Part shown: in pieces, positions 1-64,000 of the stretch
Numbering within the stretch: the first letter of the stretch is position 1
Layout: each line of letters begins with the position of its first letter
Source of the DNA: the human T2T-CHM13v2.0 reference genome, Homo sapiens
Reading direction: 5' to 3' (one strand)
Assembly: GCF_009914755.1 (NCBI RefSeq)
Contig: NC_060935.1
DNA length: 64,000 bases
Made by a program: the position numbers and the translations under genes
Notes under the pieces: model-generated
The model's database searches: none
What the model saw: the letters and a program-made list of their open reading frames with translations, nothing else
What the model was told of the DNA's origin: nothing

Positions 1-804
1 CGGCCAGCCGCCCCGTCCAGGAGGGAGGTGGGGGGGTCAGCCCCCTGCCCGGCCAGCCGCCCCATCAGGGAGGTGAGGGGCACCTCTGCCTGGCCGCCCC
101 TACTGGGAAGTGAGGAGCCCCTCTGCCCGGCCAGCCGCCCGGTCCGCGAGGGAGGTGGGGGGGTCAGCCCCCAGCCCAGCCAGCCGCCCCGTCCGGGAGG
201 TGGGGGGCGCCTCTGCCCGGCCGCCCCTACTGGGAGGTGAGGAGCCCCTCTGCCCGGCCACCACCCCATCTGGGAGGTGTGCCCGGCAGCTCATTGAGAA
301 CGGGCCATGATGACAATGGCGGTTTTGTGGAGTAGAAAGTGGGGAGAGGTGGGGAAAAGAGTGAGAAATCAGATGGTTGCCGTGTTTGTGTAGTAGGAGG
401 TAGACATGGGAGACTTTTCATTTTGTTCTGTACTAAGAAAAATTCTTCTGCCTTGGGATCCTGTTGATCTGTGACCTTACCCCCAACCCTGTGCTCTCTG
501 AAACATGTGCTGTGTCCACTCAGGGTTAAATGGATTAAGGGCGGTGCAAGATGTGCTTTGTTAAACAGATGCTTGAAGGCAGCATGCTCGTTAAGAGTCA
601 TCACCACTCCCTAATCTCAAGTACCCAGGGACACAAACACTGCGGAAGGCCGCAGGGTCCTCCGCCTAGGAAAACCAGAGACCTTTGTTCACTTGTTTAT
701 CTGCTGACCTTCCCTCCACTATTGTCCTGTGACCCTGCCAAATCCCCCTCTGTGAGAAACACCCAAGAATGATCAATAAAAAATAAATAAATTAAAAAAA
801 AAAA
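1..804 (+). mobile_element. SVA retrotransposon, 3' part (VNTR + SINE-R + poly-A)
   Basis: GC-rich VNTR units (CCGGCCAGCCGCCCCGTCCGGGAGG; GAGGAGCCCCTCTGCCCGG) to about 290, HERV-K-derived SINE-R, AATAAA at 775-780 and an A-tail. Confidence 0.97.
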
Positions 805-1970
805 GCTACAAGAGTATGTTATAACTCAATGCAAGGAAGCTAAAAATCATAATAAAACATTGCAAGAGCTGACAGACAAAATAGACACTACAAGAATTTC
901 ATAATGTAAACACAAGTATTAATAACAAAATAAACCGAGCAGAGGAAAGAATCTTAGAGCTTGAAGACTGGCTTTCTGAAAAAAGACAGGCAGACAAGAA
1001 TAGAGAGAAAAGAATGAAAAGGAATGAACAAAACCTCCAAGAAAATAAGGGATAATGTAGAGACTGGATCTATGACTGATTGATGTACCTGAAAGATATG
1101 GTTGGTTCTATGCAGAGAACAGAACCAATCTGGAAAACATATATCATGGTATCATCCATGAGAACTTCCTCAATATAGTGAGGGAGACCAACATTCAAAT
1201 TCAGGAAATGCAGAGAACTCCAGTAAAATACTCTACAAGAAGATCATCCACAAGACACACAATCATCAGATTCTTCCAACACCAATATGAGGAGAAAAAC
1301 ATATATTAAAGGTAGTGAGAGAGAAAGGCCAAGTCATGTACAAAGGGAAGCCCATCAGACTAACAACAGACCTCTCAGATGAAATACAACAAGCCAGAAG
1401 AGACTGGAGGACAATATTCAATATTCATAAAGAAAAGAAATTTCAAACCAGAATTTTATATCCAGCCAAACTAAGCTTCATAAGTGAAGGAGAAACACGA
1501 TTCTTTTTAGACAAGCAAATGCTGAGGGAATTTGTTACCACCAGACCTGCCTAACAAGAGCTCCTGAAGAAGGCACTAAATATGGACAAGAAAGACCATT
1601 ACCAGCCACTACAAAAACACACTGAAGTACACAAACCAGTGACACTATAAAGCGACCACATAAACAAGTTGACAAAATAACCGGCTAACATGATGATGAC
1701 AGGATCAAATACACACATATCAATATTAATCTTAAATGTAAAAGTGACAAGCTGGATAAGGAACCAAGACCCACCAGTATGCGGTCTTCAAGAGATCCAT
1801 CTCACATACAATGACATACACAGGCTCAAAATAAACAGATGGAGAAAAATCTACCAAACAAATGGTAAACAGAAAAAAGCAGGGGTTGCAATCCTACTGT
1901 CTGGCAAAACAGACTTTAAACCAACAAAGATCAAAATAGACAAAGTAGGGCATTACATAATGATAAAGGG
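805..1970 (+). mobile_element. L1 fragment (ORF1 through ORF2 endonuclease start), host of the SVA
   Basis: ORFs 1315-1554 (YKGKPIRLTTDLS...YPAKLSF) and 1690-2016 (MTGSNTHISILILNV...KKAGVAIL) are L1 ORF1/ORF2 remnants. Confidence 0.9.
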
Positions 1971-2048
1971 GAAGTCAGGAGGTATATGGAAAATTTCTGC
2001 TCAACTTTTCCATTAACCTAAAACTGCTCTTTAAAAATTACCTATTTT

Positions 2049-2345
<297 letters not shown>

Positions 2346-2349
2346 CTAT

Positions 2350-3313
2350 TTTTAGAAAGTCAACTTGATCCCAAAATGTATGTGTAAATAAAAAAGGCTG
2401 CAATGATCTTGAAGAAAAACAGTGTGGATGTACTCTCTCAAATTTTAAGACTTATTAAAACTTTAAAAAGACAGTATGATATTATCACTCAAATAGACCA
2501 ATAAATAGAACAGAATAGTTTCCAGAAACAGACACATGCTTACATAGACATTTGATTTCTGACCAAGGTGGCGCTGCAGAGCAATGGGAACCAAGCATCC
2601 TTTTCAGTAATTAGAGCCATCTGAATGTGACTCATGTGAAAAGAATGAAACTTTAGTCCTACCGTACCCCATACACACTCAAAAAAGTCAGTTCTTTTAA
2701 GAAGATTTCAAATATAAATGTGAAAAGTAAAATTAAATGCTTCTAGATGATAAGTGTATATTTTCATGATTTTGTGGTGGGTAAAAATTTCCTAAACCAG
2801 ATATAAACAGGAAAACACATTAAAATTAGAAACTTTGATTCACCAAATGGCACTATTCACAAAAACTAGGTAAGCCACACAGGGAAAGTTAATTTCACAT
2901 TTATCACCAGTGAAAGACTTGTATCCACAACATATCAAGAACTTCTAAAAATCAATAAAAAGTGCAGATAGCCCAATAAAAATAGACAAAATCCTTGAGC
3001 AGCCACCTTATACAAAATGATATTCAAATGGCCAATACATTCATTAAAATATAATTAAACTGAAAAGGGAACCCTTATACGCTGTTGTTGGGAATGTAAA
3101 TTGGTACAGCCATTATGGAAGACAGTATGGGGATTCCTCAAGAAATTACAAATGAAACTACCACATAACCCAGCAATCCCTCTTTTACCAAAGGAAATGA
3201 AATCAGCAAATCATAGACATATCTGTACTCTCATTTTCATTGCAGCATTATTCACTATAGCGTATATTTGGAAACAACCTGTGTCCATCAATGATGAATG
3301 GATAAAGAAACTG

Positions 3314-3349
<36 letters not shown>

Positions 3350-4975
3350 ACACACACACATACACAATGGAATATTGTTAAGCCTTAAAAAAAAAAAAAG
3401 GAAATACTGCCATTTGCAACAACATGGATGAACCTGAGGAACACTGTGCTAAGTGAAATAAGCTATACACAAAAATAAAAAGAATGTATGATCTCACTTA
3501 TATGTGGAATCTAATAAACAACAAATACATTGAAACAGAGAGTAGGACAGTGGTAATCAGAGGCAGAGAGGGGAGGAAATGGGGAGAAGTAGATCAAAAG
3601 GTGCAAACTTGCAGTGATGTAGGATGAATAAGCCTAGAGATCTAATGTACAGCATGAGGACTATAGGCGATAACATATATTTAAAATTTGCTCAGTGAAT
3701 AGATTTTAAGTGGTCTTACCACAAAATAAGTAGTTATGTGATGTGATGGACATGATCTTTTGTGTGACAGTAGTAATCATTACACTATGTATATGTGTAT
3801 CAAAACATCATACTGTATAACTCAAATACATCACAAAATGGTACAGCTGTTTTGTAAGTTTGGCAGAAATGATAAAAATAGAAAAAAATAAAAGTGATAT
3901 GCTTAAGCTCATTAAAAATTAGGAAAATAAAAATTAAAACCACAATGAAATATTACAGCAAACTTGCCAGAATGGTTAACTTATTGGCAAGAATGTAAAA
4001 CAACTACTAGTGGAAGTTTAAATTTCTACAACCACTGGAAATCTGTTTGACCATATCTTCCAGAGTTGAACACATGTTTACCCTATGACTGAGTAATTCT
4101 ACTTCTAGATATAGGCCTATCAGAAATGCTTACCTATGTTTTATGAAAGGAAATACAAGTTTATAGCCTCCTTTTTCACAGTAGCCAAAACTGGAAATAA
4201 CCCAAATGTGCATTGGTAAAAATATGGATAGACAAATTATAGCACACTGATAGAATGGAAAATAACATAGCAATGAAAATGAACAAAACTACTACTAAAC
4301 ATAACAACATTGATGGATTTCATACAAACATAATTTTGAGTGAAAGCAACAAGGCACAAAACGGTACGTACTGCATGATTACATTTATATAAAGTTCAAA
4401 AATAGACAAAACGAATCAATGGTGTTGGAAGTCAGCTAGTGGTTTCTCTTATGGAGGAGGATGGGAATAGGGAATGAAAAGAGATATAAGTGATTTCTGG
4501 GTTGCTGAATATGTTTGGTGTCTTGATATGGGTGGTGGCTACATGAATGCTTACACTTTGTAATAATTCTCTGAGCTGCATACTTTAGAATGCATGTTAT
4601 GCATCAATGTTTATTTTTAAAACTATTTCAATGTAATTTACCACATTAAAGGATAAGAAAATATTTGATCATCTTAAAAGATGTCAAAAAATAATTCAAC
4701 AAAATCTGTAATCATTCATGGTAAAAAGCTATTAGGAATATCTAGGAATGTCCTTTTGATGACAAAAATATTTATTAAAAATTTACAGCAAATATCATAC
4801 TTGATAATGCAACTTTAGAAGCATTCCTATTAAAACAAGGCACAAGACAAGAATAAACACTTTCATTGTTACTACTCAGTATAGAAATTTGACATCCTGG
4901 TTAATGAAATAAGACCAAAAAAAGTCAGAAATATAAATATTGGAAAGGAAGAGCCAAAACTCACTATTTTAAGAT
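2350..4975 (+). mobile_element. Old L1 (L1M-type) fragments, including a 3' end at about 3060-3835 with a (CA)n tract at about 3316-3365
   Basis: ORF 3101-3388 (VQPLWKTVW...PAIPLL) is L1 ORF2 C-terminus; degenerate L1 3' UTR motifs. Confidence 0.75.
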
Positions 4976-5435
4976 GGTAGGCATGGCTTCTCCTGGGGCC
5001 TTGGAAAAGACCTGTGCATTTGAGAAGCTCAGACACAAGTGCCTTTAGCTTCATTTTAATCTGCCCCTGCAGAGAACATTGGGTTTATTCATGATGTCAG
5101 TATATATTGCATTCTCTTCACATTTACTGTTGCTAGTTTTTCTCTCCCATTAGAATGTAGCACTTTCTTTTTTGCCTCAACACAGTGCCCATAAGAATTT
5201 TATATTTAATGAGGAAATGAAATATCTGCATGCAGTATCAGAAAACCATGTGTATTATTGGAATCCTGACACATTTGGAGGTTGGGAACCCTTAGAGTAA
5301 ACGCTGATTCAGAAAAAAATCAGAAGTTATAACAAATCCTCAGCTTTAACATGTTTATCAGTAATGCAAACTAATAACTTCATGTCAGCTTGTTTGTTCC
5401 ACATATAACTAGTTGACATTTTGTATCTATTCCAG

Positions 5436-5555
5436 TTGATGTATGCCATATGGATGAATTTAAACAGTTTCGGCCTTGCAATAATTGGTATACTTCTAAT
5501 TGCATGTGAAATTATACTCTTTTTAACGAAAGATGAAACTATTCAGTGGCCACAT
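5436..5555 (+). pseudogene. MS4A-family TM3 exon of an upstream MS4A (pseudo)gene, possibly MS4A19P
   Basis: ttgtatctattccag|...|gtaagt, 120 nt, phase 0/0, open: LMYAIWMNLNSFGLAIIGILLIACEIILFLTKDETIQWPH. Has the MS4A TM3 pattern MN....GI.L...E and is collinear with exon 52285-52404. Confidence 0.85.
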
Positions 5556-8500
5556 GTAAGTACAAGGTTTTACAATGTTTTTTTCACAGAAACTTACACT
5601 TTAAATTTGTTTGTAAATGAGCAGAGCCTATTTTGGTGTTGGACAAATGCAGAGGTGATCAAAATTAACAATTCACATTTGGCATGACCACAAGTAAGGA
5701 TCCAAACCACTGAACAGACCTTTAAAACTGGGACCAAAACAAACCTCAAGAAATCAAATGGTGTTACATAAAATAAAATAACTAAAATGTAGATTATTGA
5801 GATTCAGATGAAGGATGATGGTAAAGATACAAAAACCTTAAATAAATATAGATATCTCTTCAAAATAAGGATATATTGGAAGTTGGCAGGCTCACTGACA
5901 CAATGTACTAGATACATTCTAGTTATCTGTGTCTCCCCAATCCTTATTCGCAGGGCCCAGAACTTAATAGATATCTAATAAGTGTTTATTGAGTGAATGT
6001 AAATACTTTTTATTTTACTATCCTCTCTGAAAGTATTCCCAGCAAAATACTCCTGAAAATCAGTAATCAGAAATTCTCTGTATGCAATAGGCAGGTTAAG
6101 TCCCAAGTCCCCTGAATATGCTGTAAATTCACCTTTTTTTCACATGGCACTAACCATTTGATTTTAAGGTAAATATTATGGATATGAAAATTGAAATGGA
6201 AAAAAAAGATGAACATATGGTCATTGGCTAAATGTGCATGGGATTCCTAGTTGCTTAAAGTTAGAAACCTATATATACCGGAACGGGGGAGACGATACAC
6301 TAACACTTCAGGATGTCAAAGACCTGATGGAATTAGGACAAAGAAAGGAAGTCCCACTTTTTTCAAATTTTAAAAATGACAGGATAGTTAGGACAGATAT
6401 CTGCAGTTCAGAATTTTTACACTCATAAGCATTATTGGCATTTTGGTCATTTTAGGACTACCCTTAATATTTTATGCCACCAGGTGTATTGCATGCCTTA
6501 TGCAGAAGGAAAGTCTTAAGAATTCTGAGACCTATCAAGCGTACATATCTCTATTTCAAATCCTGCTTATGCTTTATTGATGTGACAGCTCAGTACATAT
6601 CTGGAAGTTTTGTTTTTATAGGCTATAGGAGTAAATAAGAACACTTTAAATACTTGATTGAGTAACTAGCTGGTAGGTCTTGGAGGATATCACTCATATG
6701 CACAAACACAAAAGATATAGAGCAAAGGCCTAAGACATCACAGTATGTTCAAAGGTCAGCCTGCCCTACTCCCTGGAAGTTTATTTTGTCACACATCATG
6801 GGCAGAACCCTATCAAGCAAATTTAATGACAAGGAGGTTGAAGTATGATGGCTTTCCATACCTAAAGCTATTATAGAGGTCAAATAAGAACTAAAGCCCT
6901 ATAGGGGAAAATAGAGTATGAAAAAAACCTCTATATGAGTTTTTTTTATTTCAGTTCCTAAGTTTTTCTTCAACACCAATACTGAAATATGCCATACTAG
7001 AACTCATACTCTACAATCTCAGTTGCTAGCATTGTTTGTACCTAACAGATTCATTCCCAAATGCAAGAAGTCCGAGGATTAGTAAATATGCTATTCTGGC
7101 TGAGGGGTCAGACACAGCAAGCTCTGAGGCCTTTCCTTACGGCAGACCAATTTGGAAATTACAGGATATCAGTTCCTTTCCTCCCAGGAGGCTCTTGGCA
7201 TCTGTGAAAACTTGCCTATATTATTGCCAACAAGAATCTTTGTTTACCAAAAGCTACCAGGATGAGCAGGCTTTCTCAGGCATTCCACAACTATTCTTCT
7301 GAAGAAACCACTCAAGTGTTCAGGAAAGAATCAGAAAATATCTGCCCAAGTAACTTTCTAAATCTTTCAAGACAGTGAAATGGCTAGCAGCTTCTCTTGC
7401 TAACAACAGGTTCAATTTCTCTTCTTTCTCCACAAGCACACAGCTACATTTATTTTATAATAAATGTATTTGTATAATTATTGACCAAAGATAAATATAT
7501 AATTAATTATAAATTACTTACTTTTTAATATTCTATTTCATTTCACATAGGATTTGAAAGAGCTTAACGAATACCTGTAGTAATATAATTAAAATATATC
7601 TAAAATGAGTAAATACTTTAAAAATGTTTATTAGCATAAATTGTTATAAGTATATAGTATAGTGATATATGTGAGGAGACTTCAAAAAGTTTGTGGAAAA
7701 TGGAGTTAAAAGATGAAAAATATGAACTTTATTTCTCAACATAAGATCCACCAAGGTCAAGACACTTCTGTAAGCAATACCAGCCATTTAGTCCATCTCT
7801 AAAGGACTGAGGGTCCTGGTATTTTAACCATGTCGGTAAAGCATTTTCTTACATTATTAACTGAAGAGAAATGGGTGTCCTTTAAAGATTTTTTAAGATT
7901 AGAAAACAAAATAAATCCAAGGGAGCCAAATCAGGACTGCGAGGTGGATGCCTAATGATTCCCCATCCAAGTTCTCACAAAATTGCCCTTGTTTGCCGAG
8001 AGGAACGAGCAGAAGCATTGTTGTGGTGGAGAAGGGCTCTCTGGTGAAACCTTCCCAAGCATTTTTCTGCTAAAACTTTAGCTAACTTTCTCAAAACACT
8101 CTTATAATAAGCAGGTGTTACTGTTCCTTGGCCCTCCAGAAAGTCAACAAGCAAAATGCCTTGAGCATACCAAAGAACTGTTACCATAATATTTGGTTTT
8201 GACTGATTCAAACTTGCTATGACTGGACCACTTCCACCTCTTGGTAGCCATTACTTTGACTGTGCATTGTCTTCAGGATCATACTGGAAAAGCCATGTTT
8301 CACCCCCTATTAAAATTATTCCAAGAAATGCTTCAGGATCTTGATTCCTCTTGTTTAAAATTTTTATTGAAAGTTCTTCTTTTGTATGCAGCTGATCTAG
8401 GCACAACAGTTTGGGGACCTATCAAGCGGAAAGTTTGCTCAACTTTAATTTTTCAGCCAGAATTGTGTAAGCAGAACCAATTGAGATATCTATGGTGCTG

Positions 8501-11500
8501 GCTATTGTTCCAACTGTTAATCATGGGTCCTCTTCAATTAGGGCATGAACAAGATGAACTTTTTTTTCTTGTTAATTGATGTGGATGGTCTGCATGTTTC
8601 ATCTTCAACATCGTCTCATCACTTCTTAAAACAAGTTATCTATTTTTTGTTTGTTTTTCAAAATGATAGATTGGAGTCTTTGTTAGCACATTGCACCCAC
8701 TTGATAAGAGCAATATAGTGTGTAGATTCATGCTATGAACTTTTATCCAAGAAGGAGCACAGGAACTCAACAGAAACACTGAAACAAACTTTGAATACCT
8801 TGAAAGGAGTGGCAGACAGCAACTTGCACTATGAGTCCGTTGGAAAACTATGAGTCTTGAGAACATGAAAGGGAGACAGACTGTCTCCATGATACAAATT
8901 CCCACTTGGGAGCTGTGCAATCCAGGCCATGAGGGAGTGACTTGACCCTACCAGGAGCTGGAGCTAATTTGGTGAGTAGTGGGGAGTATATGAAAAGGAA
9001 TGGCATCAGGATGTGCTTTGCATGAACTCCCAGATGTCAGTGGGGACAGAAAGAAGGCATTCCTGATCCTAACTCACAGGGAATCTTTCAGAAACTTGCC
9101 AGCTAACTCAGGCAGTGGTCATAGGTTGAGAGAAGCTCCAAACTGAGATGTGTGATCTCATCTCAAGTAAGAATGAGATGTAATCTCAATAATCTCAAGG
9201 CCAGAACCAAGAGGCAAGAAGAAAGCATGCTCTTGCTACAGGTCCAAAATTAGGCGCCCCTGTTTTGCAGGTCATATTGGGAAGGATGTGGCTTTCAGGC
9301 CACATCCTTCTGTTTCTGTCTTGGTTGGGAAGTTTTGCATTCTGAGCATGAACTGTCTGGAACTCAGCTGGCTGTTTCAGCTTTCTGCCAGCAGAAGTTT
9401 GTGTATGTGAGACCTACTGTGCCAAAGGCATGGGAGTTGGGTGGGTCTTACTGCCACCTGCTACCCCTTTTCCCCATACAGACACTTTTGTGCAGCAAAA
9501 GTGGTTGTACCCCTCCCCGCATCATTGTCCCAGTGGCCAGGGAGCTGCCCTCTGACCCCCATCAGGGCCACCATTTGTACCCACACTTGAGGAGCTAGAG
9601 CACTGACTTGCCTGATCCAACCCTCACCTGGCTTTGCCCTTCCACTCGCTTTGGTAGCAGAACATGGACAGGAATTTTTGAGAGTTCCATGGGCTCACCC
9701 ATTGCCTAGGATATCTGAGTATTTACCCTGGGTAATATAGACCAAGCATAAATTCCACAGCTGCCACTGCAGCTGGCTCTCTACTGCACGCACCACATCC
9801 TGGCCAGAGGTCAACTGGCCTAGCCCATTACAATATCTGATGGCACAATAACAGCATTCAAGAAGAAAAAGGCTTTTGCATGATCTCAGCTAACACTATT
9901 GACTGCACCACCAAAGCTACTCAGGAGGCCTTGAGCCCATTCACATGCCCAACACATTACTACTACATCTAACAATGGAGAAAGCCACAATGCCAAGGCT
10001 ATTTACAACCAAGGAAATCTTACAGAGTGTAAGCCACTCCCGTGCCACCATCATTAGAGCTGGTACTTGAACCTGCCACTGGGAAACCATAGGATGGGTC
10101 AGCCTGGTCCAGCTCCACTCAACATCACCTCTGGAGCATAAGAGTGGAGTCCAGGCTACTGCACATCTCACAGACCACTCCATAGCCTGAAGCATCCGAG
10201 AGCTTCTCCAGATGGCTGACTAGAGATTATCAGTGACAAATTCTGGGAAGGAAAAACCAAAATTACACTTGGATGATCACAGCGCAAATGGAGTATTAAG
10301 GGGAGAGTGCTGGAGCTTTTTGGAGAGTTCACTGGAAAAATCTATGATACACAAAAAAAGAAAGAAACAAGAAGCTGGTAGAGCTTAAACCCCAAGAGAC
10401 AGAGCATTCTGTGGAAAGTGAATGGAATGCTTTCAGCCTCTGTAGGCCTTGTGGCAGCCTGCTGGTATCCAAACTCAAGGAGAGCTTATTTGGACTTGTA
10501 AGCCCAAGTATTGGATTGGCCTGTGATTTGGGGGCTTCTTAAGGGCATTACACTGGGCTACCAGCTTGTGCATGTTCCTTCCTTTCCCCCTAGACCTGAG
10601 CTATAGAAGCAAGTGCCATACTGGATGTGCAATCATTATGGGACATTGTTCTGCTATGGGACTTTCAACCCTTGTGTCTTCACATCCCCAGATCACTTGC
10701 TGACATTTCCCAGCATCAGCCTGGATTGCGGCAGACCCGCGAGGTGATGGCTAGAGCCAGAGGAGCATCAGGATTCACAGTAGTCTTGCTCTCCAAGACT
10801 GCCACTCCTGGGGGAAGGAGGAGTGTACCACATCAAGGGAGCACTCTGGGGAACAAAAGAAACTAGAATGTGGGCTTTTCTGTGTCCCAGATCTTCCCAC
10901 TGTGGGCAGGAAGCACCTGCACCTCCTTCAACAAAGGCACGGGTGCAGTCTTGGGCTTAGTAGGGGAAGACTGGTTCTGCCCTAGCAGTTGAATAGCCCT
11001 GGTGCTTATAAAGGGACTTTTCATACCTCTCACCATTTTGCATAAAGGGACTTTTTATCTCTCTCACCCACCACTGAAGACACCACCAGAGCTTCTCCCA
11101 TGGGAGCTTGGCAAGGGTGCACCTGTAGAAGGCTTTTATGGAACATTCTGAGGTGACAGCATCACCATAGGAGGTGTGCCCTCTGGGTTCAGGATTGCAT
11201 GAGGAGTGGAGTCCCACTCCCTCTATACAAGAAACATCAGCATTTCTGCAGATGGACGAGGTCCCTGTCTGATCTGAATATCCAGAGTACTAGGACAAGG
11301 GTGTGACAGGGAGTTTGATCACTTTCCTCCTGGCCTGGTACTGGAAATAAAGTGGCTGTTTCCGTCCCCCCACTGCAAAGGCGTCAGTGAATTTCACCAG
11401 GAGCTCCCCCAGCTGCCTCATCAGGGATAGGGCTTTTGCTCACCAATGGGGTATTGAATATACCCACCTGCTTCAGCCACAGCCAATTCTTACCCACAGG

Positions 11501-12332
11501 TGCCTCCTGCTGGCCTGAAGGCTAAACTGCTCAACCCAGTTTAAAAAAAAAAAAATGGAATGCACACCACTGGGGAACAAGATAAGTTTCCTGAGAACTC
11601 TGCCATTCTGACCCCAAAGGAGACAATAAGCCTGCTCATACACCCAGTACATCACTACTATGAGCAACATCTGAGAAAGCTATAATATAAAGATTCTCTA
11701 TAACCAAGGAACTCATACAGTGTCTTTGCCACTGAAAGCACCACCCAGAGCTGAAGTTAGGTCATCATAAACTGTACATTATTGTCACATCCTCAAGGTA
11801 TAAAAAGAAAACTTAGTCCAATCAAAAAATAAATTCAAAAATAATGAAAAGAAATAGTCTATCCAGATGAGAAGAAGCCAGAAAAATAATTCTGGCAATA
11901 TAGAAAAGCAGAACCTTGCAACACCCTGAAAGGATCATATTAACTCTTCAGCAGTGGATCCAAACCAAAATGAAATATTTGAAATACCAGATAAAGAATT
12001 CAAAATATTGATTGTAAATGAGATCCAAGAAAAATTTTAAATCTAACAAAAAGAAATCAAAAATAAATTCAGGATAAGAATGAAAAATTTTCCAAAGAGA
12101 TAAATACTTTTTTAAATAAAACAGAACATCTACAAATGAAAGACTAATTTAGGGAATTACAAAATGCAGTGGAAAGTATTAACAATAAACTGTACCAAGC
12201 AGAAAAAAATCATTTCAGAGCTTGAAGACATGGCTTTTGAATTAATTCAATCATACAAAAATAAATAAACAAAGTTTCCAAAAAATATGGGATTATGCAA
12301 AAGGTCCAAACCTAAGAATCATAGATATTCCT

Positions 12333-12703
<371 letters not shown>

Positions 12704-13942
12704 CTATTTTTGAGAGAATAATTAAGGAAAACTTCCCTAGTCTTGCCAGAGACTTAGACATCCAGATTCAAAATCTCAAGAACTTCTGGAAGATGCATTG
12801 CAGAAAGGACATTAGGAAGGCATATAGTCATCAAGCTACCTAAAGGCAACATGAAGAAAGAATTCTAAGAATAGTGAGACAAAAGCATCAAATAACTTAA
12901 AAAGAAAAATCTATCAGACTAACAGCAGATTTTTCAGTAGAAACCTGACAATCCAGAAGGAATTGGGGTCCTAGCTTTAGTCTTCTTAAACAAAATAACT
13001 GTCAGCCAAGAACTTTGTATCTTGCAAAACTGATTCATAAATGAAGTCCTTCCCAGATAAGCAAACACTAAGGGAATTTGCCACCATTAGATCAGTCTTG
13101 CAAAAAATACTCAAAAGAGTTCTAAACATCAAAACGAAATATCCATATGCACCAGTATAAAAACACTTAAAAGTATAAAACTCACAGGGATTAAAAAACA
13201 GTAGCACAATGGAAAATAAAAGCAACTAGGTAACAATCAACATGATGACTGGAACAGTACCTTACATATCAATATCAACTTTGAATGTAAATGATATAAA
13301 TGCCCCACTTGAAAGATATCAATGGTGGAATGGATTTTGAAAACACAATCCAAATATCTACTGCCTTCAAGAGACTAGTAAAGAGTCTTATAGACCCAAC
13401 GATATAAAAATACCAAATATATATGCACGTAATATCAGAGTTACCAGATTCATAAAACTACTAGATCTAAGAAAAGAGAAGACACCAATATAATAATAGT
13501 GGAGGACTTCAACAGTCCACTGGCAGCACTAAGCAGATCATCAAGGCAGAAAGTCAACAAAGAAACACTGGACCTAACAGACATTTACAGAACATTCTAG
13601 CAAAAAAATTGCATAATATACATTCTTCTCATCAGCACATGGAATATTTTCCAAGATACATCACATGATAGGCCACAAAAAAGCTTCAATAATTTTTAAA
13701 AGGTTGAAATTATATTACATATCTTCTCAGACCACAGCAAAATAAAACTAGAAATCAATTCCAAGATGACTCTCAAAATCATACAAATACATGGAAATTA
13801 AACAACCTGCACCTGAATGAGCTTTGGATCAATGATGAAATAAAAATGGAAATTTAAAAATTTTTTGAAATTATTGATAACAATGGCACAAGTTATCAAA
13901 ATCTCTAGGATATCACAAAAGTAGTGCTAACAGGGAAGTTTG

Positions 13943-14290
<348 letters not shown>

Positions 14291-14527
14291 TCAAAAAGAC
14301 AGAAAGATCACAAATTGAGAGCCTAGAAACATGCCTGAAGGAACTAGAAAAATAAGAGCAAACCAAAACCAAAGCTAGAATAAAAGAAATCACTAAGATC
14401 AGAGTAGAATAATGAAATTGAAACTAAAAAAAAAAAAAAATACAAAGGATCAATGAAATGAAAAGCTGATTCTTTGAAAAGATAAACAAAATTGACAGAC
14501 AAATATCTAGATTAACCAAGAAAAGAA

Positions 14528-14873
<346 letters not shown>

Positions 14874-15593
14874 TCAGAAATGAAAATAGAGACATTACAA
14901 GTGATTAGACGGAAATACAGAAGATCATCCAAGACTTCTACGAATATTTCTATGCACACAAACTAGAAAATCTAGAGGAAATTGACAATTTCTGGGAAAC
15001 ATGCAATCCCCAAGCTTGAATCAAGAAGAAATAGAAATCCTGAACAAACCAATAATAAGTACTGAGATTGAATCGGTAATTTTAAAAAATCTCCCAACAA
15101 GAACAAAAAAAGAGCCCAGGGCAAGACAGATTCACAGCCAAATTCTACCAGACCTTCAAATAACTGACATACTTAAAATATCCCAAAAAACTAAGAAAAA
15201 GGGAATTCTCTCTTACTCATTCTACAAAGCCGGTAGCACCCTGATACCAAAGCCAGGAAAGGACACAACAAAAAAAGGAAAACTACAGACCTAAATCCCT
15301 GATAAAATTAAATGTGAAAATCCTCAACAAAATACTAGCAAACTGAATCCAACAGCACACCAAAAAATTAATTCACCAAGATCAGGTGGATTTCATCCCA
15401 GGGACACAATGATAGTTTAACATATGCAAGTCAATAAATGTAATTCACCACATAAAAAGAACTTAAAACAAAAACTATATGATAGACTCAAAGGGCACAG
15501 AAAAAGCATTTGATAAAATTCAGCATCTCTTCATGATAAAAAACCCTCAACAAACTAGGCATAGAAGAAACATACCTCAAAATAATAAAAGAG

Positions 15594-15920
<327 letters not shown>

Positions 15921-16838
15921 TTAAATAATAATAAAAGCTATATGTGACAAACCCACAGCCAACATCATACTGAATGGGAAAAAATTAAAAGCATTCCCCT
16001 TCATAACTGGAGCAAGACAAGAATGCCCACTTTCACTACTCCTATTCAACATAGTACTCAAAGTCCTGGCCAGAGCAATCAGGCAAAAGAAAAATAAAAA
16101 AATAAGGCGCATCCAAATTGAAAAAGAGGAAGTCAAATTATTTATCTTTGCTAGTAATATGACCTTATGCCTTAAAAACCTTAAAGACTCCTCCAAAAGA
16201 CTCCCAGATTTGATAAATGAATTCAGTAAAGTCTCAGGTTACAAAATCAACATACACAAATCAGTAGCACTGCTATATACTAATAACAACCAAGCTGAGA
16301 ATCAAATCAGGAACTCAATCCCATTTACAATAACTACAGAAAAAAACACCTAAAAATATACTTAACCAAGGAGTTGAAGGATCTGTACAAGGAGAATTAC
16401 AAAACACTGGTAAAAAGAAATCACAGATGACACAAATGGAAAAACATCCCATGCTCGTAGATTCGAAGAACCAATATTGTGAAAATGACCATACTGTTCA
16501 AAGAAGTGTACAGATTCAATGAAATTCCTATCAAGAAACCAATGTCATTTTTCACAGAATTTACCCCAGTAACAATGACCATTATTGAAAAGTCAAAAAC
16601 CCATAGACGTTGGTGAGGATGCAGTTAAATGGAAATGCTTATGCACTGTTGATGGGACGTAAATTAGAATAACCTCTATGGAAAACAGTATGGAGGTTTC
16701 TCAAAGAACTACAAGTAAGTCTACCATTCAATGCAACAATCCCACTACTGGGTATCTATCCAAAGGAATAGAAGTCATATCAAAAAGTTACCTGTACTTA
16801 TATGTTTATCACAGCACAATTCACAATTGCAAAGATAC

Positions 16839-17257
16839 TGTGATGGTTAATACTGAATGTCAACTTCTTTTGGATAGAAGGATGCAAAGTATTGCGCCTC
16901 AGTGTGTCTGTGAGGGTGTTGCCAAAGGAGATTAACATTTGAGTCAGTGGGCTGGGCACCATCTAATCAGCCAGCGCAGCTCGGATATAAAGCAGGCAGA
17001 AAAACGTGAAAAGGCTAGAGACTGGCTTAGCCTCCCAACCTACATCTTTCTCCCATGCTGGATGCTTCTTGCCCTCGAACATCAGACTCCAAGTTCTTCA
17101 TCTTTGGGATTTGAACTGGCTTCCTTGCTCCTCAGATTGCAGACAGACTATTGTGGGACCTTGTGACCATGCGAGTTAATACTACTTAATAAACTCTCAT
17201 ATATATATATATATAATCCTATTAGTTCTGTGCCTCTAGAGAACCCTGACTAATACA
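16839..17257 (+). mobile_element. MLT2A-like solo LTR (ERVL)
   Basis: TGTGATGGTTAATACTG...GAGAACCCTGACTAATACA, TSD GATAC/GATAT. Confidence 0.88.
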
Positions 17258-17726
17258 GATATGGAATGTACCTAAGTGCCCATCAACTGATGAGTGGATA
17301 AAGAAAATATGGGAGATATGTATATATACACCATGGAATATTTATACACCAGCAATAAAAGAGAACAGAAAGCCAAATATACATGTTCCCACTTATAAAT
17401 GTGGCTAAGTTACGGTTCTCAAGGCCATATAAAGGTCTATAATGGACACTGGAGACTCAGAAGCGGGAGGGTGGAGGGGGAGTGAGGGATGAAAAATCAC
17501 CTATTGGATACAATGTACACTCTTGAAGTGATAGGTACGCTAAAAGCCCAAACATCACCCCTATGTAATTCAGTCATATAAACAAAAACCACTTGTACCC
17601 CTAAATCTATTGAAATTTTAAAATTTGATTTAATTTAAATATAAAAGTGATGCTTTTAAAATCTTTAAAAAAAATTCCATTTGTAAACTGCCTATTTCTC
17701 TGGAGCATTCTCTTCATAAACTTTTT

Positions 17727-18085
<359 letters not shown>

Positions 18086-18361
18086 TAAAGCGTCAATAGT
18101 TTATGAATTCATTAGTCTTCCACCCGGGCTTTGACATCAATTTTATGCTTGTTCTTTCTTCAATTTTAGCAGAATTCATGTTTCTCTGGTAGGGGCTCTT
18201 TTCAAACTGACTTCTTATCCTTCTAAGTGCCTCAAACTAAATCCTGTTAAGACATGTTATAACAATTTTGTGTGAGTTTATTTTGGTGCAAAAATTTTTT
18301 GAAATCCGTGCGTAGTTTTTCCATAGTATGCATTTCCCACAAACTTTTTGAAGACCCCTTG

Positions 18362-18445
18362 TATTAGGTTGAACCATTTGAAATTGCTGATATCAGACCA
18401 TTTTTAATCTACAAAATTGTCAGTATTGTATGATCCAATCCAATG
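18362..18445. mobile_element. MADE2-like mariner MITE abutting the HSMAR2 end
   Basis: TATTAGGTTGAACCATTTGAAATTGC start and a degenerate inverted end. Confidence 0.6.
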
Positions 18446-18801
18446 TATTAGACTATTCCAATATATGCAATTTGGAATATGATCCTTGTGAAATCAAGAG
18501 GAAAATAATAACATAGATATATAGGTTTTAGAATACTATGAATTACCAATATTGACACAGTTTTTGCACTAAGTTTCCTGATAGGCAAAGTGAAAATGAA
18601 ATTCAATCATTATGTGAATAAATTATCTATTAGGCAGAAATGTTTCAGTTCATTATGGATAAAATGATTCCTGTAATAGTACTTTATAACCATTTATTCG
18701 TGTATAGTTCAGTATAATAAGCAGCATATAACAGTATATAACAGTTATATATATACTGTTATATACTTTCCCCCGTTCTATAATTAAAAATTAGAATACA
18801 T

Positions 18802-19186
<385 letters not shown>

Positions 19187-19829
19187 TCACCCAAGAAAAC
19201 TTCCAGGAGTGGTGACAGATTCTCCAAAGTAGACATAATAAGCAAGATGGATGCAAGGAGGAAGCATAGGTTGATAGCGTAATATTTTAAATGCTGACTC
19301 AAAGAAATCATTATTTCATTACTAAGAGTAAAATTAGCGTGAAGTATAAGCAGCCCCATAGCCTAGTCTTCTCTAGATCAATAATAGTTCTAAACATACT
19401 GTACTCTAACTACATTATTTCTGAGTAATTTCTCCTGAATGAACACTTGAAATTTGCATAACCTGCCATTAGAGAGAAGGCATACTTCAATTATCCATAT
19501 TCTTATAAAGTTGAGACTGCATAAACTAATGCCCACTAGGTTAACACGAAATGTTTTAACAACAGCTCAGCCTTCAGTTTTCTAGAAGGTCCAGTTTCCA
19601 AAAAATTATAGCATTCTTTATGCCTAATGTCCTAGCTACAAATAATGATACTGCATAGTTTTTTCACAATATGAATTTTATGAAACATTTTACTGAGATT
19701 ATCTCATTAGATCTGTTAAATCTCTACCCTATTTTTATTTCCTTTATCTCTACACTCTACTCTCAAATATCTCCCTTCATGAGGAACCATTCCTTTGTAT
19801 TTAATATAAATGGTTTTTTAAAACCACTT

Positions 19830-23704
<3,875 letters not shown>

Positions 23705-24149
23705 TCATCTTCTTTCAAAGCAGCAGTGTCAAGCCAGTTGGTAAGATCCACAGCTGCTGTTGAGATCCAAGTGCTGTCTGTGGGAGCTCATTCTGAGCTG
23801 TGCATGGGCATGTGTGGGGTACTATTCAAGGTGGGGTTCCCAGGGTGCTAGGAGAATGTGTTGGCTATTTGGGAAGCCCTCTGACAAGTCATTCTGCAGG
23901 GTTTATGGGCAGGCCTCTTGGCGGAGTTCAAGAGCTGGTTATCCCAGTGGAATATGTTTGTAATTGCAGTGGAATGTGTTTGTAAAACATCTTTGGTTTT
24001 CAAAGTTCTGCAGCATGAGCATATGAGGTACCTGAGCAGGTATCATCTCCACTCTACAAAAGAATAAACTGAGGACCAAAGGATTTAAGTGCAGTGCTGT
24101 ACCCACCACATCTTGCAGAGGATTCTAAGTGGCAAGGAGCTTCTGACAA

Positions 24150-24800
24150 TGATGCTGCTTCTAAGCGGGGGTGTGTCTGGGGTTAGCAGTGGGGCCACCA
24201 CGTGATCAATCCGCCGACAGATCAAGCACAGCCTCTTCCTCCTGGGTGCGCCAGGCCCAAGGACAGAGGATGATGCCCACGCAGCCAGGAAAGAGCGGCA
24301 TCATTGTCAGCCCCTACCCCACCCTCGTCTTGGGAGCCTGCAGGCTCCGCGGTGCCACGGGAGCCCCACCGCACCTCACGTATCCGCGCGAGTCTCTAGC
24401 ACAGCCCCGCTCTTGGGCGTTAGAACCCCGCGAGGGGGGATGAAGGACGCCACCGAGGAAGCAGACCCCACCGGGCTCCCGAGGCTGCCAGGCCCCCCGC
24501 TGAGGGCGCTGCCTGCAGAACCACGCCCCCCTGTCCCTGTGCTAAGAGGGTGACGCGAGTGCCCGAAGCCCTGGCCTGGTTACCATTCGCGACTCCCTCG
24601 TCCTGGGTTCTCCCATTGCCAGGAATGTTTTACTAGTAACCATGGTATAGTTGAGACGATCCACTCTTGTCCTACGCATTTCGGCACAATACAGGCGTCT
24701 AGGAGGCTTACCTGGCATTGCCTGAGAGAATCTTCCATCCATTTAAGTAAGTAAACACCAGCGGGGCTGTTGGCCTTGTGAGTTGTGGCACCGTGAAAAA
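24150..24800 (+). promoter_or_regulatory. CpG-rich promoter-like island with probable non-coding first exon ending at 24746
   Basis: The only non-repeat CpG-dense segment in the window. GC-box CCACGCCC 24521, half-CRE TGACG 24551, X-box-like 24579 and 24636, donor TAA|gtaagt at 24747. Confidence 0.65.
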
Positions 24801-26059
24801 CCAAGGCCTGCAGTTCTCAGCATCTGCCCAATTTGAGCTCCTGTTTGAAACCACTGTTGGGTTTCCCTTCTCTTCCTAATGGTTCAGGTGGCCATAAGAT
24901 ATCCTCTTAAGCTTGAGTGTCAGTTATTTTATAAGATCTCTGTTTATCACCTTGAGATGTTCTGCAGGGTCCCTGAAGTGAATTTCGTGTATTCACATAG
25001 CCTAGATTTTAAGTCGTTGCATTCCAGACTTACCATTCAAATTTGGAGTTTCAGCTTGCTCTTTAGGACAGTAGTAATAAAACTACAATCATGACTACAT
25101 TTATTGCACAATGTTACATACTAGACACTTTTCTAAATTATCTATTAATACTAATTTTATGAATGCCATGAGCTCCTATACTAAGACCTCAAATAGCATG
25201 AAATGAAATCCAGTTTAGCTGTTTGCAAACTGCAGGAACACATAGAAACTTCGTTGTACTTATACATTTATTTGACAGTCACTGAGCTCCAAAAAAAAAA
25301 AAAAAGTACCATGCACAGTGCTTAGAATCTACAGTTACAAAGATGAATATGACAAAAACATACAAAAAAATGACTTATTGGTGGAACTGAAACTGACCAG
25401 AAATGGCTGGAGTATGGTTTGAGAAATTAGCCTGGAAAGGAAGCTGGAGGGCACATCGTGAAAGCCTCTTGTATGTTTGCAGACTATTCTAAAGTCAGTA
25501 GGGAGCCTCTAAAATGGTATGATGATATATGAAGAATTGCTGTGGCTGAGATGTGGGGAATAGGCTGAAGGAGCAATGAAATGAATAATGAATATTAGAG
25601 GACAGATGACCGAATAAGAAATCTTCATAATAGTCCAAGCAAAAAAATGAGCTCCTTGCGAACTGAGCCAGTGATCTTTGTCTACCATTTCTATCTCTAC
25701 ACCCACCCCTCAATATAGTAACAGATTTGGATTTGGAGTTTTCCATGTTTTAATGGGTTGGTTGATTTGGTTCAGCTGGGTTGGACTGGCTTTGGGGGAA
25801 GACTAAAGGGGAGGAAGTTGGAAGGGAGCAGTGAGGTATTCAAGTTTAACAATACTTCAGTTGGATTTCTGGGCACCATTTTAATTCCACTGAGGAATAG
25901 AAGTTTAAATTAGGAATGGGACAAAAGCCAAGTGCAGGATATGGAAAGCTCATGGAGAAGGTTAGAGGAGAGTTCCAATGCAGTGAGCATGTGGGAACCC
26001 AAAAGACTCATTCCTAAGATATAAGACTTATGTCAGTGAAAGTAATCTAAAACGACATG

Positions 26060-26750
26060 GTTAGAGGTGACATCAGTGAAAATGGCACAGTGGGGAACAC
26101 CAAGCAATTAATAAGCTGGAAAAAACTTTCAGAAGCAACATTCTCACAACTCTGAAAATTAACGAAAACTTGCAGCAACCAAGGGATGCTTGATCAAGAA
26201 AACACAAGGAAATGTTGGAAACAGATTTTTGTGACATTTTAATTTATCCTAGTCTCATTTCCCACTCCCCAGCTCGTCAGTGCCCTTGAATAAAACAGCC
26301 TTCATTCTCTGTATAGGTACCCAGTAACAGAGGGAGCAAAGCAAATCTTATCCTCAAAGAACTGCAGCTGCTTGTTAGATCTACCTGGTGGTTCCATAGA
26401 GAAACTGCTCAGAGAACCTGCCTTTACCTCGCCTAAAACAGAACTATCCCGGAGCTCAGGTAAGCAGTGGCATTTGTCAAAAACATGTAAAGGAAAAAAC
26501 ATAATAGTCATTGATTTCTGAGGCAAGGAATAATGGTTGGGACAAATAATAGACTAACTGAAAAGTTTGGGAGAAAAGGCCAGGGAATGAGATGCTTTGA
26601 GTAACAAACTCCCACATATTTCTGATAATCTAGAAGGCCACAGACATGCCCTGGGCTAGACACATGCTCAGAAAAGACCTGAAAACATCCTAAGGTCTCA
26701 CCTTCGGATAATGTTCAGACTCTGCACAAGTAGGAAGTAAAGGATAAGCA
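26060..26750 (+). mobile_element. Old L1M 5' end fragment
   Basis: Resembles the L1M 5' region also seen at about 57.6-58.6 kb. Confidence 0.55.
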
Positions 26751-27444
26751 GAGTGGTCTTTAATGCATTTTGAGTTGATTTTTGTATATGGTGTGAGAAA
26801 AGGGTCCAATTTCATTATTCTGCATGTGGATACCCAGTTGTCTCAACACCATTTATTGAAGAGGCTGTCCTTTCTCCATTGTGTGCTTTTGGCATCTTTG
26901 CCAAAAATCTGTTGACCATAAATGTGCAGGTTTATTTGTGAGTTCTTCAGTCTGTTCCATTGGTCACTGAGTCTGTTTTCATGGCAATACCATGTTGTTT
27001 TGATTATTATAGCTTTGTAATATATTTCAAGATTATGTAGTGTGATGACTTCAGCTTTGTTCATTTTGCTGAAGATTGCTTTGGCTAGTTGGGGTCTTTT
27101 GTGATTCCACACAAATTTCAGATTTTTTCTCTATTTCTGTGAGAAATAGATTGAATTTTGATAGAGATTGCATTGAATCCATAGACTGATTTGGGTAGTA
27201 TGGATATTTCAACAATATTAACTCATCCAATCCATGAACATGAAATAGCTTTTCATTTATTTGTGTTTTCTTCCATTCCTTTTATCAATGGTTTGTAGTT
27301 TTCAGTATATAAATCATTTAACTCCTTGGTTAAATTTGTTTCTACATATTTTTTATACTACTGTAACTGGGTTTGTTTCCTTAATTTATTTTTTGGATAG
27401 TTCATTGTTAGTACAAAGAAAACCTTCTGATTCTTGCATGTTGA

Positions 27445-27786
<342 letters not shown>

Positions 27787-27909
27787 TAACCTTGAAACCT
27801 TACTGAATTTGCTTATTAGTTCTAATAGTTTTTTGGTGGAATCTATGGGATTTTCTATATATAGGATCATGTCATCATGTCTATGGGGTTTTCTATACAT
27901 AGGATTCAT

Positions 27910-28669
27910 TTCCTATCTGGATGCCAATGTGTCCAGGAAGTGGAACATGGAGTCAAGCAAGATTATTCTGTAGACTTGAGATTTAACATTCTTTACCCAG
28001 TTGAGTTTTTCTTTGTTGCTATTTCTCCCTTTTAGAATGAAAATATCTATCCTATGCCTGTCACACTATTGTGTTTTGGAAGCACAAAACTTATTCGATT
28101 TCACAGGCCCACAGCTGGAGGGAAACTTATCTCAGGATGAATCATGCCTTGAATCTCATGCCTATATCTGATTTAGATGATACTCTTGACTTTGGACTTT
28201 TGAGCTGTTGCTGGAACAAGTTAAGACTTTGGGTCTCTAGGGATAGAATGACTGCATTTTGTATATTAGGACATATGTTTTGGGGGACTATGGGATAAAT
28301 GCTATGGTTTGAAGGTTTGTCCCCTCCCAAATCGTGTTGAAATTTAGTTGCCGTTTTATCAATATTAAGAGGCAAGACCTTTAAGAGTGATTCATCCATG
28401 ATGTCTCTGCTCTCATGAATGGATTAATGCCTTATCACTGGAGTGGCTTTGTTATTGAGGGAATCGGTTCATTATAAAAGGAAGAGTTTGGTCCTCTTTT
28501 GCCTCTCTATCTCTCACCATCTCTTTGCCTTTCCACCATGGGATGACACAACAGTAAGACCCTTGCCAGATGCCAACTCCTCAATCTTAGACTTCCCAGC
28601 TTCCAAAACTTTGAGCCAATAAATTACACAGTCTGTGGTATTCTATTACAGCACAAAATGGACTAATAC
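27910..28669 (+). mobile_element. MaLR (MST-like) internal fragment plus LTR (LTR about 28300-28669)
   Basis: TGCTATGGTTTGAA...AAATGGACTAATACA LTR termini preceded by MaLR-internal-like sequence. Confidence 0.7.
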
Positions 28670-29444
28670 AACTTGAGAGGAGCCTAATATATGATGTATC
28701 CTGGAGAATGTTCCATTAGTACTTGAGAAGAATGTGTATTCTGCTACTATTAGAAGAAATGTTCTTTATTTGTATATTAGGTCTATTAGGTCTACAGTGT
28801 AGTTCAAGTCCAGGATTTCCTTAATGATTTTCTGTCTGGATGATCTGTCCATTGCTGAAAGTGGGATATTGAAGTTGCCTACTATTATTGAATTGCAGTT
28901 TATTGCTCCCTTCATATCTATTAATATTATATATATGCACACATTTATATGGTGCTCCAATGTCGGGTGCATATATATTTACAATTGTTATGTCCTTTTG
29001 ATGAATTTACCCCTTTATCACTATATAATTACTTTGTCTCTTTTTACGATTTTTTACTTAAAGTCTATCTTGACACATATAAGATAGCTACCCATGCACT
29101 GGTCTCCCTTTGTGTGGAATATCTTTTTCCATCCCTTCACTTTTAGTCTAAGAGTGTCTTTAAAGGTGAAGTGAGTCTCTTATAGGTTCCATAGAGTTGG
29201 GTCTTATTTGTTTATTCATTCAACCACTCTGTCTTTTGATTGGAGAATTTAATCTATTTACATTTAAGGTAATGTTTGACAAGTGAAGAGTTAGTATTGC
29301 CATTTTGGTATTTGTTTACTGACTGTTTTGTAGTTCCTTTGTTCTTCCAATCTTGCTGGTTTCCTTTGTGATTTGTTGAATTTTTGTAGTGATATGCTTT
29401 GATTTTTTTTTTTATCTTTTTCACATCTGCTATAGGCTTTCTTT

Positions 29445-30401
29445 GTTTTGTTTTGGGTTTTTTTTGGTTTTTCTAATACTTTAAGTTCTAGGGTACATGT
29501 GCACAACGTGCAAGTTTGTTACATAGGTACACATGTGCCATGTTGGTTTGCTGCACCGATCAACTCATCATTTACATTAGGTATTTCTCCTAATGCTATT
29601 CCTCCCCCAGCCCCCTGACAGGCCCCGGTGTGTGATGTTCCCCACCCTGTGTCCACGTGTTCTAGTTGTTCAACTCTCACCTATGAGTGAGAACATGAGG
29701 TGTTTAGTTTTCTGTCCTTGTGATAGTTTGCTGAGAATGATGGTTTCCAGCTTCATCCATGTCCTGGCAAAGGACATGAACTTATCCTTTTTTATGGCTG
29801 CATAGTATTCCACGGTGTATATGTGCCACATTTTCTTAATCCAGTCTATCATTGATGGACATTTGGGTTGGTTCCAAGTCTCTGCCATTGTGAATAGTGC
29901 CACAATAAACATACGTGTGCATGTGTCTTTACAGTAGCATGATTTATAATCCTTTGGGTGTATACCCAGTAGTGGGATTGCTGGGTCAAATGGTATTTCT
30001 AGTTCTAGATCCCTGAGGAATCGCCACACTGTCTTCCATAATGGTTGAACTAGTTTACAGTCCCACCAACAGTGTAAAAGTGTTCCTATTTCTCCACATC
30101 CTCTCCAGCACCTGTTGTTTCCTGACTTTTTTATGAACACCATTCTAACTGGTGTGAGATGGTACCTCATTGTGGTTTTGATTCGCATTTCTCTGATGAA
30201 CAGTGATGATGAGCATTTTTTCATGTGTCTGTTGGCTGCATAAATGTCTTCTTTTGAGAAGTGTCTGTTCATATCCTTTGCCCACTTTTTGATGGGGTTT
30301 TTTTTTTCTTGTAAATTGGTTTAAGTTCTTTGTAGAATCTGGATATTAAGCCCTTTGTCAGATGGGTAGATTGCAAAGATTTTCTCCCATTCTGTAGGTT
30401 G
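29445..30401 (-). mobile_element. 5'-truncated L1PA insertion
   Basis: 18-bp TSD CTGCTATAGGCTTTCTTT (29427-29444 / 30402-30419); ORF 29670-30272(-) is L1 ORF2 C-terminus. Confidence 0.95.
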
Positions 30402-30838
30402 CTGCTATAGGCTTTCTTTTGTATTTACCATGAGGCTTAAATAAAAAATCTTGTAGATATACCTATTTTAAGCTGATGACAACCCAACCTCACTTGCATA
30501 CAAAACCTCTACACTTTTACACCCCATACCACATTTTACATTTTTCTGTTACAGTTTACTTCTCTAGGAAAGACGAAAATAATGGGAGTGGGTCAGCTAC
30601 ATCAAAAGGTATCTACTCAGTCTCATTTTAAGGTCATTACAGAAGAATAAAATCTAAGAGGTAGCTTTTGGCTTTTGCCAGGAAGTTATTGCTGTTTAGC
30701 AGAGAATAGTGTCAGTGGGTTGATGCAAAAAGCTTTTTGCAAGGAATTGCTAAGCAGTGGAAAATCAGAGGCTTCCATTTCAAGTGCCTTATCTCAAAAT
30801 AATCATTAGTATTACTTGTTCTCTATATTTCTCTATAG

Positions 30839-30933
30839 CAAAGGAGTCCATTCATCCTCTATAACTGCTATACAATATCTCTGTTAAAATGCTGAGAAGA
30901 TTTATCCTAAAAGAAGGCACCAAAGCAATGGGG
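30839..30933 (+). pseudogene. MS4A first coding exon (ATG 30889; MLRRFILKEGTKAMG)
   Basis: ttgttctctatatttctctatag| acceptor, upstream in-frame TAA, AAAATG start, GGG|gtaagg donor; resembles the MS4A pre-TM1 'FLKxExKxLG' motif. Confidence 0.85.
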
Positions 30934-31559
30934 GTAAGGACTAAGTGCTACTTGGGTTAATAAATGACTAGTGTTGCTTCTTCCTAATAGAAAAAGGAAA
31001 AGACATTGACCACATCTTCCCCAAAGGAAGGAGAATTGACAAAAGTGTCCTAAGGTGATGATAACTAGCCTAAAGCTAATTGGACTCAAATGTGACGGAC
31101 CCAAAAAAACATTCCGGAATAGTTCAACGTTACCACAATCCACCCAGGGTTCTAACAAATACATTCTGTGTTTGCTGATATATGAGAGGTCCATTTTCTG
31201 CCTGTGTCTGTAAACAGTTTGAATCAAAGCTCATCAATCATAAAGTGGTCAGGTAATGGGCTTAAAACCAGAAAAGGCTGTAGACCCTGGGGCACTGTAC
31301 TGTCAACATGTGCCCCTTACATTCAGCTCAGGTGGGTCACATTCTGCTTCAATGATCTCCCGCTCAGCTCTCCTCAATCTTAGAATACTATACCCTTTTG
31401 TATTATCCAATATTTGTGGGACCTTGAATCACATTTGCATTTAAGTCAGCAACATTAAACCTTGCACTAGGAAAATTCTCAACGTATCAAATATATTATT
31501 ATCTCCAGCTGGTTGAGACCTACCCAGTACACTATCAGAATGCAGGGCATACCTACATG

Positions 31560-34007
31560 CCTCTGAGTCAACAGGCAAAAATGAGAATTAACGATGTTAG
31601 CTAGGGTGATCAATCCAGGATGCCAAGGGGAAATTGGACCACTACTTCACAATGAATAGAGGCAAAAATGAATATGTCTGGAATACAGGAGATCCTTTAA
31701 GATGTCTCTTAGTACTGTCATGCCCCATGATTAAGGTCAATGGGAAATTACAACAACCCAATCCAGGCAAGCCTATGAATGGCCCAGACTCTTCAGGATT
31801 AAAGGTTTGGGTTATCCTGTCAGGTAAAGAAACATGACCAGCCAAGGTTGCATAATACCCAGGCACAACCCCAAAGTAGACAGCTGTAGCACTGTAGCCC
31901 CTTTCTGAGGCATTCCTGAAGAAAATAATGAAGAAAAATCTTCCCAGTGGACAGAACTTCAAGCAGTACACGAGGTTGTATATTTTGCTTGGAAGGAGAA
32001 ATAGCCGGGTGTGTGACTATATACTAATTCATGGGCTGTGGCCAATGGTGTGGCTGGAATGTCAGGGACTTGAAACGAATATGATTAGAAAAGTGGTGAC
32101 ATAGGAGTCTAGAGAACAGGTTTGTGGATAGACTTCTGAATAGGCAAAACACATAAAGATATTTGTGTCCCATGTTAATGTCCACCAAAGAGCATGATTC
32201 TCCTGCCTCAGCCTCCCAAGTAGCTGGGATTACAGGTGCACACCACTATGCCCAGCTAATTTTTGTATTTTTAGTAGAGATGGGGTTTCACCATGTTGGC
32301 CAGGCTAGTCTTGAACTCCTGACTTCAGGAAATCCACCCGCCTCGGCCTCCCAAAGTGCTGGGATTACAGGCATGAGCCACCATGCCCAGCCAGCAGAGG
32401 AAGATCTTAATAATCAAGTAGATAGGATGGCCCATTCTGTGGATACCACTCAGCCTCTTTCCTCAGCCACCCCATCATTGTCCAATGGGCCCATTAACAA
32501 AGTGGCCATGGTGGCAGTGGCAGGGATGGAGGTTATGCATGAGCTCAGCCACATGGGCTTCCACTCACCAAGGCTGACTTGGCTACAGTCACTGATAGGT
32601 GCCCAAAATGCCAGCAGCAGAGATGAACATTAGGTTCCTGATATGGTACTATTCCCTGGGGTGATTAGCCTGGTGGCAGAATGGCTACATTGGACCATTT
32701 CTGTCATGGAGAGGGCAGTGTTTTCTTCTTACTGGAATAGATACTTATTCTAGATATGGTTTTACCTTCCCTGCATTCAATGCCTCTGCAAAAACTACCA
32801 TCCATGGACTTACAGAATGCCATATCTATTGCCATGGTAATGCCACACAGCATTGTTTTTGATCAGCGAACTCACTTCAGAGCAAATGAAGTGCAACAAT
32901 AAGCTCAAGCTCATGTAATTTGCTGGTCTTACTATGTTCCCCACCATTATGAAGCAGCTGGTTTGACAGGATGATGGAATGAACTTTTGAAGACAATTAC
33001 AGCACCAGCTAGCTGGCAATATCCTGCATAACTGGGGGAAGGTTCACTAGCAGAGTGTTTCTCCCACAGCTAGGATTCACAGGTCCAGAAATCAGGGAGT
33101 GAAAATGGGAGTGACACCACTCACTATTACCCATAGTTACCTACTAGCAAAAATTTGCTTCCTGTCCTGAAACATTATACTGTGCTTGTCAGATGTCTTT
33201 ATTCCAATGGAAGAAATGCTTCTACCAGGAGACATAATAATGATTTCATTGAACTGGAAGTTAGGACTCCCAACTAGCCATTTTGGACTTTTTATCTCTG
33301 AATCAGTTGGCAAAGAAGGGAGTTATTGTGCTGGAAGGGGTTATCGATACTGACTACCATAAGGAAATTTGGCCTATTACTTCACAGTTAAGGAAGTGTA
33401 TATTAGTAATACAGGAAGCCCCCTAGGGTATCCTCAGTATTACCATGTCCTGTGATTAAGGTCAATGGAAAACTACAACAACCCAATTAGAACAGGACTA
33501 CTGATGGCCCAGACTCTTCAGGAGTGATGGTTTGGGTCAACCCACCAAGTCAATAATCACAGCCTGCTGAGGTGCTTGCTGAAAGCAAAGGAAATATGGA
33601 ATGGGTAGTGGGAGAAAATAATCATAAATACCAGCTATAACCATGTGGCCAGTTACAGAAATAAGGACTGTAATTGTCATGAGTATTTTTCCTTATTTTG
33701 TTATGAACATGTTTGTGTGTTTGTGTGTATTACATACCTTTGTTTTCTTCCCTCTCTTATCCCCTTATTATGTAACATAAGATGTGTTGACTTTATGTTA
33801 TGGCTTTTAAGTTGTGGTATTTCAACAGAAGAGTAAACGTCACTCAAGAATTTTGCATCCTCTTCTGGAAAAGTGTTAGTGCATTTTTTGTTGTATGCAT
33901 GACAGCTGTTAGGCAAAAGTACATCTTTCTTTGGAGATTAAGTATGGTTTCACGAGATGTGTAAGTGGACTGCTAAGTGGACTGCTAAGTGGACATGAAG
34001 TTGACTT
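31560..34007 (+). mobile_element. ERVL (HERV-L-like) internal fragments: RNase H, integrase, dUTPase region
   Basis: Degenerate ERVL pol motifs (TCTTCCCAGTGGACAGAACTT; ATTAAGGTCAATGGAAAACTACAACAACCC) ending at an MLT2 LTR. Confidence 0.8.
32194..32393 (-). mobile_element. Alu fragment in ERVL
   Basis: Partial reverse Alu lacking its 3' end. Confidence 0.9.
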
Positions 34008-34938
34008 GTGATGGGTAATTTTATGTGTCAACTTATCTCTGTCAAAATATGCCTAGATAGTTGTTCAAACATTATTCTGGCTGTTCCTGTGAGGGTGTTT
34101 GTGGATGACATTAACATTTAAGTCGCTGGTCTTTGAGTAAAGCAGATTGCCCTTCATAATGTGGGTAGATTTTATTCAATCAGTTGAAGGTCTGAGTGAA
34201 ACAAAAGGCTGACCTTCCCCCCTCCATTTCCCTCATCCCTCCCCTCATGGAGCAAGAGGAATTTTCCAGAAGACTGCCTTCAAGCTTCATCTGCACCATC
34301 AGCTCTTCCGTATCTCCAGCCTGCTGGCCCACACTATAAATTTTGGACTTGCCAGCCAAAATTTACAGAGTACATGTACAGATACAGAGTAAATCAAAAC
34401 GACTGAGGCAAGTCTAAATCATTTTAAGATGTTTGTTTGCCAAGGTTAAGGACATGCCTGAGAAAGAACCCAGAACCACAGGGAAAATTGTGACCCATAC
34501 TTTTTCTGAAGAGGGTCTGGAGACCTCAGTATTCAAAGGCAAAAGCGCAGGTATGAGGAAAGAGGAAGAAATTTTTTAAAGGGTGTGACTAGATAAGAGG
34601 CAAGCAGTTGCATCCTCTTGAGTGTTTCATCAGCCATTCCCTGAATACACAATGTACGCATGACAGGGGGGTACAGGAATAGTTACTTATACATTTGTCT
34701 AGTCCAATAAATCTGCCTTTTCACATAAGATAAAATAAACATAGGGCAGAGGAAGCAATCAGATATGCATTTGTCTCAGGTGAGCAGAGAGATGACTGAG
34801 TTCTGTCCTTCGTCCCACACCTGTGAAGATAAGGTCCTAAGATTTATTTTCCTTTTACTAACATATATATTATACACACATATATGTATATATAAAATAT
34901 ATAGGGTCTGTTTCTCTGGAGAACTCTGAATAATATAC
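34008..34938 (+). mobile_element. MLT2-type 3' LTR interrupted by a second LTR
   Basis: TGTGATGGGTAATTTTATGTGTCAACTT start; TCTGTTTCTCTGGAGAACTCTGAATAATA end. Confidence 0.8.
34389..34858 (-). mobile_element. MER4-group solo LTR
   Basis: Reverse complement starts ...AAAAGGAAAATAAATCTTAGGACC and ends ...AGACTTGCCTCAGTCGTTTTGATTTAC. Confidence 0.65.
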
Positions 34939-35876
34939 TTTTACATAATCTCAATACCAGAACAGAAACCCATATATTCCCTATGAACATGAATTTTAAG
35001 GTAATCTGATTGAAGTAGCTTTAATTCACTTAAAACTACCTAAATAGATCAGAAAGAAAGAATGGGCACCAGGGGATAAAGTAGTTGCAGGGCAGATGAT
35101 GTTGGGTTTTAATCTCCAATACGGCCCCTTCGGTGGTTGCACACATCCTAGTCACTGGTGTGCGCAGGTGGCTCTACTCCGGCTGGAAAATAAAGCCCAG
35201 CTCCAAGCAGGCCCCAGAGAACCACTTCACATAAGAGCTATAGAAAACCAGGAGTCACTAGAGGGCCTGCTTGCCTGCTTTTTTGAACAAGGTCTAGAGC
35301 TGTGATCCAGATTGGTTACAAAGGTCAGCACTGGTTGCAGGAGCAGGCAGAGCAGAGAGAAACTGAGGTCCAAGTCACAAACAAGAGAGGATGAGGGAAG
35401 TAAGGCAAGATCAAAAGTTCCTATTTGGGATTCACAGTGGAGAACAAGAGCTGAGTCTACAGGCTGGAGCTGGCCTCAGAGAACCAACCATGGGACGGAG
35501 ACAAATATCAAGGAGAACCTTAAGGATCCTCAGAGCCAACAGCTCTCCTTTTGTTGTGTGTCCTGGGCCAAACAAATAGGCCTCTGCTTTTTACTTAACT
35601 AGAACCAACTAGAAAAATAAATATTAGTTGTCTCTAAAGGTTGCTATGAAACAAAAGCAAATACTCCCTGTTTAAATACATGAGGAGACCGCACCACCTA
35701 ACTGTGGCTGCCATTTCTCTATTCAGCCTGCTTTCTCTCTGACACACAATTCTTTCACTACTGCTTCAGAAGTACCAGGGTAAAGCAAACATTCTCCTAA
35801 CCTCTCAGTCACCCAGACTGTAATCATCTGTGGTAGATTTGACTTGAGTAATAATGTTGGCTCTCTCTTCTCACAG

Positions 35877-36020
35877 GCTGTGCAAATAATGATTGGCCTG
35901 ATTCACAGTGCACTGGGAACTCTCTGAATTCATTGGATTTTGCTAAGAGAGGATTCAAGTGGTTCTGGTCCTATCCCTATAATTGCTGTAGTAATTTACT
36001 CATTTTTGTCATTATTTTTT
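35877..36020 (+). pseudogene. MS4A TM1-loop-TM2a exon with premature TGA (35925-35927)
   Basis: ctctctcttctcacag|...|gtgagt, 144 nt: AVQIMIGLIHSALGTL*IHWILLREDSSGSGPIPIIAVVIYSFLSLFF; AxQIMIGLIH..LG is the MS4A TM1 hallmark. Confidence 0.93.
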
Positions 36021-37871
36021 GTGAGTAAACCATGGTATTATTGCTTTCAATTCATTTATTTTTTTCTATTGAATTCAGGTGTCTAGAAATGGGCTAAAGA
36101 CCCAATCTCTAACTTAAAGGAGCCCATTTTTGTGTGAATACAGACTTAGAAATGCCTTATGTTTGTTGTATATTTTAATAATTTTCTTGAGAGGTTGAGG
36201 TGCCTATATGGAAAATATATTAAAGGAGGATGCTTGAAGAATAATAAAGAGAGTGGCTATTTGGGTAACTACAAGGCTTATCTTTTGCAGAATGAAAAAT
36301 CCAAAGGCCTTAGCTTAATGTCTGGGGCTACAGAGGCAATTTTTAGAGAGCATGTATACAGAAAAAAAAAAAAAAGGAGACCTAGAGGCACAGGAGGAAT
36401 TTGGGGAAATTAAACAGAGATTTCTAAAGTAGATGTTCTGAATAAGGGTATTATAATAATTCCATGGTAGCAGTTGCCAAAACTCCCACCAAGGGCATGC
36501 CCAATTACAGAAGCAGAAAGTTTACCCAAGGTTAAATTTCTCCATAGAAGAGAGTTTTATTACCTCCTTACCCACAACTTTGTACTTTTCAACCAAAAAC
36601 AGGGCTTCAAGGGAGAGAAGATTTAGTATAACACATTCCCTTTTGCTTTGTGAAAAGGCCTCTGAGACATCCCTGTACAGTCATTTCACCCAGAGAAGGG
36701 CCTGGTGATCTCTGCTCTGGATAAAAGACATTATTTTCTCTAAGGCTTTCTTATAGTGGGAGTCCTCAAGTGGAAGACATTTACAAACACCGAGAACTTT
36801 CTGGAAAGAGTGTATGTAATAAAGACAAATCATTTAAACTGAAATAATACAATTAATCACTTATTGCAAATCATCTAGAAAGAATCCTCAGCCCAAGATA
36901 TGAAAGAGGAGCATATGACAGATATTTAGCCATAGATAATAATTACTCAATTTTATACCTATTATGTATCAGGCATCTCCAAAAGGCACTCCAAGTTCAT
37001 TTTACCTTAATTGCCACGACAACCCCATGAGATAGCTATCATTCATCTCCATTTGACAAACAGGGAAACTGAGGCTTGGAGAACTTAAGTGACTCTCACA
37101 GAGTGACACAGCAATGAAGTGTCAGAGGTAAAAACAAACAAACACAAGCTAAGATGATTCTGCCTTCATGACAGGATTTCATTTTCCTGGGCTGAAGGAT
37201 CCCCAGTCCCCTTCTTAGTATGTTTGAATCATCTTTTGTTATTGCCGCAGGCAGATTGAAGACAGGTATATGATTTACTGGAAAAAAATTAATTCTTGGT
37301 ATTCCAGAAACAACAATCCTTTCAATTAGTGCCAGAAGGTGATGATAGCACTTAGGGTATGATATTTGTGGAAGGCAACCTATAAATCTTCAGATGTAAT
37401 GTTTTCTGAAACTATTCCCACTGATGAAATTTTTTTTATAACATTATGGGAGAAACGTAGTTCTTGCAAGTGAGAGCCACCACACTAGCCACTAGGAAAT
37501 ATTTTCTAATAATTCATTTCAAGGGATCAATAAATGACAATTAAAACAAGTGAAGTGCCTACAACTTGTCCTCATAAAATCATTGTGAGCTCCCTAAGTC
37601 CCATCACCTATGCAAAGGTCTCATTAATGACCGGAGACTTTAAAACATTTTTCATCCCTATAACAGAGAAATAGTGAATCCATGCTTTAGAAATTGTACT
37701 AGCGGTCACTACAGACTTCGAATGGGGTTTTTCATGTTAAAATCACTTTCTTCAGAAATGCATTCAGTGCCACTTTGGATATTAGGAATGCCACTGGCTC
37801 TAGGGAAAGAAGCTATTGAGGGGATTATCATAAGGCATTGTGTGTTTATAAATGCTTATTTCTATCCCCAG

Positions 37872-37925
37872 TTCATCAACTCAGGATCCAGTAGTGTAAT
37901 ACAGAAGCCTGTTACGAGATATAAG
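37872..37925 (+). pseudogene. MS4A short TM2b/intracellular-loop exon
   Basis: tttctatccccag|...|gtatgt, 54 nt: FINSGSSSVIQKPVTRYK (MS4A FIxSGS motif). Confidence 0.92.
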
Positions 37926-38224
37926 GTATGTCAGAATATTCGGAGCAACTCTAAAGATTAAAATGTTACTTGGTGCAAACAAACAAAAAAAGAAATTATT
38001 GCTGGGCCAACATTTTTGGGGAAAAAAAACTTTTCCAAATGTTTAAATGAAAAAAAATTATTTAATTTTTGTAAAGATATCCTCCAGTGCATCCTCTGTG
38101 CATGAATGTTGGAGGAGGATACAGTGTGAGCAATAATATTGTATACAGAGACAGACGTGAGAGTTTCCATGAAATAAATCATTTCAAGCTATCTCAACGA
38201 GCATATATAACCAAATAAAACTTA

Positions 38225-38501
38225 AGACAAGGCCTTACTCTGTCACCCAGGCTGGTGTGCAGTGGGTGATCACAGCTCAATGCAACCTGGAGCTCCTGGG
38301 CTCAAGTGATCCTCCAGCCTCTGCCTCCCAAATAGCTGGGACTGCAGGTGTGTGCCACCACACCTGGTTTTTTCATTTTTTGCAGAGATAAGGGTCTTGC
38401 TATGTTTCCCAGGCTGGTTTTGGACTCCTGGCCTCAAGGCATACTCCTGCCTTGGTCTCCGAAAGTGCAGGGATTATAGACATGAGCCACTAAACCTAGC
38501 C
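38225..38501 (-). mobile_element. AluJ-type
   Basis: Diverged reverse Alu. Confidence 0.9.
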
Positions 38502-38759
38502 ACCAAACAAAACTTCGACCCTGAGAATCAAAGCATTGGGAAGCGAAGAAATGTAATTAGGATAAGATTAGAAAATTAGTGTCTAGTTAAGGAGAATGGA
38601 TAAGACAAAATAATGTGTGAAAAGAGAATTGCCTTCAGCAAAACCAGGTCAGGAAATATCAATTAGAACACAAACCAGATATCATGACAACACATCTAAC
38701 GAAGGATGGTCCTTTTTCTTTTAGAACTTCCCTCCTGTCTCTCACAGCCCCCCTTGTGA

Positions 38760-38960
38760 TTAGGATCACAGCTCTGGAGGCAGATAGCCTGAATTTTCCA
38801 ATTCTGACTGCCTTACTAGTGCCTGTGTAACCCTGAGCAAATTACTTTACTCTGTGCCTCACTCTCCTCATTTAAAAAATAAAATGTGGTTAATAATAGT
38901 AACTGCCTCAAAGGGTTGCTGTGAGGATTAAATTAGTATGTAAGCATAAAGAACAGTACC
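38760..38960 (+). mobile_element. MIR fragment
   Basis: MIR core-like CTGTGTAACCCTGAGCAAATTACTT...GTTGCTGTGAGGATTAAAT; strand by eye. Confidence 0.7.
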
Positions 38961-38963
38961 TGG

Positions 38964-39393
<430 letters not shown>

Positions 39394-40035
39394 TCAGATA
39401 AAGGGGTCCTCCTATTTTTTCTTTCAGTAGAATAGGGTCAGAGTGGTATGAGAGGCCATTTTTCTCAGCCCCAGATTGGAAGCTATAATTATGGGCATTA
39501 AGCTATTACACTTTTTTTAACTTCTATTCCCAAGGTAGCCACTGTTAATATCATTTTTCATTCTAGGCCTTTTTCTAAGCTTTTTTTTTTTTTTTTTTTT
39601 TGTAATTTGTTTGCAAGCAGAGTGAACATGTGACTTAGAAGTCACCTGGTGTTGCTTTTCCACGGAAAACCTTACATCCACAGAGATATAAGTACAGATG
39701 ACATGAAAGCCCATAAAGCCCCCATGTGATTTGGTAAACTCCCAGAACTAGCATTCTCATAGTTTAGTTTCTGTATTGGTGCATACTGTCCCAAATTTTC
39801 TCCACAACACCCAAAGAAACAGTTGTGAATAAACTCAGCCCCTTGACTGATTTTCACAAAAACTCACAAAAAGTTTTGGGTTTTTTTACTCGAGGATTGG
39901 TGGGGGAAGATTATGATTGTAATTTCCAAGTTCCAGTCACAACCTAGATCCCTTTGTAACTCTCTCCCTAATCCCCATCACTCCGTCTTCTGCCCTTCTT
40001 TTTCCATCTCCCCACTCCACCTCAATCAATCAATC

Positions 40036-40046
40036 TATACATATAC

Positions 40047-40091
<45 letters not shown>

Positions 40092-40099
40092 TATATATA
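40036..40099. repeat. Compound (TA)/(TG)n microsatellite
   Basis: Directly visible. Confidence 0.9.
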
Positions 40100-40584
40100 A
40101 TTTGCTGCATGTCAGGCATGTTCTATGTATGTAGGATGCATCAGTGAACAAACAGATGAAAATTTATTACCCTTAGGGAGCTTACATTCTAATAGCAGGA
40201 TAAAAGCAATAACAATAAACAGGACAAACAGGGAAATAATATAATATGTTAGAAGGTGATAGGTGTGATGAAAAAAAGAAAACGTAATAAGGGCTGCCAT
40301 AGTTTCGTCTTGAACATTTGGACGGATTCAGTTGAGAATCTTAGACATGAAGATATTTAAAGCCAGGAGACTTGTTGAGATCTCCAGTGGAAAGAACACA
40401 ACAAAGACGAAAAGAGAAACAAGAACTGAGCCCTAGGGCACTCCAACATGAAAAATAGAAAAAAGGGGAGAAAATAATAATTTTTTTACTTGAAAAGTTT
40501 CTTGGTTTAATCATGTTCTAAAGAGTAAAATATTATATCTTATTCGTGTGCATGTTTTCAAGTTAAAGCAGAAAATAAATGTAG

Positions 40585-40945
<361 letters not shown>

Positions 40946-41444
40946 TAATTTTTAAATTGTTTTTTCAAACAATATACATTAAGTGACTTCCTTTTGGGGT
41001 GCAGATATTTGAGTTCAGGAACTTTTTTCTGAAAACATATATATTTATTTTCATGTAAACCTGGGAAAATCTTTAGCTGTCTATGTAAGTATTATCTTAA
41101 TTGATTCTTTTCTTAAGCATACAACTCAATAGTTTTTAGTATATTCACTGATATGTGCAATTATTAACACAGTCCATTCAAAAACATTTTCATCACCTCA
41201 AAAAGCAACTCTGTACCCCTTGGCTATCACTCCCATCCCCAACTTCCCATTCTCCCCAACCTTAGGCAGCCACTAATCTACATAGGGTCTCCATATATTT
41301 TCCTACTCCAGACATTTCATTAAAAATGAATCACATCATATGTAATTTCTTGTTAACTGGCTTATTTCACTCAATATATTGTGGTAAAAGTTCACTCATG
41401 TTGTAGCATATATCAGTACTTTATTCTTTTTATGACTAAACATT

Positions 41445-42753
41445 TCTATACACCATAACATTCAAGCTGAGAGTCAAATCAAGAATGCAATTGCATTTAC
41501 AATAGCCACAAAAGTAATAAAATACCTAGAAATACATCTAACCAAGGAGGTGAAAGATCTCTACAAGGAAAACTAGTTAATACAAAATATTGCTTAAAGA
41601 AATCATATATGACACAAACAAATGGAAAAACATTTTATACTCATGGATTAGAAGAATCAAAATCATTAAAATGGCCATACTGCGCAAAGCAAGCTACAGA
41701 TTCAATGCTATTTCTATCAAACCACCAATTATCATTTTTAGCACAATTAGAAAAAGTATTTCTAAAATTCATATGGAATCAAAAAAGAACCCAAATAGCA
41801 AAAGCAATCTTAATCAAAAGGAATAAAGCCAGAAGCATCCACATTACCTGACTTCAAAGTATACTACAAGGGTATAGTAACTAACCAGTACCATGCTGGT
41901 ACTGGTGCAAAAACAGGCACATAGATCAGTGGAACCAAATAGAGAATTTGGAAATACATCTGCACACCCAAAACCAACTTATATTCAACAAAGTCAACAA
42001 AAATAAGCAATTGGGTAAGGATTCCCCATTCAGTAATGGTGCTGGGATAAGTGGCCATCCATATACAGAATAATAAAACCGAACCCTCAAAAGCAATTGC
42101 AACAAAAACAAAAATTGACAAATGGGACCTAATTAAACTAAAGACTTTCTGCACAGCAAAAAAAAGAAACTATTAAACTAAACAGACAACCTGCAGAATG
42201 GGAGAAAATATTTGCAAACTATACGTCCTACAAAGGACAAATACTCAGAATCTATAAGTAACTTAAACAATTCAACAAGCAAAAAACAAATAACCAAATT
42301 AAAAAGTGGGCAAATGACATGAACAGTCACTTCTTAAAAAGAAGACATACAAGCAGCCAACAAACATGAAAAATGCTTAATATCACTAATTGTCAGGAAA
42401 ATGTAAACCAAAACCAAATGAGATAACATCTCATACCAGTCAGAATGGCTATTACTAAAAAGTCAAAAAATAGATATTGGTGAGAATGCGGACAAAAGGA
42501 ACACTTATACACTGCTGGTGGAAAAGTAAATTAGCTCAGTCCCTATGGAAAGCATCTGGAAATTTCTAAAGAACTAAAAATAAAACTACCACTTGACCCA
42601 GCAATCCCATTACTGCATATACACCCAAAGGAAAATAAATCATTTTACCAAAAAGACATGCATTTACATGTTCATCACAGCACTATTCACAATAGCAAAG
42701 ACATGGGATAAATCCAGGTGCCCATCAATGGTGAATTGGGTAAAGAAAATGTG

Positions 42754-42826
<73 letters not shown>

Positions 42827-43185
42827 TACCATGGAATACTACACAGCCATAAAAAAGAGTGAAATCATGTCCTTTGCAGCAATATGGATGCAGCTGGAGG
42901 CCATTGTCCTAGGTGAATTAATGCAGAAACAGAAAACCAAATGCCAGTGGGGTTATAATAAGTGGGAGCAAAACGTTGGGTACATATGCACATAAAGATA
43001 AGAAAATAGACATTGATGAATGCTACTGGGGGAAGGCAGGAGGGAAGAAAGTTTTAAAAACTACCTCTTGGGTACTAACTGGGTGATGGGATCAATCATA
43101 CCCCAAACCTCAGCATTATAAAATACACCCAAATAACAAAACTGTACATATGCCCCCTGAATCTAAAATGAAAGTTGAATTTTTT
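41445..43185 (+). mobile_element. L1PA (old) 3' portion inserted in an older minus-strand L1
   Basis: ORF2 remnants 41590-41851, L1 3' UTR. Confidence 0.85.
42754..42823. repeat. (TA)n microsatellite
   Basis: About 70 bp TA run inside the L1 3' region. Confidence 0.95.
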
Positions 43186-43929
43186 TTAAAGAACGTGAAT
43201 AGATATTGTTTTATTTCTATAGTTTATTCAGAAATAAATCTGCACACCCACAACCAACTGGTATTCAACAAAGTCAACAAAAATAAGCAATGGGGTAAGG
43301 AGTCCCTATTCAATAATGGTGCTGGGATCATTGGCCATCCATACACAGAATAATAAAACTGGACCCTCTGAATGCCTTTTGGGTTTTCTTTACTGCCGAA
43401 CTGCCCTGGTTAGAATTTCTAATACAAGGTTGAATAGATATAATGAGAGTATATCTCACCGTCTTATTCCTCATGAAAGCATTGAGTCTTTCACCAATAG
43501 GTGTGTTAGGTGTGGATTTTTATTAGATGCTCCTTATCAGGTTGAGAAAGATCCCATCTATTTTGAGTATTTTGAGTGTTTTTATCATAAAACAGTGAAG
43601 AATTTTCACCAAATGCTTTGTCTACATCAATTGAGATGATCATATGTGTGTTTTTCTATTTTACTGATATGGCATATGACATTAATTGTATAAGATAAAA
43701 CCAGCCTTGCATTTGTGGAATAAATCACACTTGCTTACAGTGTACAAGCATACCTCGTTTTATTGTGCTTTGCTATATTGCACCTCACAGATAATGAGGT
43801 TTTTTACAAAGTGAAGGTTTATAATAACACTGCATCAAGCAAAGCTGTTTCTTCAACATCACGTGCTCACTTCATGTCTCCGTGTCACCTTTTAGTAATT
43901 CTCACAATATTTCAAACTTTTTTATGATT

Positions 43930-44451
43930 ATTATATTTGTCATAGTGATCTGTGATCAGTGACCTTTATGATTATTATATTTGTCATAGTGATCTGTGAT
44001 TGGTGACCTTCGATATTAACATTGTTATTGTTTTGGCATACCATAAACTGTGTCTATATAAGACAACAAATTTAATTGATAAATATGTGCGTTCTGACTG
44101 CTCTACCAACCACACTTACCCTTGTCTCTCTCCATCTCCTTGGGCTTCTCTATTTTCTAATATACAACAACATTGAAATTAGGCCAATTAATTATATTTG
44201 TCATAGTGATCTGTGATCAGTGACCTTTATGATTATTATATTTGTCATAGTGATCTGTGATCGGTGACCTTTGATATTAACATTGTTATTGTTTTGGCAT
44301 ACCATAAACTGTGTCTATATAAGATAACAAATTTAATTGATAAATATGTGTGTTCTGACTGCTCTACCAACCATCCTTACCCCTGTCTCTCTCCATCTCC
44401 TTGGGCTTCTCTATTTTCTGAGATACAACAACATTGAAATTAGGCCAATTA
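43930..44451. repeat. 261-bp tandem duplication containing a nested 44-bp duplication
   Basis: Copies 43930-44190 and 44191-44451; ATTATATTTGTCATAGTGATCTGTGAT occurs four times. Confidence 0.92.
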
Positions 44452-46260
44452 ATAACCATACAATGGCCTCTAAATTTTAAGTGAAAAGAAGAGCCACACA
44501 TCTCTCTCTTAAGTCAAAAGTTATAAATGATTAAGCTTATGAGGAAGGCATATAGAAAGGTGAGATAGGCCAAAGTTAATCCTCTTGCACCCAACCATTA
44601 ACATAGGTGTGAATGTAAAGGAAAAATTCTTGAAGGAAATTAAAAGTGCTGCTTGAGTTAACACACAAGTGATAAGAAAACAAAACAAGCTTGTTGCTGA
44701 TGTGGAGAAAGTTTTAGTTGTCTGGACAGATCAAACCAACTACAGCATTTCCTTAAGCCAAAGCCTAATCCCTAGCAAGGCCCTAATTGGCTCTTTTCAA
44801 TTCTGTGAAGACCGAGAGAGATGAAGAAGCTTCAGAAGAAGAGTTTGAAGCTAGCAAGGTTGATTCATGAGGTTTAAGGAAAGAAGTTGTCTCCATAACA
44901 TAAAAATACAAGGTGAAACAGCAAGTGATAATGTAGGAGCTGCAGCAAGTTATCCAGAAGATCTAGCTAAAATAATTGATGAAGGTGGCTGTATTAAACA
45001 ACAGATTTTCAATGTAGATAAAACAGCCTTATATTGGAAGAAGACGTCTTATAGGACTTTCCCAGCTAGAGACAATGCTTGGGCTCAGAGCTTCAAAGGA
45101 CAGGCTGACTCTCTTGTTAGAGGCTAATGCAGCTGATGACTGTAAGTTGAAGCTAATGCTCATTTACTATACTGAAAATTCTAGGGCCCTTAAGAATTAA
45201 TCTACTCTGCTTATGGTCTGTAAATGGCATAAGAAAGCATGGATAACAGCACATCTGTTTACAGCATGATTTACAGAATATTTTAAATTCAATATTAAGA
45301 ACTACTACTCAGGAAAAAAAGCTTCCTTTTAAAATATTACTGCTCATTGACAGTGCACCTGGTCACATGTGTTTTCATGTCTGTTAACATAACATCCAAT
45401 TTGCAGTGATGAATCAAGGAGTAATTTGTACTTTCAAGTCTTGTTATTTAAGAAATACATTTTGTAAGACTACAGCTGTCATAGCTAGTGATTCCTCTGA
45501 TAGATCTCGGCAAAGTAAATTGAAGAGCTTCTGGAAGATTCACCATTCTAGATGACATTAAGAGCATTAATGACATACAGGAGGAGGTCAAGATAGCAAC
45601 ATTAGCAGGACTTTGGAAAAAGTTGATACTACCTCTCATGAATAACTTTGAGGGGTTCAAGACCTCGGCGGAGGAAATCACTGCAGATGGGATGGAAATA
45701 GCAAGAAGGGAAGCCTGAAGATGTGACTGAATTGCTGTAATCTCCTGATAAAACTTTAATGGATAAGGAGTTGCTTCTTATGGATGAGTAAAGAAAGTGC
45801 TTTCTTCAGGTGGATTCTACTCCAGTGAAGATGCTATGAACATTGCTGAAATGACAATGAAGAATTCAGAATATTACATAAGCTTAGTTGATAAAGCACT
45901 GTCAAGGTTGGAGAGGATTGACTCCAATTTTGGAAGAAGTTGTATGGTGGATAAAATGCTATCAAAAAACATTGCATACAACAGAGGAAACTTTTGGGAA
46001 AAGAAGAGTTGATGGGTGCAGCAAACTTCATGTTATCTAATCTTAAGAAATTGCCACAGGGACCCCAACCTTCAGTAAACACCACCCTAATCAGTCAGCA
46101 GCCAACAACATCAAGGCAAGACCCTCCACCAGCAAAAACATTACAGCTCACTGAGGCTTAGGTGATCATTAGCTTTTTTTAGCAATAAAATATTCTTAAA
46201 TTAAGTACATTTTTAGACATAAAGCTATTGCACACTTGCACACTTAATAGACGACAATAA

Positions 46261-46574
<314 letters not shown>

Positions 46575-46689
46575 AGCATAACTTTTATATGCATTGGGAA
46601 ACTAAAAAATTCATCTGTTACGTTATTAAAGTATTCATTTTATTGCAGTGGCCTGAATCTGAACCTGCAATATCTCCAAAGTATGCCTG

Positions 46690-51600
<4,911 letters not shown>

Positions 51601-52284
51601 AAAAATAATAATGCTGTACACTTAATTCTATAAATAATTTATTAGAATTTTTAGGAACATAGATACCTTCTTAAGTGATCCTGGTTCATAAGCCTCTCTA
51701 TCCTCATTAATGGACATAGGATAAGTGTGCAGAGGCATTCTAAGCATACCACAATCTGACTTTGTACTAAGGATGAATCTTTTTAGTTGACAACTCCAGC
51801 AGCATAGTTCTACATATTCACAAAGCTAAAATTGAAAATCCTAATCACAATATACTAGATTATTCCTCCTTTAGTATGCCATGTATTAAATGTATTATTT
51901 ATACATGACTAATACATATATGTATTAATACATGACATGTATTAAATGTATTAAATGTATTAAATTTTATTAAATGAAATTGTGCTTGTAATTATATCTC
52001 CCCCATTAGATTAAAAGCTCCTTGAGTAGAAACCTGAGGTTTAGTACATTGTAGGCATTGTATAATTAATGAATAAATAAATATTCCCTCTGAAAAAAAA
52101 ATTATCCTACTAGCTTCTAGACAAATTTGAGGTGGACTCCTGATATCAACCTCTGTGACAATCAAAGAAAGTCAGATTTTTAAAACTTTAACTTGAATGT
52201 TCTAGCCAGTAGGACAGACTGATTGCTTCAGCAACATCTGTTTATGCTGTCCATAACCAATTTTTCTTTGTATGTCTATTACAC

Positions 52285-52404
52285 CTTACTTTAGCAATTG
52301 TAATGAACAGCATAACTATTTGTGTGACTACACTTGGTATAATTCTATTAAGCATGGAGATTGCAACTTTTGCATTAAATGCAACCACATACAATTGGTC
52401 AAAC
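52285..52404 (+). pseudogene. MS4A TM3/extracellular loop 2 exon with mutated acceptor (AC instead of AG)
   Basis: tttttctttgtatgtctattacAC|...|gtaagt, 120 nt open: LTLAIVMNSITICVTTLGIILLSMEIATFALNATTYNWSN. Confidence 0.92.
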
Positions 52405-52619
52405 GTAAGTACCAATTTTAATAATAATTAGATCAAAATTTTAATATAAATGAAAAATTATGGTGAATGATGTATGTTGAAGTGAGTAAGGCATAGAAAA
52501 GGCCACCAAATGTGTCAATTATCTTTGGCATAGAAATGTAAAGATAAACTGTATTTTCTCTATATTCTTGCTATAAGCACATTGAAAAATAAGTTTTTCT
52601 CAAAAATCGTGATGCACTA

Positions 52620-53500
52620 TAAACCTCAAAGAGAGATTAAAATTATCGTTAAGATAAAATGATAGAATACTTAGAAACCCCAAAGACCTACCTGAAAAAC
52701 AACTGCAGAAGTCAAACAGTTTAGAGAGGTGGCTGGACAAAAGAAAAACCTGCAAAAATTAATAGATTGTCTTTACACTAGAAATAACCACTTAAATATT
52801 GAAATTTTTAAAAAAATCAAAATAACAGCAAAACTATAAATGTTTAATAAGAAGCATTTTAAAAGGACTGAATACTTTGAAAAATTATGTTCTTGAATGC
52901 GAATTTACAAAATCATAAAATTGCAAGTTTCTGCAAATTAACACATAATTGTGATGCAATTCCATTTAGAATCTCAACAGCATTTCGGAAGTCATGCAAT
53001 AAAATTACTCTAAAATGCATATAGATAGATGAATAATTGCATAAAAATGCCAAGAAAGTCTAGAAGTTACATAGTGATTGAGGAGGATCAGATAATTTGC
53101 TGCACTAGATATTAAAACTTGTTATTAGGCTATTATAATAAAAATAGTACAGTATTTACACACTAAAAGGAAAATTTAACTAAGCACAGAATAGAGAGTT
53201 GAAAAATAAATCTAAGTATAAGTGAACACATATTATTTTGTAGGTGATAACATGACCAGTCAATAGAGAAAAGATGAAATTGGAAAAAAACAGTATTAAA
53301 TCAATAAGCTATTGATTTCCAAGAAAATAATAATGGACACCTACTTTGTACCACAAATAAAAATAAATCACAGATGAAGTATGTGTACATAAAAACCATT
53401 AAAATTAGCATAAAATATAGAACTAATATATTATTTACATAAGCAACAGAGAAAACCAAGAAGGAGGAAAGATAGAAAGACATTTTATGTCACAAATATT
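52620..53500 (+). mobile_element. Very old L1 (L1ME-like) ORF2 fragment
   Basis: A-rich degenerate L1 ORF2 motifs. Confidence 0.55.
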
Positions 53501-53539
53501 TGCACTTTTTATACAATACAGGCTGAGACAACAATAGCC

Positions 53540-56500
53540 TAAAGAGTTAAAATACTGCCCCAGTGGGCTGAGGGAGTGGGGTCCCCACCCCAGGGTGACA
53601 AAGAATAGGGCTGTCCCCTAGCTGACTCAGAAGACAGAACCACAGAGGATTATCCTCAGGCCTCAAAAATCTAACAAAATTTTCTCTATTGGGTTTTGGA
53701 CTTGCTTAGGTCTGCTGCCCACTTCTTTCTTTCTTATTTTCTCTATTGGAAATCGAAATGACTATCCTCTGCCAGTCCCACCATTGTATTTTAGAAGTAG
53801 ATTACTAGTTTTCTGGCTTCACAAGTCCACAGATAGTGAGGAATTTTTGCCCCAAGATGAATCATGCTATAAGTGATGATTTCTAGCATGAATCTAGATG
53901 CTATAACTGATTTAGATGATGAGATTTGAGGATTTTTGATTTTATAATATTTAGGAAAAGTTTGGACATAGAGTTGATTCTAGAGTGGGTTACAACTTTC
54001 GGAGATGTTGAAATTAGCTGAATATATTTTGCACATGGGAAGGACATGAATTGAGGGGAACTAGAGGCAGACTGTTATGGGTTGAATTGTGATACCGAAA
54101 CATATATGTTGCAGTCCTAACCCATGGCACCTCAGAATGTGACATTTTGGGGGAATGGGATTATTCCAGGTATAATAAGCTAAATTAAGATGAGGTCATA
54201 CAGGGGTAGGTAGGTCATTAATCCAGTATGATTGGTATTCTTATAAGAGAGAAATTTGGACATAGGTACATAAGGAAGATGGCACTGTGTATTAGTTCAT
54301 TTTTACACTGCTATAAAGAACTGACTGAGACAGAGTAATTTATAAAGGAAAGAGGTTTAATTGACTCACAGTTTTGCATGGCTCGGGAGGTCTCACAAAA
54401 CTTATAGTCATGACAGAAGGCAAAGGAGAAGCAAGTACCTTCTTCACAAGGAGGCAGGAGAGAGAGCAAAAGGGGAACAGCTACAGACTTTTAAACCACC
54501 ATATCTCATGAGAACTCACTCACTACCATGAAACAGCATGGGGGAGCCACTCCCATGATCCAATTACCTCCCACCAGGTCCCTCCCTCAACACGTGGGGA
54601 TTACAATTCGAGATGAGATTTGGGTGGGGACACAGAGCCAAACCATATTATTCCATCCCTGGCCCCTCCCAAACTTCATCTCCTGCTCACATTTCAAAAC
54701 ACAATCATGCCCTCCCAGCAGTCCTCCAAAGTCTTAACTCATTCCAGCATTAATTCAAAAGTCTAAGTTCAAAGTCTCACCTGAGACAAGGAAATTTCCT
54801 TCCACTGAGCCTGTAAAATCAAAAACAAGTTAGTTACTTCCAAGGTACAATGGGGGTACAAGCATTAGGTAAATGTTCCCATTCCAAATGGGACAAATTG
54901 GCCAAAACAAAGGGGCCACAGGTCCCATGCAAGTCTGAAACCCAGTAGGGCTGTTATTAAATTCTAAAGCTTCAAAATGATCTCCTTTGGCTCCATGTCT
55001 CACATCTGGGGTACACAGATGCAAGAGGTGGGCTCCCAAGGCCTTGGGCAGCTCCACCCCTGTGGCTCTGCAGGGTAAAGCCTCTGCAGCTGTTTTCATA
55101 GGCTGATGCTGAGTGCCTGCAGCTTTTCCAGGTGCGTTGTAGAGGCTGTCAGTGGATTTACCATTCTTGGGTCTGGAGAATGGTGGCCCTCTTCTCACGG
55201 GTCTAGTGGGCAGTGCCCCAGTGGGGACTCTGTGGGGGCCTCAACCCCACATTTCCCCTCTGCAGTGCCCTAGTAGAAGTTCTCCATGAGGGCTCCAACC
55301 CTGTCACAGCCTTCTTCCTGGACATCCAGGCATTTTCATACATCCTCTGAAATCTAGGTGGAGCCCACCAAGCCTCAACTCCTGACCTCGGTGCACCCAC
55401 AGGCCCAACACCATGTGAAAGCCACCAAGGCTTGGGGCTTGCTCCCTCTGAAGCAACAGCCCAAGCTGTACCTTGGCCCCTTTTAGCCACAGCTGGAGCT
55501 GGTGTGGCTGGGAAGCAGGGCCCCAAGTCCCGAGACTGCACAGAGCAGCAGCAGGGGCCCTGGACCTGGGCCACAAAACCATTTTTTCCTCCTAGGCCTC
55601 CAGGCCTGTGATGGGAGGGGCTACAGTGAAGATGTTTGACATGCCCTGGAGACATTTTCCCCATTGTCTTGGCTATTAATATTTGGTTCCTTGTTACTTA
55701 TGCAAATTTCTGCAGCTGGCTTGAATTTATCCCCAGAAAATGAGTTTTTCTTTTATACCATGTATCAGGCTGCAAATTTTCCAAATTTCTATGCTTTGCT
55801 TCCCTTTTAAACACAACTTCCAGTTTCAGATAATCTCTTTGCTCACACATATGTGAACACACCTCTAGAAAAAAACAGGTCACCTCTTAAACACTTTGCT
55901 GCTTAGAAATTTCTTCCACCAGATACCCTAAATCATCTCTCTCAAGTTCAAAGTTCCACAAATCTCTAGGGCAGGGCAAAATGCCACCAGTCTCTCTGCT
56001 AAAGCATAGCAAGACTGACCTTTGCTCCAGTTCCCAAAAAGTTCCTCATCTCCATCTGAAACCACCTCAGCCTGGACTTCATTGTCCATATCACTATCAG
56101 CATTTCAGTCAAAAGCATTCAACGAGTCTCTAGGAAGTTCCTAACTTTCCCACATCTTCCTGTCTTCTTTTAAGCCCTTCAAACTCTTCCAACTTCTGCC
56201 TATTTCCCAGTTCCAAAGTTGCTTCCACATTTTCAGGCTATCTTTATACCAGTACCCCACTCCTGGTACCAATTTCCTGTGTTAGTCCATTTTCACACTG
56301 CTATAAAGAGCTGCCTGAGACTGGGTAATTTATAAAGTAAAGAGGGTTAATTGGCTCACAGTTTCACATGGCTGGGGAAGCCTCAGGAAATGTACAATCA
56401 TGGCGGAAGGCAAAGGAGAAACAAGTACCTTCTTCAAAAGGAAGCAGGAGAGAGAGAGTAAAGGGGGAACTTCCACAGACTTTTCAACCATCAAGTCTCA

Positions 56501-56884
56501 TGAGAACTCACTCACTATCATGAGAACAGCATGGGTGAAACTGCCCCCATGATCTAATCACCTCCCACCAGATCCCCCCTCAACACATGGGGATTACAGT
56601 TTGAAATGAGATTTAAGTGGGGACACAGAGATGAACCATATCACCATCTGAACATAGAGGCAGAGATAGGAGTTATACTATTACAAGTCAAAAACACCTG
56701 GGGCTACCAGAACCTGGATGAGACAAGGGAGGATTCTCTCCTATATGCCTTAGAAAGAGCATGATCCTGCCAATACATTTATTTTGAACTTTTGGCATCC
56801 AGACCCATAAAACAATAAACTTCTGTTGTGTTAAGCCACCCAGTTTGTGGTACTTTATTATATTGCCCTAGGAAATGAATACAT
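53540..56884 (+). mobile_element. MLT1 (MaLR) internal fragment plus LTR (from about 54073), split by a THE1 element
   Basis: TGTTATGGGTTGAATTGTG LTR start; AAGCCACCCAGTTTGTGGTACTTT...AATACA end. Confidence 0.75.
54288..56643 (-). mobile_element. Full-length THE1-type MaLR: LTR 54288-54650, internal, LTR 56278-56643
   Basis: Two direct about 365-bp LTRs (TGT(A/G)TTAGT...AACCATAT(T/C)A) flanking about 1.6 kb of THE1-internal sequence. Confidence 0.92.
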
Positions 56885-57058
56885 GAGGACAATATGTAAG
56901 TACTCAATAAATTTAAAACATACTTAGTTGTTATGAAAATACCCAAAAATAATCATAATTGTGTGAGACTGCTAGGATGAATATTTACTCCTGATTTTCT
57001 AAATGTTGATCTTATATAATTTTAAATGGTTAATTAATATGAAGATTTTTTTATTCAG

Positions 57059-57179
57059 ATGGTTGGTATGATGCTTTTACAATATTTACTACTCTGCACC
57101 ATCTTAGAGATGACCATTGTAATCATAATCATCCAGTGGGTTGTAAGAGCATTTCATCATGAAAAACACACTGAAGAAA
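57059..57179 (+). pseudogene. MS4A TM4 exon
   Basis: ttttttattcag|...|gtgagt, 121 nt: MVGMMLLQYLLLCTILEMTIVIIIIQWVVRAFHHEKHTEE+1 nt; LL...ILE TM4 motif. Confidence 0.92.
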
Positions 57180-60100
57180 GTGAGTAACTTTGTTTCTGGC
57201 AGTCAAATCAAGATAAAGGCAGTTTATAATAAGGGCCCTCTCTGAGAGTTCAAAGTTTAGACTTGGTGAACAGGAGTGTTGCTTCAGAAGTAAGGTCAAG
57301 TGTATCTGAAAACATGCTGAAATATCTTCTGCTTGATATTGTGTGGAATTGAAGTCAAACAACTTGCCCTGGCAAAACTATGTAGAAGTCTTTTAGACTT
57401 ACATCTCCCAGGAGATTAACAGAGGAAATATATAGACTAAAAGGGTTTCAGAGATCATACTTGTGATATGGGGATACTGACTGCTATAAACCCAAAAATT
57501 CAAATTTAGTTCTGAAATGTTGGTTTCCAACATTTGGAATATCAAATGCCTTCAGAAAATAAACATTTTAGAGGACACTGAAAAGAGTACTTCTAGAATA
57601 GAACAGTAAGAACCTCCAAAAACCCATCTCTCAATAAAAGCAATGAGAATACTGAAAAATTTGTCAAAATCAACTTTTTCAGAACTTTGGAAATTAGTCA
57701 AAGACCTATGAAAATCCAATAAGCATTTATTCAAGTTAAATGGCCAAATCATGGTAAGAACAGTGAGCTCTATGGTATTGCAGCGTGCCCTATTCCCATC
57801 CGTCTTACCCTATCTCCTCAGTAGCCTTTAAAAGTAACAGCCTTGCAACCATAGTACCTGTGGGAAAAAACGGCCTAACAACAACAGGAAAGGATAAAAT
57901 AGGATTTAAGTGCCCCAAAAAAGCCCCATTCTCAGAGAATTGTTGTTAACTTGTCTGGCAGCTCCCCAGACATCCCCACTGGCAAGACTCTTTAATTTGA
58001 TTTCATTCAGAACTCAGTCACTGTAAACAGCTTTTCTTTCTGGGATATTTGTCAGAACAATCAATAGCATTTAACAACACAGCTGCCTGAGGCAGAGATA
58101 ACAGTTGTGCCAAACAAAAGGTCACATTTTAAAAAAAAATCTGAGCAGTAAGATGTCCATAGAGTATTTTGAAATTATGACAATATCTGGAAACATAAAA
58201 GGTCACATGCATATGCTGGGATGTGTACATGCCAAGAAAAGACCTGAAAAATGTCCTAACCTCCCACCTCTGGCTGACCTGAAGAAAATCCAATTCAACC
58301 ATTCAAGTTAAATGGCCGAATCATGGTAAGAACAGTGAGCTTTGTGGTATTGTAACTTGTCCTATTCCCATCCCTCACAACCCATCTCCTGCTTTTATGA
58401 TAAAAGCAGGAAGTGATAGCTAAGGCAGAGTTGCAAACTCTCCCAGAGCTTTAAAACCTTACCCCAACACAAACACATGCAAACACGCACACACACAATC
58501 TCTCAGCAAAGTCTAGGAAACTTACTGGTTCAAAAGAATTAAGGAAATCTTTGTCCAATCACTAGCTGACCACTAAGTTAACAAAGCAGAATAACAAAGA
58601 CAATGATAAAACCAACCCCTAGAGGGCTATGATTTACAATGTTGCCACACTATATTATTTTAAATGTTCAATTTTTAACAAGTAAAAATATAAAATATGC
58701 AAGGAAACAGAGAAGTATGGCTTAAATACAGGAGAAAAAAACAGTCAATAAAAATTTTCCCCAAAGAAGTCTAAATGTTGAGGTTACTAGAAAAAAAAGG
58801 TATTTTAACTCAGCAAGTATAAATAAGTATAAAGAACTTTTAAAAACCATGTCTAAAAAAACTAAAAGTATGAACGCAATGTCTCACCAAAAAGAGAATA
58901 TTAATAGTGACATAAAATAGGAACTATTTTTCCAAAAGAACCAAATAGAAATTGTAGAGCAGAAAATTATAATAACTAAAATGAAAATTTTACTCAAGGG
59001 TCTCAACAGAAAATTTGAGCTGGCAGAAGAAATAATCCACAAACTTGACAGTAGGTCAATTGGAATTACCTAATCTATGAAACAGAATGAAGAAAAAAGA
59101 ACAGAGCTTCAGACACCTTTGAAACATCAGCAAGCATACCAAAATGTGCATAATGGTGAACACATAAGGAAAGAAGAGAGAAAGAAATAAAAAAATGGCA
59201 CAGTGAGTTTGTGAAGAAATATTGGAAAATGTATAGCTGTAAAGACTATATTTTGAATAAGTATCTGAAATCAAAAACCCAACTTTCCCCCTTAAAAAAT
59301 CAGGAAAAGAAAACTAAACCTAAAGTGAAAATAATAAAGACTAGAGTAGAACTAAATGAAATAGAAGATAGGAAAACAATAGAGAAAAACAATAAAACCA
59401 GAAGTTCCTTCTTTAAAAAGAATCCCAAAATAACAAACCATTAACCACACTGACCAAGAAAAAAAGAAAGAAGACTTAATTTACTATAATTATAAAGAAA
59501 GAACATTACTGACAATGTTATAGAAGTAAAAATATTGAACAATCATATGGCAACAAATTAGATAACCTACATAAAATGGACAAATTTCTAGAAATACAGA
59601 CATGACTGAAACTGACTCAAGAAGAAATAGAAATCTAAGTACACCTATCACAAGTTAAAGAATCAAATTAATAATCAAAAACTTTCCATAAAGAATAGCC
59701 CAGTCTCAGATAGCTACATTGTGAACTCTACCAAAGGTTTAAAGCATTAATACTAGTTATTCACAAACTTTTTCCCAAAAAAAAGAGGAGGAATAAATAC
59801 TTCCTAACTCATTCTATAAGGCTAACACTAGTTTGGTACTAAAATAAAACAAAGACATTATAATAAAAGGAAACTATAGACTAATATCCATTATGAATAT
59901 AGATGCATAAATCCTCAAAAACTATTAACAAATGGAATCTAGCAACATACAAAAAGTATTATATATCATGACCAGTTAGGATTTATCCTAAGAGTACAGA
60001 GCTGGTTCAATATATGAAAACTAATCAATGTATTCCACCTTACTAATAGAATAAAAGCCAGAAACCACATGATCACCTCAAAAGACATAGAAGAAGCATT

Positions 60101-60855
60101 TAAGAAAATTGAACACCCTTTTATGATTAAAAAAGTTGAAAAACTAGGAATAGAATGGAATTTTCTCAACCTAAATATGGGCGTTTATTAAAAATTTATA
60201 GTTAACATAATACTTGATAAAGAGACACTGAATCATTTTCTTCTTAAGATAAGAAACAAGATATCTTGTCACTTACATTCAACATTGTATTGTAGGTTCT
60301 ATCCAGGAAAATCAGGCAATAAAAAATAAAGAATTTAGTTTAATCAAGGAAAAATTAAAACTAACACTCTTTACAAATGACATTATCTGATCTCGTATAA
60401 AATGCTAAAAAAATCCATAAAAATCTAGTCGAACTAATAAATAAGTTTAACAAAATGGCAGAATACATGGCCAATATACAGAAACCAACTGTATTTTTGT
60501 ATACAAAAACACAGTTACAGTAACATCAAAAGGAATAAATATACATATACTTCACATTCAGGAATAAATTTTTAAAAAGAAGTGCGAGACTTGTCTACCA
60601 CAAACTCTAAAACATTATTGAAAGAAATTTAAGAAGATACAAACAAATGAAAAGACATCCCATGTTCATTGATAAAAGACAATATTTGAAGACAATATTA
60701 TGATGGTAATACTCCCCAACCAATTTAACACAACCCCTGTTAAATTACAGCTGGCATTTTTCAGAAATTGACAAGCTTATCCTAACATTCATATGAACAT
60801 GGAAAAGACCCAAAATAGTCAAACCAATATTAAAAAAGAAAAACAAAGTAGGAGG

Positions 60856-60891
60856 TGTTAGGTTTTGAAGGGAAGGTAAGGGTTAAAGAAA

Positions 60892-60945
<54 letters not shown>

Positions 60946-61357
60946 AAAAGGGCACCTCAGCAGCAAATGCAGGCTTTACATCCAGCATAAAACCTACAGA
61001 AGTGGGGAACCAGTGTAATGCCAGAGCCCACCGCTGCTTATAGCCTGGGGGTACTTATAGGTATGGGTGGGAGGGGTCTAGGCAGTACGGCTTGCTACCC
61101 AGCAGGATATTGATAAGATGTTCCCATGATGAGGTGGTTCTGGCCCTTGGTTTGGCAGAATGTCATTATGGTGTTCCTTGGACCTTTGCCCAGCAAGATA
61201 TAATAGGGATGTTTCTTTAGTTGGGCCTTTGTCTGCCTTGTGGTCATGTGGTTAGGCAGAATGTTTCTCACGGCCCGAACTCCTGTGAAATGTTTCACTT
61301 TGACCAAGGTCTGCAAAATAGCAGAGAATTTACAAAATGGTGCAGTTTGGACTAACA
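60856..61357 (-). mobile_element. Solo LTR (LTR32-like, ERVL) with (CA)n at about 60893-60941
   Basis: TG...CA termini (TGTTAG...CTAACA), TSD GGAGG/GGAAG; subfamily from memory. Confidence 0.7.
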
Positions 61358-61420
61358 GGAAGGCTCGCACTTCCTAGTTTCAAAAGTTACTAAAAAATTA
61401 CAGTAATCAAGAAATTGTGG

Positions 61421-61938
61421 TGTAGCAGGATGAGCCGTGGACAAAACTCCACAGACACTGAGAAAGTGAAGGAAGTAGCTTTAATCAGCTGGAAGCATCG
61501 GCAGACTAGCGTCTTAAAATCCAAGCTTGTTGAGTGCACAATTTCTGTCCCTTTTTTTTTTTTAGCGCTCACAATACTAAAGGTTTCGCATGAAAGGGTT
61601 GTGATTGATTGAGCAGTCTAGGGTGGTACCGGACAGGGGCTGCAGCTACATGCACCAGTAATCAGAGTGAAACAGAACAGAATGGAAAATTTGTTGTATG
61701 TCCTTCCACACAATGTCTGGAATCTATGGATAACATCAGTTGCTAAGTCATGGGTTGAATTTTAACCATCAGGCTAAGGTCAGGCAGGCCCAGGCCTGGT
61801 TTTGGGTCTGGTTTTGGGTCTGGTGCCTGGCGCCAGGCTGCCTGCCTTTGGTTTCGCTTCCTTGTTTCTTCTTAAAACAGGTACTGAGTATAAAACAGTA
61901 TAGAACAATATGGGGGGGTCTCTTTCTTTCTTCTCTCA
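61421..61938 (-). mobile_element. MER51-like solo LTR
   Basis: TGTAGCAGGATGAGCCG...TTCTCTCA, TSD GTGG/GTGA. Confidence 0.8.
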
Positions 61939-62894
61939 GTGATACTGCCATAATGATAGACATAAAAATCAGTAGAATAGGATCAAAAACCCAAAAATAA
62001 GTTCATACGTAGCTACTTGATTTTTGACTAGCATGACAAGACAATTCAATGGAGAAATAGTGGTCTCTTCAACAAATGGTGCCAGGACAACTGGATATCT
62101 GCATACAAAAGAATGAAGTTAGACCACTACCTCACAGAATATACACAAATTAACTAAAAATGCATAGACCTAGATTTAAGAGCTAACATTACAAAACTCT
62201 TAGAAGAAAATACAGGCATAATTATTTCTGGCCTGAATTAGTTAATGGTATATTAGCTATCACACCAAAAGCATATTTAACAAAAGAAAAATCATAGATA
62301 AATTGACCAAGGGAAGAAAACTACAGACCAACATGTCTGATGACTACGGATACAAAAATCTTCAAAAAAAAAACTAGCAAACCAAATCTAGCAACATATA
62401 AATATGATTATACAACAGGGTCAAGTGAGATTTATTACAGGAATTCAAAGTTAGTTTAACATACCAAAATCAATCAATGCAATATATTTCATTAAAATAA
62501 TAAAGGGCAAAAACATGCTCACTAAACAAAGTGATGAAAGGAAATAGATTGTAATGGCTGATGATTTTATCTCCTTACTTATCTATCTTCCCTAAATCCT
62601 TTCAAAATAGATAATTAATTCCAAAAACAAAAATCTGTAGTTTGGTGTCAACCTAAAACTCTGTCAGGAGCCAAAGGAATGGCTTGTTTGTGGAATTCCT
62701 GTAGGATAATATGTGGGGGATCATGGCAGGAAATGAGGCTGTAGAAGTACCTTGAGACCAGATCTTAATGGGGCTTAACTATACCTTATTAAAGAATTTT
62801 GAATTTAGTCTATAGATACCAGGGTGCTCTTGCAGGGTTTTTAACAACAGTGTTTCTTGATCAAACTTTTCATTTATATAATTATTTTCATTAG

Positions 62895-62974
62895 AATATT
62901 TCCTGCAGCAAGTTACAGCCCTTCCCCCCTACCCTCAACTCAAACTGCTAAATCAATCAGGAATCATCTCATGA
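62895..62974 (+). pseudogene. Candidate terminal coding exon of the MS4A pseudogene
   Basis: attattttcattag| acceptor; phase-1 continuation gives (K)YFLQQVTALPPYPQLKLLNQSGIIS*; AATAAA at 63324 downstream. No family motif confirms it. Confidence 0.35.
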
Positions 62975-64000
62975 TCATAAGACGGCTTAGGCAGCATAAT
63001 TTCCGGTTCACATCCAGCAGGAGAAACTGGCCTTTCTCAGAAGCTACAAGGAGACCTCTCTTTACTTCACTTGGCTTAATTGCCTCAGATCTGCTAATCT
63101 CTGAGTTGAGTAATAGCAAAGGGAATAGGATTACCATGAAGGATTCAGACAAATCATTTGTAGCAGGATAATTTTGAGGGAGTCAACCAGTGTCCTCAGT
63201 CATTCTGGGAGGAAAATAGAGATAGAGATAGGAAAAAGAAGAACAAAGCTAGAGATGAATATAATTAGCTGGTTGCCCCAACAGGCAAGCCAAACAATGA
63301 GTACCTAAACCTAAACAATGAAGAATAAAGAGAAGATGATAAATTTGAAAGATATTTAGGAGGCTTATTAATGTCTTGTATGTTCGTTTCACACTCAATG
63401 TTAAATCTTAGATTAAATAAAATTAGTTTAATAAACTGCTTATCCCTTATTTCTATTTCCCATACTGCTCAATAACTATTGAACATAGCTTTAAATACTA
63501 ACCTGTATTTTACTTGATTAGGAAACTATTTTTTAAATCATGTATTTTCAGTTTTGTGTGTATGCGCTTATACGATATAATATTCTGCTGTGAACTTAAA
63601 AACAAAATAGAAAAACAGAGGTTTACTCAAGAAAAGAATGACACTGTTCCCATTAGAATGGCTTCTACAGTGGCTCCCAAAAATCCTGTAGTATGAGCCA
63701 GATGGCTCTCCGCTCCAATGGTTGTTCTCTTCTGATCTAGAATATGAAGTAGAGTACCCAAGAGGAATCAGGACTCACCAGAGTCCAGTTAAAATCATTT
63801 TAAGAAGAATAATTTAGTTTAATATGTTTGTTGTAGTTCATTGAAACCTCTGGTATCTGATGAGTTATAGGTCTGATATGCCTTTGGCTAGGCCCCCCAG
63901 AACTGAGTAGGTACTGTCTTCTCAGTACACTTTTAACTAACCACATTCCAGGTTTACATATTTGTTCATTTTTTGTTGTTGTTTTGTCTTACTTTAACTC

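What the first reader, a model, noticed from the sequence alone, without database searches (positions are those of the whole stretch)
5436..5555. Second MS4A gene: intact paralogous TM3 exon collinear with 52285-52404
Both exons are 120 nt, phase 0/0, end in gtaagt and align without gaps with 13 of 40 identical residues (L1, A4, I5, M7, N8, G18, I19, L21, E25, I26, F29, T35, W38). This indicates an old same-strand tandem duplication: two neighbouring genes of one MS4A subclade. The upstream exons must lie before this window. MS4A19P is the recalled candidate.
Basis: partly seen in the sequence, partly recalled or inferred. Interest (0 to 1): 0.7.

Follow-up and report, generated by a model that had tools for sequence, protein, structure and literature searches.

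The report
Two lost MS4A genes inside LINC00301
This exon is a leftover of a membrane-protein gene that is predicted to be whole in orangutan and other mammals but lacks three of its five coding exons in this human genome, likely in part through a jumping-element insertion, and its remains are spliced with those of a second broken neighbour gene into the RNA called LINC00301.

Summary
The paralogy is real (13/40 aa; best of 127,756 frames), but the gene is neither intact nor MS4A19P, which has its own such exon upstream. 5436-5555 is the third-helix exon of an unnamed MS4A gene (copy 2). Predicted whole orthologues exist in orangutan (53/56 aa identical), macaque, tree shrew, squirrel, carnivores, bat and xenarthrans. 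In human only exons A and D survive; B, C and E were not found. A young SVA with no target-site duplication sits right after exon A, a likely insertion-mediated deletion of B and C. The 52285 exon belongs to a second gene (copy 3), 177/185 identical to a predicted orangutan protein but with a stop codon and an AC acceptor. Five of LINC00301's seven exons are coding relics of these two genes. MS4A19P lacks exon A. So three adjacent MS4A genes are broken in human. Timing against chimpanzee and gorilla could not be tested. My literature searches found no report of this.

The parts
5436..5555 (+). Copy 2 exon D (third helix), open frame, AG/GT intact; an exon of LINC00301. Its only other surviving coding exon, A, lies before the window at -1844..-1797 (chr11:60572156-60572203)
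   Evidence: Exon D 37/40 aa and exon A 16/16 aa identical to orangutan P0004; splice sites; chain A + D + 26317 exon reproduces the C11orf64 record P0003 letter for letter
1..804 (+). In-window part of an SVA retrotransposon that begins at -1574 (hexamer, Alu-like part, VNTR, 3' part, poly-A), 222 nt after the exon A donor, no target-site duplication; likely marks the deletion of exons B and C
   Evidence: 99% identical to 6 other loci over 491 nt; element type recognised from its anatomy (recalled)
805..1970 (+). Old L1 fragment that starts at the first base after the SVA poly-A; the SVA 5' flank shows no L1 match
   Evidence: blastn of both flanks against the held region; L1 identity recalled from sequence
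23937..24496 (+). CpG-rich block 92.5% identical to -7664..-7108, the LINC00301 start region; likely promoter of copy 3, likely homogenised by gene conversion
   Evidence: only these 2 places in the genome
26317..26459 (+). LINC00301 exon, not MS4A-like; likely a 5' untranslated exon of copy 3; also ends the siamang model P0011
30839..30933 (+). Copy 3 exon A (start codon at 30889); a LINC00301 exon
   Evidence: 14/15 aa identical to orangutan P0164
35877..36020 (+). Copy 3 exon B, with an in-frame TGA at 35925-35927; skipped by the LINC00301 transcript
   Evidence: 46/48 to P0164
37872..37925 (+). Copy 3 exon C; a LINC00301 exon
   Evidence: 18/18 to P0164
52285..52404 (+).
   Evidence: 39/40 to P0164
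57059..57179 (+). Copy 3 exon E (fourth helix); skipped by LINC00301. Copy 3's last coding exon F lies just past the window at 64070-64309 and is the inferred last exon of LINC00301
   Evidence: Exon E 37/40 to P0164; exon F

Best explanation
The exon is one of two surviving coding exons of an unnamed MS4A gene that is broken in this human genome and predicted to be whole in orangutan and other placental mammals, and it is likely kept in an RNA only because the old promoter and splice sites still work. Shown: the cluster runs MS4A13, MS4A19P, copy 2, copy 3, MS4A8 on one strand; copy 2 keeps exons A and D and lacks B, C, E; copy 3 keeps all six exons but has a stop in B and an AC acceptor at D; MS4A19P lacks exon A; five of seven LINC00301 exons are coding relics (A and D of copy 2; A, C, F of copy 3). 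Inferred mechanism: a young SVA inserted 222 nt after exon A and likely removed the segment with exons B and C as it integrated (about 0.6); a separate deletion removed exon E and likely the gene's 3' end, so transcription would run on into copy 3 and splice together whichever exons still have working sites (about 0.7). The only long frame, the 95-residue C11orf64, has one hydrophobic segment and stops 172 nt before the last junction, so it is predicted to be degraded by nonsense-mediated decay. The ancestral protein was likely a four-helix membrane protein of spermatids or sperm, like MS4A13 (about 0.65).
For: Orthologues: P0004 (orangutan, 162 aa, Pfam CD20 56 bits against cut-off 27.9) is 53/56 identical over exons A and D; 9 proteins passed of 83 candidates, among them macaque, armadillo, jackal, bat, tamandua, siamang; tree shrew, stoat and ground squirrel. 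Tree: human A+D sits in a 10-row clade with these at 100/99; copy 3 in a separate 12-row clade at 100/99; stoat has one protein in each. Absence of B, C, E: exhaustive scans of 214 kb on both strands find only paralogues' exons; 0 of 15 ten-residue tiles lying wholly in B, C or E has a match of 7 or more identities at copy 2, while 15 of 18 tiles of the copy 3 protein hit their exons at 8-10 of 10; genome-wide searches see the 16-residue exon A and the 29%-identical MS4A19P exon B but no close B or E. SVA: best duplication candidate 6 nt with a mismatch, whereas a second SVA 112 kb upstream shows a 15-nt duplication; flanks belong to different sequence classes; 6 copies at 99% of 40 scored from 1,872 candidates. 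Fold: four helices, pLDDT 71.7; best PDB match an Fc-epsilon-RI chain, E 8e-4, TM 0.71, CD20 at rank 4. Expression: LINC00301 called testis-specific in a review passage (PMC10116801); MS4A13 enriched in spermatids (PMC7436996 supplements).
Against: No ape or monkey DNA was available, so deletions are inferred from absence against protein records and no breakpoint is mapped. All orthologues are computer-predicted models. The orangutan copy 2 and copy 3 proteins carry the same name as isoforms X2 and X1, so they may be annotated as one locus. The siamang model ends in the 26317 exon without D and E, so read-through into that exon may predate the human lesions and the gene may be damaged in gibbons too. 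The SVA does not explain the loss of exon E, and the order of the two events is unknown. The list of 13 human-specific SVA insertion-mediated deletions in PMC3362811 has none on chr11. Human copy 2 shows no excess of amino-acid changes (1 human, 1 orangutan, 1 unresolved), and the excess in copy 3 is not significant (5 against 1, p 0.11). Hydropathy found 3, not 4, segments over threshold in P0004. Boundaries of LINC00301 exons 1, 2 and 7 are inferred, and sum to 851 nt against 864 stated in PMC7466809.
Confidence: 0.88

Rival explanations
1. The exon belongs to MS4A19P, or to an intact MS4A gene whose other exons lie before the window.
For: Open frame and intact splice sites; MS4A19P ends 20 kb upstream on the same strand (hub annotation).
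Against: MS4A19P already has exons B, C, D, E at -44748, -33813, -16981, -14520; the copy 2 clade excludes it at 100/99; no own exons B, C, E exist between -1797 and 30839.
Confidence: 0.02
2. The SVA is a bystander: exons B, C and E were lost earlier by unrelated deletions, perhaps in the ancestor of African apes, and the SVA entered a dead gene.
For: Exon E loss needs a second event anyway; no chr11 locus among 13 listed human-specific SVA-mediated deletions; copy 3 carries 5-7 human-branch changes against about 6.5 expected if neutral since the orangutan split, using assumed rates, which hints that losses here can be old.
Against: No target-site duplication and unlike flanks on a young element, where the older control SVA keeps a 15-nt duplication.
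Confidence: 0.35
3. The A + D + 26317 frame (C11orf64, 95 residues) is translated into a functional single-pass microprotein that keeps exon D under selection.
For: A protein record exists; exon D stays open with 37/40 identity; the start codon is the ancestral one.
Against: About 2 changes are expected in 56 codons even with no selection (assumed rates), so openness is uninformative; helix 3 is spliced out of its context; the stop is 172 nt before the last junction; RefSeq classes the transcript as non-coding.
Confidence: 0.08
4. The deletion is polymorphic or special to this assembly, and some people carry a whole copy 2 gene.
For: Only one human genome was examined; the SVA is young.
Against: The RefSeq transcript and an older human protein record both join exon A directly to D (hub annotation); two separate deletions would have to be absent together.
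Confidence: 0.04

Closest known systems
MS4A (CD20-like) family, Pfam PF04103; nearest named members MS4A13 and MS4A19P
   Same: Same 11q12 cluster and strand, same phase-0 exon series, short N-terminus as described for MS4A13 (PMC2826416 passage); orthologue matches PF04103 and the Fc-epsilon-RI/CD20 fold.
   Different: A separate orthologue group with no human gene symbol; other species' records are named only 'MS4A8-like', 'MS4A12-like' or 'CD20-like'; the human copy cannot encode four helices.
lncRNAs that are fossils of lost protein-coding genes (PMC5577775; PMC10195156)
   Same: A spliced, tissue-restricted non-coding RNA that reuses the promoter and exons of a lost gene.
   Different: Here one RNA is stitched from two different lost paralogues, and the loss is after the orangutan split. 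LINC00301, C11orf64 and Ms4a gave no hit in the supplements held for either paper.
SVA insertion-mediated deletion, e.g. two exons of tMDC II (PMC3362811)
   Same: Young SVA without target-site duplication where two exons are missing; likely a sperm-related gene as well.
   Different: That study compared chimpanzee DNA; I could not. This locus is not in its Table 2.
Mouse testis genes 1700025F22Rik and 1700017D01Rik (recalled as Ms4a19 and Ms4a20)
   Same: Testis-specific; recalled as lying in the matching part of the mouse cluster.
   Different: Which, if either, is the orthologue of copy 2 or copy 3 was not tested; no named mouse sequence was returned.

Membership tests
MS4A / CD20-like (ancestral gene, tested on orthologue) | Match to Pfam PF04103 above cut-off | tested here: met
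   P0004 56 bits against 27.9. The human exon alone and the human 95-residue frame give no match.
MS4A / CD20-like (ancestral gene, tested on orthologue) | Four membrane helices with the CD20 / Fc-epsilon-RI-beta fold | tested here: met
   Model with four long helices, pLDDT 71.7, pTM 0.61; top match 8k7t_B, TM 0.71 (that chain B is the beta subunit is recalled). Hydropathy alone passed 3 segments.
MS4A / CD20-like (ancestral gene, tested on orthologue) | Position in the 11q12 cluster, shared phase-0 exon series, nesting among MS4A proteins | tested here: met
Functional human MS4A gene | Complete four-helix reading frame in the human genome | tested here: not met
   Exons B, C, E absent; the remaining frame has one hydrophobic segment.
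MS4A19P | Being the third-helix exon of that gene | tested here: not met
   MS4A19P has its own at -16981; separate clades.
Unitary pseudogene | Disabling lesions and no working copy elsewhere in the genome | tested here: met
   genome-wide, best candidates only; region, exhaustive
Unitary pseudogene | Working orthologue at the same position in relatives | tested here: inconclusive
   Whole predicted frames in many mammals; position supported only indirectly (siamang model shares the 26317 exon; orangutan X1 and X2 share a name and contig length); no expression or DNA seen.
SVA insertion-mediated deletion | No target-site duplication; flanks not continuous | tested here: met
   with one control SVA that has a 15-nt duplication
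SVA insertion-mediated deletion | Pre-insertion allele in an ape holds extra sequence exactly at the SVA site | not testable with these tools
   No ape DNA on offer (no relatives held).
SVA subfamily D/E/F | Diagnostic positions against subfamily consensus | not tested
   No consensus on hand; only youth shown by 99% identity to 6 loci.

The most novel reading that the evidence does not exclude
Three adjacent sperm-type MS4A genes conserved across placental mammals were all lost on the human line after the orangutan split, copy 2 by a human-specific SVA insertion that deleted two exons, and these losses created LINC00301, a cancer-linked and azoospermia-marker RNA, as a recent two-gene chimera whose exon chain does not exist in other mammals.
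Probability: 0.3. Interest if true: 0.72.

Novelty: new member of a known kind. Interest (0 to 1): 0.52.

Why it matters
It adds two unannotated gene losses, and a lesion for MS4A19P, to the list of genes lost on the way to humans, in a likely sperm-membrane subfamily. It gives LINC00301, studied as a lung-cancer regulator (PMC7466809) and used in a sperm-retrieval marker panel (PMC10116801), a concrete and recent origin, which bears on how its reported functions and any animal model should be read. It offers a candidate for a rarely documented event, exon deletion by SVA insertion, that one alignment of ape genomes can settle. The mechanisms themselves are all known kinds.

Tried and rejected
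Pfam on the two bare exons gave nothing useful (one weak hit, E 0.47). DNA search of the exon found only itself, and the Pfam genome scan missed both exons. Nucleotide alignments of paralogue exons found copy 3 exon E but no copy 2 exon B, C or E; one flagged match at 19805 was AT-rich noise without a splice site. A short E-like word at about 6955-7030 behind an acceptor-like tract was rejected: it did not rank in the scans. No junction for the exon E loss could be seen by reading 5801-12400 and 14800-26600. Sister SVA copies could not be read, so the duplication control rests on one element, and the SVA age on identity and bit scores only. The mouse orthologue was not identified. Dating by amino-acid changes was uninformative. 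No complex prediction was run. Literature: 10 searches found no paper linking LINC00301 or C11orf64 to MS4A genes; the library lacks most subscription papers, and GENCODE, Ensembl and HGNC records could not be checked.

Full report
Coordinates are window places; negative places lie upstream (chr11 position = 60,574,000 + place) and come from 15 stretches fetched, which with the window give 214 kb.

1. Observation. The two 120-nt stretches, their frames, GTAAGT donors and the 13 identities are as reported. The match is the best of 127,756 six-frame windows and was reached by 0 of 100,000 shuffles. The exon at 5436 has an AG acceptor and is an annotated LINC00301 exon; the one at 52285 has AC.

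2. Anatomy. Known MS4A genes in this genome share an exon series: A ending in a KxxG-like word, B starting xIQI, a 54-57-nt C starting FIxSG, D with helix 3, E with helix 4. Scanning the region shows four related units between MS4A12 and MS4A8: MS4A13; MS4A19P with open exons B (-44748), C (-33813), D (-16981) and E (-14520); copy 2 with A (-1844..-1797) and D (5436); copy 3 with A (30839), B (35877), C (37872), D (52285), E (57059) and F (64070). So the finding's exon is not part of MS4A19P.

3. Orthologues. The exon peptide retrieved 3 proteins of 9 candidates: human C11orf64 (95 aa), an orangutan 162-aa protein with Pfam CD20, and an unnamed read-through frame. The orangutan protein retrieved 9 of 83 candidates, including macaque, armadillo, jackal, bat, tamandua and siamang. 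A profile search gave 395 proteins at E up to 0.001, of which 150 were listed; a mixed profile gave 43 of 2,997 candidates, most with names, among them an orangutan 185-aa protein for copy 3. Human copy 2 is 53/56 identical to orangutan over A and D; human copy 3 is 177/185 identical. Trees on 45 and 35 hand-picked rows (five human rows each, the rest from 158 and 188 proteins held; fragments, fused models and most distant paralogues left out) put human A+D in a clade with orangutan, macaque, tree shrew, squirrel, carnivores, bat and xenarthrans (99/98 and 100/99), copy 3 in its own clade (100/99), and both with MS4A19P apart from MS4A13 (98/96, 97/96); the order among the three is unresolved. 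Stoat has one protein in each clade and copy 2 reaches armadillo, so the duplication predates the placental radiation (inference). The orangutan copy 2 model folds into four helices and best matches an Fc-epsilon-RI chain, with CD20 at rank 4; the Atlas names MS4A clusters first.

4. What is broken. Copy 2: exons B, C and E are absent from the region in exhaustive scans and from genome-wide searches sensitive enough to see the 16-residue exon A. At the divergence seen in A and D they could not have decayed beyond recognition, so they are deleted (inference). Copy 3: a TGA in exon B and the AC acceptor of exon D. MS4A19P: exon A not found with three orthologue queries in the region or one genome-wide.

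5. Mechanism. An SVA runs from -1574 to 804, 222 nt after the exon A donor. It has no target-site duplication; its 3' flank starts inside an L1 and its 5' flank has no L1 match; an older SVA 112 kb upstream keeps a 15-nt duplication. Its 3' part is 99% identical to 6 other loci, so it is young; whether it postdates the chimpanzee split is open. This fits insertion-mediated deletion as described in PMC3362811, where such an event removed two exons of tMDC II; that paper lists no chr11 case. I put the SVA step at about 0.6. Exon E needs a second deletion whose edges I could not find. LINC00301 is then best read as read-through from the copy 2 promoter: exon 1, copy 2 A, copy 2 D, the 26317 exon, copy 3 A, C and F. 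This chain has 851 nt and reproduces the C11orf64 record exactly; its stop lies 172 nt before the last junction, which predicts nonsense-mediated decay by the usual rule (rule recalled). The siamang model also uses the 26317 exon, so some read-through may be older than the human lesions. A 560-nt CpG-rich block before each gene is 92.5% identical and occurs only at these two places, far closer than the coding exons (57/120 nt), which suggests gene conversion between the two promoters (inference).

6. Likely function. LINC00301 is called testis-specific in a review (PMC10116801, passages) and listed in a table of a spermatogenesis study (PMC4750114, one passage); MS4A13 is spermatid-enriched, and two mouse genes recalled as neighbours are testis-specific (PMC7436996, 12 of 15 supplement files searched; PMC4111849, passages; PMC11663944, passages). 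The ancestral protein was likely a four-helix spermatid or sperm membrane protein; nothing here tests that.

7. Against this reading. No ape DNA; all orthologues are predicted models; the two orangutan proteins share one name as isoforms; amino-acid change counts do not date either loss; one human genome only.

8. What is in print. Ten searches found no link between LINC00301 and MS4A genes. Seen: PMC7466809 passages, no mention of MS4A; PMC2826416 passages; PMC3362811 parts 1-3 of 4 and a word search of its supplement; PMC10195156 passages and 1 supplement file; PMC7555810, 1 supplement file only; PMC5577775, 4 supplement files only; PMC2864566 main-text word search; PMC8997352 passages. Lists keyed by coordinates or ids, supplements not held, subscription papers and GENCODE or HGNC records could already hold these loci.

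9. Verdict. A real relic, new as an annotation and as an origin for LINC00301, built from known kinds of event. Interest 0.52.

Noticed in passing
window 23937-24496 and -7664..-7108 (L043): 560-nt CpG-rich blocks before copies 2 and 3 are 92.5% identical and unique to these two places, although the genes split before the placental radiation; likely promoter gene conversion.
   Followed up: partly
MS4A19P, -44748..-14410 (L039-L042): Exons B, C, D and E are open with normal splice sites; only exon A was not found, which likely explains the pseudogene status. An unnamed close relative (P0035) has exon A.
   Followed up: partly
P0011 (siamang model) against window 26317-26459: The model joins exons A, B, C to the non-MS4A exon and lacks D and E; possible independent damage or read-through in gibbons.
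   Followed up: no
P0075 against 64070-64309 (L044): An unnamed copy 3 relative skips exon E and reads exon F in another frame that resembles the human sequence, so exon F is likely conserved in DNA.
   Followed up: no
L032, about -113240..-111640: Older full-length SVA between MS4A12 and MS4A13 with a 15-nt target-site duplication, about 80% identical to the one in copy 2.
   Followed up: partly
window about 7670-8650 and 18060-18360: A mariner-like element (recalled from sequence) split by an L1 of about 9 kb that carries Alu and LTR-like insertions.
   Followed up: no
P0015, P0016: Unnamed library proteins fuse exons of neighbouring paralogues (MS4A13 with MS4A19-type; MS4A19-type with copy 2), a sign that gene models in this cluster are often mis-joined.
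   Followed up: no

What the first reader, a model, noticed from the sequence alone, without database searches (positions are those of the whole stretch)
30839..57179. A complete hidden MS4A (CD20-like) four-TM gene spread over 26 kb of repeats
Seen in sequence: five exons bounded by splice signals in non-repeat islands splice in frame to MLRRFILKEGTKAMG|AVQIMIGLIHSALGTL*IHWILLREDSSGSGPIPIIAVVIYSFLSLFF|FINSGSSSVIQKPVTRYK|LTLAIVMNSITICVTTLGIILLSMEIATFALNATTYNWSN|MVGMMLLQYLLLCTILEMTIVIIIIQWVVRAFHHEKHTEE (15+48+18+40+40 = 161 codons, all internal junctions phase 0). Established: KxxG|AxQIMIGL, FIxSG, MN...GIIL...E and LL...LE are the MS4A motifs, and the exon breaks fall where MS4A genes have them. 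The ORF track misses four of the five exons. Inference: this unit is probably the one catalogued only as lncRNA LINC00301/C11orf64, and may be the disabled orthologue of a gene still coding in other mammals (mouse Ms4a20 is my syntenic candidate, from memory).
Basis: partly seen in the sequence, partly recalled or inferred. Interest (0 to 1): 0.92.

Follow-up and report, generated by a model that had tools for sequence, protein, structure and literature searches.

The report
Dead MS4A gene inside lncRNA LINC00301
The human lncRNA locus LINC00301 holds the almost intact remains of a four-helix CD20-like (MS4A) membrane-protein gene that still looks intact in predicted proteins of orangutan, marmoset, lemurs, rodents, carnivores and camel, but in this human genome carries a stop codon and a ruined splice site.

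Summary
The unit is a unitary, unprocessed MS4A pseudogene.

**Evidence for the gene**
- A predicted 185-aa orangutan protein (P0001, "MS4A8-like") has the same exon joins. It is identical at 177 of 185 positions.
- P0001 passes the Pfam CD20 cut-off, 31.0 against 27.9 bits.
- P0001 folds into four helices. Its nine best solved-structure matches are Fc-epsilon-RI complex chains B and CD20.

**Corrections to the finding**
- The gene is not complete within the stated span. A sixth coding exon (64070-64143, just outside the window) supplies the last 24 residues. It is the last exon of LINC00301.
- Exon 4 has AC where two paralogous exons keep the acceptor AG.
- The in-frame TGA replaces a Trp that the orthologues keep.

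**Context**
- P0001 finds no other human copy.
- Related proteins form one clade across boreoeutherian mammals.
- LINC00301 also splices in exons of a second, more decayed MS4A relic upstream.
- The mouse Ms4a20 identity could not be tested.

**Rating:** a new member of a known kind, of moderate interest.

The parts
30889..30933 (+). Coding exon 1 (15 codons, N-terminal cytoplasmic end; ATG at 30889, donor GTAAGG). It lies inside LINC00301 exon 30839-30933.
   Evidence: Matches residues 1-15 of the orangutan protein P0001 except L2P.
35877..36020 (+). Coding exon 2 (48 codons, TM1+TM2). Acceptor cag, donor GTGAGT. The RefSeq LINC00301 transcript does not use it.
   Evidence: Its best non-self hit is the TM1/2 exon of MS4A19P (E 0.0022). 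It starts at A-V-Q directly after AG, like five paralogues that start at A-[IV]-Q.
35925..35927 (+). In-frame TGA at codon 32, the first disabling lesion. Orthologues and MS4A19P have Trp here.
37872..37925 (+). Coding exon 3 (18 codons, TM2-TM3 loop, 'FINSGSSS'). It equals a LINC00301 exon.
   Evidence: hub annotation. Identical to P0001 residues 64-81.
52283..52284 (+). Dead splice acceptor of exon 4, the second disabling lesion. It reads AC where the paralogous exons of MS4A19P and of the upstream relic have AG in the same context: tctctattgcAG / tatctattccAG / tgtctattacAC.
52285..52404 (+). Coding exon 4 (40 codons, TM3 and a short outer loop). Donor GTAAGT. LINC00301 does not use it.
   Evidence: 98% identical to P0001 over all 40 residues.
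57059..57179 (+). Coding exon 5 (121 nt, TM4). Acceptor cag, donor GTGAGT, ends in phase 1. LINC00301 does not use it. The sixth and last coding exon cannot be listed as a part, because it lies 70-143 bases beyond the window's end. It runs from 64070 to 64143 in window numbering (24 codons plus TAA). It then continues as 3' UTR to the LINC00301 end at 64309, with AATAAA at 64284.
   Evidence: The best non-self hit of exon 5 is the TM4 exon of MS4A19P (E 0.0006). Exon 6. It matches P0001 residues 162-185 with one difference.
5436..5555 (+). TM3-type exon (40 codons, intact AG/GT) of a second, upstream MS4A relic ('unit X'). It equals a LINC00301 exon.
26317..26459 (+). LINC00301 exon. An unnamed unit-X-type predicted protein (P0064) reads it as a C-terminal coding exon (90% identical).
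23937..24496 (+). GC-rich (about 66% G+C) segment, 92.5% identical to the stretch around the LINC00301 start (-7664..-7108). It may be an old 5' exon or promoter of the candidate unit.

Best explanation
This is a unitary, unprocessed pseudogene of an unnamed MS4A (CD20-like) subfamily.

The ancestral gene had six coding exons over about 33 kb. It encoded a 185-residue protein with four membrane helices and short cytoplasmic ends.

In this human genome two point changes disable it:
- TGG to TGA at codon 32, in the exon for helices 1-2.
- AG to AC at the acceptor of the exon for helix 3.

Nothing else is broken. There is no frameshift, and 177 of 185 codons still match orangutan, so the loss looks recent (inference).

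The locus is still transcribed, as LINC00301. That transcript starts upstream, at a second and more decayed MS4A relic ('unit X'). It uses exons 1, 3 and 6 of the dead gene and skips exons 2, 4 and 5, which carry all four membrane helices.

Shown: the exons, the two lesions, the orthologues, the family, the fold, and the absence of a second human copy.

Inferred: the direction of the two changes (from paralogues and orthologues), the recency of the loss, and a testis-biased ancestral expression.
For: 1. Exons and peptide are as stated. Seven of eight splice sites are canonical.

2. [quoted passage not shown] It is collinear with the six-exon human CDS, 177 of 185 identical, with W at the human stop.

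3. Family: P0001 scores 31.0 bits against PF04103, cut-off 27.9, E 3e-7. Of 36 relatives scanned out of the 114 proteins held, 36 have CD20 as best family and 29 are over the cut-off.

4. Fold: AlphaFold2 of P0001 with 22 aligned relatives gives pLDDT 80.8 and four helices. The nine best Foldseek PDB rows are chain B of four Fc-epsilon-RI complexes and five CD20 entries, E 1.3e-3 to 4.2e-2. Hydropathy of the human translation shows four hydrophobic stretches.

5. Paralogy: the best non-self hit of exons 2, 4 and 5, among 9,617 ORF pieces of 258 kb plus 8 loci, is in each case the collinear exon of the annotated neighbour MS4A19P. E values are 0.0022, 0.0034 and 0.0006.

6. Acceptor lesion: the same 12-base context ends in AG in two paralogous exons and in AC here.

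7. Unitary: P0001 searched against the whole human assembly hits only this locus, plus a weak match to MS4A19P and two chance-level rows.

8. Orthologues form one clade (support 100/100) that follows the species tree. The human end branch is 0.026 and the orangutan's 0.012.

9. At five of the eight human-orangutan differences (positions 2, 32, 61, 150, 164), P0001, P0002 and P0003 agree against human.

10. LINC00301 exon use comes from the hub table. Its 7 exons and 864 nt are stated in passages of PMC7466809. The five exons I can place sum to 652 nt.
Against: - The human exons scanned one by one gave no Pfam CD20 hit at E <= 10.
- PF04103 searched over the whole human assembly gave 37 exon matches, none in the window. 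None fell in MS4A13 or MS4A19P either.
- The spliced human peptide itself could not be given to Pfam. Membership rests on the 96%-identical orthologue.
- Exon 2 alone found nothing in the PDB. A two-sequence profile found only CD20 chains, but at E 0.2-0.39. No Foldseek row reached E <= 0.001.
- Only one human haplotype was seen, so the lesions could be polymorphic.
- No chimpanzee, gorilla, gibbon or macaque sequence was available, so 'recent' is an inference.
- The orthologues are computer-predicted proteins. None is shown to be expressed.
Confidence: 0.9

Rival explanations
1. The human gene is still alive in some people or by some route. Either the TGA and the AC acceptor are variants of this haplotype only, or the stop is read through and a non-canonical acceptor is used, so that a full 185-residue MS4A protein is made.
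For: Apart from the two lesions the frame is perfect: 558 nt, no frameshift, 177 of 185 identical to orangutan. The other seven splice sites are canonical. Only one haplotype was examined.
Against: There are two independent lesions in one haplotype. The curated RefSeq transcript skips exons 2, 4 and 5, and the locus is named as non-coding (hub table; passages of PMC7466809). The cluster at 90% identity that holds P0001 has a single member, and no human, chimpanzee or gorilla protein was returned. Five derived amino-acid changes lie on the human side.
Confidence: 0.05
2. What matters now is the RNA or a small peptide. The relics have been taken over as a working lncRNA (as claimed for lung cancer), or as a source of a short protein such as the 95-residue frame that starts at unit X's ATG and runs through the TM3-type exon 5436-5555. 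The MS4A ancestry would then be only history. This is compatible with the pseudogene reading and adds a present-day function.
For: [quoted passage not shown] A review calls it one of nine testis-specific lncRNAs in a sperm-retrieval panel (passages of PMC10116801). A 95-aa open frame exists in the inferred splice form. Unnamed predicted proteins join unit X exons to exons 5-6 of this gene (P0007) or to the 26317 exon (P0064).
Against: No test of RNA function or translation could be made here. The 95-aa frame ends in 39 residues read from the 26317 exon in a frame different from the one P0064 uses. The position of LINC00301's second exon is inferred, not seen.
Confidence: 0.2
3. The five pieces are chance open frames with hydrophobic composition in a repeat-rich intergenic stretch, not a gene relic.
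For: Per-exon Pfam scans and single-exon searches were empty.
Against: A 185-aa orthologue is collinear over six exons. There are 103 relatives at E <= 0.001 in the representative library. The clade has 100/100 support. The fold matches MS4A structures.
Confidence: 0.01

Closest known systems
MS4A19P (annotated human pseudogene immediately upstream, window -44749..-14481)
   Same: Same strand and same cluster. Its TM1/2 (48 codons), TM3 (40 codons) and TM4 (121 nt, phase 1) exons have the same lengths and phases. They are the best non-self hits of this unit's exons. It is also disabled.
   Different: It is a distinct, old paralogue: 23-30% amino-acid identity per exon. In the tree the rows that match it best are not joined with this unit's clade; they lie unresolved at the base beside the unit-X clade. 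MS4A19P is annotated as a pseudogene. This unit is annotated only as a lncRNA.
MS4A1 (CD20) and MS4A2 (Fc-epsilon-RI beta chain), the solved members of the family
   Same: The TM1 opening motif is shared: CD20 chain residues 'AVQIMNGLFHIALGGLLM' align to this exon. The exon break before A-V-Q and the start of the TM3 exon four residues before 'MNS' are the same. The four-helix fold matches: TM-score 0.65-0.76 (normalised by the target) to chain B of Fc-epsilon-RI complexes and 0.44-0.50 to CD20. That chain B is the beta subunit, MS4A2, is recalled and not stated in the output.
   Different: Only 16-24% identity in the structural alignments. The outer loop between helices 3 and 4 is much shorter than CD20's. 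The tails are short and show no recognisable signalling motif. In the candidate the 'YP(F/L)WG' motif of helix 2 reads 'YSFLS'.
MS4A8 (the name the source gives the orangutan orthologue: 'MS4A8-like')
   Same: It is the neighbouring gene downstream. The TM1 motif AIQIIIGLAHIGLGSI is 56% identical over 16 residues.
   Different: Not an orthologue. Proteins that match MS4A8/15/18 best form the outgroup clade (100/98), and this unit's clade sits on a long stem of 0.94. 'MS4A8-like' is an automatic name.
Transcribed unitary pseudogenes catalogued as lncRNAs (the class surveyed in PMC2864566, seen only as a search listing)
   Same: A formerly coding, intron-bearing locus with no live copy in the genome, intact orthologues elsewhere, and continued transcription.
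   Different: Here the transcript fuses exons of two adjacent relics and skips every exon that carries a membrane helix of the downstream one.

Membership tests
MS4A / CD20-like family (Pfam PF04103) | Match to the PF04103 profile above the curated cut-off (27.9 bits) | tested here: met
   Met through the orthologue. P0001, 96% identical to the human translation, scores 31.0 bits, E 3e-7. Of 36 relatives, 29 are over the cut-off and 36 have CD20 as best family. The human exons scanned singly gave no hit. The spliced human peptide could not be submitted.
MS4A / CD20-like family (Pfam PF04103) | Four membrane-spanning helices with both ends on the same side | tested here: met
   Four hydrophobic stretches in the human translation: peak windows 19-37, 47-65, 84-111 (two overlapping) and 132-150. 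Four helices in the P0001 model: 9-38, 47-71, 79-113, 119-161. Sidedness was not tested.
MS4A / CD20-like family (Pfam PF04103) | Fold like solved MS4A proteins | tested here: met
   The nine best Foldseek PDB rows are Fc-epsilon-RI complex chain B (4 entries) and CD20 (5 entries), probability 0.99-1.00. E values are only 1.3e-3 to 4.2e-2.
MS4A / CD20-like family (Pfam PF04103) | Place in the 11q12 MS4A cluster and the family's exon plan (TM1+2 exon opening at A-[IV]-Q just after the acceptor) | tested here: met
   The window lies between MS4A13/MS4A19P and MS4A8 (hub table). PF04103 exon hits flank it on chr11 from 60.01 to 60.74 Mb. Seven of 8 compared TM1/2 exons have AG directly before the start and 6 of 8 open with A-[IV]-Q. 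The eighth row, MS4A10, was placed at the Pfam hit, not at the exon start.
Unitary (unprocessed) pseudogene | Disabling lesions relative to intact orthologues | tested here: met
   TGA at codon 32, where P0001, P0002, P0003, P0004, P0005 and P0006 have W. The exon-4 acceptor is AC where two paralogous exons have AG.
Unitary (unprocessed) pseudogene | No intact copy elsewhere in the same genome; introns retained | tested here: met
   P0001 against the whole assembly: five exon hits, all in this locus, one weak hit to MS4A19P, and two chance-level rows on chr1 and chr9 full of stops. Six exons are spread over 33 kb.
Unitary (unprocessed) pseudogene | Lesions fixed in the species; orthologues at the syntenic place | not testable with these tools
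   Only one human haplotype is held. No mammalian genome other than this one could be read.
   No named mouse protein was returned. Murid (Mastomys coucha, P0017) and gerbil (P0016) members of the clade exist. 'Ms4a20' occurs in one paper, seen only in a search listing; 'Ms4a19' occurs in none.

The most novel reading that the evidence does not exclude
The loss is recent and specific to humans or African apes, and possibly still polymorphic. Under this reading a testis-expressed MS4A membrane protein that is kept from lemurs to orangutan and across rodents, carnivores and camels was lost on our lineage. The surviving read-through transcript LINC00301, already used as a sperm-retrieval marker and studied in lung cancer, would then be either its RNA remnant or a source of a two-helix MS4A-derived micro-protein.
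Probability: 0.15. Interest if true: 0.6.

Novelty: new member of a known kind. Interest (0 to 1): 0.42.

Why it matters
**LINC00301 in the literature.** LINC00301 is named in 118 papers of the searchable library. It appears as an oncogenic lncRNA in lung cancer and as a testis-specific marker for sperm retrieval. Only two of those papers also hold 'MS4A'. I saw both only in the search listing, where the term counts were 1-2. I found no paper that says the locus is a dead MS4A gene.

**What the ancestry explains.**
- The exon structure of LINC00301.
- Its testis bias. Neighbouring MS4A18 is testis-limited according to passages of PMC2826416.
- Why 'conserved exons' of this lncRNA need not mean RNA function.

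**Additions to the MS4A family.** The finding adds one, and probably two, unnamed old subfamilies to the mammalian MS4A family: this unit and 'unit X'. It also gives a dated gene loss to test on the human lineage.

**Limits.** Lost genes that are still transcribed and catalogued as lncRNAs are a familiar class. The orthologues already sit in public databases as uncharacterised predicted proteins.

Tried and rejected
- **Pfam, exon by exon.** Scans of exons 2-5 gave no CD20 hit. The longer open frames around exon 4 and around the 5436 exon also gave none. Only the MS4A19P TM1/2 exon gave a weak CD20 hit (16.7 bits, E 0.0078).
- **PDB.** phmmer with exon 2 found nothing.
- **PF04103 over the whole assembly.** It gave 37 exon hits, none in the window.
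- **Single exons against the whole assembly.** Only self hits, plus one weak hit at the 3' end of MS4A19P.
- **jackhmmer seeded with the MS4A1 TM3 exon.** It recovered no other paralogue, not even the live neighbours. Single-exon searches therefore have little power in this family, and their silence means little.
- **DNA-level blastn between the three units.** No exon-to-exon homology at E < 1e-3, except exon 1 against its copy at -1889..-1720, and two 3' stretches.
- **The missing unit X exons.** Searches for TM1/2, loop and TM4 exons of unit X in -14400..30800 found nothing convincing. The whole assembly also lacks them.
- **Selenocysteine reading of the TGA.** Considered and dropped, because orthologues have Trp there. 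No SECIS search was run.
- **The rest of the MS4A cluster.** MS4A13 and the genes upstream of it are therefore absent from the paralogue comparisons.


Full report
**1. The observation**

A stop-to-stop frame listing and direct reading show all five pieces at the stated places. Joined by coordinate they give 483 nt.

| Exon | Window coordinates | Splice context |
|---|---|---|
| 1 | 30889 (ATG)-30933 | donor GTAAGG |
| 2 | 35877-36020 | acceptor cag, donor GTGAGT |
| 3 | 37872-37925 | acceptor cag, donor GTATGT |
| 4 | 52285-52404 | donor GTAAGT |
| 5 | 57059-57179 | acceptor cag, donor GTGAGT |

Exons 1 and 3 coincide with the LINC00301 exons 30839-30933 and 37872-37925 of the hub table.

Two details differ from the finding:
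- The dinucleotide before exon 4 is AC, not AG. The nearest AGs are out of frame.
- Exon 5 ends one base into a codon, so a further exon is required.

**2. First tests were negative**

- Scanned singly against Pfam, exons 2-5 gave no CD20 hit at E <= 10.
- Exon 2 found nothing among PDB sequences.
- PF04103 run over the whole human assembly gave 37 exon-sized matches, many in chr11 60.01-60.74 Mb. None fell in the window. None fell in MS4A13 or MS4A19P either.
- The exon peptides found only themselves in the assembly, except for a weak exon-5 hit at the 3' end of MS4A19P.

**3. Paralogy inside the cluster**

I fetched chr11:60,500,001-60,574,000 and 60,638,001-60,758,000. I cut the 258 kb into 9,617 open-frame pieces.

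With phmmer, the best non-self hit of exons 2, 4 and 5 is in each case the collinear exon of the annotated neighbour MS4A19P (coordinates):

| Candidate exon | MS4A19P exon (window) | E-value |
|---|---|---|
| 2 (TM1/2) | -44748 | 0.0022 |
| 4 (TM3) | -16981..-16862 | 0.0034 |
| 5 (TM4) | -14520 | 0.0006 |

The exon lengths and phases are the same in both units: 48 codons, 40 codons, and 121 nt ending in phase 1.

Links to the wider family:
- The MS4A19P TM1/2 exon has a sub-threshold CD20 hit (16.7 bits, E 0.0078).
- A profile of the two TM1/2 exons finds only CD20 chains in the PDB, 4 of 4 rows, but at E 0.2-0.39.
- jackhmmer reaches the MS4A1 TM1 exon in round 2.
- The TM1/2 exon opens directly after an AG in 7 of 8 cluster genes compared, and with A-[IV]-Q in 6 of 8.
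- A jackhmmer run seeded with the MS4A1 TM3 exon recovered no paralogue at all. Single-exon silence in this family therefore means little.

**4. The decisive result**

Exon 4 alone (40 aa), searched among longer proteins, returned one hit. [quoted passage not shown]

Those residues are encoded at window 64070-64143, after a 'ctcag' acceptor. AATAAA lies at 64284, and the annotated LINC00301 end is at 64309.

The six-exon human CDS is 558 nt. It has no frameshift and is identical to P0001 at 177 of 185 positions. The eight differences, written human residue / position / orangutan residue, are L2P, stop32W, L61S, M105T, M126L, L133F, V150T and L164S.

P0001 scores 31.0 bits on PF04103, against a cut-off of 27.9. 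The family assignment therefore rests on an orthologue 96% identical to the human translation, not on the human peptide itself.

**5. The lesions**

- *The stop.* Codon 32 is TGA. P0001, P0002, P0003, P0004, P0005 and P0006 have W there, and so does MS4A19P.
- *The acceptor.* The context of the TM3 exon is conserved among the three paralogous exons. MS4A19P reads tctctattgcAG, the exon at 5436 reads tatctattccAG, and the candidate reads tgtctattacAC. The direction of change is inferred from these comparisons.
- *Side of the changes.* At five of the eight human-orangutan differences (positions 2, 32, 61, 150, 164), P0001, P0002 and P0003 agree against human. The human end branch in the tree is twice the orangutan's, 0.026 against 0.012. 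This is weak support for relaxed constraint on the human side.
- *No other copy.* P0001 against the whole assembly hits exons 2, 5, 4, 3 and 6 of this locus, then MS4A19P weakly, then two rows on other chromosomes full of stops. There is no other human copy.

**6. Orthologues and family tree**

Word-index searches with P0001 and with a five-sequence profile returned named predicted proteins from these species:
- Callithrix jacchus (185 aa, 84% identity)
- Microcebus murinus
- Lemur catta
- Ochotona princeps
- Camelus ferus
- Mustela erminea
- Odobenus rosmarus
- Nyctereutes procyonoides
- Zalophus californianus
- Meriones unguiculatus
- Mastomys coucha
- Octodon degus

No human, chimpanzee, gorilla, macaque or mouse protein was returned.

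The exhaustive profile search of 1.84 billion representatives found 103 proteins at E <= 0.001 and 15 at E <= 1e-30.

I assigned all 114 held proteins to the human locus each matches best within the 258 kb:

| Best-matching human locus | Proteins |
|---|---|
| This unit | 41 |
| An upstream relic ('unit X') | 7 |
| MS4A19P | 33 |
| MS4A8/15/18 | 25 |
| None | 8 |

Of 36 proteins that I picked from the first three groups and scanned, 36 have CD20 as best Pfam family and 29 pass the cut-off.

The careful tree has 47 rows: 44 of the 114 proteins, chosen by length and score, plus three human translations.
- Two long-branched rows of a first tree, P0074 and P0075, were left out.
- In that first tree the human C-terminus was in the wrong frame.
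- The 23 rows of this unit form one clade with 100/100 support on a stem of 0.94.
- That clade splits into a camel-plus-carnivore group (99/94) and a primate-pika-rodent group (99/93).
- Human sits next to P0001 (99/91).
- Unit X rows form a clade at 98/93. The MS4A19P rows are unresolved at the base.

**7. Fold**

AlphaFold2 of P0001 with 22 aligned clade members gives pLDDT 80.8, pTM 0.72 and four helices.

In Foldseek against the PDB, the nine best rows are chain B of four Fc-epsilon-RI complexes and five CD20 entries. The Fc-epsilon-RI rows have target-normalised TM-scores of 0.65-0.76 and rmsd of 2.5-4.0 Å. No row reaches E <= 0.001; the best is 1.3e-3.

Hydropathy of the human translation shows four hydrophobic stretches.

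**8. What LINC00301 is**

The tblastn of the spliced peptide also lit up window 5430-5558, which is the LINC00301 exon 5436-5555. It is an intact 40-codon TM3-type exon with AG and GT.

A copy of exon 1 lies at -1844..-1797. It is 68% identical at the DNA level over 171 bases, with an ATG and a GT donor.

Proteins of other mammals show that this 'unit X' type is a full four-helix MS4A gene elsewhere (P0043, P0053, P0054). The human assembly lacks its TM1/2 and loop exons.

Two unnamed predicted proteins splice across the units:
- P0007 joins unit X exon 1 and TM3 to exons 5-6 of the candidate.
- P0064 ends in the exon that in human is LINC00301 exon 26317-26459.

LINC00301 (NR_026946) has 7 exons and 864 nt according to passages of PMC7466809. 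The five exons I can place sum to 652 nt. That leaves 212 nt for the first exon at -7164 and, by inference, the unit X exon 1.

LINC00301 is therefore a read-through of two MS4A relics. It uses exons 1, 3 and 6 of the candidate and skips exons 2, 4 and 5.

**9. Literature**

| Search term(s) | Papers holding them |
|---|---|
| 'LINC00301' | 118 |
| 'LINC00301' and 'MS4A' | 2 (seen only in the listing; term counts 1-2) |
| 'C11orf64' | 1 |
| 'Ms4a20' | 1 (listing only) |
| 'MS4A19' | 0 |

- Passages of the 2010 phylogeny of the family (PMC2826416) list 16 human genes and do not use the word pseudogene.
- Passages of a review (PMC10116801) call LINC00301 one of nine testis-specific lncRNAs.
- I found no statement in these searches that the locus is a dead MS4A gene.
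- Subscription journals and database records (HGNC, Ensembl, UniProt) were not searchable here.

**10. Verdict**

It needs three corrections: a sixth exon outside the span, a dead acceptor, and a second relic in the same transcript.

It is a new member of a known kind: a unitary pseudogene of a known family, disguised as a lncRNA.

These points remain open:
- The mouse Ms4a20 link.
- The date and fixation of the loss.
- Any present function of the RNA.

Noticed in passing
window -1844..-1797 (outside, left of the window), 5436-5555 and 26317-26459: A second MS4A relic ('unit X') lies between MS4A19P and the candidate. It has an exon-1 copy with ATG and GT donor, an intact TM3-type exon and a 3' exon, all apparently used by LINC00301. 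Its TM1/2, loop and TM4 exons are absent from the human assembly, while other mammals have full-length predicted proteins of this type (P0043, P0053, P0054).
   Followed up: partly
window 23937-24496 versus -7664..-7108: A 560-bp GC-rich segment (about 66% G+C, 25-27 CpG per 400 bases) is present twice at 92.5% identity. One copy lies around the LINC00301 start and one lies 6.4 kb upstream of the candidate's exon 1. This identity is far higher than between the coding exons of the two units (47-68%), which suggests gene conversion or a later duplication. Predicted proteins of other species translate it as an N-terminal extension.
   Followed up: partly
window -14520..-14400 (MS4A19P TM4 exon, outside the window): The MS4A19P TM4 exon has an in-frame TAA four codons before a conserved GTGAGT donor in the same phase as the candidate's exon 5. 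A stretch paralogous to the candidate's last exon lies at about -11719..-11530, next to the annotated start of the antisense lncRNA LOC105369321 (-11668).
   Followed up: no
window 57703-57818 and 58276-58390: A local direct duplication of about 115 bp at 83% identity lies just downstream of exon 5. Separately, 58183-58269 resembles 26618-26703 (71%), which ties the 3' flanks of the two units together.
   Followed up: no
inferred LINC00301 splice form (unit X ATG, 5436 exon, 26317 exon): A 95-residue open frame starts at unit X's ATG, contains one TM3-type helix, and ends inside the 26317 exon. From memory only, a short 'putative uncharacterized protein' was once catalogued for C11orf64. Whether it is this frame was not checked.
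   Followed up: partly
window -54447..-54409 (outside the window, between MS4A13 and MS4A19P): A weak TM4-like match (13 residues, 69% identical to exon 5; jackhmmer E 0.12) could be a further MS4A exon relic or chance.
   Followed up: no

What the first reader, a model, noticed from the sequence alone, without database searches (positions are those of the whole stretch)
35925..35927. Single nonsense codon in TM1 (probable TGG>TGA) in an otherwise unbroken frame
Across 161 codons there is one stop and no frameshift, which suggests recent inactivation (inference). TGA is one transition from Trp, plausible at the end of a TM helix. The stop lies far upstream of later junctions, so the transcript should be NMD-sensitive or look non-coding. 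The context TGA-ATT is not the TGA-CTAG readthrough motif.
Basis: partly seen in the sequence, partly recalled or inferred. Interest (0 to 1): 0.75.

Follow-up and report, generated by a model that had tools for sequence, protein, structure and literature searches.

The report
Dead MS4A20 gene inside LINC00301
The human "non-coding" RNA gene LINC00301 hides a broken copy of MS4A20, a likely testis membrane-protein gene with whole predicted proteins in orangutan, marmoset and mouse; its stop codon is tryptophan in the chimpanzee model, but a second break at a splice site likely disabled the gene earlier.

Summary
The TGA at 35925-35927 is real. It is codon 32 of a six-exon, 185-codon frame (161 codons in the window) that matches a predicted orangutan protein at 95.7% and groups with rodent Ms4a20. 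Chimpanzee, orangutan, marmoset and mouse-lemur models all have Trp there, so TGG>TGA arose on the human line. It is not the only lesion: the TM3 exon's acceptor reads AC (52283-52284) where both neighbouring paralogues read AG. The chimpanzee model keeps Trp32 but leaves out exons 4-6, and no full-length chimpanzee, gorilla, gibbon or Old World monkey protein appeared in three searches. So the gene likely lost function before the human-chimpanzee split, with the stop as a later hit (inferred; no ape DNA seen). A rough neutral model gives only about 1.2 lesions over the whole time since the orangutan split, so one stop does not show recent loss. LINC00301 is likely a read-through of two dead MS4A paralogues and skips the stop exon. 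This is an unannotated unitary pseudogene; I found no description in nine literature searches. Fixation in humans was not testable.

The parts
35925..35927 (+). Nonsense codon TGA, codon 32, in TM1; Trp in chimpanzee, orangutan, marmoset and mouse-lemur models
30889..30933 (+). Coding exon 1 (ATG and N-terminal tail, 15 codons); 3' part of LINC00301 exon 30839-30933
35877..36020 (+). Coding exon 2 (TM1, loop, first half of TM2; 48 codons); skipped by the RefSeq LINC00301 transcript
   Evidence: hub annotation
37872..37925 (+). Coding exon 3 (second half of TM2, 18 codons); a LINC00301 exon
52283..52284 (+). Broken splice acceptor of exon 4: AC where both paralogous TM3 exons have AG (second lesion)
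52285..52404 (+). Coding exon 4 (TM3, 40 codons, open frame, GT donor); not in the RefSeq transcript
57059..57179 (+). Coding exon 5 (TM4, 121 nt); not in the RefSeq transcript. The sixth and last coding exon, with the natural stop, lies just past the window end at 64070-64143, in the last LINC00301 exon
   Evidence: last exon
46649..46678 (+). Human counterpart of the intron-3 exon that the chimpanzee model uses in place of exons 4-6 (AG acceptor, 9 of 10 residues equal)
23937..24496 (+). GC-rich 560-nt block, 92.5% identical to the LINC00301 5' end; likely this gene's own promoter or first exon (inferred)
5436..5555 (+). TM3 exon of the upstream paralogue (gene A), a LINC00301 exon; serves as the AG control for the broken acceptor

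Best explanation
This is the human copy of MS4A20, a four-helix CD20-like gene likely active in testis, carrying two breaks: a TGG>TGA stop that arose on the human line, and an AC in place of the exon-4 splice acceptor that likely came first, before the human-chimpanzee split. Shown: exon structure, both lesions, orthology, Trp in four primate models, single copy in the human genome search. Inferred: the acceptor loss removed TM3 or shifted the frame (the nearest downstream AG, at 52295, shifts it), constraint ended, and the stop then drifted in as a second hit. What is still transcribed is LINC00301, a likely read-through that starts at the upstream paralogue's promoter and joins leftover exons of both dead genes, skipping all three large transmembrane exons of MS4A20. 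The lost protein likely worked like other MS4As, as a membrane adaptor or channel-associated tetraspan of post-meiotic germ cells (by family analogy; untested).
For: Identity: 95.7% to orangutan P0001 and 81.1% to marmoset P0003 over 185 positions without gaps. P0001 passes Pfam CD20 (31.0 bits, cut-off 27.9). Its model has four helices, pLDDT 84.8, and the top 9 PDB matches are FceRI-beta and CD20 chains. The human frame sits in a 22-row clade (100/100) with P0044 and P0052, which a source names rat Ms4a20. Mouse P0078 aligns at 44% with no gaps over 157 residues. Lesions. Order: chimpanzee P0106 has W32 but ends after exon 3 in an intron-3 exon. Searches returned full-length primate proteins only from orangutan, marmoset and mouse lemur. 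Against orangutan, 5 differences map to the human side, 1 to the orangutan side and 2 are ambiguous; about 5.8 missense changes are expected on a neutral lineage (rough). Testis: mouse 1700017D01Rik is listed with a testis fold-change value of 11.4 over non-reproductive tissue (PMC7436996 supplement row; that this symbol is Ms4a20 is recalled). LINC00301 is among seminal-plasma vesicle lncRNAs that predict sperm in testis (PMC9436424 passages).
Against: No ape DNA was seen: the chimpanzee acceptor state is inferred from one predicted isoform (X2), and the other member of its cluster was not shown. Absence of full-length models is weak, because other New World monkeys were also absent, so annotation gaps are common. 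The 5:1 asymmetry is not significant (p = 0.22), and mouse lemur and the wider alignment leave residues 105, 126 and 133 uncertain. An in-frame open AG lies 72 nt upstream (52213) and could rescue exon 4 with a 24-residue insert. The marmoset protein scores just under the Pfam cut-off (26.6) and single human exons give no CD20 hit. No function has been shown for Ms4a20 in anything I read.
Confidence: 0.68

Rival explanations
1. Strictly human-specific loss: chimpanzee still makes the whole tetraspan, and both the stop and the acceptor change arose after the split, the stop possibly first.
For: Chimpanzee P0106 has W32 and S61 where human has stop and L. Exons 4 and 5 keep open frames and good donors in human.
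Against: The chimpanzee model omits exons 4-6. No full-length Pan or Gorilla protein; the orangutan cluster has 1 member sequence. Two lesions where about 0.5 are expected since the chimpanzee split (rough).
Confidence: 0.2
2. The locus still yields a working shorter product: skipping exon 2, or exons 2 and 4, keeps the frame (137 or 97 codons), or translation restarts at a later Met, or the RNA itself is what is selected.
For: Exons 2, 3 and 4 are multiples of three and skipping them leaves open frames. Isoforms lacking single exons are predicted in marmoset, mouse lemur and rat (P0002, P0005, P0052, P0088). An RNA-level role in lung cancer cells is claimed (PMC7466809, passages only).
Against: Such forms lack one to three of the four helices. 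The RefSeq transcript also skips exon 5, which shifts the last exon's frame (75 codons). No sign of constraint on the human line.
Confidence: 0.08
3. The stop, or the AC, is a segregating null allele or peculiar to this assembly, and some people carry a working gene.
For: Each lesion is one base. No variation data could be searched here.
Against: Two independent lesions 16 kb apart would both have to be absent. The curated RefSeq transcript avoids both affected exons (hub annotation). The chimpanzee model also avoids exon 4.
Confidence: 0.04

Closest known systems
Rodent Ms4a20 (rat models P0052, P0044, P0088, P0094; mouse P0078)
   Same: Same clade, gap-free alignment at 44% with mouse, Trp at codon 32, same exon-sized blocks
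   Different: Rodent frames are open; the human one has a stop and a broken acceptor and has no MS4A gene row in this window's annotation
MS4A19P (annotated human pseudogene, 14-45 kb upstream)
   Same: Neighbouring paralogue with the same exon plan and Trp at the matching place
   Different: A separate clade. Its four transmembrane exons are open; the ATG exon was not found. It is already annotated, this gene is not
CD20 (MS4A1) and FceRI-beta (MS4A2)
   Same: Pfam PF04103 and four-helix fold (TM-score 0.60-0.66 to the three best FceRI-beta chains; profile E 1e-21)
   Different: About 20% identity, very short N-terminal tail, likely testis rather than immune expression
Unitary pseudogenes and lncRNAs born from lost coding genes (PMC2864566, PMC5577775, PMC10195156)
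   Same: A transcribed relic of a single-copy gene that is coding in other mammals
   Different: Not named in the parts of those papers I could search; here one lncRNA is stitched from two dead tandem paralogues

Membership tests
MS4A / CD20-like family | Pfam PF04103 above the curated cut-off | tested here: met
   Orangutan orthologue 31.0 bits against 27.9; marmoset 26.6, just under. Single human exons gave no CD20 hit; the joined human frame was not scanned
MS4A / CD20-like family | Four membrane helices with the CD20 / FceRI-beta fold | tested here: met
   Helices 9-39, 48-71, 79-113, 119-161 in the orangutan model; top 9 PDB matches are FceRI-beta or CD20
MS4A / CD20-like family | Position in the 11q12 cluster, with the paralogues' exon plan | tested here: met
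   Between MS4A19P and MS4A8, same strand (hub annotation); 144-nt TM1 and 120-nt TM3 exons match the paralogues
MS4A / CD20-like family | Membrane adaptor, channel or receptor activity | not testable with these tools
   Family analogy only
MS4A20 orthologue | Groups with rodent Ms4a20, apart from MS4A19 and gene A | tested here: met
   22-row clade, 100/100, midpoint root only; names
MS4A20 orthologue | Conserved gene order with mouse chromosome 19 | not testable with these tools
   No mouse DNA on hand; the order is recalled only
Unitary pseudogene | Disabling lesions in the coding structure | tested here: met
   TGA at codon 32 and AC acceptor
Unitary pseudogene | No working copy elsewhere in the genome | tested here: met
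   Of 14 matches to P0001 genome-wide, the 5 best are this locus and the 6th is MS4A19P; the rest have E 0.1 or more (the tool gives lower bounds)
Unitary pseudogene | Intact orthologue in outgroups | tested here: met
   Open 185-aa models in orangutan and marmoset, 203 aa in mouse lemur, 209 aa in mouse; all are predicted models
Unitary pseudogene | Lesions fixed in the species, no protein made | not testable with these tools
Human-specific gene loss | Gene whole in chimpanzee | tested here: inconclusive
   Chimpanzee model has W32 but lacks exons 4-6; chimpanzee DNA not seen

The most novel reading that the evidence does not exclude
Humans alone lost a conserved sperm-cell tetraspan, MS4A20, that chimpanzees still make in some form. 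It was the last step in the collapse of a three-gene testis MS4A block (MS4A19, gene A, MS4A20) on our lineage, one member cut by an SVA-linked deletion, and the wreckage was spliced into the cancer-associated lncRNA LINC00301.
Probability: 0.2. Interest if true: 0.72.

Novelty: new member of a known kind. Interest (0 to 1): 0.5.

Why it matters
It adds a gene loss that the annotation misses: a locus called a lncRNA and studied as one in lung cancer and azoospermia is the relic of a mammal-wide MS4A gene. Three adjacent, likely testis-expressed MS4A genes all look disabled in humans while at least this one is whole in orangutan, which makes recent change in hominine sperm-membrane proteins testable, with a mouse orthologue available for knockout. 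It also shows that counting stops in a hand-spliced frame can misdate a loss when a splice lesion is missed.

Tried and rejected
Chance frame: rejected by 95.7% identity to the orangutan protein. Stop read-through or selenocysteine: the context is TGA-ATT, outgroups have W or C, and exon 4 would still lack its acceptor; no SECIS search was run. Minor-class intron ending in AC: intron 3 begins GTATGT, not the recalled U12 5' site. Single-exon scans of Pfam and PDB sequences gave nothing useful; only full-length orthologues did. A crude splice-site scan listed exons 2 and 3 and gene A's TM3 exon among 11 candidates but missed exons 1, 4 and 5. The Atlas feature search on P0001 put an MS4A12-like cluster first (0.91), but its structure search gave no MS4A row. 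A motif at -57573 thought to be the MS4A19P ATG exon did not look like one. The Lemur catta model P0006 reads exon 2 in another frame, a hint of a separate loss or a bad model; left out of the Trp count and of the tree. Earlier scan findings were not available. The ape-genome paper's supplement (PMC12058530) was an unreadable PDF, and a paper on MS4A chemosensors was not held under the id I tried.

Full report
Observation. The TGA is at 35925-35927 on the + strand, followed by ATT. It lies in a 144-nt exon, 35877-36020. A self-search of the window found a 120-nt exon at 52285-52404 by likeness to the LINC00301 exon at 5436-5555 (34% identity), and reading on gave a 121-nt exon at 57059-57179. 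With the ATG part of LINC00301 exon 30839-30933 and LINC00301 exon 37872-37925, these give 161 codons with one stop, at codon 32, and no frameshift. A last exon at 64070-64143, taken from the own genome, brings the frame to 185 codons and a natural stop.

What the gene is. The fifth exon as query returned 3 proteins among 4 candidates: a 185-aa orangutan model and two marmoset isoforms. The human frame equals the orangutan protein at 177 of 185 positions and the marmoset at 81.1%, without gaps. The orangutan protein passes the Pfam CD20 cut-off (31.0 against 27.9 bits); the marmoset falls just short (26.6). A model of it, from a 45-sequence alignment, has four helices and mean pLDDT 84.8. Its top 9 PDB matches are FceRI-beta and CD20 chains, only 1 with E under 0.001; a profile search finds the same two proteins only (8 sequences). 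A search of cluster representatives gave 70 relatives. In a tree of 49 of the 73 proteins then held plus three human frames, the human gene sits beside orangutan in a 22-row clade (100/100, midpoint root), apart from the MS4A19 and gene A groups; the 24 left out were mostly fragments and alternative isoforms, and P0006. Two rows of that clade, P0044 and P0052, are named rat Ms4a20 by a source, and more Ms4a20-named proteins appear among the 56 hits. Mouse P0078 aligns at 44% without gaps. A genome-wide search with the orangutan protein finds only this locus strongly. So this is the single human MS4A20 orthologue.

The stop. At codon 32, 26 of 45 clade proteins that I chose for having the TM1 exon have W and 19 have C. 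Among named records, primates, rodents and pika have W; carnivores, pangolin, camel and warthog have C (names). The chimpanzee model P0106 has W. Trp has one codon, so the change is TGG>TGA, G>A at 35927, on the human line after the chimpanzee split. These are predicted models, but they show W, not X. MS4A19P has W at the matching place too.

The missed lesion. The bases before exon 4 end in TACAC, while gene A and MS4A19P end in TCCAG and TGCAG after the same TCTAT stretch. The other 9 splice dinucleotides are canonical. Intron 3 starts GTATGT, so it is not a minor-class intron by the recalled consensus. The nearest downstream AG (52295) shifts the frame and stops within a few codons; an AG 72 nt upstream (52213) keeps it open with 24 extra residues; skipping the exon removes TM3.

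Order of events (inferred). The chimpanzee model is 94 aa: exons 1-3, then a short exon whose human counterpart lies in intron 3 at 46649. It shares the P2L change with human. Three searches gave full-length primate proteins only for orangutan, marmoset and mouse lemur, and the orangutan cluster has one member sequence. The simplest reading is that exon 4 was already unusable in the human-chimpanzee ancestor. This is indirect: other New World monkeys are missing too, and the second member of the chimpanzee cluster was not shown. Against orangutan, 5 differences fall on the human side (including the stop), 1 on the orangutan side and 2 are ambiguous (p = 0.22). A rough neutral model with recalled divergence figures expects about 5.8 missense changes and 1.2 disabling lesions per lineage since the orangutan split, and 0.5 lesions since the chimpanzee split. 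Two lesions and no frameshift therefore do not demand a very recent loss.

How LINC00301 relates. By the hub annotation it uses exons 5436-5555, 26317-26459, 30839-30933 and 37872-37925 in the window. The first is the TM3 exon of an upstream paralogue, gene A, whose ATG exon lies at -1844..-1797. Taking that exon as LINC00301 exon 2 gives 851 nt over seven exons, near the 864 bp and 7 exons stated in PMC7466809 (passages). That transcript would hold a 95-codon gene A remnant frame and, downstream, a 75-codon frame from MS4A20 exons 1, 3 and 6. It skips the stop exon and both TM3 and TM4 exons. Gene A's TM1, TM2b and TM4 exons were not found with 13 gene A-type proteins as queries nor genome-wide. 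A 560-nt GC-rich block at 23937-24496 is 92.5% identical to the LINC00301 5' end and has only these two copies; it is likely MS4A20's own promoter. So LINC00301 is likely a read-through over two dead paralogues.

Likely former function. Mouse 1700017D01Rik and 1700025F22Rik are in a supplement table of PMC7436996 with testis fold-change values of 11.4 and 9.2 (12 of 15 files searched, rows seen); their identity with Ms4a20 and Ms4a19 is recalled. PMC11895168 lists 1700017D01Rik with Crisp2 and Prm1 among changed genes in mouse testis cells (one passage). LINC00301 is among seminal-plasma vesicle lncRNAs that predict sperm in testis (PMC9436424, passages) and in a cluster table of a human spermatogenesis study (PMC4750114, one passage). 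A review lists neighbour MS4A13 as testis-expressed and does not mention MS4A19 or MS4A20 (PMC11663944, passages). A germ-cell membrane adaptor or channel partner is the likely role, by analogy only.

What is in print. Nine full-text searches (listings and abstract starts seen; one search listed 20 of 118 papers) gave no paper linking LINC00301 to MS4A. One search found 4 papers for six gene names, with MS4A19P and Ms4a19 in none. No LINC00301, C11orf64 or MS4A string was found in the supplements of PMC5577775 (4 files), PMC10195156 (1 file; main text passages) or PMC6886504 (2 files not searched), nor MS4A or C11orf64 in the main text of PMC2864566 (supplements not searched). The supplement of PMC12058530 was unreadable. 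Of PMC2826416 I read part 1 of 5. Genome-alignment loss catalogues, GENCODE, HGNC, subscription papers and bioRxiv supplements could not be seen and may already record this loss.

Verdict. The claim of a single, recent inactivating hit is only partly supported, because a second lesion exists and is likely older. The finding is a new member of a known kind, an unannotated unitary pseudogene beneath a named lncRNA. Interest 0.5; about 0.7 if ape genomes show the gene whole in chimpanzee (probability about 0.2).

Noticed in passing
window -1575..806 (L042 into window 1-806): A full-length SVA-like element (hexamer head, VNTR, poly-A; family recalled from its layout) sits in gene A, 220 nt after its ATG exon. 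No target-site duplication was found, the left flank is unique intron and the right flank starts inside an L1-like repeat. It may mark an insertion-linked deletion of gene A's TM1 and TM2b exons.
   Followed up: partly
window -1844..-1797 and 5436-5555: A third MS4A paralogue (gene A), with its own clade of full-length relatives such as P0030 and P0037, survives in human as two open exons only; it has no MS4A row in the annotation.
   Followed up: partly
window 23937-24496 and -7664..-7108: Two promoter-like copies are 92.5% identical although the TM3 exons of the two genes are only about 34% alike in protein; this suggests later gene conversion between the promoters.
   Followed up: partly
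window -44748..-14410 (L038-L041), MS4A19P: The four transmembrane exons of MS4A19P are open with AG acceptors, and a Met lies early in the TM1 exon as in MS4A13; only the ATG exon was not found and the TM1 donor looks weak. Its pseudogene status may deserve a second look.
   Followed up: partly
P0006 (Lemur catta model); window 35048-35305: This model reads exon 2 in another frame and starts with a stretch like human intron 1: a possible separate loss in that lemur, or a wrong model.
   Followed up: no
window 26315-26464: The LINC00301 exon here is read as a coding tail in unnamed protein P0046 (90% identity), whose N-terminus equals gene A's.
   Followed up: no
window 43930-44453: A tandem duplication of about 262 nt, 96.6% identical, in intron 3.
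   Followed up: no
window 52692-52749 and 54781-54810, - strand: Exons of the antisense lncRNA LOC105369321 lie 0.3 and 2.4 kb from the TM3 exon; their splice sites are canonical.
   Followed up: no
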